NCBI RefSeq assembly: GCF_031769215.1
Contig: NW_026782057.1
Location: 62,001-126,000 of the forward strand
DNA length: 64,000 nucleotides
From: Ylistrum balloti
Lineage: Eukaryota
Direction of reading: 5' to 3'
Shown here: piece after piece, positions 1-64,000 of the stretch
Layout of the letters: each line of letters starts with the position of its first letter
How positions within the stretch are numbered: position 1 is the first letter of the stretch
Made by a program: the position numbers and the translations under genes
Notes under the pieces: generated by a model
Told to the model about the DNA's origin: nothing
Database searches by the model: none
What the model saw: only the letters and a program-made list of their open reading frames with translations

Positions 1-52
1 CATGGTTGATTATTCTAATGGATGCCGGTTCCTATGACTGTCTAACACTTAC

Positions 53-143
53 CTGTATTAATACACACAATATTGCCAGACGAAAGTTCAGTACATCTCT
101 GTCCGGACCCACATGGTTTTTCAGAACAGTTTTTAGCAATATC
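53..143 (-). CDS. Gene A exon 2 (identical to gene B exon 2); the rest of the gene lies outside the window
   Basis: Exact reverse complement of 35540-35630 with intact AG (145-144) and GT (52-51). Confidence 0.85.
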
Positions 144-1279
144 CTGGAATAAATCGAAATAAAAAATTGTATTAAATTTTAGGATCAGTGCATCTCCTAT
201 TTATCATTGAACATCTGCTTCGATCAGGTTTGATGCCTCCTAGGCTTCCATAATTTAAACCCTCAACATTTATGACGACACCTTGAACAGTAAAATAGCC
301 ATGTGATACAGTTTGATTTAGTACTTAGCGTATCTAATTATATTTTTTCTTTAAAAAAATGTTAATCACTTGTTCCTCTTCTGTATCATATACATAATAT
401 CAAAATTCGTCACATTTTTTAAAAGGAAGAACCAATAAAATACAATTTTTATTTACTCTTTTAAGTCACAAATTAGATATACTTAAAATGTAGATGTTAC
501 ATAACAATACATGTTGTTTTACTGAAATAGATATGCTGAACAATGCATATCTACCGTTACTTTACGATACATGTGTGGGCAATTCAATTACAAAACAACA
601 AGCCTCCCTTGTCAATGAATGGAAGAGGTAGACCTCCATTAATGTAAGAACCAGTGTCGATGTTAAGGCTAGGGTTCGAAGAGCGAACAATAACCTTTTA
701 TCACTAGAACAAATGTACTCAGAGACCTTCATTCTAAGTTCATGTGCTGAATAATGAATACTTGCCGTCTCTGATCTTTTTAAACATGTACGTAAAGGGC
801 ATTATTTAAAAAACATGTCAGGAATACTAGCTGTCATTAAACCCGGCCTCGTTCTGTGCATGTACTCAGATACCTTCTTTCAAAAGTAAAGAGTGAATCC
901 AACCTCTTGTATCTGAACATTTTACCCAAAATTATGATTAAAGTACATAGTTAATTCCTTATGACAAACTAAGCAATACGATAGTATTCATGGACCTTAT
1001 TTAATAGGTTAAGGTATTTTTATGTATATTTTCTAACAAAATCATGTAAATGCGTTCTCAATTGACAGGTTTAACATGGATCTAAGCACATGAAATTCTG
1101 GCAGAATAAGACATTTAAATACCACAGAAGCTGATCTTAAGAATATATACGAAGGTAAAGGTATAAAATGCAGAATGGTTTTCATGATGTTACTGAGCCA
1201 TAAAGAGTCGATAAAATGAAAAAAAAAAAAAAAAAAACATAGTAGTTTTTAATATACACTTAAAAACAATGGAACGATA

Positions 1280-1790
1280 TTTGTGAGGATCTTTAATTCG
1301 TTGAAGATGACTGTTTCCCATCATGCTCTATGATTAGCGTGGTTATTCACATTTTTATATTGTCATTTTTTTATTTCTAGAAAGCGACATTCCTGCTTCA
1401 CCAACCAATGGTGTTCACATGTTGCAATTGATTTGGTATTTAGTGGTTTGATCCAAATATCATCATTTTTGTGCAAGATGTCGGCAACTGCAGAAAAACT
1501 CACAATTGAAGGTTTGGAGATTGATGAAGATTATTGGAAAGTTTTACGGTCGTCATAATGTTCTCATTGGGAATTATTCTATCTTATTTTGCAACATCGA
1601 ATTCAACGTTAGTGTTGCATGTTGGTATGTTTGGCGGTTCTGTGACATGAAATGTGTCGACGGTGAAGAAGACGCTCGCCCTTTCGGAACACTTTGTGCA
1701 TCCTCCTTGCACTTTTTCGTGGGATCGCCGTGTAAGTTATATTTTTGAATTTGAATTAAGATTAGTGGACATGTCAATGTTTTACTTGAT
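1280..1790 (+). mobile_element. Penelope-like RT C-terminal fragment plus 3' tail
   Basis: A single frame from 1326 reads LYD*RGYSHFYIVIFLFLESDIPASPTNGVHMLQLI...KFYGRHNVLIGNY. Confidence 0.72.
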
Positions 1791-3175
1791 ATTTTATTTA
1801 GAATAATAGAATTGACAGGTTTTTTTCAATCATCATATATGAATTTATATGTCTCAAAGCTAGAAATCTCTCATAAACCAATAACTAGAAACAAAATCTA
1901 ACTTAAATCGTTCGTTAAAAAAGAATCACCACTGAATTGATTAGTGTGCCACTCGACCTATGAAACAACACCGGCAATAAAGAAATACAGGTGAAAAAAC
2001 CAATGTCAGTAAATGTTCAACTATATATATATATATCAATAGCAAAGGACGTCCAATATAGAAAAATAGAGCCTAGATATGGTCTTATTATAAGCAGAGG
2101 TTTGGGAGGAAACAGGAGACAAGAAGACGAGGTCATATTCGAGGAGATGAGTCGGTGGGCGTATTCAGTGTTAAAAAGTATTGAGAAAAAAAATTTCGAC
2201 CGAGAGAAAAGTAACTAGAATCTAGTTTGGACCACGAAGAACAATGGAAGAACGAGCCTATAAAAACAATTAAAATGTAGTTACAAAACAAAAACACAAA
2301 GCATCCATAAAGATGTTCAGAGAATTCTAAAAACACACAAAAGTAAAACTATATTCAAATACTGTTTAAGAATCAGACACACGTATTATAGCCAAATTAT
2401 GAAAATAACTGCATAATACAACTGTTTCATGATTCTAAGTATGGTCATTGACGGTAAGAGCTGAAATTTATTAAACCTAGGATACCCGTTGTTATAAAAC
2501 GATTGATAGGGTAGGTTTGTTGTGAAATATGAAGCCCCAGACAAGATGAGAATTCGAAGAAATCTATGAATATATCGTGACAGTTATTTCATTACTCCTT
2601 AAGGAGACTCGACCCTTTCACAATTAATATAAAGATTATCTTGAAACTTTTACAGAATGATTATGTTACCTTGGGAATGTGATTTTCTGAAAATCTAAAC
2701 ATTCAAGTGAGTTGTAAAATTTTTGGTGAAAACGCCAAAAAACTTATCTTTCTCGAAATTCAATTTTTTATTCATTGCATTTTCTTGCAAGATTTTAGAA
2801 GGTCATTAAAAAATGATAAACAGAAAAAAGAAATCTATATATACTTTGCAAGTATTTAATTTATGAAAAAAATCCCAAGCAATATTTAAAAAGTAGGCTA
2901 TATTGATATCAACAGACTTCAATATTTACACCTATACAATCACATAACACATAGATGTAAAAACTATAATAGAATGGTTCCTATGGTAGGATGCCTTCCT
3001 TGCAATTATCAGGCACCTTTCTGGGCGGGTAGTGTTATTGATATATACAGTCATACTAAATTGACCCTTTTATAACAGCATCATGATATATAAATATATT
3101 TAAAGAGAATAAAATCAACACGACAATTGTATTCCGCTAACGTTTTCAGGCCTAACGGCCATCACCAGGTGACAC

Positions 3176-6100
3176 ATTTATAATAACATCTTGGTAACGA
3201 CATTGTGACGTCATACATATTACCTAACAACTATAAATGCAAGTTAATGTTTTGGAAAATCGTTAACTCATAATTGATTAATAACAAACGCCCATAAATG
3301 TAATGTCAATATAATGCAAACGATAACGTTATCTCCCACCCTAAGTTGTTGGATGCAAGATGGTTATCAAAATATCAATAATGTTTTACACAAATCCATT
3401 TATGTTTTGGACTCTAGACACTGAACGTGTATGTGATTGTAACGAATACTACTGCGCGTCACACTCCAAGGAAAGTAGTCTACTTATACATCATAGCCGC
3501 ATTCTAAATGAGGATTGTTTGATTAAAAATAAGAAAATTTACTGTAAGAAATGTTAAATGTATGTGTAGTTACAATAAAAAGTAATTTGATAAAAAAAAC
3601 CCAGTTAAATGCACAATATATATATTTAAATATAATTTTGCATATGATCAAATAGTCCCCACAATCGTCAACTCACCCAAAAAAAAGTCGTCCCATAAAA
3701 TTGACAATTTCCACTTACGGACTAGAGTTAATAAACGGCGCCAATCTCAAATAGGTAGTCAGTTTTGCATATCTAACTAATGCAATTTTACAATAGGTCG
3801 TAATATTATGCCCAAACTAATATGTATGTCCAGAATGTGTTTTCTTGAATTTATATGTATGATATATAATGATATATGATATTTCTTTCATTCTCGTTAA
3901 TTATTTGTTAAAGAAAAAAATTACATAAAACACTCGTTGAAATTTGGCTCGTCTTGATTTACATAAATTCATGATAACATTTGCATTTTCTTTAATTTTA
4001 TGTTGCTTTAAGGTTTGTTCGAAATCTGAAGTAAAATAGTCCCCAACTGTCAAATTTGCTATAATTTACTTATTTATGCTTATGAATAAACGTAAAGGAC
4101 ACTGTAGTACTATGACGATGTTGAATTACATTAAGCAATAAATGTTTTCATGAGTGCCAGTTTGTGATGTCACACGCGCATTGACGTGCTAATGTTTACA
4201 TACGTTTAGGAAATATTAACAGAACAACAACAGTATGACTTTCACCTGGTACGTGTACAGCATCACTGGTGATACCTACTGCTTTCAATTGTGCATGCGT
4301 TGTAATAGATGTATTTATACATCCATAGGCAGGACTTTCCGGCGTATTTTAGGTCATTACCATTGACAGAGCACATATCTCGATCTTGGATTGGGTAATA
4401 AAAATCATTTGATCAGTCCTGGATGATATGCATTTACAGGTAACATAACCTGATTAAATAATAATTCCAAATAAGAGGACTGACTTATTCCTCTGTTCAG
4501 CAACAAGCTCCAATTTGTGCCTAGACTAGAATTTCGCTGAGGAGGAGCTTCATACAGGGAAAGGTTACTTGTTTGTTCAAGCCGCATTTTAATGTTTTCT
4601 CAACGTTCCAAGAACCATTAATATAGTTAGTTCACATAGAAACAAGAAAAAACAAATGGACAGGGTATTAATGATGGAGAAAATAATTTATAATAACATC
4701 TTGGTAACGACATTGTGACGTCATACATATTACCTAACAACTATAAATGCAAGTTAATGTTTTGGAAAATCGTTAACTCATAATTGATTAATAACAAACG
4801 CCCATAAAAGTAATGTCAATATACAGCAAACGATAACGTTATCTCCCACCCTAAGTTGTTGGATGCAAGATGGTTATCAAAATATCAATAATGTTTTACA
4901 TAAATCCATTTATGTTTTGGACTCTAGACACTGAACGTGTATGTGATTGTAACGAATACAACTGCACGTCACACTCCAAGGAAAGTAGTCTACTGATACA
5001 TCATGGCCGCATTCTAAATGAGGATTGTTTGATTAAAAATAAGAAAATTTACTGTAAGAAATGTTAAATGTATGTGTAGTTACAATAAAAAGTAGTTTGA
5101 TAAAAAAAAAAAAAAAAAAAAAAACCAGTTAAATGCATAATATATATATTTAAATATAATTTTGCATATGATCAAATAGTCCCCAGAATCGTCAACTCAC
5201 CCAAAGAAAAGTCGTCCCATAAAATTGACAATTTCAACTTCCAGACTAGAGTTAATAAACGGCACCAATCTCAAATAGGTAGTCAGTTTTGCATATTTAA
5301 CCAATGCAATTTTACAATAGGTCGTAATACTACGCCCAAACTAATATGTATGTCTAGAATGTGTTTTCTTGAATTTATATGTATGATATATAATGATATA
5401 TGATATTTCTTTCATTCTCGTTAATTATTTGTTAAAGAAAAAAATTACATAAAACGCTCGTTAAAATTTGGCTCGTCTTGATTTACATAAATTCATGATA
5501 ACATTTGCATTTTCTTTAATTTTATGTTGCTTTAAGGTTTGTTCGAAATATGAAGTAAAATAGTCCCCAACTGTCAAATTAGCTATAATTTACTTATTTA
5601 TGCTTATGAATAAACGTAAAGGACACTGTAGTACTATGACGATGTTGAATTACATTAAGCAGTAAATGTTTTCATGAGTGCCAGTTTGTGATGTCACACG
5701 CTCATTGACGTGATAATGTTTACATACGTTTAGGAAATATTAACAGAACAACAACAGTATGACTTTCACCTGGTACGTGTACAGCATCACTGGTGATACC
5801 TACTGCTTTCAATTGTGCATGCGTTGTAATAGATATATTCATACATCCATAGGCAGGACTTTCTGGCGTATTTTAGGTCATTACCATTGACAGAGCACAT
5901 ATCTCGTTCTTGGATTGGGTAATAAAAATCATTTGATCAGTCCTGGATGATGTGCATTTACAGGTAACATAACCTGATTAAATAATAATTCCAAATAAGA
6001 GGACTGACTTATTCCTCTGTTCAGCAACAAGCTCCAATTTGTGCCTAGACTAGAATTTCGCTGAGGAGGAGCTTCATACAGGGAAAGGTTACTTGTTTGT

Positions 6101-6210
6101 TCAAGCCGCATTTTCATGTTTTCTCAACGTTCCAAGAACCATTAATATAGTTAGTTCACATTAAAAAACAAGAAAAACTAATGGACAGGGTATTAATGAT
6201 GGAGAAAATA
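3176..6210 (+). repeat. Direct tandem duplication, ~1.51 kb unit (3176-4685 and 4686-6210), left arm only
   Basis: ATTTATAATAACATCTTGG starts at both 3176 and 4686; duplicated ORFs at 3360/4870 and 4405/5929. Confidence 0.93.
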
Positions 6211-6263
6211 ACAATAAGATATTTAAAAATGGAAAAATAATAATGAACGAATTAATGCAGTAG

Positions 6264-7790
6264 ATGTTTGTAATAAACAGTGACATCTTGCTCTGCACCA
6301 TCAGAAAACTAAGAAAAGGAAATGTATATCAACCGTGTAATCTCGCCCTGAAAACCGATCCTACTAACTTCTTTGTGATAGTCGAACTTACAAAACAAGC
6401 TTGCAAGGTTTCACATGACGCTGAATGCCAAAAAAGGTTTGGAAAGCTAGAACGTAGCACCACTACTAGCTAACCCAGATGCCAAAAAACCTTACACATT
6501 GTACACCGATGCCAATGATACGTGTATTTGAGTATGCCTCATACAGATGTCATAAAATGGTGTAAAAATGGCGCTTCACTATTTGCCGCTAAGGCTCAGC
6601 CATTCACAAACAAAATGACCTGTCAAAGAATTGGAAGTGTTCTTTGCAATAAGATTACTTAATGCCAATTTTGTCCTCAAGACAGATCACAAACTAAAAT
6701 ATATCTAAATTCGCAGATGAACAACAAAAAGATAAAATGTAGCGCTAGGGTTGAAACAGCGCTGTCACGAAAATCCGACAATGGCGGTGACAAAAACAAA
6801 GAAACCTCTAAGGAGCTTGTGGACGAGTAACACGAAATAGAAACTCGCGCAATAGAAATAAGCATATTGAACTCTAATAAGTTTGATCCGGGAGAACACG
6901 TAACTCGCGACAAAGATGCACCTGATAAACTCAGCAAACCAGAGTGGAGCATAACAGGAATATACAAAAGAAACAGGGCAATGTTAAAGATATACAAATG
7001 TAGTAAGAATTAATTGCAGTCAAACAGTGGGAATGCTATTAAGATGGAGGAGAAACGTCACTTGGTCATTGATGATCTTCTCTATAACTAAACTAACGAA
7101 GATTCGGGCGATTCAAGATTATATTTGTACATTCCTTAGGAACTGGAAATTTTAGTTATCAAATAGTACCACAATCTCCTTGCCCTTTAATAACAGTTAT
7201 GACTTTATAAAGATTATTATTTTCCCCCAAATACGAAGCGGAAATTGTAGACGTCAACACAAGAACTACTTCTGTACCCATTTGCAAAGATTGGCTTAGC
7301 CTTTCAATGTCCTTACCTAACAACACTGTCAGGCAATAAATAAAAAGTTCATTGACCTGTACTGAACGGCCAGAAACATTCAGCCTGTCAGATCAATCAG
7401 CTGATAGCATTGTATAACCCATCATCAAAGAGATATTTCCAAGGTACGGTTATCCCTTATAGATTATCACAGACAATGGAAATGAAATTGTCAACAAAGA
7501 GCAGCATTGTATATCTAATATGTTTCTACATCCTACCACTGTCAACAAAACAATGGCAATGTAGATGGGTATCCATGAACTCTATACGTTGTTCTGGAGA
7601 AAAAATAGAAGATGATGTACAGACAAGGGACGTATATCTCAACTAAACCTTGGAAGTGAATCAGGATAGTCAATAACTAGTCGACGATGTGTTACCGTTG
7701 TTACAACTGAGATGCAACACTACAATAAGACACTGTTATTCAAACAATATGACGACCTGTATTACATTGGGAAAACAGATCAAGGCCATT
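6264..7790 (+). mobile_element. Older, heavily decayed Gypsy pol remnant (RT thumb, RNase H, integrase); mirrored at ~31835-33253 (-)
   Basis: Broken frames read PLLANPDAKKPYTLYTDAND (RNase H), FVLKTDHK, PFAKIGL and EIFPRYG..IITDNG (integrase). Confidence 0.8.
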
Positions 7791-8619
7791 CAACTTGTGT
7801 GCGATAAATTGTATATTGTAGCAAAATGCATGTTCCATCACCTGATGCAATGGAAGACCAGTGTTAAACGTAATGGTACATCTGACTGTTACGGACGATC
7901 ATATTGCGACATTCTTGAAACCCACCCAACTTCAAGGCGCCCTGATTATGAAAGGTTAAGGAGGAATATGAGTGCCTCCACCAACAGTTAGGGATGTCGG
8001 AGGGAGCATTGTAATGGTAATCCTATACCTGGACAGTATAACCTTGATTTCCATAATTATAATTTGTTTGTAATGGAATTTCAATGGTGGTTTTGGTCAA
8101 AAGTTAATTGGACCAAATTTGAATAATTGTATTTTAACACGCGATATTGTATTGACATCCGAATAATGGATTTCAAATGATTATTCAATATAAAATAGGA
8201 CACTTCAAAAGTGTTGTACTCCCTAGAAAAGAATGAAAAAACGATGTAATCAGAGTGGTGGAAATGTACTATTAATAAAGAATTGTATTTCATATCTGTT
8301 GATAATTCGTTTTAATACCTTTATACCAGTCACTATTGACAGCCGACTTGTTCACTATGCTAAAGACATTATTATCATATTATCCTACGTTCCCCCTTAG
8401 TTCTCGTAATTTTATTTGCTATGCAAATGTGATATTTGCAAGAAATAGAAAAAAATATATACTTTGGTTCTTTGAACACATGATATGTTGATCGGAAACT
8501 TAAATAGTCAAACAAACAAATACGATTTTATTGCACATGATACAACTGTACATTTGTGGAGCGTTTCTAGAAGCACACTGAATCCATTTTTAATTATCTT
8601 AATGACTATTCAGATAGGA

Positions 8620-9240
8620 ATTCACCAGGGAGAGTTAACCCAAATTCTGGTATAAATATATTCGGTTTTACATTGATTAACTTTTATAAAACTACGGATC
8701 TTTGTATTATGAATGGTAGGGACATTGATAGTTCCTCAAATGACTTTACACAATGTGGATCGAATGACATGAGTGTGATTGATTACTTGATAATGCCTTT
8801 TGTTTCATTCTAGTGGAAAAAATTATTGTCGGTTATTTTACTGAATTCTCCAATCATTCACATTTATACATTCATTTTCATACTGAAACAATGTCACTTC
8901 TGATGATCCTGTAGTTCATGATTTCGTCGGCGTTGAAGGCCCAAAATACGTTTAGAGTGAGGAAGTTTAACATTTATTGATGGACCTCCGGAAGTGAATT
9001 CAGATAGGTTACAACAACAAGACGAAATTAGGGACACACTAAATCAGGATTCCATTGATAATGGAAAAAATTTACTAGGGAATTTATACAATGGAACCCC
9101 TTTTCAAAAAACGTTGTGTGGATATTATATATTAGTAATGTTGAACGTTCAAATGTTAAGTCTAAAAAGAAGAAACCATGGTTTAACAAGGAATCCAGAA
9201 TTTCAAGCAATATTTAGTAGCTTTACATATATTTGACATA
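8620..9240 (+). mobile_element. Decayed non-LTR (LINE) APE-endonuclease/ORF2 fragment; mirrored at ~30377-30997 (-)
   Basis: Reads LINFYKTTDLCIMNGR...DFTQCGSNDMSVIDYLIM...FTEFSNHSHL, matching the C-terminal NGR / SxIDY / SDH motifs of AP-like endonucleases (recognised from memory). Confidence 0.6.
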
Positions 9241-10055
9241 TATCACACGCTACTTTTACATAAAAATAATCTTAAAGCATTGAAAATAAGAATAAGATAA
9301 AACATTTTCTCATAATCATAATCCAAATTCAAATTCAATAAAACTACAGGGAAACTAGAACAAAAGAAAGATCTTCAAAGAGACTCCTGAAAAACTACAA
9401 GGAGAATAAGACAAGGCGATACGGAAGAGTAAGCGTGTTCTGCTTTTATCGACGAAACCTACCAAGTAAATAATTATTAATCTAAGCTAGTAATGCCATG
9501 TTAGACAGTGCCTAACACTTTAAAATTCTGCACAACACGAAAACAACATTTAGATTTAATGCATGTTAAAGAAAGAAATTTTGGCGATGGTAATAATTAT
9601 ATATCGGTGTTGAACTACAGTAAGACGTATTTGTTTTCATCAGTACCATTTTCAACAATATAACAATAGTACAGTCAACACCTGGTACGTAACAGAATCA
9701 TCGTTGATTTTCCCGAGTTATTCTGGTTAAAACCGTTGACAGAGCACACCACCTCGCTCTTGAACCGACTCAAAAACATAATTAGATAACCTCTTGATGA
9801 TGTGACTGTACATATCATATAACCTTATGAACTATTAAGGGTTTGTTAATTTGATTTTAATTTTTGTGAGTAGTTTTGAAATAAGTATCATCAACAAAAC
9901 GTACAAAAATGTTTTTTCTTCTGTTTTTAGTCTCTCATTTTCAATGACAATAGGTTAGCCGTTGGTTTTGAAAGATTCAAATGGCATGAAGTCTAAACAT
10001 AAGGTAACAGGTACTATGCTTTCCCAAACGCTATCTACAACTATATAACATTTAC

Positions 10056-10376
10056 CTTAGGTGGATTCCAGTCAGTTGGATGGCTTGAGATTATGTTATT
10101 ATCACTGACCACTTGTAGGTCAGTAGACTGGTTAACCAGGTGGCAGTAGAATTGAGTCCGATGGTACGTGATCCCATGGCAATGTACACGAAATAGACAT
10201 TCTTTTACACATGATGTATAAGACGAGATATCAATCACGCGGAATACTCCCTTATGTAAACGAAATCCACGCACGTACTTTACATAATTCAGGTATATGA
10301 TATCCTCATCTGACACGCTAACATCAAGAAATACCAGGGCTGGCATTGCCAACACAACAATTCCAAAAATAAACAT
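10056..10376 (-). CDS. Gene A exon 1 (inverted copy of gene B exon 1): signal peptide + PAN domain
   Basis: Reverse complement of 29030-29350 with 5 nt differences (two synonymous, K/R and Q/R). The GT donor at 10055-10054 is intact. Confidence 0.85.
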
Positions 10377-12068
10377 TATCAGTCGTTGATCGTACAAAAA
10401 TGCAATACTCGCATATTAAATGTCGATATCACGACCAATATAAATGAGATGAAGTCACTTTCTAATCCAGATTTAATGCTTCAGGCGAATTTCACACCCA
10501 TATATTGATTGTGCAGTCCAATTGCATGAATTACGATGACACCTCTGTCCTGAGCTGGCGTTTTTCGAGTGACTACCGTAAAACCTAGAAGGGAAACAGA
10601 TTTTCTGTATAGAAAGCATTGCGGACACTGTTTCGGAAAAAGCAACAAACAAATACTAACATTTCAGTCTCGATTTAAACTCAAATTAGGACAAAATGTA
10701 AACAAAAGAAAGAATTACAACTCTAATGCATTTACGATCAGATATTCCGGAAGGGTTAGCATTTTCATCATCAACAGCCATCTTTTACATTGATTTATCA
10801 AAGTTAGCAATGTTCCGTTCTTAAATGAGAACGAGGTAAAACAACAAGATTACAAACGAACATCAAACAAGTTAAACGTCATATTGTACATGGAAATGAG
10901 ATATTTCCAAATTCAAAATATGACTACTGTCAAATTTCCCCATAATCTTCACCAACCAGCATTCCTTTAACCCATGTGTTGCCGACATTTTGCACTGATT
11001 TTGACGCATATCATTCTAGTAGTTCTATCCTGTTATAGGTACAATGTTTTAGGTCTTCAGTTCAGTCGTGGTTAGAAACAAACAAGGTAAATGGCTTATA
11101 CACCACAAGTACTACTATGTGAGAGTCCAAGAAAATATCCGTTCATGTCTGCGCACGTTTAAGGCTTCAGCATCACTGATGAATTATATATGAAGTAACT
11201 ATCAGTATGATGTGGTTCAGCTAATCTTGATTTCAGAATATTTTATTGTTATGATTTCAAAAACAAAAGGAATTGAGAAACCGGCATAACCAATAAAAGC
11301 CTTCTCCTTGCTACTATAATAAGTATACACATCATTCAGATAATCAAATAATTAGAATAAAGGTACGGAAATTATACAGATAAATTTGAGATATGTTTTC
11401 TGTCACAAAATAAACATTATTGGATTTTCCCAAGTAACATTTAGAGAAATATCTTATTGATTAAAGTGTATTTTTTACTTGTTAAAAAGAAAGTCAGAAA
11501 ACAATGCAACGCAAATTACCTTATCAGATATCAAATCCAATCTTCAACCGAAAGTCTTGAATTTGGAGCTAACACGTTAGACATTTCAATTGTGCCATCA
11601 ACAGCGACAACTGTAGGTTGCCGCCATATTTTTCAGCTGCATAGTAACTTGTCACAGGTTAAACTCTCTTTGAACATTATACAGCAAAATTTGTCTCTTA
11701 GTGACAAGAATAAGTACCATTTTCTATGTAAATATAAAAATAAATTTACAATGAATGTCGCCGCTGTGAAGTTATAATGAGAAATCAGTGTCCTCGGAAA
11801 GTTTAGTCAGCTTCCTCTTTTTATATTTCTTATATTTGATCTAAACATGCTAGTAATTTGGCTATTTTTCTTGTTAAAATATAGTAAATAGAATATCTAA
11901 TAGTATCTACAGTAATAACACATATATTTCACTAGTGAATCAGCTCAAGAATCGATATATTCATATCTGTGTCATGTCAACCATTAATGAAATGTTTCAT
12001 AATTAATAGATACATTCACTCGGCTCAAATAGGTGTCTTTGGTTAATAAAATAAAACGGTGACAATCA

Positions 12069-13757
12069 AACAGAAGGCTGTCTACCAGGATATCACACAA
12101 TACATATTGACAGTAAAGTACAGCCGCGACCAGAAATGCTTGACCGGATACATGAGGCGCACCTTGGTATGGTCAAATGTAAGGCACGCGCGAGGGAAGT
12201 ACTATTTTGGCCAGGAATGAGTACTGACATAGAAGAGAAGGTTGCCACATGCAACATTTGTGCTAGATACACAAACATCAACGCAAAGGAACCATTTATA
12301 CCCCACGACATACCAAACCGACCATGGGCTAAAGTGGCAATGGATCTATTTGAACTTAAGGGTCAACATTACCTGCTTAGCGTAGACTATCTTTCAAAGT
12401 GGCCTGAGATCTCAAAATTACAAGGACTGACAAGCAGCTCTGTTATTAACCATGTTAAGTGCCAGTTTTCCAAATATGGAATTCCAGACCAAGTCATAAG
12501 TGACAACGGACCACAGCTTGCGAGTCGGGAATTTGCCAAATTCTCAAAAGACTACGGTTTTCAACACACTACCACGAGTCCACATTACCCCTCATCAAAT
12601 GGTCAAGTGAAAAGAATGGCACAGACATAAAAGAGACTGCTGAAGAAGGCAAATGACCCATACCTAGCAATACTCGATTATCGAAACTCACCGATCGATG
12701 GAATTGACCTTTCACCTGCACAAATGTTCATGGGAAGGCGACTTAAGACCACCCTACCCATTGTTGAAACCACGAGTGTCAGACGAGATTCAGGACAGTT
12801 TAAAGTTAAGACAATTTCGACAAAGAAATAATTTTAATAGACATGCGACAAAAGGTCTCAAACCATTACAAGAGAATGACACTGTCATGAAGAAAACAGG
12901 TAATGAAAGGAAATGGACGCACAGCACTGTAGTTGATAAACACCAGACACCAAGATCCTATGTAGTACAGACATCAGATGGAAAGAAATACAGAAGGAAC
13001 AGGAAGCATCTCAAAGTAACACAGTCCTTACCTACACTGGATGATGAGGATATAAAGCTAGAGAGAAGTCCTGCAGTTCTAAGTCCAACAATACACTCCG
13101 AGGTTGACCTCAAGTCACAACCTGCATGTGTACCAACTGTCAGTCCTGATGATAAGCCTCGTGATTTAGTCAAAAGTCCATATAAAACTAAATCAGGTCG
13201 CGAAGTTCGGAAACCAAGTCGGTTCCGGTGAATATTAACATATACAAAGCTTAAACAGTTATAGTTCTAGTCAAAACAATATTTAGTTGTGATTTCCTGG
13301 CAGGATGTGTTCCGTGACGTGTTCCAATACGCGTTCCATTGTTATATGTTCTTTGATCTATTCTTTGGTTTGTTTATGCTATACTACTCATTGACGAAGT
13401 TCAAGAACATTGTAATTTATTTTGCATATCATTCAATATAAAATAGTTTTTATCATTTACAAGAATTACAACCGTTGTATTGCTTTTATAAAAAGACTTT
13501 TGATCTGAGAACTGTGCTAAATGATAAGAAATAACAAACACTATTGATATGGTAAATATAACTCATCTTATTATTAGTGTTATAGTGTTAAAGATCTTTC
13601 AGTTAAAAAAGAAAAAAAAGAGAGATGTCGTGTAATCACATTTAATGTCCATGTTCAGGTCAATAGTGTTACCCGTTAGTCTTGATCTCATCTGTGTTTT
13701 AATTGTTAATATGTATGTCAAGCGTCTGGCTGAATAGAATGTTGTTGTTACAAGACA
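12069..13757 (+). mobile_element. Gypsy/Ty3 LTR retrotransposon derivative (K02A2.6/Mag-like): integrase, 3' UTR, PPT and 3' LTR; 5'-truncated and RT/RNase H-deleted
   Basis: HHCC zinc finger IHEAHLG...CNIC; DDE core motifs AMDLF and ISDNGPQ, then SPHYPSSNGQ. One premature stop (12628-12630) and one frameshift (~12760). Polypurine tract at ~13605-13625. LTR 13626-13757 is bounded by TGTCGTGTAA...TTACAAGACA (9/10 inverted). Confidence 0.9.
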
Positions 13758-16700
13758 TGGTGTGGTTCTTTGTATGTGACAGTTGCTTCCAATTGGACAT
13801 GTAGGTCTATAATACTGCAATATCAATTTTTTAAAAAATACATATATCTATATACATATATATATATATGTCTGTTGAAAAGTGACCCTCCAAAACTACT
13901 CGACCTTTGTTTATATATCAGATGATTTGAGTCCGCGTAGATAAAATCAGTATATTTTTCATAAACATTTACCTATGTTTGGACGATAATTTGTTGTTTT
14001 TTTATTTTGAAACGAAACCAAACAGTAGTTGCATGGCCTGATCTCCAAAATTTGAAGGGAAACAAAGTTGCCAAAACATTTTGAGTATCAGTTTGAAGGA
14101 GAAAGTGGATACAGAGTAGGGCTATATATGTGATAAATTATTTATTGAACGGCGTACATATCTCTTTTTTGAAATCCTTCTAGCAGCTTCACGAACGTGA
14201 AGGTAGTGTTTTTATGTTGCTCTCCGTTTCCAAGCGGTCTATCGCAAGCGAGTTAGAATATGACAAATACGTTCCTAATCAATTAGAACACATTTACGAC
14301 TGTACAGTGGGTTACCACGCACCATGATCCATGGGTCATCAGCAAAGCGATTACAAGAATAATACCTCCTAGAAATTACTTTTACCAGTTGTGATTTATC
14401 GAATATATCTTGATTCATTCCGTATCACGTGAACTGATCATGGTGGAGTGAATTCTTATCAATTCAATAACGACAGAAAGTTTTTTGTCGGATTCGGGTT
14501 AGATATCACCAGCAACAGGAAGCGATTGTTTGTACAGGCTCTGCAAGCCCGGAAATAAGAATATTATTTTCAGGTGCGGCTGTTCTTAACTGTATGTAAT
14601 ATTGACGCCATATTAATAGTGAAATCAGATTTCGTGAGAATATACTGTTTATACAGTGGTAAGATGACATGAATCTTGTCAGCAGGTCACCAACTCCTTG
14701 CAACAGCATAAAATAAAACATTGGAACTCGATCTCAGTTTCTTGATTGTGATGAATAACAAGTGTGAGAGGGATTCATGTACGTCAGTCATGCATTTTAT
14801 TGTCGTCTCATACTCATACGAAAAGTTGTTGCCGGTTAGCTTCATCCGGACTTAGGTACAAACTAATAAAATGATATACAATAATGTCCGGATTTCAGTT
14901 ATCTCCCTTTGACCATTTACCCTGTTCTCCATGCCCAGTACACATACTAATATAGAATCACAACATGATGTTATCTACTCTTTCTCTTCCAAATCGATCA
15001 AGTCCTCAGTTGATTCATCAAAAGAATGTTTGACCATGAAAATCCAAAATCAATTACTGCGGGGGACATGTGTGTATTGCTGCAGCTATAATCAGTATGC
15101 TTATTCTTTATACAGTATTAATGGTGTCCTTGGCTAGAACTGATTTTGTCTTCATGATATTTTTTTTATTAATAATGATGTAGCACATCAGATGAGAAGC
15201 TCTATATCCACCAAGCCAGTCGTAAACTATAAAGTTGAAGTAGAATAGATGGAAAGTTCAGCTAATCATAGTAATCGGAAACCTTCGGGACTATCCGTAA
15301 ATGAGAAAGTATTCTCATGAGAGGAAAGTTTTCATTTACGGAAAGTACCGATGTTGTTTTTATTGCTGAGGTACGTTACGTTACGTTGCAAAAATGTGTA
15401 ATGGATGTTGTCAAGCTGATAACAGGATTGTTAAGATTTTACACCTCCGATTTACCAGCAGGTAAAGAATTCCGGAAGGATAAGCGTTATATACGTTCAG
15501 TTCGTGAAATATCGACATCAGTTCTTCCATCAGGCCATCTTCTGTGAACTGACATGTGAAATCTTATTGAGAAATATCCTACAAATGCATGTCTTTGTGA
15601 GACCTAAAGTTCGACGTTATTGATACTGGTTAGTTTGTCTGCTGCTTTCGTTGCAGCATAAATTGCTGTCATTATAAGAACGAGACATTACTGACTTGGA
15701 CTGGTCAAGATTTACATGGTGGATATCGTCCATGGAACAGAAAACGCTTACTCTTTCGGAACACCTTGTCTTATTTATGTCCGCTTTCAGAAATCTCCGT
15801 GTAAATCTTTATTTTGTTCATATTTTATCTAGTTTTATTGAATTTGAGTTTGGATTATGGTTATGTTCTCATATTGGTATTTTCTTTTTTTTTCTTTTTT
15901 TAAAATATTTTTTGCATCCTTGAATGACGGAGGAATTGCTGACAGTATAAGTTACACATTTATGCCTACCCATAGAATCCATATTAGAAAAAGTTTCATC
16001 CAAAGTTGGTGCTTCATCTCTCTATTATGAAATAACAATATTTGAATAGTTGAGAAGCAAACAAATATCGATTCGTCAGTGTTCGTGTTCGATGTTGTCA
16101 GGATGATTACATCAGAATTACTAAATTATTGAAGCGAAATCATGACCGAGGCCTGGTGGAAATACAAATTAATGGATTTTCACCTGCTTCACTTATTCAA
16201 ACCGTAAAAGATAAAACACCCTTTGAAATTCACATGGTCTCTACGACAGAAGATACATTATTTTATAATCCTGAAACAAGCCTTAACCCAGTATATATGT
16301 ACCGTAACGTTATTGATCCTGGCTTCAGTGATATGTTGAAACAATCGTTGAAAACCTACACTCGTATTGTCTGTTTCTATAAATATGGTTGTATATGTAA
16401 ATCCGATTCTACTTCAAGATCCCATTTGATAATCAGGTGTAATAATTCCTCTATATTATCCTTACCCATGCTACGATCTCACCCCTTTACTTACATAGAA
16501 GTGAGAATCATTCAATTACATTGTGTGATGTTAAGTTAGATGTGTGGGAGTATATCTGATGATTATTTAATCCATGCATAACTGGTTCTCTTTTTAAATT
16601 GTGAGATTATTTTCAATCGATGTGGATTCCCGTTTTTTATCTTTCCATATGTATTTTCAACGTTTTGCTGATTTCAAGTTGAAATTGTTCTTATCTCCCC

Positions 16701-17989
16701 TACAATACCTCATATATGTATATGTGTTTCACATAATTTGTTATGCAGGCGAATTCTTTTACATTTTAACGACGTTAATTTTTCAACACAAAAATTTTTT
16801 TAGATGCTTAAAAATGTTGATTTCATCCTCTTTTGTAGGTATTTGTTGCCATTTTGTCGCCAATCGTCGGCATTTCCCGCCATTTATCGGTTCTAAATTA
16901 AATACCACATGGCGCGGGATTTCGTCTGCAGCCGATGAAATAGAACAGGGAAAACAAAAAGAATCGAACCCAGGTTTCAGGCATATTCAACTGTCCCGCC
17001 AACCGAGCCAAAGAAACATGTTCGGTTAATTTTTTTCCACTATGTACCAGCAACAATGACCCGCTCCTTTTATACTATAACAAAAAACAACTTAAGTAGT
17101 GCTACAGTCATTGTCATAGATGCATGCATGAGTGACACAAACCAGTACCATTCGTATTGAAAAGCATTGACTTTGACATCGAATTCCTCAAAGTGCAGAC
17201 TTCAAGCCTACATTTTGGTAATTCCTCTTTATAAAAGAGACGAATTACGAGGCGATTTCTTCTAGCTGTCTTTATCAAAGAAGAAAATTCTTTTTTTTCA
17301 TTTTAAGAAGCGTGTTTTTAGGCGAGTATTTTGAAAACGTTACATATTTCACTATTTTATGTCGAAAAAGGCCTTTTTAACGGTTTTTTGGAGGCGATGT
17401 TTTTGTAAGCCTTTAGTAGACATATGTTGTTAATCAGACCATATTATGCTTTTTTTATCCTAAGTGGGCTGGAACATGTACGTTAATCTATGAAATGTAA
17501 TCCAATAAGATATATACTGAAACTTATTTGTCCTGAAATATGGAATGTTGTTACGAATGAAGCATTCATTTGGTTAGCTATTGTCGGTTTACATTAATAT
17601 TGAGGAACATTTTTGTTTTTATTATTTTTCTTTTTTCGAGTATGTGTGTGGTGTGTGTGGGGGAGTGTCTTGAGGGGTATGGGGATGATTTGCTGTAGGA
17701 GTTCTTCCTGGGCCTCCATAAATCTGATCAACCTTCTTCATCAATAACTATACCGAGTTGGGAATGTTACCAAATTAATATCTTTGTAACAAACCAGGTA
17801 AATTTACATGTTAAATCAGTTAGACTGTAATGGCCTGAAGTCCTTTAAACTGTAAGAGAACTACTGAGCAATAAAAATAACCTGCTGTAATACTGTTGTC
17901 ACAGGAAATCATCGATGTTTGAATATTGCATAGCTTACACGCATGTGGTAATGGTTTGCATGTATTTTATTGTGGCTAGGGGTTGATTC

Positions 17990-19330
17990 TCACCTGAATT
18001 GCGACACTGCTTCTTCGGCGACACAACCCATGCAAATCTTGGCAAACCAAAGTAAGTAATGACACGTTTTCAAATGAGAACAATACAACAACGGAACCAA
18101 CAGGCAAATTAACGAGCATCGAACACGTCCAGCTTCATAGCTCACATAGAATTAGAATATTCTCAATCAGATCACTATGACGACCGTAAAAACGTCCCAG
18201 AATTTTCATCAACCGCCATCTTTTGAAACCCTGTGTTAAGGATGTGCCTGTCAGTTGACGACTTCTTGCACGAAAATCGTGATTATGTGAACAAGGCCTT
18301 AAATATCAAATCAAATGCGACATGTAAACACCACAGGTTGGGAAAGCAGTGCTGTTGCTGTACAGAAATGTGTAGTGTTGGGGGGCTCGGCAATGAGAGG
18401 AGATAACACGTGTCTTCCTATGTTTCCATAGATATTTTATTAACATCAAACATAACATTTGAGTTAACTCCTCTGTACTGTTATCGCATATTTGCATTAT
18501 TCCCAATTATATATGTATCATATGATGGAATATGCACGAAATAATCCTACCTATCGCACAGCATGATGGAAAGCTCTCCATACTGGTTTCATTGTAGGAA
18601 AAGATAGTGATAAGCGAGTGATGTAGAAAAGTCTGTCATGTCCTTGATTTTCGTTTCTGCTGGGTATATATGATGGACGTAATCAATAAATATTTTTGTT
18701 AATCAAAACATGACGTCATCAATGTATATGAGAGTGAAATAAAAGAATTTTGCAAGGTTCTTGTGACATGTTTTGATAAATTCAGCCACTTGTGAAAACC
18801 AGTCACTCAACAGAAGGGCTCAGAATACCAAATAAAGTTCACAACAATATCTTTGTACCGTCGTTCACCTTTCCTGAAAAAGTCAACTTTTAATACAAGA
18901 GAATGAGGGCGTTCTTTCAATTTAGAGGCGTCACGGTGGTATAAAGAGATGAATAAAATGTTCCAATAGAAGAAATGGTTTGGAGAAGAGGGTGTTGAAG
19001 ACTGGTCAAAAGTTCTTTGCAGTTCTTTACAATCCACATACTATTTATTTCACTTTTTTATTAAACAATATCACAATAAGACTGTAACCTAGGTTTGATA
19101 GTTCTGAGAATAGTGGTAAGAAGTCTGGACAAGGTTTTGGTTAAACAGCTAAACGAGCCCGCAACAAAACGCTGTTTTATTGATTCTTGTGACGTTTAAG
19201 AACACAATCTAAACTTGGAGGTCCGTATCTTTATCATTAATAGGCATTCTACTGAAGCGTCATTAGCTCATTTTCTTCTTTAGAAAGATAGCGTAATGCA
19301 TAAAAGGGTTTCACTCGTTATCAAGCAACA
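17990..19330 (-). mobile_element. Mirror copy of the Penelope-like RT remnant in the left arm
   Basis: Reverse complement of ~21221-22530; YIDDV at 18726-18712. Confidence 0.78.
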
Positions 19331-19654
19331 TCAAGACTTTCTCACTATGAACACATTATCTATGTCTTTAAAAAGTTTAGTTGTATAAAAATATCTTTTT
19401 GTGTAAGTATACATTTTATATATTTTTACGCGTATTGTTTTGAAATTTGATTTCGATTGTTATTTCTTCTTTTCTATTTAAAACTTTTCCAAAATTAAAA
19501 GACTTTGCTTTCTTTATTCTGTTGTACAATTTTGGGAATGCATCTTTACAGAAGATTCTGTTTGGTTAGTGCTGTAGATGGTATCGGTTCAGTATTCTCT
19601 TGACACACCTATATACGTCTGTACCTATTATTTGTAAATATTGTTTTTGTTTTG

Positions 19655-19770
19655 TATATATATATATATCTGTGTGTGTGTGTTTGTGAGGGTGTGTGAG
19701 GGTGTGTGAGGGTGTGTGTATGTATGTGTGTGTTTCTGAAGGTGTGTGTGTGTGAGGGTGTGCGTCTGTG
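19655..19770. repeat. Compound (TA)n/(GT)n/(GAGGGTGTGT)n microsatellite in the palindrome spacer
   Basis: Directly visible. Confidence 0.85.
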
Positions 19771-20759
19771 TAACGCGCTTACCTAATCATTCCCACGCGT
19801 TGCTTCCGTTTATAATCGAAAGTACCATTCCACCAGCTTTCAGCATTTGTCAATTTTCGACTTACCATTTTTAAAGTATCAACACATGTATGATATACTA
19901 GTAATACATACATAAATGCTGCTTTAAATAGCAATTAAACTCGTGCTTAGTTAGAGAATGGAATGCCCAAGTTTAATCAGGATTATCGTTAATTTAAGTG
20001 TATCATTTGGTGTTTTACGGTACAAAACTCAAAGGCAAACACTGCAAGAAGCATGGCAATGGTTTATGTTAACGATGAACAAAAGGAAAAACAATTTATT
20101 GATACTGAAATTTGCGGTCCCTAGCTTGTGGCCAAATGTATATGTTTTCTCTTCTCATATCGACTAAGTCAAACTTTCTACACTCTTGAATAGAATTTTC
20201 CGAGGTCATTCATAGAAGTGTCTATTTACATATCGATAATATGTTTTATTTCTGGTCCCTTTCTCCCGCCTAGTTCACATGGGAGGCTAGATATAATCAT
20301 CCCCCCACCCAAATTCTCGTACAAAAATATTATATAGAATTACAAATCATAACATATTATTGTCCCTTAGTACACGCTTTAAATGGACAGAAAACGTTTA
20401 AATTGAAACAAATCTTCAAAGGATTTATAACTTCACAATGCACGCAGTCGATCAATATCTGATGAAGGTAACGTTACGACACAGTGGATGTTGTCTATGT
20501 GTGTGTTTAAGGTAAGATTTATGAGTTCTTTGTTTATTTAGGATATTTTAATTGTAAAATTTGTTAATACATCGATGCATTCTAATGAGTTTGGGTATCC
20601 AGTTTCCTTCCTTTCGAATTTATTAGATGTTATATAAATCAATTATTTAAAAAAAAAATGCTCATATCTGCTTTAACATGTTCAATCTATGTAAAATTCA
20701 ATTCTCATCTCTGTGTCACGAAAACTTCAAGTGGGTTCAGCTAATACTGCTTCTGATGA

Positions 20760-22530
20760 GCTGTGGAAACTAGCTTAGATACTTTATTGAATTGTTGATT
20801 ATGCGTCACATATCAGGCTTTCTAAACCTGTCCATAAAAAGTCTGTTCTCCGAAAGTCGCCAAGTTGTGAAAGTTGAGTTTGAAAGTAAGGGAGTGGATC
20901 ATTAAAATCAGTAATAGTTTACACCAGAAGTCAAGCTAACACTCATCATAGTTTCAAAGCAGATATGTCCTTGTAATTTCCCACAGTTACTCCTAACTCA
21001 TTGAATTCAAACTTTTCATCCACAAACACAGGCTGCAGCAGCAACTGAATGTACATGACTTAAGAACTGCTCCTCCGTCAGCTTGTTTTCACAGGTCAGT
21101 GTTAAATTCACACTTCAATATCTACATAACAGGTATGTTATTGTCTGCAGATTAGGCATCCAATAACGTGATCGTTGTCTGCAGACATTTTCTCATTTCT
21201 TGCATACACAAAGAACTAGACTTGCTTGTTAACGAAGGAAACCCTTTTATACATTACGCTATCTTTCTAAAGAAGAAAATGAGCTAATCTCGCTTCAGTA
21301 GAATGCCTATTAATGATTCTATTCTTAAACGTCACAAGAATCAATAAAACAGCGTTTTGTTGCGGGCTCGTTTAGCTGTTTAACCAAAACCTTGTCCAGA
21401 CTTCTTACCACTATTCTCAGAACTATCAAACCTAGGTTACAGTCTTAATGTGATATTGTTTAATAAAAAAGTGAAATAAATAGTATGTGGATTGTAAAGA
21501 ACTGCAAAGACTTTTGACCAGTCTTCAACACCCTCTTCTCCAAACCATTTCTTCTATTGGAACATTTTATTCATCTCTTTATACCACCGTGACGCCTCTA
21601 AATTGAAAGAACGCCCTCATTCTCTTGTATTAAAAATTGACTTTTTCAAGAAAGGTGAACGACGGTACAAAGATATTGTTGTGAAATTTATTTGGTATTC
21701 TGAGCCCTTCTGTTGAGTGACTGGTTTTCACAAGTGGCTGAATTTATCAAAACATGTCACAAGAACCTTGCAAAATTTTTTTATTTCACTTTCATATATA
21801 TTGATGACGACATGTCTTAATTTAGAAAAAAAATATTGATTACGTCCATCATATATACCCAGCAGAAACGAAAATCAAGGACATGACAGACTTTTCTACA
21901 TCACTCGCTTATCACTATCTTTTCCTACAATGAAACCAGTATGGAGAGCTTTCCACCATGCTGTGCGATAAGTAGGAGGATTTCGTGCATATTCCATCAT
22001 ATGATACATATATAATCGAGAACAATGCAAATATGCGATAACAGTACAGAGGAGTTAACTCAAATGTTCTGTTTGATGTTAATAAAATATCTATGGAAAC
22101 ATAGGAAGACACGTGTTACGTGTTATCTCCTATCATTGCCGAGCACCCCCCTCCCCCTATACAGCAACAGCACTGCTTTCCCAACCTGTGGTGTTTACAT
22201 GTCGCATTTGATTTGATATTTAAGGCCTTGTTCACATTATCACGATTTTCGTGCAAGAAGTCGTCAACTGACAGGCACATCCTTAACACAGGGTTTCAAA
22301 AGATGGCGGTTGATGAAAATTCTGGGACGTTTTTACGGTCGTCATAGTGATCTGATTGAGAATATTCTAATTCTATGTGAGCTATGAAGCTGGACGTGTT
22401 CGATGCTCGTTAATTTGCCTGTTGGTTCCGTTGTTGTATTGTTCTCATTTGATAACGTGTCATTACTTACTTTGGTTTGCCAAGATTTACATGGGTTGTG
22501 TCGCCGAAGAAGCAGTGTCGCAATTCAGGT
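20760..22530 (+). mobile_element. Decayed Penelope-like retroelement RT remnant spanning spacer and right arm
   Basis: Broken-frame motifs ..ASNNVIVVC, HKN.KQRFVAGS..TKTLSRLLTTIL, SMWIVKN, YIDD (21797-21808), HIYPAE, GVYMSHLI and GRFYGRHSDLIE, followed by a 3' tail motif GTGTCGCCGAAGAAGCAG. Confidence 0.78.
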
Positions 22531-25500
22531 GAGAATCAACCCCTAGCCACAATAAAATACATGCAAACCATTACCACATGCGTGTAAGCTATGCAATATT
22601 CAAACATCGATCGATTTCCTGTGACAACAGTATTACAGCAGGTTATTTTTATTGCTCAGTAGTTCTCTTACAGTTTAAAGGACTTCAGGCCATTACAGTC
22701 TAACTGATTTAACATGTAAATTTACCTTGTTTGTTACAAAGATATTGATTTGGTAACATTCCCAACTCGGTATAGTTATTGATGAAGAAGGTTGATCAGA
22801 TTTATGGAGGCCCAGGAAGAACTCCTACAGCAAATCATCCCCATACCCCTCAAGACACTCCCCCACACACACCACACACGTACTCGAAAAAAGAAAAATA
22901 ATAAAAACAAAAATGTTCCTCAATATTAATGTAAACCGACAATAGCTAACCAAATGAATGCTTCATTCGTAACAACATTCCATATTTCAGGACAAATAAG
23001 TTTCAGTATATATCTTATTGGATTACATTTCATAGATTAACGTACATGTTCCAGCCCACTTAGGATCACAAAAGCATAATATGGTCTGATTAACAACATA
23101 TGTCTACTGAAGGCGTTCGAAAGGATCTACGTTGAAAAAAAGAAGACAAATAAGGACACAAGAGAAAAAAACGAGGACGAAAATAAGGACAAAATGAGGA
23201 CGAAGTCAATATTTTTGAACACCTAATACATTTTTCTGTTTGTAAAGTTGCCCTCTTCAACATTCATTTTAAAAAATTTACCTTCGTCAGAAAAAAATTA
23301 ATATTTGAAAATGGGTCTTACAAAAATCGTCAAAACATCGCCTCCAGAAAATCGTTAAAAAGGCCTTTTTCGACATAAAATAGTGAAATATGTAACGTTT
23401 TCAAAACACTCCTCTTAAAATGAAAAAAAAAATTCTTCTTTGATAAAGACAGCTAGAAGAAATTGCTTCGTAATTCGTCTCTTTTATAAAGAGGAATTAC
23501 CAAAATGTAGGCTTGAAGTGTGCATTTTGCGGAATTCGATGTCAAAATCAATGCTTTTCAATACGAATGGTACTGGTTTGTGTCACTTATGCATGCATCT
23601 ATGACAATGACTGTAGCAGTACTTCAGTTGTTTTTTGTTATAGTATAAAAGGAGCGGGTCATTTTCGCTGGTACATAGTGGAGCATAATTAACGGAACAT
23701 GTTTCTTTGGCTCGGTTGGCGGGACAGTTGAATATACCTGAGACCTGGGTTCGATTCTTTTTTGTTTTACCTGTTCTATTTCATCGGCTGCAAACGAAAT
23801 CCTACGCCTTGTGGTATTTAATTTTGAATCGATAAATGGCGGAAAATGCCGACGATTGGCAACAAAATGGCTACAAATAGCTACAAAAGAGGATGAAATC
23901 AACATTTTTAAGCATCTAAAAAATTTTTGTGTTGAAAAATTGCCCTCTTCAAAAATGTCGTTAAAAATGTAAAAGAATTCGCCTGCATAACAAATTATGT
24001 GAAACACATATACATATATGAGGTATTGTAGGGGAGATAAGAACAATTTCAACTTGAAATCAGCAAAACGTTGAAAATACATATGGAAAGATCAAAAACG
24101 GGAATCCACATCGATTGAAAATAATCTCACAATTTAAAAAGAGAACCAGTTATGCATGGATTAAATAATCATCAGATATACTCCCACACATCTAACTTAA
24201 CATCACACAATGTAATTGAATGATTCTCACTTCTATGTAAGTAAAGGGGTGAGATCGTAGCATGGGTAAGGATAATATAGAGGAATTATTACACCTGATT
24301 ATCAAATGGGATCTTGAAGTAGAATCGGATTTACATATACAACCATATTTATAGAAACAGACATTACGAGTGTAGGTTTTCAATGATTGTTTCAACCTAG
24401 ATCTTAATCACTGAAGCCAGGATCAATAACGTTACGGTACATATGTACTGAGTTAAGGCTTGTTTCATGATTATAAAATAATGTATCTTCTATCGTCCTA
24501 TCATCATGACAACATCAAACACGAACACTGAGGAATCGATATTCTCAATTACTCAAATACTGTTACTTCATAATTGAGAGATGAAGCACCAGCTTTGGGT
24601 GAAACTTTTTCTGTTATGGATTATATGGGTAGGCATAAATGTGTAATTTATATTGTCAGCAATTCCTACGTCAATCAGGGATGCAAAAAATATTTAAAAA
24701 AAAAAAAAGAAAAGAAAATACCAATATGAGAACATAACCATAATCCAAGCTCAAATTCAATAAAACTAGATAAAATATGAACAAAATAAAGATTTACACG
24801 GAGATTTCTGAAAGCGGACATAAATAAGACAAGGTGTTCCGAAAGAGTAAGCGTTTTCTGTTTCATGGACGATATCCACCATGTAAATATTGACCAGTCG
24901 AAGTCAGTAACGTCTCGTTCTTTTAATGACAGCAATTTATGCTGCAACGAAACCAGCAGACAAACTAACCAGTATCAATAACGTCGACCTCCAGGTCTCA
25001 CAAAGACATGCATTTGTAGGATATTTCTCAATAAGATTTCACATGTCAGTTCACAGAAGATGGCCGAGTAACGCCTGATGGAAGAACTGATGTCGATATT
25101 TCACGAACTGAACGTATATAACGTTTATCCTTCCGGAATTATTTCTTTACCTGCTGGTAAATCGGAGGTGTAAAATCATAACAATCCTGTTATCAGCGTG
25201 ACAACATCCATTACACATTTTTGCAACGTAACGTAACGTACCTGAGCAATAAAAACAACATCGGTACTTTCCGTAAATGAAAACTTTCCTCGCATGAGAA
25301 TACTTTCTCATTTACGGATAGTCCCGAAGGTTTCCGATTACTATGATTAGCTGAACTTTCCATCGATTCTACTGCAACTTTATAGTTTACGACTGGCTTG
25401 GTGGATATAGGGCTTCTCATCTGATGTGCTACATCATTATTAATGAAATATCATGAAGACGAAAATAGTTCTAGCCAAGAATAGCATTAATACTGTATAA

Positions 25501-28500
25501 AGAATAAGCATACTGATTATAGCTGAACAATCATATATTATACACACATGTCCCGCAGTAATTGATTTTGGATTTTCATGGTCAAACATTCTTTTGTTGA
25601 ATCAACTGAGGAGCTCGATCGATTTCGAAGAGAAAGAGTAGATAACATCAATATACTGAGATCGAGTTCCAATGTTTTATTTTATGCTGTTGCAAAGAGT
25701 TGATAACCTGATGACAAGATTCGTGTCATCTTACCACTGTATAAACAGTATATTCTCACGAAATCTGATTTCACTATTAATGTGACGTCAATATTACATA
25801 CAGTTAAGAACGGCCGCACCTGAAAATAATATTCTTACTTCCGGGCTTGCAGAGCCTGTACAAACAATCGCTTCCTGTCGCTGGTGATATCTAACCCGAA
25901 TCCGACAAAAAACTTTCTGTCGTTATTGAATTGATAAGAATTCACTCCACCATGATCAGTTCACGTGATACGGAATGAATCAAGCTATATTCGATAAATC
26001 ACAACTGGTAAAAGTAAATTCTAGGAGGTATTATTCTTGTAATCGATTTGCTGATGACCCAAGGATCACGGTGCGTGGTAACCTACTTTACAGTCGTAAA
26101 TGTGTTCTAATTGATTAGGAATGTATTTGTCATATTCTAACTCGCTTGCGATAGACCGCTTGGAAACGGAAAGCAACATAAAAACACTACCTTCACGTTC
26201 GTGAAGCTGCTAGAAGGATTTCAAAAAAGAGATATGTACGCCGTTCAATAAATAATTTATCACATATATAGCCCTACTCTGTATCCATTTTCTCCTTACA
26301 ACTGATCCTCAAAATGTTTTGGCAAATTTGTTTCCCTTCAAATTTTGGAGATCAGGCCATGCAACTACTGTTCGGTTTCGTTTCAAAATAAAAAAAAACC
26401 AAATCATCGTCCAAACACAAGTAAATCTACACCGACTCAAATCATCAGATATATCAACAAAGATCGAGTAGTTTTAGAAGGTCACTTTTCAAAAGACATA
26501 TTATATATATATATATATATTTTAAAATTTGATATTTCAGTATTATAGACCTACATGTCCAATTGGAAGCAAACAAGAGTCATTCCGATAACTTTATATT
26601 GCTTTCATTGTGTTACAATAAGTCTCAAGATTTCTGAACATCTAAAAGTGTGCAGTCTAAGATCGATTAAAGTTATACCCAAATTGAATTGTACACACAA
26701 GTGAATATCACCTTTCAATATGATCTATAATTCGATTCAATATAGTAAAACAATTTTATACTTCTTTTTCTATTGTCACCGTTTTATTTTATTAACCAAA
26801 GACACCTATTTGAGCCGAGTGAATGTATCTATTAATAATGAAACATTTCTTTAATGGTTGACCTGACACAGATATGAATATATCGATTCTTGAGCTGATT
26901 CAGCGATTTGTTTCTTGTCGTTGGCTTCTCATTTAAGTAAATGTCTCATTCATGCACTGTTGTGTCAAGACTTTATCTGTTTCTTATCTGTATGGATTCA
27001 TAAGAAGAGGGTGAGTATGTATAAATACTTTGCTTCATTGAAGATCACGTTCCGAACGATTTTTGTTTTAATTATTATATGATATTATTTTCTTGACCTG
27101 ATAGCGGAGGATTCTAATAGTGCCTTCAGTAATAACAAATATATTCATAAGTGTATCAAATATTTTAGTATCACGAGTGAAATTTACAAAAAATATTCAC
27201 TAGTGAAATATATGTGTTATTACTGTAGATACTATTAGATATTCTATTTACTATATTTTAACAAGAAAAATAGCCAAATTACTGGCATGTTCACAACAAA
27301 TATAAAAAATATAAAAAGAGGAAGCTGACTCAGGTTTTTGTGGACACTAATATCTCATTATAACTTCACAGCAGGCGACAAAATATAGTCATAAATATAT
27401 ACGTAAACACATTCATTGTAAATATATTTTCATTTTCACATAGAAAATGGTACTTATTCTTGTCACTAAGAGACAAATTTTGCTGTATAATGTTCAAAGA
27501 AAGTTTAACCTGTGACAAGTTACTATGCAGCTGAAAAATATGGCGGCAACCTACAATTGTCGCTGTTGATGACATAAATCCCCTTGAAATGTCTAAAATG
27601 TTAGCTCCAAATTCAAGTTTTTCGGTTGGAGATTGGATTTGATATCTGATAAGGTAATTTGCGTTGCATAGTTTACTGACTTTCTTTTTGACAAGTAAAA
27701 AAATACACTTTAATCAATAAGATATTTCTCTAAATGTTACTTGGAAAAATCCAATAATGTTTATTTTGTGACAGAAAACATATCTCAAATTTATCTGTAT
27801 AATTTCCGTACCTTTATTCTAATTATTTGATTATTTGAATGATATGTATACTTATTATAGTAGCAAGGAGAAGGCAGTCATTGGTTATGCCGGTTTCTCA
27901 ATTCCTTTTGTTTTTGAAATCGTAACAATAAAATATTCTGAAATCAAAATTAGCTGAACCGCATCATACTGATAGTTACTTCATATATAATTCATCAGTG
28001 ATGCTGAAGCCTTAAACGTGCGCAGACATGAACGGATATTTTCTTAGACTCTCACATAATAGTACTTGTGCTGTATAAGCCATTTTCTTCGTTTGTTTCT
28101 AACCACGGTTGAACTGTAGACCTAAAACATTGTACTTGTAAAAAGATAGAACTACTAAAATGTTATTCGTCAAATTCAGTATTTGGCTAACGTTTTCCTT
28201 TCTAGTGAGTGTCGCTTTCCCCAGCTTTGCTTTATAGAGACATTGATTAAGAGCATCTGTTTTGTTTTTTCTTTCTTACCTACATAGATTCTTATAATGA
28301 AACTAACAAGGAGAGTTATCTTCCATGCTATATCATAAACCTGATGATTTCAATTTCATCTTCAAGCTATGGTGTATACATGTCGAGGTTGATTCGACAT
28401 CGTTCCCAATATCACTATTTTAGTACAAAATGTCGGCATCACATGGTTTTAAGGAATGCTGGTTGATGGAGATTATGGGGAAATTTGACAGTAGTCATAT

Positions 28501-29029
28501 TTTGAATTTGGAAATATGTGCAATATGACGTTTAACTTGTTTGATGTTCGTTTGTAATCTTGTTGTTTACCTCGTTCTCATTTAAGAACGGAACATTGCA
28601 AACTTTGATGAACCAATGTAAAAGATGGCTGTTGATGATGAAAATGCTAACCCTTCAGGAACATCTGATCGTAAATGCATTAGAGTTGTAATTCTTTCTT
28701 TTGTTTACATTTTGTCCTAATTTGAGTTTAAATCGAGACTGAAATGTTAGTATTTGTTTGTTGCTTTTTCCGAAACAGTGTCTGCAATGCTTTCTATACA
28801 GAAAATCTGTTTCCCTTCTAGGTTTAACGGTAGTCACTCGAAAAACGCCAGCTCAGGACAGAGGTGTCATCGTAATTCATGCAATTGGACTGCACAATCT
28901 TTATATGGGTGTGAAATTCGCCTGAAGCATTATATCTGGATTAGAAAGTGACTTCATCTCATTTATATTGGTCGTGATATCGACATTTAATATGCGAGTA
29001 TTGCATTTTTGTACGATCAACGACTGATA

Positions 29030-29350
29030 ATGTTTATCTTTGGAATTGTTGTGTTGGCAATGCCAGCCCTGGTATTTCTTGATGTTAGCGTGTCAGATGA
29101 GGATATCATATACCTGAATTATGTAAAGTACGTGCGTGGATTTCGTTTACATAAGGGAGTATTCCGTGTGATTGATATCTCGTCTTATACATCATGTGTA
29201 AGGGAATGTCTATTTCGTGTACATTGCCATGGGATCACGTACCATCGGACTCGATTCTACTGCCACCTGGTTAACCAGTCTACTGACCTACAAGTGGTCA
29301 GTGATAATAACATAATCTCAAGCCATCCAACTGACTGGAATCCACCTAAG
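29030..29350 (+). CDS. Gene B exon 1: signal peptide + PAN/apple domain
   Basis: MFIFGIVVLAMPALVFL hydrophobic leader; SCVRECLFRVHCHGITYHRTRFYCHL (C-x3-C-x5-C-x11-C PAN core); ends WNPPK|GTAAAT. Confidence 0.88.
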
Positions 29351-32300
29351 GTAAATGTTATATAGTTGTACATAGCGTTTGGGAAAGCATAGTACCTGTT
29401 ACCTTATGTTTAGACTTCATGCCATTTGAATCTTTCAAAACCAATGGCTAACCTATTGTCATTGAAAATGAGAGACTAAAAACAGAAGAAAAAACATTTT
29501 GGTACGTTTTGTTGATGATATTTATTTCAAAACTACTCACAAAAATTAAAATAAAATGAACAAACCATTATAAGTTCATCAGGTTTTATTACATGTACAG
29601 TCACATCATCAAGAGGTTATCTAATTATGTTTTTGAGTCGGTTCAAGAGCGAGGTGGTGTGATCTGTCAACGGTTTTAACCAGAATAACTCGGGAAAATC
29701 AACGATGATTCTGTTACGTACCAGGTGTTGACTGTACTATTGTTATATTGTTGAAAATGGTACTGATGAAAACAAATACGTCTTACTGTAGTTCAACACC
29801 GATATATAATTATTACTATCGCCAAAATTTCTTTCAGAGAAATTAGAAAATTAAAGAATCTTTTGAAAATAAATGTTGCTAATAATTTAACGTCCATTTA
29901 CAGATAACGATAATAAGCGACCATGGTGATACCTGGGGTGTCATAATTATCCACATCATTGTACAACTAGTATTTAACATAGAAATATGTACAATTAACC
30001 AATTATGATATATTGTAATACATTAACATGCATTAAATCTTAATGTTGTATTCGTGATTGTATAGTTTAAACTATGCAACCTGTGATTGTGCAGAATTCT
30101 AAAGTGTTAGGCACTGTCTTACATGGCATTACTAGCTTAGATTAATAATGATTTACTTGGTAAGTTTCGTCGATAAAAGCAGAACACGCTTACTCTTCCG
30201 TATCGCCTTGTCTTATTCTCCTTGTAGTTTTTCAGGAGTCTCTTTGAAGATCTTTCTTTTGTTCTAGTTTCCCTGTAGTTTTATTGAATTTGAATTTGGA
30301 TTATGATTATGAGAAAATGTTTTATTTTATTCTTATTTTCAATGCTTTAAGATTATTTTTATGTAAAAGTAGCGTGTGATATATGTCAAATACATGTAAA
30401 GCTACTAAATATTGCTTGAAATTCTGGATTCCTTGTTAAACCATGGTTTCTTCTTTTTAGACTTAACATTTGAACGTTCAACATTACTAATATATAATAT
30501 CCACACAACGTTTTTTGAAAAGGGGTTCCATTGTATAAATTCCCTAGTAAATTTATTTATGCTATTATCAATGGATTCCTGATATTTTCGACATGTTGTT
30601 GTAACCTATCTGAATTCACTTCCGGAGGTCCATCAATAAATGTTAAACTTCCTCACTCTAAACGTATTTTGGGCCTTCAACGCCGTCAAAATCATGAACT
30701 ACAGGATCATCAGAAGTGACATTGTTTCAGTATGAAAATGAATGTATAAATGTGAATGATTGGAGAATTCAGTAAAATAACCGACAATAATTTTTTCCAG
30801 TAGAATGAAACAAACAAAAGGCATTATCAAGTAATCAATCACACTCATGTCATTCGATCCACATTGTGTAAAGTCATTTGAGGAACTATCAATATCCCTA
30901 CCATTCATAATACAAAGATCCGTAGTTTTATAAAAGTTAATCAATGTAAAACCGAATCCATTTACACCAGAATCTGGGTTAACTCTCCCTGGTGAATTCC
31001 TATCTGAATAGTCATCAAGATAATTAAAAATGGATTCAGTGTGGTTCCAGAAACGCTCAAGAAATGTACATTTGTATCATGTGCAATAAAATCGTATTTG
31101 TATGTTTGACTATTTAAGTTTCCGATAAACATATCATGTGTTCAAAGAACCAAAATATATATTTTTTTCTATTTCTTGCAAATATCACATTTGTATAGCA
31201 AATAAAATTACGAAGAACTAAAGGGGAACGTAGGATAATATGATAATAATGTCTTTAGCATAGTGAACAAGTCGGCTGTCAATAGTGAATGGTATAAAAA
31301 TATTAAAAGAATTATCAACAAATATGAAATACAATTCTTTATTAATAGTACATTTCAACCACTTTGATTACATCGTTTTTTCATTTTTTTCTAGGGAGTA
31401 CAGCACTTTTGAAGATTTCTATTGTCTATTGAATAATCATTTGGAATCCAACATTCAGATGTCAATACAATATCGCGTGTTAAAATACAATTATTCAAAT
31501 TTGGTCCAATTAACTTTTGACCAAAACCACCATTGAAATTCCAAAACAAACAAATTATAATTATGGAAATCAAGGTTATACTGTCCAGGTGTAGGATTAC
31601 CATTACAATGCTCCCTCCGACATCCCTAACTGTTGGTGGAGGCACTCATATTCCTCCTTAACCTTTCATAATCAGGGCGCTTGAAGTTGGCTGGGTTTCA
31701 AGAACGTCGCAATATGATCGTCCGTAACAGTCAGATGTACCATTACGTTTAACACTGGTCTTCCATTGCATCAGGTGATGGAACATGCATTTTGCTACAA
31801 TATACAATTTATCGCACACAAGACAAGTTGTAACAACGGTAACAAAGCGTCGACTAGTTATTGACTATCCTGATTCAATTCCAAGGTTTGGTTGAGATAT
31901 ACGTCCCTTGTCTGTACATCATCTTCTATTTTTTCTCCAGAACATCGTATAGAGTTCATTGATACCCATCTACATTGCCATTGTTTTGTTGACAGTGGTA
32001 GGATGTAGAAACATATTAGATATACAATGCTGCTCTTTGTTGACAATTTCATTTCCATTGTCTGTGATAATCTATAAGGAATAACCGTACCTTGGAAATA
32101 TCTCTTTGATGATGGGTTATACAATGCTATCAGCTGATTGATCTGACAGGCTGAATGTTTCTGGCCGTTCAGTACAGGTCAATGAACGACACTTTTTATT
32201 TATTGCCTGACAGTGTTGTTAGGTAAGGACATTGAAAGGCTAAGCCAATCTTTGCAAATGGATACAGAAGTATTTCTTGTGTTGACGCCTACAATTTCCG

Positions 32301-35300
32301 CTTCGTATTTGGGGAAAAATAATAATCTTTATAAAGTCATAACTGTTATTAAAGGGCAAGGAGATTGTGGTACTATTTGATAAGTAAAATTTCCAGTTCC
32401 TAAGGAATGTACAAACATAATCTTGAATCGCCCGAATTTTCGTTAGACCAAGTGACGTTTCTCCTCCATCTTAATAGCATTCCCACTGTTTGAATGCAAT
32501 TAATTCCTACTACATTTGTATATCTTTATCATTGCCCTGTTTCTTTTGTATATTCCTGTTATGCTCCACTCTGGTTTGCTGAGTTTATCAGGTGCATCTT
32601 TGTCGCGAGTTACGTGTTCTCCCGGATCAAACTTATTAGAATCAAGGTGCTTATTTCTATTGCGCGAGTTTCTATCTCGTGTTACTCGTCCACAAGCTCC
32701 TTAGAGGTTTCTTTGTTCTTGTCACCGTCATTGTCGGATTTTCGTGACAGCGCAGTTTCAACCCTTGCGCTACATTTTGTATCTTTTTGTTCTTCATCTG
32801 CGAATTTAGATATATTTTAGTTTGTGATCTGTCTTGAGGACAAAATTGGCATTTAGTAATCTTATTTTTGCAAAGAACACTTCCAATTCTTTGACAGGTC
32901 ATTTTGTTTGTGAATGGCTGAGCCTTAGCGGCAAATAGTGAAGCGCCATTTTTACACCATTTTATGACATCTGTATGAGGCATACTCAAATACACGTATC
33001 ATTGGCATCGGTGTACAATGTGTAAGGTTTTTTGGCATCTGGGTAAGCTAGTAGTGGTGCTACGTTCAAGCTTTCCAAACCTATTTTGGCATTCAGCGTC
33101 ATGTGAAACCTTGCAAGCTTGTTTTGTAATTTCGACTATCAGAAAGAAGTTAGAAGGATCGGTTTTCAGGGCGAGATTACACGGCTGATATACATTTCCT
33201 TTTCTTAGTTTTCTGATGGTGCAGGGCAAGATGTCACTGTTTACTTTAAACATCTTCAGCATTAATTCGTCCATTATTATTTTTTTCCAATTCTAAATAT
33301 CTTATTGTTATTTTCTCCATCATTAATACCCTGTCCATTAGTTTTTCTCTTTTTTTATGTGAACTAACTATATCAATGGTTTGTGGAAAGTTGAGAAAAC
33401 ATTAAAATGCGGCTTGAACAAACAAGTACTAACATGGCAAAATAACCTTTCCCCGTGCGAAGCTCCTCCTCAGCGAAATTCTAGTCTGGGCACAAATTGG
33501 AGCTTGTTGCTGAACAGAGGAATAAGTCAGTCCTCTTATTTGGAATTATTATTTAATCAGGTTATGTTACCTGTAAATGTACATCATCCAGGGTTGATAA
33601 CATGATTTTGTACCTAATCCAAGAACGAGGTATGTGCTCTGTCAATGGTAATGACCTAAAATACTCCAGAAAGTCCTGCGTATGGATGTATAAATGCATC
33701 TGTTACAACGCATGCACAATTGAAAACATTTACTGCTTAATGTAATTCAACATCGTCATAGTATTACAGAGTCCTTTACGTTTATTCATCAGCATAATTA
33801 AGTTAATTATAGCTAATTTGACAGTTGGTGACTATTTTACTTCAGATTTCGAACAAACCTAAAAGCAACATAAAAAAATAATGAAAATGCAAATGTTATC
33901 ATGAATTGATGTAAATCAAGCCGAGCCGAATTTCAGTGTTTTATGTATTTTTTTTTTACTTTTACAAATAATTAATGAGAATGAAAGAAATATCATATAT
34001 CATTATATATCATACATATAAATTCAAGAAAACACATTCTGGACATACATATGTTTTAATAACGTTATTAGTTTGGGCGTAATATTACGACCTATTGTAA
34101 AATTGCATTAGTTAGATATGCAAAACTGACTACCTTGAGATTGGCGCCGTTTATTAACTCTAGTCCGGAAATGGAAATTGTCAATTTTATGGGACGACTT
34201 TTCTTTGAGTGAGTTGACGATTCTGGAGACTATTTGATCATATGCAAAATTGTATATATATATATATTGTGCATTTAACTGGGTTTTTTTTTTATCAAAT
34301 TACTTTTCATTGTAACTTCACATACATTAAAAAAAATTTACAATAAATTTTCTTATTTTTAATCAAACAATCAACATTTAGAATGTGGCCGTGATGTACC
34401 AGTAGACTACTTTTCTTGTAGTGTAACTTGCAGTTGTTTTCGTTGCAATCACATACACGTTCAGTGTACATTTTACATTTTATCGACTCCTTATTGCTCA
34501 GTAACATCATGAAAGCCATTCTGCATTTTATACCATTACATTCGTAAATATTCTTAACATCAGCTTCTGTGGTATCTAAAGGTCTTATTCATGTGCTTAG
34601 ATCCATGTTAAATTTGTCAATTGAGAACGCGTTTACATGATTTTGCTAGAAGATATACATAAAAGACTATAACCTATTAAATAAGGTCCATGAATACTAT
34701 CGTATTGCTTAGTTTGTCATAAGGAATTAACTATGTACTTTAATCATAATTTTGGGTAAAATGTTCAGATACAAGAGGTTGAATTCACTCTTTACTTTTG
34801 AAAGAAGGTATCTGAGTACATGCACAGAACGAGGTCGGGTTTAATGACAGCTAGTATTCCTGACATGTATTTTAAATAATGCCCTTTACGTACATGTTTA
34901 AAAAGATCAGAGACGGCAAGTATTCATTATTCAGCACATGAACTTAGAATGAAGGTCTCTGAGTACATTTGTTCTAGTGATAAAAGGTTACTGTTCGCTC
35001 TTCGAACCCTAGCCTTAACATCGACACTGGTTCTTACATTAATGGAGGTCTACCTCTTCCATTCATTGACAAGGGAGGCTTGTTGTTTCATAATTGAATT
35101 GCCCACACATGTATCGTAAAGTAACGGTAGATATGCATTGTTCAGCATATCTATTTCCGTAAAACAACATGTATTGTTATGTAACATCTACATTTTAAGT
35201 ATATCTAATTTGTGACTTAAAAGAGTAAATAAAAATTGTATTTTATTGGTTCTTCCTTTTAGAAAATGTGACGAATTTTGATATTATGTAAATGATACAG

Positions 35301-38300
35301 AAGACGGACAAGTGAGTAGCATTTTTTTTTAAAGGAAAAATATGATTAGATACGCTAAGTACTAAATCAAACTGCATCACATGGCTGTTTTACTGTTCCT
35401 GGAGTCGTCGTAAATGTTGAGGGCCTAAATTGTGGAAGCCTAGGAGGTATCAAACCTGATCGAAACAGATGTTCAATCGTTAATAGGAGATGCACTGATC
35501 CTAAAATTTAATACAATTTTTTATTTCGATTTATTCCAGGATATTGCTAAAAACTGTTCTGAAAAACCATGTGGGTCCGGACAGAGATGTACTGAACTTT
35601 CGTCTGGCAATATTGTGTGTATTAATACAGGTAAGTGTTAGACAGTCATAGGAACCGGCATCCATTAGAATAATCAACCATGATCATTGGCCAGCTGGCA
35701 TTTATATTCAAATTTAGTTATTGTCTCCTGTTCAATTTCCATTGTCTCGAACATTGTCATTCTTACCAGCTTTAGCTGTCCAGTTGAAAGTCATTCATTC
35801 GATAATTTGCTGGTATCAACATATTATTTGGATAATAAATCAGTAAATTGAATCGTCACGCTTCAGTTGTCCTCTCCTTACAAAATTTCTGTAAATTTCA
35901 TACTTTGTCTCAATAGTATTCATTCGCAAACAATTGGTAGTCCGTGTACTGTGGCTCGGAAAAAAACTCTTTCCGTCTTTGTCTAGTTTTGTTTTTTGAG
36001 TTAACACGGTACAAAATCAATGAAAAGAATTAATATCTTAAGGAATGAAATTAAACAAGAGATTTATTTTGCAGGAAATGAACACACTCAGTATTCATTG
36101 TAGGTTTGATTTTAATACCTACTTTCATTTATTAACCACCATCTGCATATTCGATAATGAATGTGCTTACAATAAAGTTTTTATGAGAAGCAATAAAACA
36201 GCCAGACATAATGATAACGAACATCGAATACTCCTAACCAAAGATATTGCTGAAACAAGCATATTTCCCAAGGCGACAATGACACTTTCTCATAGTCTTC
36301 GTCACACGAAATCGTGTATTGTAAGTTTACCTGCCAGTTTTTTTTACACGGAAATCATGATACTAGATATTGTATTTTCAGGAATCAGGAATTATTCGAT
36401 TATATGTGGAAAGAGTGTTCTTTTTGGCTGCATTTTAGGAAAAGATCGATATAATAGTAGAAAAAAAGTCTGTCATGTTCCCGTTTTCAATTCTGGTGAA
36501 TGTTTGGGCATTGGTCAATAGAATTATTGAATATATGATCAATATATCTAAATTGAAATTGAAAAAAAATGACAAGAATGACTTGAATGTTGCTGATTTT
36601 AATGAACTTTTCGGAAAGATGTCTTTTGAAAACAAAGACAAACCAGTGAACAGAGACACACAGTAAGTCCCCTTGGATATTGTTATAGTCTGTCGGAAAC
36701 GTTTACCACAAAATTTACTGATGAATTCAATCATTCGTACAATTTCATTATTTGTCAGTATATTTTATCTTACTCTTAGAAAGAATGAGTTCTGAGTTCT
36801 CTAAAATCCACATTAAAAATTTTCGACTTGTCGAGTATACAGTAGCACAACAAAACTATTTTTATTACTGCTTTGATAATACTACGGGTCCAGGAGCCTG
36901 GAAAAACGATTGAGATGAATTAGACAATCAAGTTACAAAATTAAAAAAAATACAAAAAGTGGTTGATATATATTCTTTATTAAATATACGAATACTAACA
37001 ACGAGGTGGGGATGTCAGTGTCAGCCTTAACTGTTTAATTGTGATTTCCATTTCCACAGAATGTTCCGATCCGCCGGAAATGACGTTATCCACCACATCT
37101 AGTTTAAGGTCCGTTGGCATTACTATTAGTAACGAATACCTTTCTAACTCCTCATTCACAAACGTCACATGTGTAACGGAAAGCATCACATGTAAGGCAG
37201 ACAATACGTGGACAAGTCCGAAGTACACATTCAAACGTGAGTATGAAAAATTAATATTTCGAATTAAACATTCATGAGGATGTTTTCTTTCGATCAGATT
37301 TTGCATGGTTTAGTGTTTATTGGTAAATATTTGAAGTCGATAAGAAGTTTTTACACACTGCTGCAAGGCTATATACCTACCTCTGTAGTCAGTTTTGTCT
37401 GTCACGGAGAGAAGTGTACCTACACCTGTATGAGTATTGGGAACATTACCAGAGCAGTTCCTTGTACATACACTAGCCGATACTAGAAGACAGTACAGTG
37501 TCTAACTAAAGGTTTATGGTTGTCTTAACAACGTTCTAAAGAACGGATTGCCGTCATTTATTTCATATGATAATGCAGAGGACAGGTGTAGAGAAATATA
37601 TTGTTCTTTTCTACGTTTATGGTATTTGCTTTTCTGAATTATTGGAGGAAAAATGAATAAATATACGGTTGTTTATAGAAGTNNNNNNNNNNNNNNNNNN
37701 NNNNNNNNNNNNNNNNNNNNNNNNNNNNNNNNNNNNNNNNNNNNNNNNNNNNNNNNNNNNNNNNNNNNNNNNNNNNNNNNNNNNNNNNNNNNNNNNNNNN
37801 NNNNNNNNNNNNNNNNNNNNNNNAATGAAATAAAAACCTGCGGGGCGTTTCTTTGAATTTTTTGAAACGTTGTAAATATACCTAATAAACCATGCATAAT
37901 TTTACAATCAATGAAACTGCCGGGCGTTTGTTTTATTCTTTTTAAACATTGCAAACCTATCTCATAAAATTTGTAATTACTTTTATATTTTCTCAGCGTG
38001 TCCCTTGGAATTTCAAATTGTATCCGATGCCTATTGTATCCTGCTTGTGACAAATCAATCATTGACGGCAACCGACAGTGATGAGTACTGCCAGACAAAA
38101 GGAGGCCGACTTATCTGGATGACAAGCGTGGAAAAGTTCGATGCCGTCGAAGCCGTTATTAGTGAGTAGAATTATTTCAATACTTACCAAGCTATACATT
38201 TTGTCGTGTTTTAGATTTATAAAGCTCAATCGGAACACGTTTCATCTCAAATAGTGATGTGCAATATGAATCTGGACATGTTTGGTACTCATTACTTTGC

Positions 38301-39895
38301 ATGTTGCTTCCGTTGTTGTATACCTTGTTCACATTTTATGACGTGACTTTACTTACTTGCATTGACCAAGATTTCTATCGCGGGTGTCGCCGATGAAGCA
38401 GAAGCGTTTACTGTCCCTGAACATGTGATCTTACTTTCCTATTACTTTTTCAGGAGTCTTCGTGTTAATCTTTCTTTTGTTCCTGTTTTGTCACGATTTG
38501 ATCGAATTTGATTATGATTATGTCGACTTGTTGTTATTTTCTTGCTGTTATTGTACTTAAGACACACAGGTTAATAGGTCCTTCCAATACAAATTCAGAA
38601 TTAAATATAACAGAACCAGGTCATGAATTCAACTGTATTATACAGCTGTTCCGTCCCTCTACGAGTTGCTTAAGGCCTAAATTTTGAAACCAAGGAGGCG
38701 ACTAAGAAAACCAAAATCGACCGATAGAAATAACTCTATGAATTAACTGTTGTGTTTAAAATGAAGTTTCATTTCACTTCGATAGGTAATCCAACAGTCT
38801 AGCCCAAAAATATTTTATTTGAGAAAAGACATGTTTATAGTTAAAATTGTATTTTCGATGGATCAAATTTTGGAATTCACCAAATTCTGCACTTTTTACA
38901 CGGAATCCATCAAACAGAATATAGTTTCCTGCCCTTTTAATTTCATTTCCAAACTTCATTCTTTCTTTTTCTTGATTTCACTGTGTTTTCCAATATACAG
39001 ATAACTAGAAACATTTACAAAATGTTTAATTACCTGATCCGTCTAAGTTCTCTTAATGAAGGCCCCGATGGCTTGCACCATGTAAATGGTAGGGGACATC
39101 CAAGGCGTGTAATTATCAGAATAAGGGAATGAAGGGAACTTTAGGTAATGAAGGGACCTTCAGGTAATTAAGGGAACTTTAGGTAATGATCCGTGGTGTG
39201 TGATCATAGGAATAAAGAATTTTTCGATGAGTATGAGCATCGCAATAACGGAACTTCAGGTGAAGATCCTAGATGTGCGACCGTTGGAATAATGGACCTT
39301 TAGGTTAAGATCCAATGTGTGCGAGCATTAGAATTAGGGACGTTCAGGTAATGAAGTTAACTTAAGATAATGATCCGAGGTGTGTGAGCATCGCAATTAC
39401 GGAATTACAAATGAAGATCCGAAGCGTGTGGTTTTATCTCTGTTTGAGCGATATGTGTTCTTTTGGAAGTTGAGACAGTTAATCATCATTTAATATCGTG
39501 ATTGTATACTTTTTTTTTAAATATGCTGTTGAGCTCCAGCACTTTTTACTGTTCCAAAGAGCTCAAAGACGGTACCGATATTTTGCTGTGGATTTGTCAT
39601 AATGCTATACAAAGAATTTCTGACATAATATGTTGTTTTGTTCAAAATGAATATATTTTACAACATTATATATGTTATCATTGCAGCATCCGGGAGATAC
39701 TTTTTGGCAGGAACAGACGTAGATGTTGAAGGCATATGGAGATTACCTAATGGTGAAGAGATGACGTGGATAGGAAGTCGAGGGACAGAGTTAAAAACCG
39801 ATGTTGAGGATTGTCTAACCTATGACAGTAGTAGAGGGAAATTGAGGGATATTTATTGCGACAAAACAAAAAACTTCATATGCGAAGTTGTATAG
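29030..39895 (+). CDS. Gene B: secreted PAN - EGF/FOLN-like - Sushi/CCP - C-type lectin domain protein, join(29030..29350,35540..35630,37060..37236,37997..38161,39687..39895), 320 aa
   Basis: Five exons with canonical GT/AG sites splice by hand into one open 963-nt frame ending in TAG at 39893-39895. AATAAA lies at 39925-39930. Exon 2-5 lengths (91/177/165/209) and phases (0,1,1,1) are identical in paralog C. Domain calls come from Cys spacing and motif recognition, not from a database search. Confidence 0.88.
31835..33253 (-). mobile_element. Mirror copy of the decayed Gypsy pol remnant in gene B intron 1
   Basis: Reverse complement of ~6264-7790. Confidence 0.8.
35540..35630 (+). CDS. Gene B exon 2: 4-Cys EGF/FOLN-like module
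   Basis: ttccAG|DIAKNCSEKPCGSGQRCTELSSGNIVCINT|GTAAGT; C-x4-C-x5-C-x9-C. Confidence 0.88.
36385..36760 (-). mobile_element. Third Penelope-like RT fragment (gene B intron 2)
   Basis: Degenerate match to the F.GR.FQQT.GI.MGT.C and FNF.RYID region (reads FCGKRFRQTITISKGTYCV and RYIDH), followed by MTD..DLFL. Confidence 0.55.
37060..37236 (+). CDS. Gene B exon 3: degenerate Sushi/CCP domain
   Basis: cacAG|ECSDPPEM...VGITISNEY...ITCKADNTWTSPKYTFK|GTGAGT; 177 nt, phase 1-1. Confidence 0.85.
37683..37823. other. Assembly gap (N run) in gene B intron 3
   Basis: 141 N. Confidence 0.99.
37997..38161 (+). CDS. Gene B exon 4: C-type lectin domain, N-terminal half
   Basis: ctcAG|PCPLEFQIVSDAYCILLVTNQSLTATDSDEYCQTKGGRLIWMTSVEKFDAVEAVI|GTGAGT. 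Not in the supplied ORF track. Confidence 0.88.
39100..39430. repeat. Degenerate ~44-bp tandem repeat (gene B intron 4)
   Basis: Recurrent GCATCGCAAT..GGAACTTCAGGTGAAGATCC.AGATGTG units plus shorter ~19-bp AGGGAACTTTAGGTAATGA units. Confidence 0.7.
39687..39895 (+). CDS. Gene B exon 5: C-type lectin domain, C-terminal half
   Basis: tgcAG|TSGRYFLAGTDVDVEGIWRLPNGEEMTW...EDCLTYDSSRGKLRDIYCDKTKNFICEVV*. Confidence 0.9.
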
Positions 39896-41365
39896 AACTT
39901 ATACGACAGGTCAGGAATATGATTAATAAAATCAAATGTTAAAATTACGTGAAATATTCTGTAGCATATACATTTGTTTCAGTTCAATTAAACTTCAACA
40001 AGTGCCGTTGATTGAATTGAAAGTAGAGTCATCATGGAATGTATGATGTAAACACCACGGGATCAATTTGATCACGTGCTTTTGGATGCAATTATTACTT
40101 AATGTTGGAAAATGTTGAATGCGCTTTACTTGAAATACAGTACATTATTTGTAACATGATACAGATCATAAAGTCTTTAACGAATTAATTTGTAATGAAT
40201 TTGAGAATACATAAACTAAAAATTACGTGTCTTGATTCTAAACGAAACAATTAAGTATACATGAAATAAAAGGCTGTCTACAGTTACCTAGTTTTGTGTT
40301 CCGTTATCAAAATAATAGAAAAACTAGTTTGAACTAATACATTTTAAGTTTTCTCTCATATCTCGCTGTTAGATATAACATGCTCTTGTTGTATATAGGA
40401 TGAATATAAGATATGTGTTTGAACCATCCTCGATATTCCTGGCATAACGCTCACTATTGATCCATACACAGAGCGATAGTGAACTCAGAGTATCAGCCAT
40501 TTGTGACAAACTGCTAAATTTGCAGGATATTCTATTGAGAAAATGGTATTAGCGTATGTTTTATAGTTTTTGCTGTTATTTTTTGGCTGTTTTTGTCAAT
40601 GATCATAGCTAGATCAGATAATGTTAAATACCATCAGTATTTTTCATCCTTGAGTGTCGTCTTTTTTATTCAAAATCGTTACTAAAATCACTCATACCTT
40701 TTGAAATTCCAACAATTGTATTATACCTCTGTCACTGATGTTAAGGGACAGAAGGCAAATGAGAAAAATAGAAAAAAATCACCGGAATGATTGTGAAAAT
40801 CTATGTAGCTTGGGAGGTGCATTGGCCCAATAATTCCATAGACTTTGTAATTGTTTTATTATAATTTCATCAGATCATAGAGTACATGTGTATATTCTGA
40901 ACTATTCGAATGAAGTAACACGTGGCATGCAGGTAACGACAAACCTCGGGGACCATTAGTCCACAAGCAGTGTCTACTACCACTAAATTCGAAGATAGCA
41001 GTCGAATGTCACGTAAAGACAATCAAGTTTTTAGGAAAGGGCTGCACAAAAAAAATGATACCGAAACATACATTAAAATATTGTAATATGTAGCAATTAA
41101 AAGAAAATGTAAGCTAAAATTTCACATCACATTTTTTTAAAAATGTTATGTAATGATGGGGCAACTTTTCGCGGTTGTTTACAAAACATATTACTTGTTC
41201 CCTCACACCAAAAATTGGTAAGGTTACACATTTTCTTCGGGAAGAATGTTTATTCTGCTATGCACGAGTAGTGTAATTTTCAGTTTGTACAGAGTCGGTC
41301 ATGTACAGTGAGATATAATCACCAAACTACACTATATGTACGAGGAGGAGACTGACCTCGCAATT

Positions 41366-41496
41366 NNNNNNNNNNNNNNNNNNNNNNNNNNNNNNNNNNN
41401 NNNNNNNNNNNNNNNNNNNNNNNNNNNNNNNNNNNNNNNNNNNNNNNNNNNNNNNNNNNNNNNNNNNNNNNNNNNNNNNNNNNNNNNNNNNNNNNN
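41366..41496. other. Assembly gap (N run) next to a pentanucleotide repeat
   Basis: 131 N followed by (GCGGT)n / GTGCA-like repeats. Confidence 0.99.
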
Positions 41497-42273
41497 GCGG
41501 CGCGGTGCGGTGCGGTGTATGTAGTACAGTGTAGTGCTGTGCAGTGTAGTGCAGTACAGTTCAGTATCCGGCTTATCTCCAAACCACACACCTCGTATCT
41601 TACCCGAGGTTATATAGGCAGACGACCCAACGTCTGAGCTATCGTCCCCAGTATCTACTCAAGAATTGATATTTTCTTTCTAAAAGTGTTTACAATTTTT
41701 CTTGTTTTAACTTAATCGTTTATATAGATTAACCTATATTATGATGGTTGTGATGACTCTCATCATTTCCTTTTTCCTCGAGTTCAATAAAACTTTTTCA
41801 TGTTTGTGTTGTCTATGGCATTTATGGTTTAGGATTGTAACTTAGAATCAAATTTAAATATCATTCTGTAAATTTTTTTTATCATTTTTATCACAATTCT
41901 TTTTGTGTCATCCAGTGGACTCACACTGATGCTTCATGCATCAATGATATATGTTTGTGTATTGTTTACGATGTTTAAAGTTAATAAACATTTCAGCTGT
42001 AACAAATGTTTCATTTATTGTTTTCAACATTCAAATCTTCCCTTCAATACAATTTGTTGGGTTTAAAAGACTGTAAAACAGACACGCAAGTTTCTATACA
42101 ATATCATAATATGTAGTTAATGATTAGAGTCATTTTGGTTCATGTGTCACATTAAAGAATTTATAAAAACATATGCCAAGAATTATAAGTAACACTCGAT
42201 ACAAAGGCTGTACATACATAGATGATATTCAATGCTTGTTATTCATATTAAACTAATTAATGTTAAACTGAAT

Positions 42274-42430
42274 CGTTTAGATGCTGGTTCTCCTAACTTT
42301 CCCCAGGTATTTGTGTCTATGGATGAAACATGGTCCATCAGTTTAACCCCGGAGACCAAACAACAGTCAAAATAATGCAAGCACCCCTGCGAAGCCTCGC
42401 CAAAGACGGCATATAATGGTTCATCTGTTG
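42274..42430 (+). mobile_element. Tc1/mariner (mariner-type) transposase fragment
   Basis: RLDAGSPNFPQVFVSMDETW...PETKQQSK*CKHP, matching the mariner TGDETW / PETKQQSKQW region with the first catalytic Asp. Confidence 0.75.
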
Positions 42431-45400
42431 AAATTGCTGATTGTATTCCGGTTGTTGCGTGCTGGGTTAACCCAATCAAGTTATCGAGCGGTATAAAGGA
42501 AAGCAGTTTTTATGTGTCGCCACATAAAATTAGCTATACAGCTTGCATATACGTACATAAAACAAATGGCTGACGGTGGACTTTATCCGATTCGCGATAT
42601 CTAATAGTAATGATAATAAAAGACTTTAAACAGTGTCGATGGCACTTTGAGTTCACACAAGTGGCCGACATCAGAACTATACAATATTTATAATCATTAA
42701 TATTGAAACATTACAGACAAATCTTAATATTACAGTAAGATGTAAGAGAACATTTAAATAAAATTAGCTAAAAGATGCATTATGAATGTATATAAAACAT
42801 GTGACACACACAGTAGGGATTAAGAGTTACATAAAATACAATAATGAAATACAGTTACGATGATAATATATGCTAAAACTGCCAGACAGTGGAATTTTAT
42901 ATTTAGAAGTTGAATGTATATTTTTGTGCATTCAAATTTAAAACTATTCAGGTTTTGGCAGTACTTAATACTGTCTGGTCAACCATTCAAAAGTTTGTGT
43001 TTAGTAAAAAAAAAAAAAAAAAAAACTCTTCACCTGGTACAGAATAATCTCCATCTAGTATTATGCGTAAAACTCTCTTTTGCAATCTTTCTAACTTTTT
43101 AATGTATGTTAGAGAACAGTGTCACCAAATATTTGAACAATGATAACAGTAGCCCGTAAGATTGTTAAATTCTCCAATTTTATTTAAGAAAACCGACTGA
43201 TTGCGAAAACACTTGTCAACAAGCACGATTGAGTGAATGAGTGTGAACGCTCGTGTATCGGAGTGTGAAAGTGTGTGCGTGTGCAGGTGTAAGAGTTAGT
43301 TCATGTAAAAACGGCTATCTATCACTTAAACATCATAATATTCCACGTGTAAACTAAATTCATTAGCCGTAAGGCTTTCCTAATAAAAAAATTGAATAAC
43401 AGAGTCAGTGAAAAATGGGAGTCAGACGATTCATTATCTAAAGCCTATATATGATGTACCGTAATAGATATTTTACAACCATCCTTGATCATCGACCTGC
43501 CGGTCCGATTGTTTTAAACATTTACTTATTTATCTGTTAATATTCTGTTTTGCTTACCAATGTTATTTTTGTCGGTCAATTTAACTTCTGTAATTACGAG
43601 CTCATCGTCCTCTTACTGCCATTAACTGCCTAGACCACACGCATGATTGGCGGAGCGTTACTGATTCCCTAAAAGTATTCATCATCGTTTTTAATGGCAG
43701 TCAAACACACACACACGATATTTTAAGTACTATAATTACTTCTTACAATTAAGGCTACAGTGTCACCTTCTCTACTACATCTAATTAAACTTGCACTTCC
43801 CGGTGATATCAGGACTTGTGTACCTGGCTCTTGGTACAGGATACGGTATCAAACTTTGTATAAGCACTGTACCGAATGTATTCGCGAGAACAGAGTCTTT
43901 GTGGCATGGTCAGTTTTGCTTTAAAATGGAATATTGTTATCTATTTGTTGAGTTTATCGACCCGTGAAAATCCTTGTTACTACAGAGGTTACGAGCATTT
44001 TTCGTTCACTGCACCCCTGGAACATTTCATGGAAAAAATTAAGGTTCCATATACGGCACATTGTGGACAAGTCTAGTCTGATTATTTGATGTACATCAGG
44101 CAAATCTCGAGGTCGCATAACGGTATGTTGTATCGACTTTGAAGACGGATATCGTTCTTTTGTATTCTGCGATTGGTCATATTTTTTCTTGAGACCCACT
44201 CAAGACTAATCAAATTGATTCGCGTGTGCCCTCCAGTTTGCAATGAAATGTTCCATGGGTACAGAGATCGCAAACGATCGTAACCCTTGGATTTTCAAAG
44301 AAATCTCAAGAACAGCTAGGATAATTTTGAGGCAGGGCCTCCTTGTAGTAACAAATGACTATCTCAGAAACAACAAATGAGAGACCCATATGCCATCCAT
44401 AAGAATAAAATATCCTGCTCAAGGACAGGCCACGACAGCACAAGCCGCCCGTTTTCAGTTTCCCGAGAAACACAAAACCGCCACGTTAGGGAGCGTCTGA
44501 CTTTCTCCTGAGGTTAGGTAGGTATACCAATAGGTGGTAATTAGTATTTGCATCTTTTAAAACACATAACGACATCCATTCAATATCACCTAGAAAGAAA
44601 AATGACAATTGCCATGTGATTAATACACCTGGCTGGAAACCGACATACGGATGTTTTCATCCGGAACGAAATTCTTAATTGACTTGTAATGTTGCGGCAC
44701 GTTGGTCATCACTTAAAATCACCGAAACGTGAGAGTCTAAGTAATCAATGTATTGTAATGTGTTCATACCACTTGATCAGTTTACTAGCAAGGCATATAT
44801 GCATTGGTACTCCACTGGAATACACTAACTTCACGATCAGCACGCTATAGAGCCAGCGTCAGGAAAAGAGTCCGACATGGATGTTGTGTGTTAATGTATT
44901 AGAATTCTGGTGTTATTTTAACTAACATGGCGCTGACTTTGTGAAGCTGGAACTATCCATCGGACATTGTAATCACCCAGATACAGGTATAGTGATTTTC
45001 CTCGATTGCTTTTTAACTGTGTACATTCACGAACTTTAATTATTTCATTACATGTCAATGTAACACTCGCAAAATCCTATGAATATGCTCCTTATTATAA
45101 TTAAAATGGATGATTTTATAACGTTCATCATTTGATATGCATAGCTTTTGCTGAAAATTGATATATTGGTGCAGAATTTTCGCCAAGAAATATACTTGTA
45201 CATGTAACACATAGCGTGCCTTGTGCTCATATTGACATAACAGATGCAACAGAAAAACGTATATTGAGAACGATCTCGATTGACAGAAAATGATACAGCA
45301 TTGTTTGATGAAGCCACCATTACGATGCTAATCAATTACTGAATAATCAATTCAGAATCCTACAATCGATATTTGTTAAAAATGACAGTGTCTTATTCCT

Positions 45401-45437
45401 GTGATAGGCATTTCGAAGATATTCATCTATTATCTAA

Positions 45438-48400
45438 TGGTGTTTTTTTATGAACATCTCATGTAGTTAACAGTGGTGTTAAATGAACGTTTCCGTTGGA
45501 AACATTGTTGTTAAATGAACGTTTCCATTGGAAACATTGGTGTTAAATGAACGTTTCCGTTGGAAACATTGGTGTTAAATGAACGTTTCCGTTGGAAACA
45601 TTGTTGTTAAATGAACGTCTCCTGTGGTTAACAGTGTTGTTAAATGAACGTCACCTGTGGTTAACAGTGTTGTTTGATGAACGTCTCATATGGTTAACAG
45701 TGTTGTTAAATGAACGTCTCCTGTGGTTAACAGTGTTGTTAACTGAACGTCTCCTGTAGTTAACAGTGTTGTTAACTGAACGTCTCCTGTAGTTAACAGT
45801 GTTGTTAAATGAACGTCTCATGTGGTTAACAGTGTTGTTAAATGAACGTCTCCTGTGGTTAACATTGTTGTTAAATGAACGTCTCATGTGGTTAACATTG
45901 GTGTTAAATGAACGTCTCCTGTGGTTAACAGTGTTGTTAAATGAATGTCACCTGTGGTTAACATTGTTGTTAAATGAACATCATCTCCTGTGGTTAACAG
46001 TGTTGTTAAATGAACGTCACCTGTGGTTAACAGTGTTGTTTGATGAACGTCTCATATGGTTAACAGTGTTGTTAAATGAACGTCTCCTGTGGTTAACATT
46101 GTTGTTAACTGAACGTCTCCTGTAGTTAACAGTGTTGTTAAATGAACGTCTCATGTGGTTAACAGTGTTGTTAAATGAACGTCTCATGTGGTTAACATTG
46201 GTGTTAAATGAATGTCTCCTGTGGTTAACAGTGTTCTTAAATGAACGTCTCATGTGGTTAACAGTGTTGTTAAATGAACGTTTCCGTTGGAAACATTGTT
46301 GTTAAATGAACGTCTCATGTGGTTAACATTGGTGTTAAATGAACGTCTCCTGTGGTTAACAGTGTTGTTAAATGAATGTCACCTGTGGTTAACAGTGTTG
46401 TTAAATGAACGTTTCCGTTGGAAACATTGTTGTTAAATGAACATCTCCTGTGGTTAACAGTGTTGTTAAATGAACGTCACCTGTGGTTAACAGTGTTGTT
46501 TGATGAACGTCTCATATGGTTAACAGTGTTGTTAAATGAACGTTTCCGTTGGAAACATTGTTGTTAAATGAACATCTCCTGTGGTTAACAGTGTTGTTAA
46601 ATGAACGTCACCTGTGGTTAACAGTGTTGTTTGATGAACGTCTCATATGGTTAACAGTGTTGTTAAATGAACGTCTCCTGTGGTTAACATTGGTGTTAAA
46701 TGAACGTCTCCTGTGGTTAACAGTGTTGTTAAACGAACCTCTCATGTAGTAAAAAGCGTTGTTAAACGAACGTCTCCTGTGGTTAACAGTGTTGTTAAAT
46801 GAATGTCTCATATAGCTAACAGCGTTGTTAAATGAACGTCTCATGTGGTTAACCGTGCTGTTAAATGAACGTCTCCTGTGATTAACAGTGGTGTTAAATG
46901 AACGTCTCCTGTGTTTAACAGTGTTGTTTGATGAACGTCTCATATAGTTAACGGTGTTGTTAAATTAACGTCTCCGGTGATTGACAGTGGTGTTTGATGA
47001 ACGTCTCATGTAGTTAACAATGGTGTTAAATGAACGTCTCATGTGGTTAACAGTGTTGTTAAATGAACGTCTCATGTGGTTAACATTGGTGTTAAATGAA
47101 CGTCTCCTGTGTTTAACAGTGTTGTTAAATGAATGTCTCCTGTGGTTAACAGTGTTGTTAAATGAACGTCTCATGTGGTCAACAGTGTTGTTAAATGAAC
47201 GTTTCCGTTGGAAACATTGTTGTTAAATGAACGTCTCATGTGGTTAACAGTGTTGTTAAATGAACGTCTCATGTGGTTAACAGTGTTGTTAAATGAACGT
47301 CTCATGTGGTTAACATTGGTGTTAAATGAACGTCTCCTGTGGTTAACAGTGTTGTTAAATGAATGTCTCCTGTGGTTAACAGCGTTGTTAAATGAACGTC
47401 TCATGTGGTTAACCGTGTTGTTAAATGAACGTCTCCTGTGATTAACAGTGGTGTTAAATGAACGTCTCCTGTGTTTAACAGTGTTGTTTGATGAACGTCT
47501 CATATAGTTAACGGTGTTGTTAAATTAACGTCTCCGGTGATTGACAGTGGTGTTTGATGAATGTCTCATATAGTTAACAATGGTGTTAAATGAACGTCTC
47601 CTGTGGTTAACAGTGTTGTTAAATGAACGTCTCATGTGGTTAACATTGTTGTTAAATGAACGTCTCATGTGGTTAACATTGGTGTTAAATGAACGTCTCC
47701 TGTGGTTAACAGTGTTGTTAAATGAACGTCTCCTGTGGTTAACAGTGTTGTTAAATGAATGTCTCCTGTGGTTAACAGTGTTGTTAAATGAACGTCTCCT
47801 GTGGTTAACAGTGTTGTTAAATGAACGTCACCTGTGGTTAACAGTGTTGTTAAATGAACGTCTCATGTGGTTAACAGTGTTGTTAAATGAACGTCACCTG
47901 TGGTTAACAGTGTTGTTAAATGAACGTCTCATGTGGTTAACAGTGTTGTTAAATGAACGTCACCTGTGGTTAACAGTGTTGTTTGATGAACGTCTCATGT
48001 GGTTAACAGTGTTGTTAAATGAACGTCTGCTGTGGTTAACAGTGTTGTTAAATGAACGTCTCATGTGGTTAACAGTGTTGTTAAATGAACGTCTCCTGTG
48101 GTTAACAGTGATGTTAAATGAACGTCTCCTGTGGTTAACAGTGTTGTTAATGAACGTCTCCTGTGGCTAACAGTGTTGTTAAATGAACGTCTCCTGTGAT
48201 TAACAGTGGAGTTAAATGAACGTCTCTTGTGGTTAACACTGTTGTTTGATGAATGTCTCCTGTGGTTAACAGTGTTGTTAAATGAACGTCTCCTGTGGTT
48301 GACATTGGTGTTAAATGAATGTCACCTGTGGTTAACAGTGTTGTTAAATGAACGTTTCCGTTGGAAACATTGTTGTTAAATGAACGTCTCATGTGGTTAA

Positions 48401-48780
48401 CATTGGTGTTAAATGAACGTCTCCTGTGGTTAACAGTGTTGTTTGATGAACGTCTCATGTGGTTAACAGTGTTGTTAAATGAACGTCTCCTGTGGTTAAC
48501 AGTGATGTTAAATGAACGTCTCATGTAGTTAACAATGTTGTTAAATGAACGTCTCCTGTGGCTAACAGTGTTGTTAAATGAACGTCTCCTGTGATTAACA
48601 GTGTTGTTAAATGAACGTCTCATGTGGTTAACAGTGTTGTTAAATGAACGTCTCCTGTGATTAACAGTGTTGTTAAATGAATGTCTCCTGCGGTTAACAG
48701 TGTTGTTAGATAAACGTCTCCTGTGGTGTACAGTGTTGTTTGATAAACGTCTCCTATGATTAACAGAGGTATTTGGTGAA
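45438..48780. repeat. 33-bp minisatellite/satellite array, ~100 copies (GAACGTCTCCTGTGGTTAACAGTGTTGTTAAAT), with 32-bp variant monomers
   Basis: Directly visible; head-to-tail monomers with no unique spacers. Confidence 0.97.
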
Positions 48781-48829
48781 CTTTTTAGCTCTTCGAACTA
48801 TGATGTGTGAGATGTGCTTTATTTTAAGG

Positions 48830-50480
48830 TTTTCTCCAACGAACGCTAAGAAAGTTGCAAAAGGAAATTACTCTAACCTTTACCTTGTTCACTTGGATCA
48901 AATTTATCAAAAAAATTTCATCGAATTTTTTCAGTAATCAAAAGGCATGGACTTACGTACTTGAAACATTTCTAGAATGCCAAGAAGGTTTGCGAAAATA
49001 AAATCTTAACCACAAGCGTCTAATTTGTTGAAAGCTTCAATCATTTTTTCTCCACAACCTAAAGGTATAGAATTATGAAGTTTGACTGAAAGGTTTCAAA
49101 CATGAAGCCCAACAAAGTCTGCGAAAAAATTACCTTGATTCATATGAAGCCACAGGGGCCAAATTCGTTAAAACTTTTAAAGGCACTAAATGGTTAAATT
49201 TCGTTATTTTTTCGGATACGTTTGATTTCGGGCAGGCATTGTAATACTTGAAATTAGACTCTTCACAGAATTAAAACACTCTCTAAGAGAAATTGATAAA
49301 GATTATCAGCTTCAAATTATCGCTAGTCGACACTCACTGTGTGTCAACCACTCATCCCTGTTTTGATCGTAGACAGCCGAGTTCGTCACGTGACCTTTCG
49401 GAGCCTCGTTTTAACCCGCCGTTTTGATATGATTTCTTACTATGTATTATCATTATGCAATCCTATTATGCAGTCAACCAAAACTTAATTTGCCGACCAT
49501 GTTTTATGTTGTAAAATAATCTCTTGTTTTACGCTATACGCGTGACAAAGCGAATTAAATTAGTTTGGATTAATATAAATCTAAAATTGCATGCGCAAAG
49601 ACATTGTTGACACTCTCCAAACGATCATGATAAGAATTAGTGTTGAATCGCTCCTATCTTATTCTAATTTTTTGACGTTGTTAATGAAATGGTTGTGCAA
49701 GCTTTAACTGTTATAATCAACAGAAAGTACACAATATTTAACATATTTAAATGTTATAACGTTTTTTTTATCAATTATGTAATTAAAATTTAACCATTTA
49801 GTCCATTTCAACGATTTGTTTCCGATAAATAAAATACCTAGACTCATGATATCTGGAGGGAAAATTCCAAGAACGAAAGCCAGCAAAGTTTGGAGTAAAT
49901 GACCTTGACCCTAACTGAAGTCACAGGGATCAAATTTGTTTAAACATTTAAACGACTACTTCTGGTCAACCAAAAGTTCATACAATCATGATATTTTGCT
50001 GATAGGTTTCAGGATGAAGTCCAACATGACATTGACTTTTATTCAAGGTCACAGTGGTCAGATTTGTTTAAACCTTTATTCGACTTCTTTTTATCAACTA
50101 AAAGTCATTGGATCTCGATATCTCGCTCGTATGTTCCTTGGATGAACCTCGCCAATTTCACTAAAAGATTTGACCTTGACACCTATTCACGGTCACAAAG
50201 GTCACAATTTGAAAAACTTCCAAATTCCTTTTTACAACCATCAAGTTGTAGAATCATGAACTTTGGTTAATAGGTTGCTCAGATGAAACCTTAACAAAAC
50301 TTACGGAAACAATTTACCTTAACCTATTGACAGTCAAAAAAATCGTTTTGTTTTAAAACTTCCAAACAAATCCTTCTCGATATCTTCAAATTCAAAAAAG
50401 CAATAATTAAAATCATTGGGCAGGTAGGTGGGAAAATCATTGAATACCAGATGAATGATGCAGGTCCTTTGAGCCTTTTG
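48830..50480. mobile_element. Decayed bivalve-type non-autonomous element with internal ~130-140 bp tandem units (Helentron/pearl-like)
   Basis: Three degenerate units starting GTCACA at ~49921, ~50048 and ~50192; GACCTTGAC motifs; a terminus resembling CAGGTGAGCGAT..GGCCTCTTGTT at ~50440-50480. Family assignment is from memory. Confidence 0.4.
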
Positions 50481-50849
50481 TTATTATTGCGTATTTTAAA
50501 AGATACGGCTTCTTTGGTCGAGATAATGTTTGTAAATCCTCCAAATTTTGTAAATTCTCTCAATGTTTTCGTTGCTTCATGGAAATTAGAACTGACATTT
50601 TAAACTGATATTAATTCTAATCGCCTGTTTGTAGTTATGTATTAATATATTCATGCCTTTCTTGATGTTACACTGTATATAAAAAAAATTGTGTTTTTAA
50701 AGTGGGGTTATTTTGTATTTTAGGAGTAACATCAAACAGTCACATCTTGGGATTCCAGGCCAGGACGTGTGTTTTGGTGGAAATTACACCTTTGGAATGT
50801 GCTTGTTGTTCTTGTGGATGAACTATATTCGCTATCTAAATCTACTGCT

Positions 50850-50856
50850 TATAAAA
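50850..50856 (+). promoter_or_regulatory. Candidate TATA box for gene C
   Basis: TATAAAA about 100 bp upstream of ATG 50955; the transcription start is unknown. Confidence 0.3.
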
Positions 50857-50954
50857 TCTGTTTACATGTATCGAGGCTTATAGTGAGTACTTCCTGTATA
50901 AACAACACGATGAACATGTAAAGATTAAAAAAAAAACACATTAGTGTATTCGAA

Positions 50955-51314
50955 ATGGATGAGAATAACTCAACTTTATTACGTCATCTCGTGATTATGT
51001 ACATACGGGTAATTATCTTCTTGATTGTACTTAACCTTGTTCTAAGTGTAAATATAACGAAAGATGACATCATAAATCTGAATACTGTAAAATACGTACA
51101 GGGATTTCGTCTGCGGACTGGAGTATTCCGTGTTTATGAAAACACGTCCTATACATCATGTGTGAGAGAATGTCTGCGGCGTCGACAGTGCGTGGCGATC
51201 TCGTATCATCTTGTCAATTTTTACTGCCACCTCGGGAGCCAGACATCAGACATAGAAAATGTCGGTGATAATAAAATTATCTCTAGTCATCCGACAGACT
51301 GGAATCCACCAAAG
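50955..51314 (+). CDS. Gene C exon 1: signal peptide/anchor + PAN domain
   Basis: MYIRVIIFLIVLNLVLS hydrophobic stretch; SCVRECLRRRQCVAISYHLVNFYCHL; WNPPK|GTAAAT. Confidence 0.88.
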
Positions 51315-54300
51315 GTAAATATTACGTAATGTTTAACATTGTGATTTTCCCCGAGTCGCTGTATCAACTGTATGATGCCGTTTAATTCATTCTTTTGCTA
51401 TATCGAATTCTGAACTTGTATCAAAATGGTCTTTTCTACAGTCTTTGAGAAGTTTATCCCGTTATCTGATGGAATGGCTGGTATTGTGAAATGCTGAGTA
51501 CATTAAGTCTGATGATATACGTTGTGAAGAGATTGCCAAAGTATTTTTTTCCAGTAGAAAGAGTTGTGAGGTTTGTTTGAAAACATTTTTTATTACTGTA
51601 GGACTTAATGTTTGAAAAAGGCTTATACCTCATTTTATTTGACGTTAATGTTTGTTTATGAAATTATTTCACATTTTTTTGCAGTACATACAAAAATGCA
51701 ATGTATATCTTATAGTTGTACATCTCCGTGTGAAATATATTTTACCCCAATGACGGTACGAATTTTTTTTTCGCATTAATACCAATTATTCACAGTAAAT
51801 GTAACTTGACTTTAGATTACCATGGAGTCTTGATGATGTTGATAGCACAATGAAGTCAGTATGAACTTTATCGATCCTACATGATACAAACGATTCCCAG
51901 CTACCGTTTTCCAACGTTGATAACTACTTATTTAATAGAGCAAAAAGCTTCGTTCACGTCACACCTAGAATAAACCAATCACAATAAGTCCAACACATAA
52001 ACGAACGTTACCAGTCCCGGTGTAAAGCTAGCTACGGACCATTTAAGTTTTTTAGTGTCATTGTGAATAATTTACTGACATTGTGCTGTCAACCATGTTT
52101 ATTCGTTGTAAAAATTGTAATTACAATTACCGGTTCGTCATAATGGGTATTCCTAGCTTTATCGTGCTATGAAATTGTGGAGACACCTGCATATAAATGA
52201 ATGGCAACAACGCAACATACGGAACTGTGGATACAACGAAAGGATAGGGAATGACAGTATTTAGTGTGGATACAACGAAAGGATAGGGAAGGACAGGATT
52301 TAGTGAGGATACAACGAAAGGATAGGGAAGGACAGGATTTAGTGAGGATACAACGAAAGGATAGGGAAGGACAGGATTTAGTGAGGATACAACGAAAGGA
52401 TAGGGAATGACAGGATTTAGTGAGGATACAACGAAAGGATAGGGAAGGACAGGATTTAGTGAGGATACAACGAAAGGATAGGGAAGGACAGGATTTAGTG
52501 AGGATACAACGAAAGGATAGGGTATGACAGGATCTAGTTAGGATACAAAGAAAGGATATGGAATGACAGGATCTAGTTAGGATACAAAGAAAGGATAGGG
52601 AATGACAGGATCTAGTTAGGATACAAAGAAAGGATATGGAATGACAGTGTTTAGTGAAGAAGCAACACAAGAATAGGAAATGACAACATAAACTGAGTGA
52701 CACGAAAATAGAAGGAAATGACAACATGAATTTAAGAGACACGAAAAGAAAATTAAATCAAACATCAACATAGAATGACGAGACTCACAAACAAAGGAAA
52801 GAGAACGAGTGAGACGAAAATCAAGAGAGAAAACAGAAAGACAACAATCGGACATGAAAAGTTAAGAAAACAAAGAGATGGCAGGAAAATAGCTGATGAG
52901 CCAGTGACAGGAAAGAAACGTCCACAACAGAAATTGATTTGTCAACAGGAAGAAAAAACAACATATATGTGGAACCAATAAAACAATAGAATAAAAGAAA
53001 CATTTATATCAAACTACAGACACGATTAAAGCATTTTTATAAAGTAAAACTTTGTAAAAGAGCAGAAACATGTCCAGATAATTTCATTTCCCTTCAGTCA
53101 ATAAATATCCGAAAATGGTCTGTCCGAAATCAAGCTTGTTTATAAATACACACTTTAACATGCGGCTTATTAGCACATGAGAGAGGATTATAAAACTTAT
53201 GCTAGCAAAATTCTGAGTGAAAAAACACTGATGTTCATTGAAATATTGTACACGTGAGTCTGTGAATAAAAAAATGCTTTCCTTTAGAAGGACACCTCAG
53301 GATCTCCTCGTTAAGTTGATACTTAGGCCGTCCGCACAATCGGAGCCAAGATTTGCACTTCTCATGCTTCGTCTGAGATTTGGGAAAAGGTATGAACACA
53401 ACACCTCTCTCTAATCGCTCTGCGTAACGAAATCGGTGTTGCAAGTTCCCCGGCAGCAACGTTTCACCATTGTCGGAGAATGTCGGAGTAGCGAAACGTA
53501 AACAAAGAGGCGAATACTACCCGCGATCTGATTGGCTAAACCGCGCTGTCAATCAAAAGCTGTCGATCGGCCAATTATAAAAGCGACGGATTGAAATTGA
53601 TTAAAATTGGCCAAGTTAAGTATCAAACCCCAGATGTGGAGTTACATTAAGCCCATGAAAAACATACTGATAAGTTTTGTTCTATTGACGCAATACATGT
53701 CCCATAGCGGCCCAGAAGCATCGTACTGATTTATAAATAATTTAAAAAAGTAACAGTGACCTTGACCCCACAACCCTGAAACTCGAACTTTTTTTTATTA
53801 TTTGATGCATGATATGTGTGTCAAGTTTAATGACTCTCCCTACAGGAATGAAGCGGATTGGCAGCTGATAAATTTTCACAGAACATTGATTTCTTTGTCC
53901 ATTTTCTGTCTATATGAATCAATGAAGCATGGCGAATAAATGTAATTTGAGAATTTGTTCAGTGGCATGGATCGTTGCTGAGCCTTTGTTACATTTAAAG
54001 TACGTGTATATCGCATTAACGAATATATCGTATATAAAAACAGTGTGTGTGTCCTTTAAAATGACAAACAAAGCATATATTTGTAGGTAAAGTTTGTGGT
54101 ACTGGTGTATTAAGTACAGATTCTGAAATTAATTACTCATTTATTTTTCTATTTGTTATGAACTGAAGTGCGTAACGAACTCCAGTCAACCATACACGTT
54201 AAATGTTTGTCTTCCTTAGTAATAAAGTTTATACAAAGTGTAAACCTGAACTAATCTGTAGGCAGAATAACAGCCAAGAAAAAAAAATAAACGTGCTTTA

Positions 54301-57300
54301 AGGGGAAAACATGTGTATATGTCACTTTATTTGATATTAGCATTTTATTGGAAACGATTTTTTTTCTTTTCTATTTTGTAAATTATTTTCATACAAGTTA
54401 TATAGCGCTTTATTTGATGGCTTCTTACTTAAGATGGAGAAATTATTTCCGACAATAAAATAAAGGAAAAAAGTTACCCTTAGATTTTTTTTCTTTTATC
54501 ACAACATTTTTTTCTTGTTTGTGTTTTAGAGCATCGTGGGAAATTGTTCAGAAATGCCTTGTGCTATCGGACAGCGATGTACTGAATTGTCCTCTGGCAA
54601 AGTCGTATGCGTTAATACAGGTATTTACGATACATAATGTTAATGTGGGTAAACTATGAATAGTACAACTTAAACATTCGACAACATAATAAGAGTATAT
54701 AGTATACGAGTTCTATGGCATATTGAGGTTATTGAACTAGTTCAACCTGGTGATTTTTTTTATCGTAATCTCTCCGTCCCGGCCCTTGGTAGAGACGAGG
54801 ATTCTTTGACTGGATTTGTGTTTCACCAGACCTGAATATGTTTATCCTTGGGGTAAAAAGAGGGGATTCCACTTTCAATCTAAGACGAAATTGAATTTCT
54901 TATTTAATGTCACATCAGGGACGTTATAATACAGATAATATGTATTATACGTCTCTGGTCACATTTAAGTTTTGTGTTTACAGAATGTCCAGATCCGCCG
55001 GAAATGACGTCATCAACCACGTCAAGTTTAAGAACAGTCGGTATTACAATTAGTTACGAATACGTTGCAGACGCATCAAATCCAGCCATCGTATCCGGAA
55101 ATCCAAATATCACGTGCAAGACTGATAACACGTGGACATATTCGGACTACACTGTCAAACGTTAGTACAGTTTTTATTACAATGCTACAAATCGAATTTA
55201 ACAATGCTAACTTGCGACAAATGTTGTACATCGGTGTTGGCTAATGAATTATTAGTGAGTGTAAGTGTTATCTAATTAAATGAATTTATGCATGCAATGA
55301 ATCAATCATAGTTGACTAACTAGTTGTTTGGGCTCCTCGTCTGTAAATCCTTTCTTCTATCTTTTTTTCGAATCGTGCGTGAGAGTTTGAAATAAAAATG
55401 ATATATGTGTTTAATTTGTAACTTAAAACTATAATGTGGTCTCTTCCATCCATATTTCTATACATTTAGTTTGTGGTGTACTGATTATACATGCAAGCCC
55501 TACTGATTCCTACAGGCAGCAACTGAATATATTTTCCAATAAAATCAATAAAGCACGCGCGATTTAGAGCAAAACGCAATAATACAGCCTACACATAATG
55601 CCACGAGAAAACACAGCTCTACGAATAGATTCGAAAACAAAAACATACACGAGAAGGTCATTGTAGGATTTCTCGGTACACAAAGTTTTCAGTAAAGATG
55701 AGAAATTTGTGTTAATAATAATATTTACGCAGCAAATGAAACATTTAGATGACAGGTTTGTATTACAAATGGCGGCGGTATATATATGCCAGTTTCCCCT
55801 GAAATCTACACAGTTTGGCAATATATCCGTAGGGGAAATGGCATTTACACATATTCTTCCATAACCATGTTTACAAGCGCATGTGTCTCCGTCCTTTCGC
55901 ATCTCAAGGTATACAGCCTTCCTGATACAAAACATGAGTGACGTCATGTGGGAAACGCGATAAAAAAATATAAATTTCCTACCGTGCTGATATAGGAACC
56001 AGGTAGCCATGAGAAATCCATGCTTTTTCCCGGTATGGGATTTCCTTGTCTCATCCTAGGCTACAGAAAGCTATACGTGTTCTTTGCAAGTTCTGAAAAC
56101 GATTTAAGGATGTACTCTTTTGAGAAGAAAAAAAAGAAGCCCAGTATTAAACTTTTCTTCCAATTTTTTTTTGATGAAGCTAGATCTTAGAAAGAAGATT
56201 GAAAGCAAAAAATCAATATGTTGCTGCACTACTTTTTCCAGTACAGCCGCCAGAATATGCATAACAGGAAATAATTCATTTTCACATAAAGTTTTTATGT
56301 TTTCTGAATAACAGACATTACCTGTTATTTTCGCGGCAGCCGTCTTTAAATAAATTTTTGTCTTTTATTTTTAAGATCACGGTAAAATAATGGTATAAGC
56401 AAATGAAAATTTCGACATAAAGAAAAATACATTGAAAAATGCTTAGTTTTCATTTGCTTTAACGAGCTTTAACGATCTACTTTAGACTTCCAGAGTAATA
56501 CTCAAGAGAAGTTCTTAAGAAACCAGAAAACGTTGAAATGTTTTACGCTGTTAACCGAATCACGCCGGCAAGTACGCCGTCAAAAAAAAGTAGTCAACAA
56601 GCGAAATTTCTTCATAACGTCATAAAAAATCGCCTTTTTAAGTTTATAAACACAGCTTTAGATAACAAAGTGTATAAGACTACCAAAGCCCAAGATATTA
56701 TGTTGGAATTCATTTCATATTGAGTTATGGTTTACTTCCGGTCAAAACATCGAAAGAGGAACTACTTTTATGAGGTCACACACATACATTAGTTTGTCTA
56801 CTACTGACATCATGCGTTATCCTCAAAACTGAAAATCCTCATCAAGATTGAAACTCAATTTAATCTTTTCAAATATATAGATTAAATAACAAAATTATAA
56901 TTTTATTTGAAGTTGTATTGGCATGTGCATTAGAACTATATTTTGTGTAAGATTAAATCACAATGCATTAAGCGTGTGACACCATGCATATGTTTTTGTT
57001 TACACCCAATACACTTTGTATTGCACTCGGACCACCAAAAAAGGGTAAGAGAAAAGAGAAAAAAAATAATTCCCTTTAGGGTAAGATAGAGTCGCACAGG
57101 CACCATCGTCACTCATGTCTACTCTGGTGCGATTCGAATTCTACACCGTTTCACTACTACTGGCAATATCCTTCCGCCTAATGTTTGGGGGAAAATTCTG
57201 ACGTGAAAATGTTTGTACTAAATATTGTTTTATAAACACAATTCACAATTTTAATGGAAATAGATATTAAAAAAGAGATTCCGATTATATCCTAAGTGTT

Positions 57301-60300
57301 TGTTAAGAAAAAATAACATTTATATAACAATTTCGTATTTCGGAACTCTTTTGTTTACATATTACTTCATAACTATTTTTGCATTGTCTAGAAGACTTGA
57401 CATCAAATAGCGGCTGTTTTAAAATGCTACCAAAACCAAACATAAAATCTTTAATTTGATTTCTTGAGTACTCTAACTTCTGACTAAACAAAACATTAAA
57501 ACTTGAAACATAGGTATTAAATTGTTTTTATCAAAGGATAAAGTACAGTGTAGTCCGCATTTAATATTTTTGTCCATTGACCCAGAATCCAAATATTGAT
57601 AAAAAAATGTTATTCAAATATAATAATCTTTTCGTTGTTTTTACGCAATATCACGTTTCAGATTAGTCTTTTTTCGCTATTATTCAATAATGTGAACAAA
57701 ACCGGACTAAAACATCATAAACTATTTCAATATCTTACAATGTACACAAAGATTAAACAATGAATAATTGTAAAATAGTATTACGATCAGCGTGGAGTAC
57801 TAGCCAAGTTGCTATTCTATCACTCACCCCTATCACAAATATTTACTACTTACAATCTAACGCCACTCTTACCGACTAACGATGTGTGTGAGTTTTGGTT
57901 TTTAAACGTATCAAAGTAACCATAGGCTTTGATAAGAATATTTCTTACTTTCTGGCTGGAATGAAAGAAAAGTCGACTTGCAAACCTATCGTGCGAATCG
58001 GTTTTTCGTTCTTTAAGTTAAGATCAATGTAAGACAAAAAAAATAACATTAATCCTAAAAGTAATACAGTTTTTTTAATAAACAGTTACATATCAAACCT
58101 GTTTGTATATTTTTAGGGATATCACGCATATGGTAGATCAAAGGATATCGTAATATGTATGTCTGTAACACCGGTAATTTAACCTGAAACTAATATGGCT
58201 GTAATTGTTGTGATTGGTATTAACCAAATTATCGTAATTATCACTAATTTATATAAATAAATGTTTTGTGATTGTTTTTTTTTTTTATATTCTGATCATG
58301 TGTTTATGTGTTATGTTTTTAAAGACGTGTGACACTTAGACAAAAAATATATCATTATTTCATTTATATATTTCCCAGTGTGTCCGTCAGACTTCCAAGT
58401 TGTTGCCGGAACCTATTGTGTCCTGATTGTTACGGACCAAAGACTGGCCCCTGCCAAAGGTGATGAGTACTGTCAGACAAAAGGAGGCCGACTCATTTGG
58501 ATGACCAGTGTTGATAAATTTGACGCAGTCGTGGCCGTTATTGGTGTGTAGCTTATTTTTTATTGCTATATCAATATTGATTCATTAGTATATGTCATTG
58601 ATTTATCATTATTACTACTTATCGAGTATTCAGCACGGAGACCGTTCCGGAACCACGGAACAGAGACAATAAATCAAATCTGAACGAAAGGAAAATAATC
58701 TGAGGAAGAAATTAAATCTAAAATATGCTGTGTGCACATAGTTTCATACGTCTCTGTTTCCCACAACTGTCGGCTTGTGATCGTCTCTAGATCTTGGTGT
58801 GGGCGGGGACCTCTATTTGATGACAAGAGACACATTCGAATAGGGAACACAGTACGGTATAAAACACGTTAGACCTAGTACGGTATAAAACACGTTAGAC
58901 CTAGTACGGTATAAAATAGGTTAGACCTAGTACGGTATAAAACACGTTAGACCTAGTACGGTATAAAATAGGTTAGACCTAGTACGGTATAAAATAGGTT
59001 AGACCTAGTACGGTATAAAACACGTTAGACCCAGTACAGTATAAAACAGGTTAGACCTAGTACGGTATAAAACACGTTAGACCTAGTACGGTATAAAACA
59101 GGTTAGACCTAGTAAGGTATAAAACAGGTTAGACCTAGTACGGTATAAAACAGGTTATACCTAGTACGGTATAAAACAGGTTAGACCTAGTACGATATAA
59201 AACACGTTAGACCTAGTACGGTATAAAACATGTTAGATCTAGTACGGTATAAAATAGGTTAGACCTAGTACGGTATCAAACAGGTTAGACCTAGTACGAT
59301 ATAAAACACGTTAGACCTAGTACGGTATAAAACATGTTAGATCTAGTACGGTATAAAATAGGTTAGACCTAGTACGGTATAAAACAGGTTAGACCTAGTA
59401 TGGTATAAAACAGGTTAGACCTAGTACGATATAAAACGCGTTAGACCTAGTACGGTATAAAACAAGTTAGACCTAGTACGGTATAAAACATGTTAGATCT
59501 AGTACGGTATAAAATAGGTTAGACCTAGTACGGTATAAAACAGGTTAGACATAGTATGGTATAAAACATGTTAGACCTAGTACGGTATAAAACAGGTTAG
59601 ACCTAGTACGATATAAAACACGTTAGACCTAGTACGGTATTAAACAGGTTAGACCTAGTACGGTATAAAACATGTTAGACCTAGTACGGTATTAAACAGG
59701 TTAGACCTCGTACGGTATAAAACATGTTAGACCTAGTACGTTATAAAACAGGTTAGATCTAGTACGGTATAAAACACGCTAGACCTAGTAAGGTATAAAA
59801 CAGGTTAGATCTAGTACGGTATAAAACACGTTAGAACTAATACAGTGTAAAACAGATTCTACGTCGGCAGTTCTGCAAAATGATGTGAGACCACTCCTCG
59901 ACAAAAGGTATTATTGTAATGAAATCTTTATAACATGCCTTCAATTTTATTTCATCAGCGCTGAAATGTACTACACTTGCCATGTGTTGTTTACGACATT
60001 AAAACTGTAAACTTCATCTATTTTGCGACTATTATGAAACAAGGTATGTTACAAGATGTAATGATTCTGGACTACCCGGTTGGAAGGAGCGTGTGTCAAT
60101 GTTGTAAAATGTGCTTTGGTAAAAGTTTTTTTTGTTTAGTCTTGACATAAATAAACACAAATAAAACTGGAATCACTGTTGTCGACAAGAAATAATAATT
60201 TCCATATATTGCAGACACAGGAAGATATTTTTTGGCGGGATCGGACGCGGATGTTGAAGGTACGTGGAAACTGCCAGACGGGGAGCCAATGACGTGGGTA

Positions 60301-60423
60301 CACAGCCGCGCAGAAACTATCGACACCGACAATGAAGATTGTCTAACCTACGACCACAGCTATAAGAAACTGAGAGATTTTGTCTGTACCGGCGCCAAAT
60401 TATTCATATGTGAAATTGCATAG
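50955..60423 (+). CDS. Gene C: paralog of gene B, join(50955..51314,54530..54620,54984..55160,58379..58543,60215..60423), 333 aa (319 aa if started at ATG 50997)
   Basis: All splice sites are GT/AG and the spliced frame is open (1002 nt). The PAN exon is 56/85 aa identical to gene B by hand alignment. TATAAAA at 50850-50856; AATAAA at 60669-60674. Confidence 0.88.
52229..52670. repeat. 39-bp minisatellite, 11 copies plus a decayed one (gene C intron 1)
   Basis: GGATACAACGAAAGGATAGGGAAGGACAGGATTTAGTGA recurs every 39 nt (52229, 52268 ... 52619). Confidence 0.95.
53235..53470 (-). pseudogene. Frameshifted THAP-type zinc-finger N-terminus, probably DNA-transposon derived, in gene C intron 1
   Basis: ATG at 53470: MVKRCCRGTCNTD, then a 1-nt frameshift, then RYAERLERGVVFIPFPKSQTKHEKCKSWLRLCGRP...KHF. 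Shows C-x4-C, FP, W and KHF hallmarks. Confidence 0.65.
54530..54620 (+). CDS. Gene C exon 2: 4-Cys EGF/FOLN-like module
   Basis: tttAG|SIVGNCSEMPCAIGQRCTELSSGKVVCVNT|GTATTT; 91 nt. Confidence 0.88.
54984..55160 (+). CDS. Gene C exon 3: degenerate Sushi/CCP domain
   Basis: tacAG|ECPDPPEM...VGITISYEY...ITCKTDNTWTYSDYTVK|GTTAGT; 177 nt. Confidence 0.85.
58379..58543 (+). CDS. Gene C exon 4: C-type lectin domain, N-terminal half
   Basis: cccAG|LCPSDFQVVAGTYCVLIVTDQRLAPAKGDEYCQTKGGRLIWMTSVDKFDAVVAVI|GTGTGT; 165 nt. Confidence 0.88.
58851..59853. repeat. 26-bp minisatellite, ~38 copies (gene C intron 4)
   Basis: Unit AGTACGGTATAAAACA(C/G)GTTAGACCT. Confidence 0.97.
60215..60423 (+). CDS. Gene C exon 5: C-type lectin domain, C-terminal half
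   Basis: tgcAG|DTGRYFLAGSDADVEGTWKLPDGEPMTW...EDCLTYDHSYKKLRDFVCTGAKLFICEIA*; 209 nt. Confidence 0.9.
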
Positions 60424-61989
60424 AGCCAACGATCTCTTATGAAGTTCGTATGAGGTCAGAAAACGATGACTTTTTACAATGGAATTTTTTATTTCACCTG
60501 TACACGGTATGTACCGGGTGATCGCCGGAATGTCCCCAAAAAAGGTCAGGGAAGACAAGAATTTCTTTTCATCACAACGCCTTTGCCTTTGACAATTATT
60601 TTTATTATATATCTATTTCTGACACTGTGATCAATACCTTCATAAAAGTATTTGAGTGAATTGTTGTAAATAAAAGGAATCACAATTTGTAGATATGTCG
60701 TGTGATTAAGAAAATCCCACATCTCAGTCTTGTCTCTTTTCTTTTAAAATTCAGTACGTTACCGAGTCTGATGTACACGGGAACAAAGATATAATTTATA
60801 AAGAATGTTTACGTGTAAGTATAGAAAAACTAGCCAATGGTCATTACAAACCATGGCAATTGGTGTTTCTCGTTTGAAATCAAGATGTCCGTTAATAGAT
60901 TGTACTACATAATGTAATACGGAAATATGTATACACATTACACGTGATTTTATGTGTGTTTGAATAATTCTTGGACGTCAGTTTCATTGACGCAGACTCA
61001 TGCCGGCCAAGATCAAGAAAATTATCGATTAAATTTCCTTGCATCTCTTCAACTTCAACATTATATATATACTAATATGTCTTAAATATAAGCCTTACAG
61101 CAAGAGTTTATATCTTGATGTTGATCCAGTATTTGTTTATATTTGAATAGAGTTTGGTATTGTCCATGAACAAATTTATGCAACACTCTATAAGATCTGG
61201 AGTAATACAAGAAGTTACAAGAAAAATAGAAAAATATTATGGTAACAGAAGAAAGATAAATAATAAAATGTCCTCAATAAACAAAGACACAACTACGACA
61301 CTAACCTACATACAGAAAGTTTTGTGGCACTGAGTGAAATCGTTTCGAAGTTGTAGACGGGAAAGGAAAGTTGTCCTTTTGGTGTCCATTGCTGTGGAAC
61401 AAGACACGTTCAGAACAACTTGCAGTATGCTGATTGGGGTCAAGGGCACACTGAACTTTCTATCAGAAAAGTTAATACCATCGCCGTACATATCGCAGAA
61501 CATCTTTAATACAAACCCAATTTTCTGACAAATTCTTTCATTGCAAACAAAACAAAAAACAAAACAAACAAAAGCAAAACTGTATGGATGAAATGTTTAA
61601 TCCTTCAAACTAAATGCGTATGTTTTTACAAAGAATGTATTTGACTGAAAAACACTGTCTCAGGTGAAAATTCATTGTTTCCGTCATACATTTAATCTCA
61701 TTGTGTCGGGTAGCGCTCAACCTTTTTAATCATTAAAAAAAAGGAAACAGAAACTAAATTTGTCGGTATGACATGAACACCCTCGCTGGCACCAGTGAGA
61801 ACATGGGGTCTTTAAAGTGCTATTGTTTTTAAGGGGTGTGTCCATTTTATAATACATATACATAAGGCATTCGTTTATTAGGTCGCTTAGGTCCCATAAA
61901 ACAATGCCAATCAAAGTTCTAAAACTTCCTATTTCAGTACCGAGAAAAACGTAAACTGAGATATAAACTCTAAAGGCCATACCGTAGAA

Positions 61990-62525
61990 CACAATGCTTT
62001 TGAAGCAGTTTGACCAAAGGACCTGTGTCGCTCATCTAGTACTCAATGCTTTTCATAAACACCATTTTTTCACATAATTGATATTTAAAGCCTAGGTCAA
62101 TAAGAAGTCCTTTGAAGTTTGAAACAAACACCGACACTTGTAACCTTATATACAATTCAATGTGTTTTCCACTGGGCTTCTAGAACTACCAAATATCATG
62201 AATTCAGGCATTTAGTTAAATCATCAGAAGTTGTTTGAATTTTTAAAAAAAATCATAAGAAGACTTTGGTTATGTGTCAAGTCCATTTTTTTGCAACTAC
62301 TGATTGGCTTCATTCAAGAAATTTTCTTGCAAAATGTGATCGTAGGCCTTTTGATTATAGAGAAGAGTTTGCTTGAAGGGTTAAACAAATTTGACCATTA
62401 ATATGGGTCAAGCTTATTTCCTTTCGCAAACTTTTTTGTGCTTCATGGCATAAACTTACATGTCAAATATAATAATTCTATGACTTTCGTTTTACAAGAA
62501 AACGCTGGGTCAGGTGAGCTGAAAA
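61990..62525. mobile_element. Decayed bivalve-type non-autonomous element
   Basis: GTCGCTCATCT near 62027 and GGTCAGGTGAGCTGAAAA near 62509 resemble the common CGCTCACCTG / CAGGTGAGCTAAAA termini. Confidence 0.35.
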
Positions 62526-63059
62526 ATGACCAAAACCATAAGTGATTTTTTTTTAATCCGACCGAAACCAAATATACGACCTGAGCTGAGTTTTCACTTT
62601 ATACAGAAACGTATCAAGTGTCAGATCAATTTCTGCATCTATTAAAGATCATTGTGTCAAAACTAAACAAATTCTGACAGAACGACGGCAACGGGCCATG
62701 TTAAGCAGATATGTTAGTTGGCATCGCGCTGCTTTCAATTGTCTTTCATATTGTCTATAAATGCCAATAAAATCCAGCGCGATGCTTATATTTTTCATTT
62801 TCCATATCCATACTATTATGAGAAGAGATTATCTTATTGTTTCTTTATAATTACCCGCAGTATTCCTACACCGCTGGCAGTTCATGGCCTGGTAATTCAC
62901 CATTGACAAAAATCCCATACAATGGTAAATATATGAAAATGTTTTAAACATATGCACAAAACGAGTGCAATACATATAACTACAGAAGCATTAGACAGTG
63001 ACAATCAAGGGTTATACAGAGTATTGTTCCTAGTAACACAAAACCGTTTTACATAGCAC

Positions 63060-63620
63060 ACCAGTATTATACATTGAAACACAAGTGTTGTACATAGTAA
63101 CACAAGTGTTGTACTGTACATAGTAACAAAGGTGTTGAAAATAGTAACATACTAGTGTTAGTAATATAACATAACACTAGGGTTATAGCACAAGTGTTGT
63201 GTTTAGTAACACTCAAGTATTGTACATAGTGAAATACAAGTGGTTTACACAGTAACACACAATTATTTTACACAGTAACACACAATTATTACACCTGGTA
63301 ACGTAATTGTATTGTTCATAGTAACACATGTATTGCACATAGTTAAACAAATTTGGACATAGTGACACACGAGTTTTGTACTTACTAACTCACAAGCATT
63401 GGGCACAATAACATACAAATATTGTACATACATTTGTAGTAACACACAAATAGTTTACATACATTTGTAGTAACACACAAATATCGTACATACATTTGTA
63501 GTAACACACAAATATTGTACATACATTTGTAGTAACACACAAATAAAGTAAAAAAAAAAAAAAAGATTGTATATAGTTACACATTGTACATTGTAGCACT
63601 CAAGTGTTTTGCATAGTTAC
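63060..63620. repeat. Low-complexity AGTAACACA-rich tandem region including four 31-bp copies at ~63420-63545
   Basis: CATACATTTGTAGTAACACACAAATA recurs at a 31-nt period. Confidence 0.8.
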
Positions 63621-64000
63621 ACAACAAAAAATTATTATACATAGCAACAGACATATTGTGCATAGCTTTATTAAGGCTGATGTGGGTCCTGACTGATTGG
63701 TGTTACTGTAAAGTGACCCCTGAATGAAAATAGAAATGAATAAAGAACTATTATCCAAAATTAAAAATGTTGAAAACCGCATCAAAATCGGCCGGTCCAA
63801 TACCGAGATATTCACTTTTCTTACTACTAATCAGCCCAAGGCCGACTCGCGGCTGTGACGTCACAACTTCAACGACTGGTAGCCGTCGCCATGGAAGGAA
63901 ATGGTGAGATCGAGAACAGCTTTGTTATGTAATATCAGATTGTGCATGACGGTTGCCAGAATTTGCCAGACATCGATTTAAAATAACTAATTTAAATACA

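What the first reader, a model, noticed from the sequence alone, without database searches (positions are those of the whole stretch)
1..35682. Giant inverted duplication (at least 14-19 kb arms, 1.9 kb spacer) placing two near-identical lectin-domain genes head-to-head
Seen: 1-~19330 is the colinear reverse complement of ~21221-35682, including introns, intergenic DNA and old transposon fossils. Genes A (ATG 10376, -) and B (ATG 29030, +) diverge from the centre with mirrored upstream regions. Inference: a fold-back or template-switch duplication, an arrangement that could allow arm-to-arm recombination, orientation flipping of the spacer and conversion. Prediction: gene A exons 3-5 lie roughly 1.4-4.2 kb before the window start. 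Alternative: two haplotypes of a heterozygous genome scaffolded in inverted orientation.
Basis: partly seen in the sequence, partly recalled or inferred. Interest (0 to 1): 0.75.

Follow-up and report, generated by a model that had tools for sequence, protein, structure and literature searches.

The report
Inverted duplication of scallop lectin gene
A saucer-scallop contig holds a 23-29 kb stretch twice in mirror orientation around a 1.9 kb unique centre, giving two intact head-to-head copies of a secreted lectin-type gene; this is a clean but fairly ordinary young gene duplication, and no sequencing reads have yet confirmed it.

Summary
Window 1-19328 is the colinear reverse complement of 21222-35682. 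With 14.7 kb fetched left of the window from the same record (Ylistrum balloti GCA_031769215.1, a 1.03-Mb contig), the full arms are 29.4 kb (L) and 23.2 kb (R, ending at 44404). They share 16 colinear blocks with 3.3% mismatch. The 1893-bp spacer is unique, all four junctions are sharp, and none has an N.

Each arm holds a complete five-exon, 320-codon PAN + C-type-lectin-domain gene (RefSeq LOC132547498 and LOC132547501, 96.9% identical).

Six of the ten amino-acid differences cluster in the lectin domain's binding-loop region. Arm identity is patchy (91-99.5%), which suggests arm-to-arm gene conversion.

The most likely reading is a real, lineage-specific inverted segmental duplication (about 0.75). 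A haplotig nested in a chimeric contig (about 0.17) needs two false gap-free joins, but it is not excluded.

This is a new member of a known kind, of moderate to low interest.

The parts
1..19328 (-). Left arm, the part inside the window. The full arm runs from window coordinate -10024 (read from L001) to 19328, 29,353 bp.
   Evidence: L001 is identical to window 1-20376.
19329..21221 (.). Unique central spacer, 1893 bp, non-coding.
   Evidence: sequence.
21222..44404 (+). Right arm, complete, 23,183 bp. 94% of it aligns to the left arm. It contains both N runs of the window.
   Evidence: Identity is 98% over the last 500 bp, then homology stops abruptly at 44404.
10056..10376 (-). Gene A exon 1 (signal peptide plus PAN domain). 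ATG at 10376.
   Evidence: The product equals P0001 = XP_060067239.1, LOC132547498. PAN_1 scores above the Pfam cut-off.
53..143 (-). Gene A exon 2 (short Cys-rich, EGF-like by eye, no Pfam hit). Exons 3-5 lie left of the window at -1757..-4691.
   Evidence: 100% identical to gene B exon 2, with AG/GT borders.
29030..29350 (+). Gene B exon 1 (signal peptide plus PAN domain).
   Evidence: 5 nt and 2 aa differences from gene A exon 1.
35540..35630 (+). Gene B exon 2 (Cys-rich linker).
37060..37236 (+). Gene B exon 3. Sushi-like by cysteine pattern only; the gene C counterpart gives only a sub-threshold Sushi hit.
37997..38161 (+). Gene B exon 4 (N-terminal half of the C-type lectin domain).
39687..39895 (+). 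Gene B exon 5 (C-terminal half of the C-type lectin domain, including the stop). It carries 7 nt and 6 aa differences from gene A.
   Evidence: The gene B model equals P0019 = XP_060067241.1, LOC132547501.
1224..3417 (.). Left-arm private insertion of about 2.2 kb. The right arm has an empty site at 34467-34471.
   Evidence: No clear terminal repeats.
3176..6211 (.). Left-arm private tandem duplication: two units of about 1.5 kb, 2.4% mismatch between them. It spans the right end of the 2.2-kb insertion, so it is younger than that insertion.
11940..13783 (+). Mostly left-arm private block holding a truncated LTR-retrotransposon integrase fragment (ORF 12055-12627).
   Evidence: rve and Integrase_H2C2 above cut-off.. 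The record annotates it as a 164-aa gene.
17440..18300 (.). Near-identical tract between the arms, 8 mismatches in 861 columns (right-arm partner about 22220-23080). Candidate gene-conversion tract.
   Evidence: No Rfam family. Not conserved in gene C or Pecten upstream DNA.
50997..60423 (+). Gene C, an older paralogue with the same five-exon plan, about 62% aa identity to gene B. It lies outside the duplication, on the same strand as B.

Best explanation
This is a genuine, lineage-specific inverted segmental duplication, palindrome-like in form. An ancestral segment of about 22-23 kb was copied in reverse orientation 1.9 kb from itself. The segment held one complete secreted PAN + Cys-rich + C-type-lectin-domain gene, with about 8 kb of upstream and 4.5 kb of downstream DNA. 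The result is two head-to-head genes, A and B, next to an older tandem paralogue, C.

Shown: the mirror structure, its four sharp junctions, the unique spacer, two intact and separately annotated genes, and later arm-private events (a 2.2-kb insertion, then a 1.5-kb tandem duplication, a retroelement fragment, and several 80-250 bp indels).

Inferred:
(i) The copy arose in one step by a replication template switch or fold-back repair event. Synthesis turned back on the sister or complementary strand after the spacer and returned to the flank at 44404/44405.
(ii) The arms have since exchanged sequence by gene conversion, which gives the patchwork of 99.5% and 91% tracts.
(iii) Both genes are functional. 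Exons are 1.45% diverged against 3.3% for non-coding DNA. They are diverging mainly in the ligand-binding loops of the lectin domain, as expected for bivalve recognition lectins.
For: Geometry: searches give 16 colinear inverted blocks, arms of 29,353 and 23,183 bp, and 3.3% mismatch.

Continuity: no N between the arms or at any of the four junctions (L001 has no N). The record is a 1,025,085-bp contig with unique sequence continuing on both sides: a glyoxalase-domain gene to the left, a satellite and gene C to the right.

Sharp ends: identity is 98% over the last 500 bp and then stops. The spacer is unique and asymmetric.

A single-copy locus cannot produce the junction at 21221/21222. The inner end of the segment would have to touch both ends of the spacer (reasoning).

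Time has passed since the copy was made. There are nested arm-private events, including a tandem duplication whose own units differ by 2.4% and a truncated integrase fragment.

Genes: both have 320 codons and GT-AG at every intron, and the models equal XP_060067239.1 and XP_060067241.1. Coding divergence is 14/963, against about 32 expected at the non-coding rate (P = 3e-4). Six of the 10 aa differences fall in residues 281-313 (scan-corrected P about 0.006), which align to the EPN-to-WND region of solved C-type lectin domains.

Conversion: the mismatch variance/mean ratio is 4.25 (P = 6e-28), and the longest perfect run of 270 bp was reached in 5 of 1000 shuffles.

Lineage-specific: A and B are 97% identical, but only about 62-64% identical to gene C and to the nearest Pecten maximus protein. 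In Pecten the family members sit in tandem on one strand.
Against: No read-level evidence was obtained. The share of 31-mers held by five public runs (0.67-0.71) is uninformative, because one arm plus the spacer alone would already give up to 0.79-0.81.

Bivalve assemblies are known to contain haplotigs nested inside chimeric contigs (eastern oyster). Allelic divergence of a few per cent with kb-scale indels is not unheard of in bivalves.

Both N runs of the window lie inside the right arm (chance about 0.09). That could mean this arm was harder to assemble.

The patchy identity and the clustered amino-acid changes would look the same for two divergent alleles. Mechanism (i) leaves no surviving signature that I could test.
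Confidence: 0.75

Rival explanations
1. Assembly artefact. The two arms are the two haplotypes of a single-copy, highly heterozygous locus, and one haplotig was built into the contig in inverted orientation next to its allele (a haplotig nested in a chimeric contig).
For: Nested haplotigs in chimeric contigs are documented in a bivalve reference assembly, where about 100 of 685 Mb were masked. The divergence of 3.3% plus kb-scale indels is within reach of very divergent bivalve alleles at immune-type loci (general knowledge, not measured here). Both N runs of the window fall inside the right arm. No reads could be laid. Another first-stage note reports a second large inverted duplication in this assembly (unchecked), which could point to a systematic artefact.
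Against: It needs two false joins, at 21221/21222 and 44404/44405, both made without an N inside a 1.03-Mb contig. A wrongly traversed heterozygous bubble would give a direct repeat, or would return to the same flank. It would not give a finite inverted copy followed by the opposite unique flank. A private tandem duplication whose own units have diverged by 2.4% and a degraded retroelement fragment imply long separate histories. RefSeq annotates two separate intact genes.
Confidence: 0.17
2. The duplication is real but arose in two steps. First a direct tandem duplication, as between genes B and C and in Pecten, then an inversion of one copy.
For: The family otherwise expands in tandem on one strand: gene C in the window, and two same-strand genes in Pecten maximus. 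Tandem duplication is the commonly reported route for bivalve lectin and C1q families (reference list of PMC10140915).
Against: It needs an inversion whose two breakpoints coincide with the ends of one copy to within the resolution seen here, since all four junctions are sharp. It also leaves the unique 1.9-kb spacer unexplained unless the spacer was part of the first event. No inverted repeat or transposon pair that could mediate such an inversion is present at the arm ends. One event explains what this route needs two for.
Confidence: 0.06
3. Library or read artefact. Fold-back chimeric long reads (for example a missed adapter or a strand switch) created a false palindrome.
For: Such artefacts do create inverted repeats in long-read assemblies (general knowledge).
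Against: They give identical arms with no spacer or a very short one. Here the arms differ by 3.3%, by 24 indels of 30 bp or more in the window part alone, and by 6 kb in length, and they are separated by 1893 bp of unique DNA.
Confidence: 0.01

Closest known systems
Genomic palindromes, i.e. inverted segmental duplications with a unique spacer (for example the gene-bearing palindromes of primate X and Y chromosomes)
   Same: Two long arms in mirror orientation around a short unique spacer. There is a complete gene copy in each arm. Identity along the arms is uneven in a way that fits arm-to-arm gene conversion.
   Different: Arm identity is about 96.7%, with kb-scale private insertions. That is far below the >99.9% of the classic sex-chromosome palindromes (from general knowledge), so any conversion here is local, not arm-wide. 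The genes are head-to-head and lectin-type, with no evidence of testis-type expression or sex linkage. The arms are small (23-29 kb).
Inverted duplications made by replication template switching or fold-back repair (FoSTeS/MMBIR-type events, fold-back inversions)
   Same: The copy lies inverted next to the original. A short unique stretch sits between them, with two sharp novel junctions and no mediating repeats at the breakpoints.
   Different: Those events are defined from fresh junctions with microhomology or small insertions. Here 3.3% divergence hides any such signature, so the likeness is in outcome and the mechanism is not shown.
Lineage-specific expansion of C-type-lectin-domain genes in bivalves (PMC10140915; PMC12842671)
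   Same: A secreted multi-domain protein with a C-type lectin domain has been duplicated recently next to an older paralogue. The amino-acid changes are concentrated in the binding-loop part of the domain.
   Different: The reported route is mostly tandem, same-strand duplication, whereas this copy is inverted. The lectin domain lacks the canonical EPN/QPD and WND motifs: TEL and LRD sit at the aligned positions. Sugar binding is therefore not implied.
Haplotigs nested in chimeric contigs of bivalve assemblies (eastern oyster, bioRxiv 10.1101/2022.08.29.505626)
   Same: Two diverged copies of one stretch lie close together in one assembled sequence of a bivalve.
   Different: Those were recognised by half-normal read depth, which could not be measured here. 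The present copies are inverted, finite, joined without gaps, and each continues into a different unique flank.

Membership tests
Inverted segmental duplication / genomic palindrome | Two colinear arms in reverse-complement orientation on one molecule | tested here: met
   16 colinear blocks, 21.4 kb of ungapped columns, 3.3% mismatch.
Inverted segmental duplication / genomic palindrome | Unique, non-duplicated spacer between the arms | tested here: met
   the spacer parts 19329-19677 and 19741-21221 match neither each other nor the rest of the window.
Inverted segmental duplication / genomic palindrome | Both arms end in different unique flanks at sharp junctions | tested here: met
   Outer ends at window -10024 and 44404, inner ends at 19328 and 21222.
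Inverted segmental duplication / genomic palindrome | Physical reality: reads span the junctions and each arm has normal depth | not testable with these tools
The word shares are uninformative.
Inverted segmental duplication / genomic palindrome | Ongoing arm-to-arm gene conversion | tested here: inconclusive
   variance/mean 4.25 and a near-identical 861-bp tract. Alleles or local constraint could mimic this. Constraint is unlikely because the tract is not conserved in gene C or Pecten.
C-type lectin domain proteins (Pfam PF00059) | Lectin_C domain above the curated cut-off | tested here: met
   39.5 and 42.1 bits against a cut-off of 22.6, residues 218-318; weak matches to solved CLEC4-type domains.
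C-type lectin domain proteins (Pfam PF00059) | Canonical Ca2+/sugar-site motifs (EPN or QPD, and WND) | tested here: not met
   alignment: TEL aligns to the EPS motif of CLEC4b1, and LRD sits at the WND position. The domain is therefore lectin-like, with no inferred sugar specificity.
PAN/Apple domain proteins (Pfam PF00024) | PAN_1 domain above the curated cut-off | tested here: met
   27.6-30.7 bits against a cut-off of 21.4, residues 34-90.
False duplication (haplotig) in an assembly | Copies joined through scaffold gaps, or reaching the end of a contig | tested here: not met
   no N at any junction, and both arms are internal to a 1,025,085-bp contig. Two N runs lie inside the right arm, not at its ends.
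False duplication (haplotig) in an assembly | Half-normal read depth over both copies | not testable with these tools
No other tool gives depth.

The most novel reading that the evidence does not exclude
The locus is an evolving autosomal palindrome in a bivalve recognition-lectin cluster. Arm-to-arm gene conversion keeps most of the two gene copies and parts of their shared upstream DNA alike, while selection holds the ligand-binding loops of the lectin domain apart. Recombination between the arms flips the 1.9-kb spacer as a population polymorphism. That would be a small invertebrate counterpart of the sex-chromosome palindromes, coupled to the diversification of an immune-type receptor.
Probability: 0.2. 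Interest if true: 0.5.

Novelty: new member of a known kind. Interest (0 to 1): 0.3.

Why it matters
If real, this is a well-bounded and datable example of how bivalve recognition-lectin families grow by a route other than tandem duplication. All four junctions are visible, an older paralogue sits alongside, and an outgroup arrangement is available for comparison. It is also a natural test bed for gene conversion against diversifying selection in an inverted repeat.

In practice, the two loci are 97% identical. Read mapping, expression counts and SNP calls for LOC132547498 and LOC132547501 will cross-contaminate unless the 14 coding differences are used.

If it proves to be a nested haplotig, it is a useful flag for the quality of this reference assembly, in which another large inverted duplication has been noted.

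Tried and rejected
1. Read evidence. The look-up of sequencing runs found five Logan-contig holders in two studies. I did not call it again, because the cap is a stated rule. Local scripts did still read those letters as part of larger strings: the k-mer count, and L001 used as a BLAST subject.

2. Word shares as a proxy for 'both arms present'. Rejected, because one arm plus the spacer already explains up to 0.79-0.81 of the words.

3. Logan contigs via protein look-up. The word search with exon 1 found nothing in the allowed length range, so that route was dropped.

4. Assembly method from the literature. No paper in the library describes this assembly; it is only cited by accession.

5. Polarity of the duplication (which arm is the copy). 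The flanks, the spacer and the upstream DNA show no alignable similarity to the Pecten locus apart from dispersed repeats. Polarity is left open. Gene B shares a strand with gene C, as in the Pecten tandem pair, which weakly favours A as the derived copy.

6. Junction microhomology. The junction sequences were read. Nothing beyond 1-5 bp of ambiguous overlap was seen, which is not interpretable at 3.3% divergence.

7. Structured RNA or another hidden function in the near-identical tract. No Rfam family scored anywhere, and the long ORFs in the shared upstream region have no Pfam family.

8. Terminal repeats or a target-site duplication around the 2.2-kb left-arm insertion. None was convincing.

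9. I did not fetch the record around gene B through P0019, and I did not read the L001 letters opposite the window's N runs. Either step would have looked up masked or gap letters from another copy.

Exons were searched by reference, and the full-length proteins used were database entries returned by tools (P0001, P0019, P0002). Exons were joined only inside local scripts, to check the frame, to compare with those entries and to count substitutions.


Full report
**What is there**

The window is AT-rich animal DNA (GC 0.30-0.38). Earlier notes of this scan call the genome a saucer scallop. A protein look-up places the window in Ylistrum balloti assembly GCA_031769215.1, contig JAUZWB010000224.1 (1,025,085 bp), at record positions 62,001-126,000.

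The seed search found 21 colinear inverted pairs of 201-1270 nt at 94-99% complementarity. BLAST chains window 1-19328 to 35682-21222. No N run lies between the arms. The only N runs are 37683-37823 and 41366-41496.

**The true extent**

The apparent end at 35682 is only the mirror image of the window start.

- A HMMER search with gene B exon 1, given by reference, returned two scallop proteins.
- The look-up of the better one (P0001) returned locus L001. It is 35 kb of the same record, identical to window 1-20376, and reaches 14,692 bp further left.
- The inverted homology continues through this extension to window coordinate -10024, matching window 35683-44404.
- The full arms are 29,353 bp (left) and 23,183 bp (right). 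They share 16 colinear blocks and about 21.4 kb of ungapped columns at 3.3% mismatch. 94% of the right arm and 74% of the left arm are aligned.
- All four junctions are sharp. At the outer ends identity is 98% over the last 500 bp and then stops within a base or two.
- The 4.7 kb further left, which ends in a glyoxalase-domain gene, has no counterpart to the right of 44404.
- The 1893-bp spacer has no internal symmetry and no copy elsewhere in the window. This was tested on its parts beside 19678-19740.

**The genes**

Each arm carries a complete five-exon gene of 320 codons with AG/GT at every intron.

- My exon model of gene A translates exactly to P0001 (XP_060067239.1, LOC132547498). My model of gene B translates exactly to P0019 (XP_060067241.1, LOC132547501). 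RefSeq names both 'uncharacterized protein'.
- Pfam finds a PAN domain (residues 34-90) and a C-type lectin domain (218-318), both above the curated cut-offs.
- The two short middle exons are cysteine-rich. They look EGF-like and Sushi-like by eye, but neither passes a Pfam threshold.
- When aligned to solved C-type lectin domains, the canonical Ca2+/sugar motifs are absent: TEL sits where EPN/EPS is found, and LRD where WND is found. This is a lectin-like domain with unknown ligand.
Gene A exons 3-5 lie 1.76-4.69 kb left of the window start, close to the predicted 1.4-4.2 kb.
- A third family member, gene C (about 50997-60423, + strand, about 62% identical to B), lies outside the duplication.
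- The nearest protein elsewhere is from Pecten maximus (62-64% identical). There, two family members sit in tandem on one strand, and no inverted copy is seen in the 10 kb upstream.
- The A/B duplication is therefore young and specific to the Ylistrum lineage.

**What happened after the copy was made**

The left arm has gained the following:

- a 2.2-kb insertion (1224-3417);
- a 1.5-kb tandem duplication (3176-4686 / 4686-6211). It overlaps the end of that insertion, so it is younger, and its own units already differ by 2.4%;
- a block with a truncated LTR-retrotransposon integrase fragment (11940-13783; rve and Integrase_H2C2 domains);
- several 80-250 bp pieces.

The right arm has private pieces at 29837-30086, 28182-28425, 23115-23326 and within 26572-27195.

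Coding sequence is less diverged than the rest: 14 differences in 963 nt, against about 32 expected at the non-coding rate (P = 3e-4). The few changes are mostly amino-acid changing (11 non-synonymous, 3 synonymous, dN/dS about 1 on very small counts). Six of the ten amino-acid differences lie in residues 281-313 (scan-corrected P about 0.006). That region aligns to the binding-loop part of the lectin fold.

Mismatches along the arms are strongly clumped:

- the variance/mean ratio is 4.25 (P = 6e-28);
- the longest perfect run is 270 bp, reached in 5 of 1000 shuffles;
- one 861-bp tract at 17440-18300 has only 8 mismatches, next to stretches at 93%.

That tract has no Rfam family, no Pfam-bearing ORF, and no similarity to the upstream DNA of gene C or of the Pecten genes. 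Selective constraint is therefore a poor explanation, and recent sequence exchange between the arms is a better one.

**Real duplication or assembly artefact**

I could not obtain the decisive evidence.

- Five public runs from two studies hold the central 6 kb.
- I did not call the tool again.
- The runs' word shares (0.67-0.71) do not help. A sample holding only one arm plus the spacer could still reach 0.79-0.81, because the inner arm ends share many 31-mers.

The case for a real duplication therefore rests on the anatomy of the assembly.

- The copies are finite and lie inside a 1-Mb contig.
- They are joined without any N at the four junctions.
- Each continues into a different unique flank.
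- With a single-copy locus, the inner end of the segment could touch only one end of the spacer. The haplotig reading therefore needs a false join at 21221/21222 and a second one at 44404/44405.
- A wrongly walked heterozygous bubble would give a direct repeat or lead back to the same flank.
- A fold-back read artefact is excluded by the 3.3% divergence, the 6-kb difference in arm length and the unique spacer.

Against this:

- haplotigs nested in chimeric contigs are documented in an oyster reference assembly;
- bivalve alleles can be very divergent (general knowledge, not measured here);
- both N runs of the window fall inside the right arm (chance about 0.09).

I put a real duplication at about 0.75-0.8 in total, with the one-step inverted route favoured over tandem duplication plus inversion. 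I put the nested haplotig at about 0.17.

**Mechanism**

Shown: the mirror structure, the junctions, the intact pair of genes, and the order of some later events.

Inferred:

- The origin is a single replication template switch or fold-back repair event. This explains the unique spacer and the absence of mediating repeats at the ends, but it has left no testable signature at this divergence.
- The arms later exchanged sequence by gene conversion.
- The lectin binding loops are diverging under selection.

Which arm is the copy is open. Gene B shares orientation with gene C, like the Pecten tandem pair, which weakly favours A as the derived copy. Non-coding DNA does not align to Pecten.

With K of about 0.034 and an assumed 1-5e-9 substitutions per site per year, the event would be a few to roughly fifteen million years old. 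This is a rough figure resting on an assumed rate.

**Comparison and novelty**

In layout this resembles gene-bearing palindromes and inverted duplications made by template switching. In content it is one more lineage-specific duplicate in the much-expanded bivalve C-type-lectin repertoire (PMC10140915, PMC12842671).

It differs from classic palindromes by its much lower arm identity. It differs from the usual bivalve pattern by being inverted rather than tandem. Both genes are already annotated, but I found no description of the inverted architecture in the papers searched.

It is a new member of a known kind. Interest is modest unless conversion, spacer flipping or functional divergence is demonstrated.

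**Constraints observed**

- N runs were not filled, and the L001 letters opposite them were not read.
- The record around gene B was deliberately not fetched, for the same reason.
Joins were made only inside local scripts.
- The retroelement fragment was only described.

Noticed in passing
window 45450-48766: A 33-bp satellite of about 100 copies (87% matches) starts 1 kb outside the right arm's outer junction, between genes B and C. No counterpart was seen beyond the left arm's outer end.
   Followed up: partly
window 52229-52685 and 58851-59855: Tandem arrays of a 39-bp unit (about 12 copies) and a 26-bp unit (about 39 copies) lie inside introns 1 and 4 of gene C. The Pecten maximus relative also has a large tandem array in intron 1 (L002 17009-24944).
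   Followed up: no
window 12055-12627 (L001 7747-8241, - strand): The truncated LTR-retrotransposon integrase fragment private to the left arm is listed among the called genes of the public record as a 164-residue product. It is a transposon remnant called as a gene.
   Followed up: partly
window 9311-9493, 15686-15865, 24733-24910, 30127-30311: A dispersed element of about 185 bp (about 75% identity between copies) occurs twice in each arm at mirrored positions. It is an old repeat that was already present twice before the duplication.
   Followed up: no
window 37683-37823 and 41366-41496: Both N runs of the window lie inside the right arm. The left-arm counterparts in L001 have different lengths (about 258 and 59 bp by coordinates only) and carry no N. 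Whether the runs are gaps or masks is unknown. The letters opposite them were not read.
   Followed up: no
window 19678-19740: The TG-rich microsatellite in the spacer tripped the reads tool's filter, which cost the only read-laying run. Any later laying must be done beside it.
   Followed up: yes
L001 34305-35068 (about 13.9-14.7 kb left of the window start): A glyoxalase-domain gene is the next annotated gene beyond the left arm. It marks the unique left flank.
   Followed up: no
L002 (Pecten maximus LR736846.1, 34,419,781-34,464,623): Two 322-residue family members lie in tandem on one strand 4.7 kb apart. The first exon of the second is 89% identical in protein to that of the first, so Pecten has its own recent, direct duplication of this gene.
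   Followed up: partly

Follow-up and report, generated by a model that had tools for sequence, protein, structure and literature searches.

We analysed a window of 64,000 nucleotides from the genome of the saucer scallop Ylistrum balloti (NCBI RefSeq assembly GCF_031769215.1, contig NW_026782057.1, positions 62,001 to 126,000 of the forward strand) and found three neighbouring paralogous genes, here termed A, B and C, that each code for a protein of about 320 amino acids. In RefSeq these genes are LOC132547498 (A, protein XP_060067239.1), LOC132547501 (B) and LOC132547502 (C), each labelled "uncharacterized protein", and our recomputed models equal the RefSeq proteins (P0001 for A, P0047 for B and P0049, which starts at the second ATG, for C). 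B (29030-39895, plus strand) is intact with five exons and 320 amino acids. C (50955-60423, plus strand) is likewise intact with five exons and codes for 333 amino acids, or for 319 when translated from a second ATG at 50997. A is a third intact copy of 320 amino acids on the minus strand that extends past the left edge of the window. The exons, together with the two assembly gaps near B, are as follows.

29030..29350, plus strand: B exon 1, PAN/apple module preceded by start codon and signal peptide; ends in phase 0 at a GT donor; PAN_1 30.8 bits
35540..35630, plus strand: B exon 2, 4-Cys EGF/FOLN-like mini-module; phase 0 to 1, AG/GT sites
37060..37236, plus strand: B exon 3, degenerate Sushi/CCP-like module; phase 1-1; Sushi 13.3 bits
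37997..38161, plus strand: B exon 4, N-terminal half of a long-form CTLD; phase 1-1; full-length Lectin_C 42.1 bits
39687..39895, plus strand: B exon 5, C-terminal half of the CTLD and stop; Lectin_C 24.7 bits for the exon alone
50955..51314, plus strand: C exon 1, signal peptide and PAN; PAN_1 22.0 bits; RefSeq start 50997
54530..54620, plus strand: C exon 2, 4-Cys EGF/FOLN-like mini-module
54984..55160, plus strand: C exon 3, degenerate Sushi-like module with two Cys only; Sushi 20.0 bits
58379..58543, plus strand: C exon 4, N-terminal half of the CTLD; full-length Lectin_C 40.3 bits
60215..60423, plus strand: C exon 5, C-terminal half of the CTLD and stop; Lectin_C 29.5 bits
10056..10376, minus strand: A exon 1, PAN preceded by the signal peptide; 98% identity with exon 1 of B
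53..143, minus strand: A exon 2, 4-Cys module
L013 8243-8067, 7217-7053 and 5517-5309, minus strand: A exons 3-5, left of the window
37683..37823: assembly gap in B intron 3, non-coding, 446 nt past the donor of exon 3, with 173 nt left to the acceptor of exon 4
41366..41496: assembly gap downstream of B, 1.47 kb past its stop codon

An initial sequence-only reading had proposed three paralogs, with B and C splicing into intact frames that share the lengths and phases of exons 2-5. All three copies are indeed intact and have RefSeq counterparts, and recomputation gave exons 2-5 of 91/177/165/209 nt with phases 0/1/1/1 in both B and C, where all splice sites are GT-AG. The identity that had been given for the PAN part of exon 1 (its last 85 amino acids), 56/85 between B and C, was reproduced exactly. 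The junctions are based on homology, splice-site consensus and the automatic RefSeq models. Neither N gap touches coding sequence, the phases match at the exon 3/4 join of B, and all eight family proteins align over this join without insertion. Additionally, the DNA around A runs collinear with that around B to either side of each gap, in support of the assembled order and orientation. The same reading regarded the exon-per-module layout as unusual, a view that we do not retain. Mosaic extracellular proteins that arose by exon shuffling classically have one exon per module with phase 1-1 borders, and such borders flank the CCP exon here. The description is also inexact, as exons 4 and 5 each encode one half of the CTLD and exon 1 encodes the signal peptide along with the PAN module.

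A and B lie in the two arms of an inverted duplication that are separated by a unique spacer of 1.9 kb (19329-21221).

1..19328, minus strand: left arm of the inverted duplication, carries A, continues at least 10 kb past the left edge of the window
21222..44379, plus strand: right arm of the inverted duplication, carries B

Divergence was measured on the alignment of 1-19328 against 21222-44379. The exons of A and B differ by 1.45% while flanks and introns differ by ~2.5-3.7%, and the coding sequences have a dS of 0.014, with 11 nonsynonymous versus 3 synonymous changes and a dN/dS of ~1. The two proteins differ at 10 residues, 7 of which are in the CTLD and all of which are nonsynonymous, and this 7:0 excess in the CTLD is not significant (P ~0.18). 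B and C have a dS of 1.2 and a dN/dS of 0.22. An older tandem duplication for B/C and a young inverted one for A/B had been suggested previously, and both suggestions agree with these values (~3% overall divergence for the latter). A and B are products of a recent, inverted segmental duplication that spans 23 kb or more, and the split between C and the A/B ancestor is old, with evolution under purifying selection. Trees did not settle whether B and C split before or after the scallop species did.

Heterozygosity is high in bivalve genomes and haplotigs are readily retained in their assemblies, and a preprint deals with hemizygosity in molluscs. Against this background the long collinear arms could also mean that copy A is an assembly artefact in which a divergent haplotype of B was joined in inverted orientation. 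We consider this improbable, as a single 1.03-Mb contig holds both arms around the unique spacer and the arms differ not only by the substitutions given above but also by many large indels. Furthermore, the A arm alone has a fragment of a retrotransposon integrase at 12136-13231 and a tandem duplication of 1.5 kb at 3176-6211, and RefSeq annotates both A and B, whose proteins differ at the 10 residues noted. The dN/dS of ~1 between A and B would in turn suit decaying pseudogenes or mis-predicted chains of open reading frames that have no function. This explanation is largely refuted already and we find it hardly credible given three intact frames with consensus splice sites, the low dN/dS of B versus C and an A-B exon divergence that is about half of the intron divergence. 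Moreover, structural cysteines are kept across four genera, with 16/16 present in seven core members of the family and 15 in an Argopecten paralog that has a replaced Sushi region. A and B each contain an additional 17th cysteine that is unpaired.

Domain assignments were made with Pfam searches that were run exon by exon on the window models and full-length on the RefSeq records P0001, P0047 and P0049. With a curated cut-off of 21.4 bits for PAN_1 (PF00024), exon 1 of B and of C score above threshold, as do full-length A (27.8 bits) and full-length B (27.6 bits), while full-length C from the second ATG reaches only 18.8 bits. The core cysteines of this module, C-x3-C-x5-C-x11-C (C56, C60, C66 and C78), are invariant in 15/15 aligned relatives and the outer apple-type Cys pair is absent. 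The PAN module that had been assigned from sequence is thus borne out by the exon 1 scores of B and C and by the invariant core. The following module of ~30 amino acids has the pattern C-x4-C-x5-C-x10-C, with spacing that is invariant in 15 sequences, and it has no match in Pfam at E values up to 1. Its spacing may resemble that of the N-terminal 4-Cys hairpin of FOLN, which we treat as a lead; an EGF module has six Cys. An AlphaFold model built from a 15-sequence input (pLDDT 66; an 8-sequence input gave 32 and was discarded) is good for the PAN module and the CTLD and poor for residues 141-180; it predicts a beta-hairpin at residues 122-136 of the 4-Cys module with a pLDDT of only 54-63. A family profile searched against PDB sequences returned only weak CTLD and marginal PAN matches.

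The third module had been called a Sushi domain, which is correct as to descent and incorrect as to a canonical domain. Exon 3 falls below the curated Sushi cut-off of 20.7 bits (PF00084) in both B and C, and full-length Pfam searches give any Sushi match in just 3/8 family members (best E 0.0021). Sushi C1, C3 and the Trp are kept in 7/8 members and C2 is replaced in 8/8. In addition, a single Cys is left in the scallop family where intronless paralogs, described below, have Sushi C4 plus the CTLD C0. CCP descent is indicated by an exon 3 profile that matches the CCP modules of complement receptor 2 (CR2) with an E of 3.7e-4 and by a column-for-column alignment with the canonical Sushi of the intronless paralogs (27.7-42 bits). 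The length of exon 3 (177 nt) and its phase 1-1 borders agree with this descent. On the basis of these alignments, exon 3 encodes a CCP-derived module with one disulfide in place of the C1-C3 and C2-C4 pair of a canonical Sushi. This segment was modelled by AlphaFold at a pLDDT <50, so it could be a flexible linker instead of a folded module; one Argopecten paralog has T/E-rich repeats in its place.

Assignment of the C-terminal module to the CTLD fold, also made in the sequence-only reading, is well founded. Full-length Lectin_C scores (PF00059, cut-off 22.6 bits) are 39.5-42.1 bits, the CTLD is modelled at a pLDDT of 75-90, and Foldseek aligns the model with Mincle, MGL and CD23 at TM values of 0.72-0.79. 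VIA returned KLRG1 with a Z of 15.9 (rmsd 1.9 over 112 residues) and the bivalve lectin codakine with a Z of 15.4. A different picture emerges for the claim that this end of the protein recognizes glycans. In an alignment with DC-SIGN, the EPN/QPD position is TEL in A and B and ETI in C (EVI, KII, ERI or NKI in orthologs), and the WND position is LRD, or LID in one paralog. The CTLD of the family thus has neither of the canonical Ca2+/sugar-binding motifs, EPN/QPD or WND, and the proposal of glycan binding by the CTLD end is weakened because these residues are absent. Consequently, automatic "C-type lectin" labels would mislead for a CTLD that has no classical sugar site.

All family members have one N-terminal hydrophobic peak and no further membrane segment, and they therefore look secreted, as was originally proposed. 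The proteins are acidic (D+E > K+R) and 7/8 members contain 4-7 N-x-S/T sequons. Many vertebrate CTLD receptors keep their N-terminal signal as an uncleaved anchor next to a short cytoplasmic tail, and at least the C-type members could be type II membrane-anchored receptors of this kind. C has an upstream in-frame ATG that adds 14 amino acids, an extension that could make the signal act as an anchor in the membrane; the M. yessoensis RefSeq protein (P0053) has an extension of equal length, Argopecten P0052 has a similar start, and the best structural matches of the CTLD are type II receptors (KLRG1, CLEC5A, NKp80). Nevertheless, we give this possibility little credence, as A and B have no upstream ATG and instead have an in-frame stop 14 codons upstream, RefSeq places the C start at the second ATG, and the 14-aa tail holds no recognisable signalling motif.

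Close relatives of the three genes were found only in four scallop genera; outside Y. balloti there are, besides the M. yessoensis protein, LOC117333821 and LOC117334130 of Pecten maximus and two Argopecten genes. The whole PAN exon was matched by only two clusters among 1.84 billion cluster representatives, with members from these genera, and the Y. balloti genome contains just three close copies. Word-indexed profile searches with A4 and an oyster protein as queries returned no further members. More distantly, no fewer than four paralogs that lack introns are present elsewhere in the Y. balloti genome, and they share the four modules but have a canonical Sushi.

L009 1450-2694: intronless paralog open reading frame, Sushi 42 bits
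L014 1672-2598, minus strand: intronless paralog open reading frame, Sushi 30.6 bits, EPD motif kept
L015 1281-2231, minus strand: intronless paralog open reading frame, Sushi 29.0 bits
L005 700-1809, minus strand: intronless paralog open reading frame, same four modules

These paralogs are like A, B and C in module order, signal peptide and 4-Cys spacing and are of similar length (309-415 aa), and hhalign of the scallop family against the L009 frame is collinear over all four modules (99.7%, E 3e-26). They differ in having a single-exon coding sequence, a four-Cys Sushi that scores above the cut-off, S/T-rich linkers in some cases, and very long tree branches that separate them from the A/B/C family. 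Outside scallops, the uncharacterised oyster genes LOC134237886 and LOC134237885 of Saccostrea cucullata contain a collinear PAN - 4-Cys hairpin - Sushi - CTLD unit (hhalign 97%, E ~1e-10), which differs from the scallop proteins in being repeated or extended (473 and 434 aa) and in having a four-Cys Sushi, with an identity of only ~23-29%. Mollusc PAN + Lectin_C clusters and PAN/Sushi clusters in the ESM Atlas provide leads for related architectures. For example, Argopecten irradians P0039, named 'C-type lectin domain family 17 member A-like', has an N-terminal PAN, a 4-Cys hairpin and a C-terminal CTLD (hhalign 98.5%). Unlike the scallop family, these PAN + Lectin_C proteins have no Sushi and are shorter (~226-265 aa), and P0039 keeps a longer sugar-site loop.

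A literature search on the locus names and on PAN + CTLD + Sushi combinations found no description. The earlier view that this four-module set does not correspond to a named, characterised protein therefore stands, but the set is not unique to the cluster, as it recurs in the intronless paralogs and in the oyster. As far as sequence comparison can tell, A, B and C form the branch with introns in a PAN-EGF-like-CCP-CTLD superfamily of bivalves, a branch found only in scallops. They amount to one uncharacterised lineage within a larger family of bivalve lectin-like proteins and not to a singular design.

The anatomy and evolution of A, B and C as described above are very probably correct. As an overall explanation we favour, with moderate confidence, a secreted four-module scallop family that acts in recognition or as an adaptor; a recognition or immune role taken by itself is more doubtful. 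The mature protein would be a chain of four disulfide-bonded modules (PAN, 4-Cys hairpin, CCP-derived module and long-form CTLD) that, once secreted, may act as a soluble recognition or adaptor molecule. Its CTLD may bind a ligand via a non-canonical and probably Ca2+-independent surface, as in CTLDs of the NK-receptor type, while the conserved PAN and hairpin unit could be a second binding or self-association site and the degenerate CCP may mainly be a spacer.

The occurrence of EGF-like, CCP and CTLD modules together is also typical of matrix proteins, such as in the lectican G3 region. The family might accordingly comprise structural or adhesive extracellular-matrix proteins (of mantle or shell matrix, mucus or byssus type) with modules that cross-link matrix partners, instead of immune recognition molecules. 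A CTLD that has no sugar-site residues, the acidic composition and structural neighbours that include the eggshell/biomineral CTLDs struthiocalcin and ovocleidin-17 (Z 12.8-14.4) are all consistent with such a role. However, these Z-scores are no better than those of receptor CTLDs, the core family has no repeats, low-complexity mineral-binding tracts or oligomerisation domain, and its few members are conserved, not abundant and repetitive. We thus regard a matrix function as unlikely.

A more speculative extension of the adaptor reading, to which we assign a low probability, is that PAN - 4-Cys hairpin - CCP constitutes a reusable stalk cassette that carries alternative heads in humoral recognition proteins of bivalves. 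The scallop trio would then be a soluble adaptor that couples non-canonical CTLD binding to a protease/complement-like cascade, and the A/B pair may be diversifying its CTLD surface because 7/10 residue differences fall there. The head of the scallop family would be a CTLD, and fibrinogen-related domains may occupy this position in other mollusc clusters (an Atlas lead). If the stalk-cassette proposal were true, the scallop trio would be a lineage-specific adaptor like oyster CgCLec-CCP.

The lectin-like repertoires of bivalves are very large, diverse and mostly uncharacterised (PMC10140915). To these the locus adds a cleanly defined small scallop-only family with verified gene models, and it documents a CCP module that is losing a disulfide. 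Additionally, the same four-module protein is made from one-exon-per-module and from intronless genes in one genome, which suits a study of retroposition versus exon shuffling. Current views of bivalve immunity are unchanged, so the locus is of value for annotation and as a candidate to be studied functionally.

For completeness, we compare the scallop family with characterised systems that use the same modules. Selectins and the lectican G3 region (groups IV and I of the vertebrate CTLD proteins) are CTLD/EGF/CCP mosaics in which each module has its own exon and the boundaries are in phase 1. Their module orders are CTLD-EGF-CCPn-TM in selectins and EGF-CTLD-CCP in lecticans, versus PAN-EGF-like-CCP-CTLD in the scallop family. 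Neither contains a PAN module, the selectins sit in the membrane and have a working Ca2+/sugar site, and no orthology is implied. Membership of the selectin family was considered and rejected, as PAN is first and CTLD last in the scallop proteins and there is no C-terminal hydrophobic segment. CgCLec-CCP of Crassostrea gigas is a soluble protein with one CCP and one CTLD that is reported to bind bacteria and, through its CRD, PAMPs, to have the sugar-site motifs CPD/WPD in this CRD, and to associate through its CCP with a MASP-like protease, with cleavage of C3 (PMC8605247). It differs from the scallop family in having no PAN and no 4-Cys module and in retaining an intact CCP. CgCLec-CCP, likened here by description and not by sequence homology, provides the working analogy for a CCP-CTLD adaptor.

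When the two regions on the plus strand were compared in six frames, in search of conserved coding blocks, five collinear blocks common to genes B and C emerged. Splice sites were placed from the frames and checked by script, giving the following models together with that of the third paralog, gene A.

Gene A, minus strand: exon 1 10376-10056, exon 2 143-53; exons 3-5 left of the window on the same contig (L013); frame intact
Gene B, plus strand: exons 29030-29350, 35540-35630, 37060-37236, 37997-38161, 39687-39895; frames and splice sites script-checked
Gene C, plus strand: exons 50955-51314, 54530-54620, 54984-55160, 58379-58543, 60215-60423; frames and splice sites script-checked
Assembly gap, 37683-37823: inside intron 3 of gene B
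Assembly gap, 41366-41496: 1.47 kb beyond the stop codon of gene B

Every internal exon boundary in B and C is AG/GT, exons 2-5 share their lengths (91, 177, 165 and 209 nt) and start phases (0, 1, 1 and 1), and the frames are open over 320 aa in B and 333 aa in C. The intactness and identical exon organization of B and C reported by the sequence-only reading were confirmed on recomputation by script, and a recount of residues shared by their PAN parts returned exactly the same figure, 56/85. The third paralog it had claimed is also present and intact, with exons 3-5 recovered outside the window and a 320-aa product that is 96.9% identical to B. Both assembly gaps are clear of all exons. Across the first, B exons 3 and 4 join with matching phase, and none of the family proteins shows an insertion there when aligned. 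Order and orientation are supported by the collinearity of the duplication arms carrying A and B on either side of each gap. The predicted A protein matches RefSeq entry XP_060067239.1 (LOC132547498) letter for letter, B is identical to the product of LOC132547501, and C is identical to that of LOC132547502 from the second ATG. The genes are thus already publicly annotated, each as an "uncharacterized protein", and a separate pipeline independently arrived at this exon structure.

Window models were scanned against Pfam exon by exon, and database proteins at full length. PAN_1 exceeds its cut-off in A and B (27.6-30.8 bits) and in exon 1 of C (22.0 bits), and Lectin_C does so clearly (39.5-42.1 bits), such that both the PAN and the CTLD assignments stand. 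The CTLD fold is likewise borne out by AlphaFold modeling based on 15 relatives (mean pLDDT 66, CTLD 75-90), with a Foldseek TM of up to 0.79 and a VIA Z of 15.9 (rmsd 1.9 over 112 residues). The 30-aa module of exon 2 has no Pfam match; its four cysteines are spaced C-x4-C-x5-C-x10-C in 15 of 15 aligned relatives, and it is modeled with modest confidence as a beta-hairpin.

The Sushi call for exon 3 holds as to ancestry but not as to an intact domain. The exon scores 13.3 and 20.0 bits against a Pfam cut-off of 20.7, with the match covering only the C-terminal half of the Sushi model, yet its profile still matches complement receptor 2 in its CCP repeats (E 3.7e-4). Alignment with canonical-Sushi paralogs indicates that C2, the cysteine of the Y-x-C motif, is substituted in every family member and that one cysteine is left where the paralogs have Sushi C4 plus the first CTLD cysteine, while C1, C3 and the Trp are retained in seven of eight members. 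These cysteine losses explain the low score, and on this alignment the module is best described as CCP-derived but degenerate. Cysteine counts are consistent with this description, there being 16 in members resembling gene C (4 + 4 + 2 + 6) and one extra, unpaired, in A and B. The 17th cysteine, at about residue 174 in a V-T-C motif (B exon 3, window ~37165-37175), sits seven residues before Sushi C3 and is absent in C and all orthologs. This odd number points to a feature particular to the A/B lineage, either a free thiol or a disulfide between molecules. Residues 141-180 are modeled with pLDDT below 50. In P0052, a 355-aa Argopecten irradians protein that retains PAN, hairpin and CTLD, short T/E/N-rich repeats take the place of the Sushi-like module, which suggests that the protein can do without a folded third module.

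Alignment of the CTLD to DC-SIGN places TEL (A and B), ETI (C) and further non-canonical triplets (orthologs) at the EPN position and LRD at the WND position. As the canonical residues are replaced at both, Ca2+-dependent mannose- or galactose-type binding is unlikely. The top structural neighbors include protein-binding NK-receptor-type CTLDs, but Z values within 1 of one another count as ties.

Between B and C, dS is 1.2 (saturated) and dN 0.27, and the dN/dS of 0.22 is alike across modules, which indicates that the duplication is old, as had been proposed, and under purifying selection. A and B are arranged head to head within an inverted duplication whose arms are separated by a unique 1.9-kb spacer.

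1-19328, extending at least 10 kb further left: arm with gene A
21222-44379: arm with gene B
12136-13231, plus strand: retrotransposon fragment (integrase zinc-binding and rve core; rve 52 bits), A arm only
3176-6211: 1.5-kb direct tandem duplication (96% identity) in A intron 1; single copy in the B arm

It could be supposed that A is a divergent B haplotype mis-joined in assembly. Against this, A and B differ by substitution at 1.45% of exonic, 3.7% of intronic and 2.5% of downstream positions, large indels further distinguish the arms, and both the integrase fragment and the 1.5-kb duplication are confined to the A arm. Together these features argue for a real, young duplication, in keeping with the earlier proposal. 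The retrotransposon fragment is inserted between blocks matching B at 27195 and 26572. Coding changes between A and B comprise 11 nonsynonymous and 3 synonymous, with the CTLD holding 7 and 0, respectively, an excess that is not significant. Minisatellites are also present: a 33-bp unit between B and C (45450-48766; ~100 copies, 87% matches) yields long spurious ORFs on both strands, and C introns 1 (52229-52685, 39 bp x 11.7) and 4 (58851-59855, 26 bp x 38.7) contain arrays absent from gene B.

When the three PAN exons were combined into a profile and searched against 1.84 billion cluster representatives, two full-length matches were returned, the remainder being only distant multi-PAN proteins. 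Close relatives (43-64% full-length identity) occur in Mizuhopecten yessoensis (one), Pecten maximus (two), A. irradians (two) and Ylistrum balloti (three), and profile searches found none outside these four scallop species. Close copies in the Y. balloti genome are limited to A, B and C. Other loci of this genome carry single-exon ORFs with the identical four-module order and Sushi above threshold.

L009 1450-2694 (G000:C226:1023226-1024470), plus strand: intronless ORF; hhalign 99.7%, E 3e-26 over full length
L014 1672-2598 (contig C458), minus strand: intronless ORF, four modules
L015 1281-2231 (contig C209), minus strand: intronless ORF, four modules
L005 700-1809 (minus strand) and neighbors, C235:434000-502000: tandem array of intronless ORFs

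In a tree, the eight close scallop proteins are monophyletic (99/98), with a long stem separating them from the intronless paralogs. The latter may have arisen by retroposition from an ancestor with introns and later been amplified; alternatively, the intron-bearing trio may be an odd branch. Two adjoining Saccostrea cucullata proteins (P0015 and P0054) contain the PAN-hairpin-Sushi-CTLD unit (hhalign 97%), two shorter scallop proteins (P0039 and P0020) have PAN, hairpin and CTLD without Sushi, and ESM Atlas leads include mollusc PAN plus Lectin_C clusters with hundreds of members as well as PAN/Sushi clusters. The four-module architecture is consequently wider in range than the close scallop family. 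The S. cucullata models, on one contig, overlap (28% of the query, at 95% identity) and combined read as repeated four-module units; annotation may have divided a single larger gene of tandem repeats. Exon shuffling, as in selectins, complement regulators and lecticans, classically leaves one exon for each module and boundaries in phase 1, so this exon pattern, initially regarded as unusual, is not. Of greater note, intronless genes in this same genome also encode this protein design.

Each protein has a single hydrophobic segment, at the N terminus. The proteins are acidic; seven of eight family members carry 4-7 N-glycosylation sequons, among them an invariant one at the hairpin start, and conservation across the superfamily alignment is highest in PAN plus hairpin. 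We envisage a secreted, disulfide-rich, two-ended product in which the CTLD would bind ligand via a non-canonical site, the PAN-hairpin unit would provide a second binding or self-association surface and the CCP remnant would serve as a spacer. A matrix or adhesive role is also possible, as is membrane anchoring of the members resembling gene C via their 14-aa N-terminal extension.

According to reviews of CTLD proteins in bivalves, domain combinations specific to particular lineages are many, Sushi included (PMC10140915; PMC12842671). Our literature search found no paper naming the PAN-hairpin-Sushi-CTLD combination or the three loci, in agreement with the sequence-only reading, which did not recognize the combination as a named, characterized protein. 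The trio is therefore an uncharacterized addition to the already known mosaic CTLD proteins of bivalves. To our knowledge, CgCLec-CCP is the sole characterized bivalve protein that pairs CCP with CTLD. This protein both binds microbes and brings in a MASP-like protease (PMC8605247), and its likeness to the scallop trio, which lies in the CCP-CTLD pairing, would be one of analogy only.
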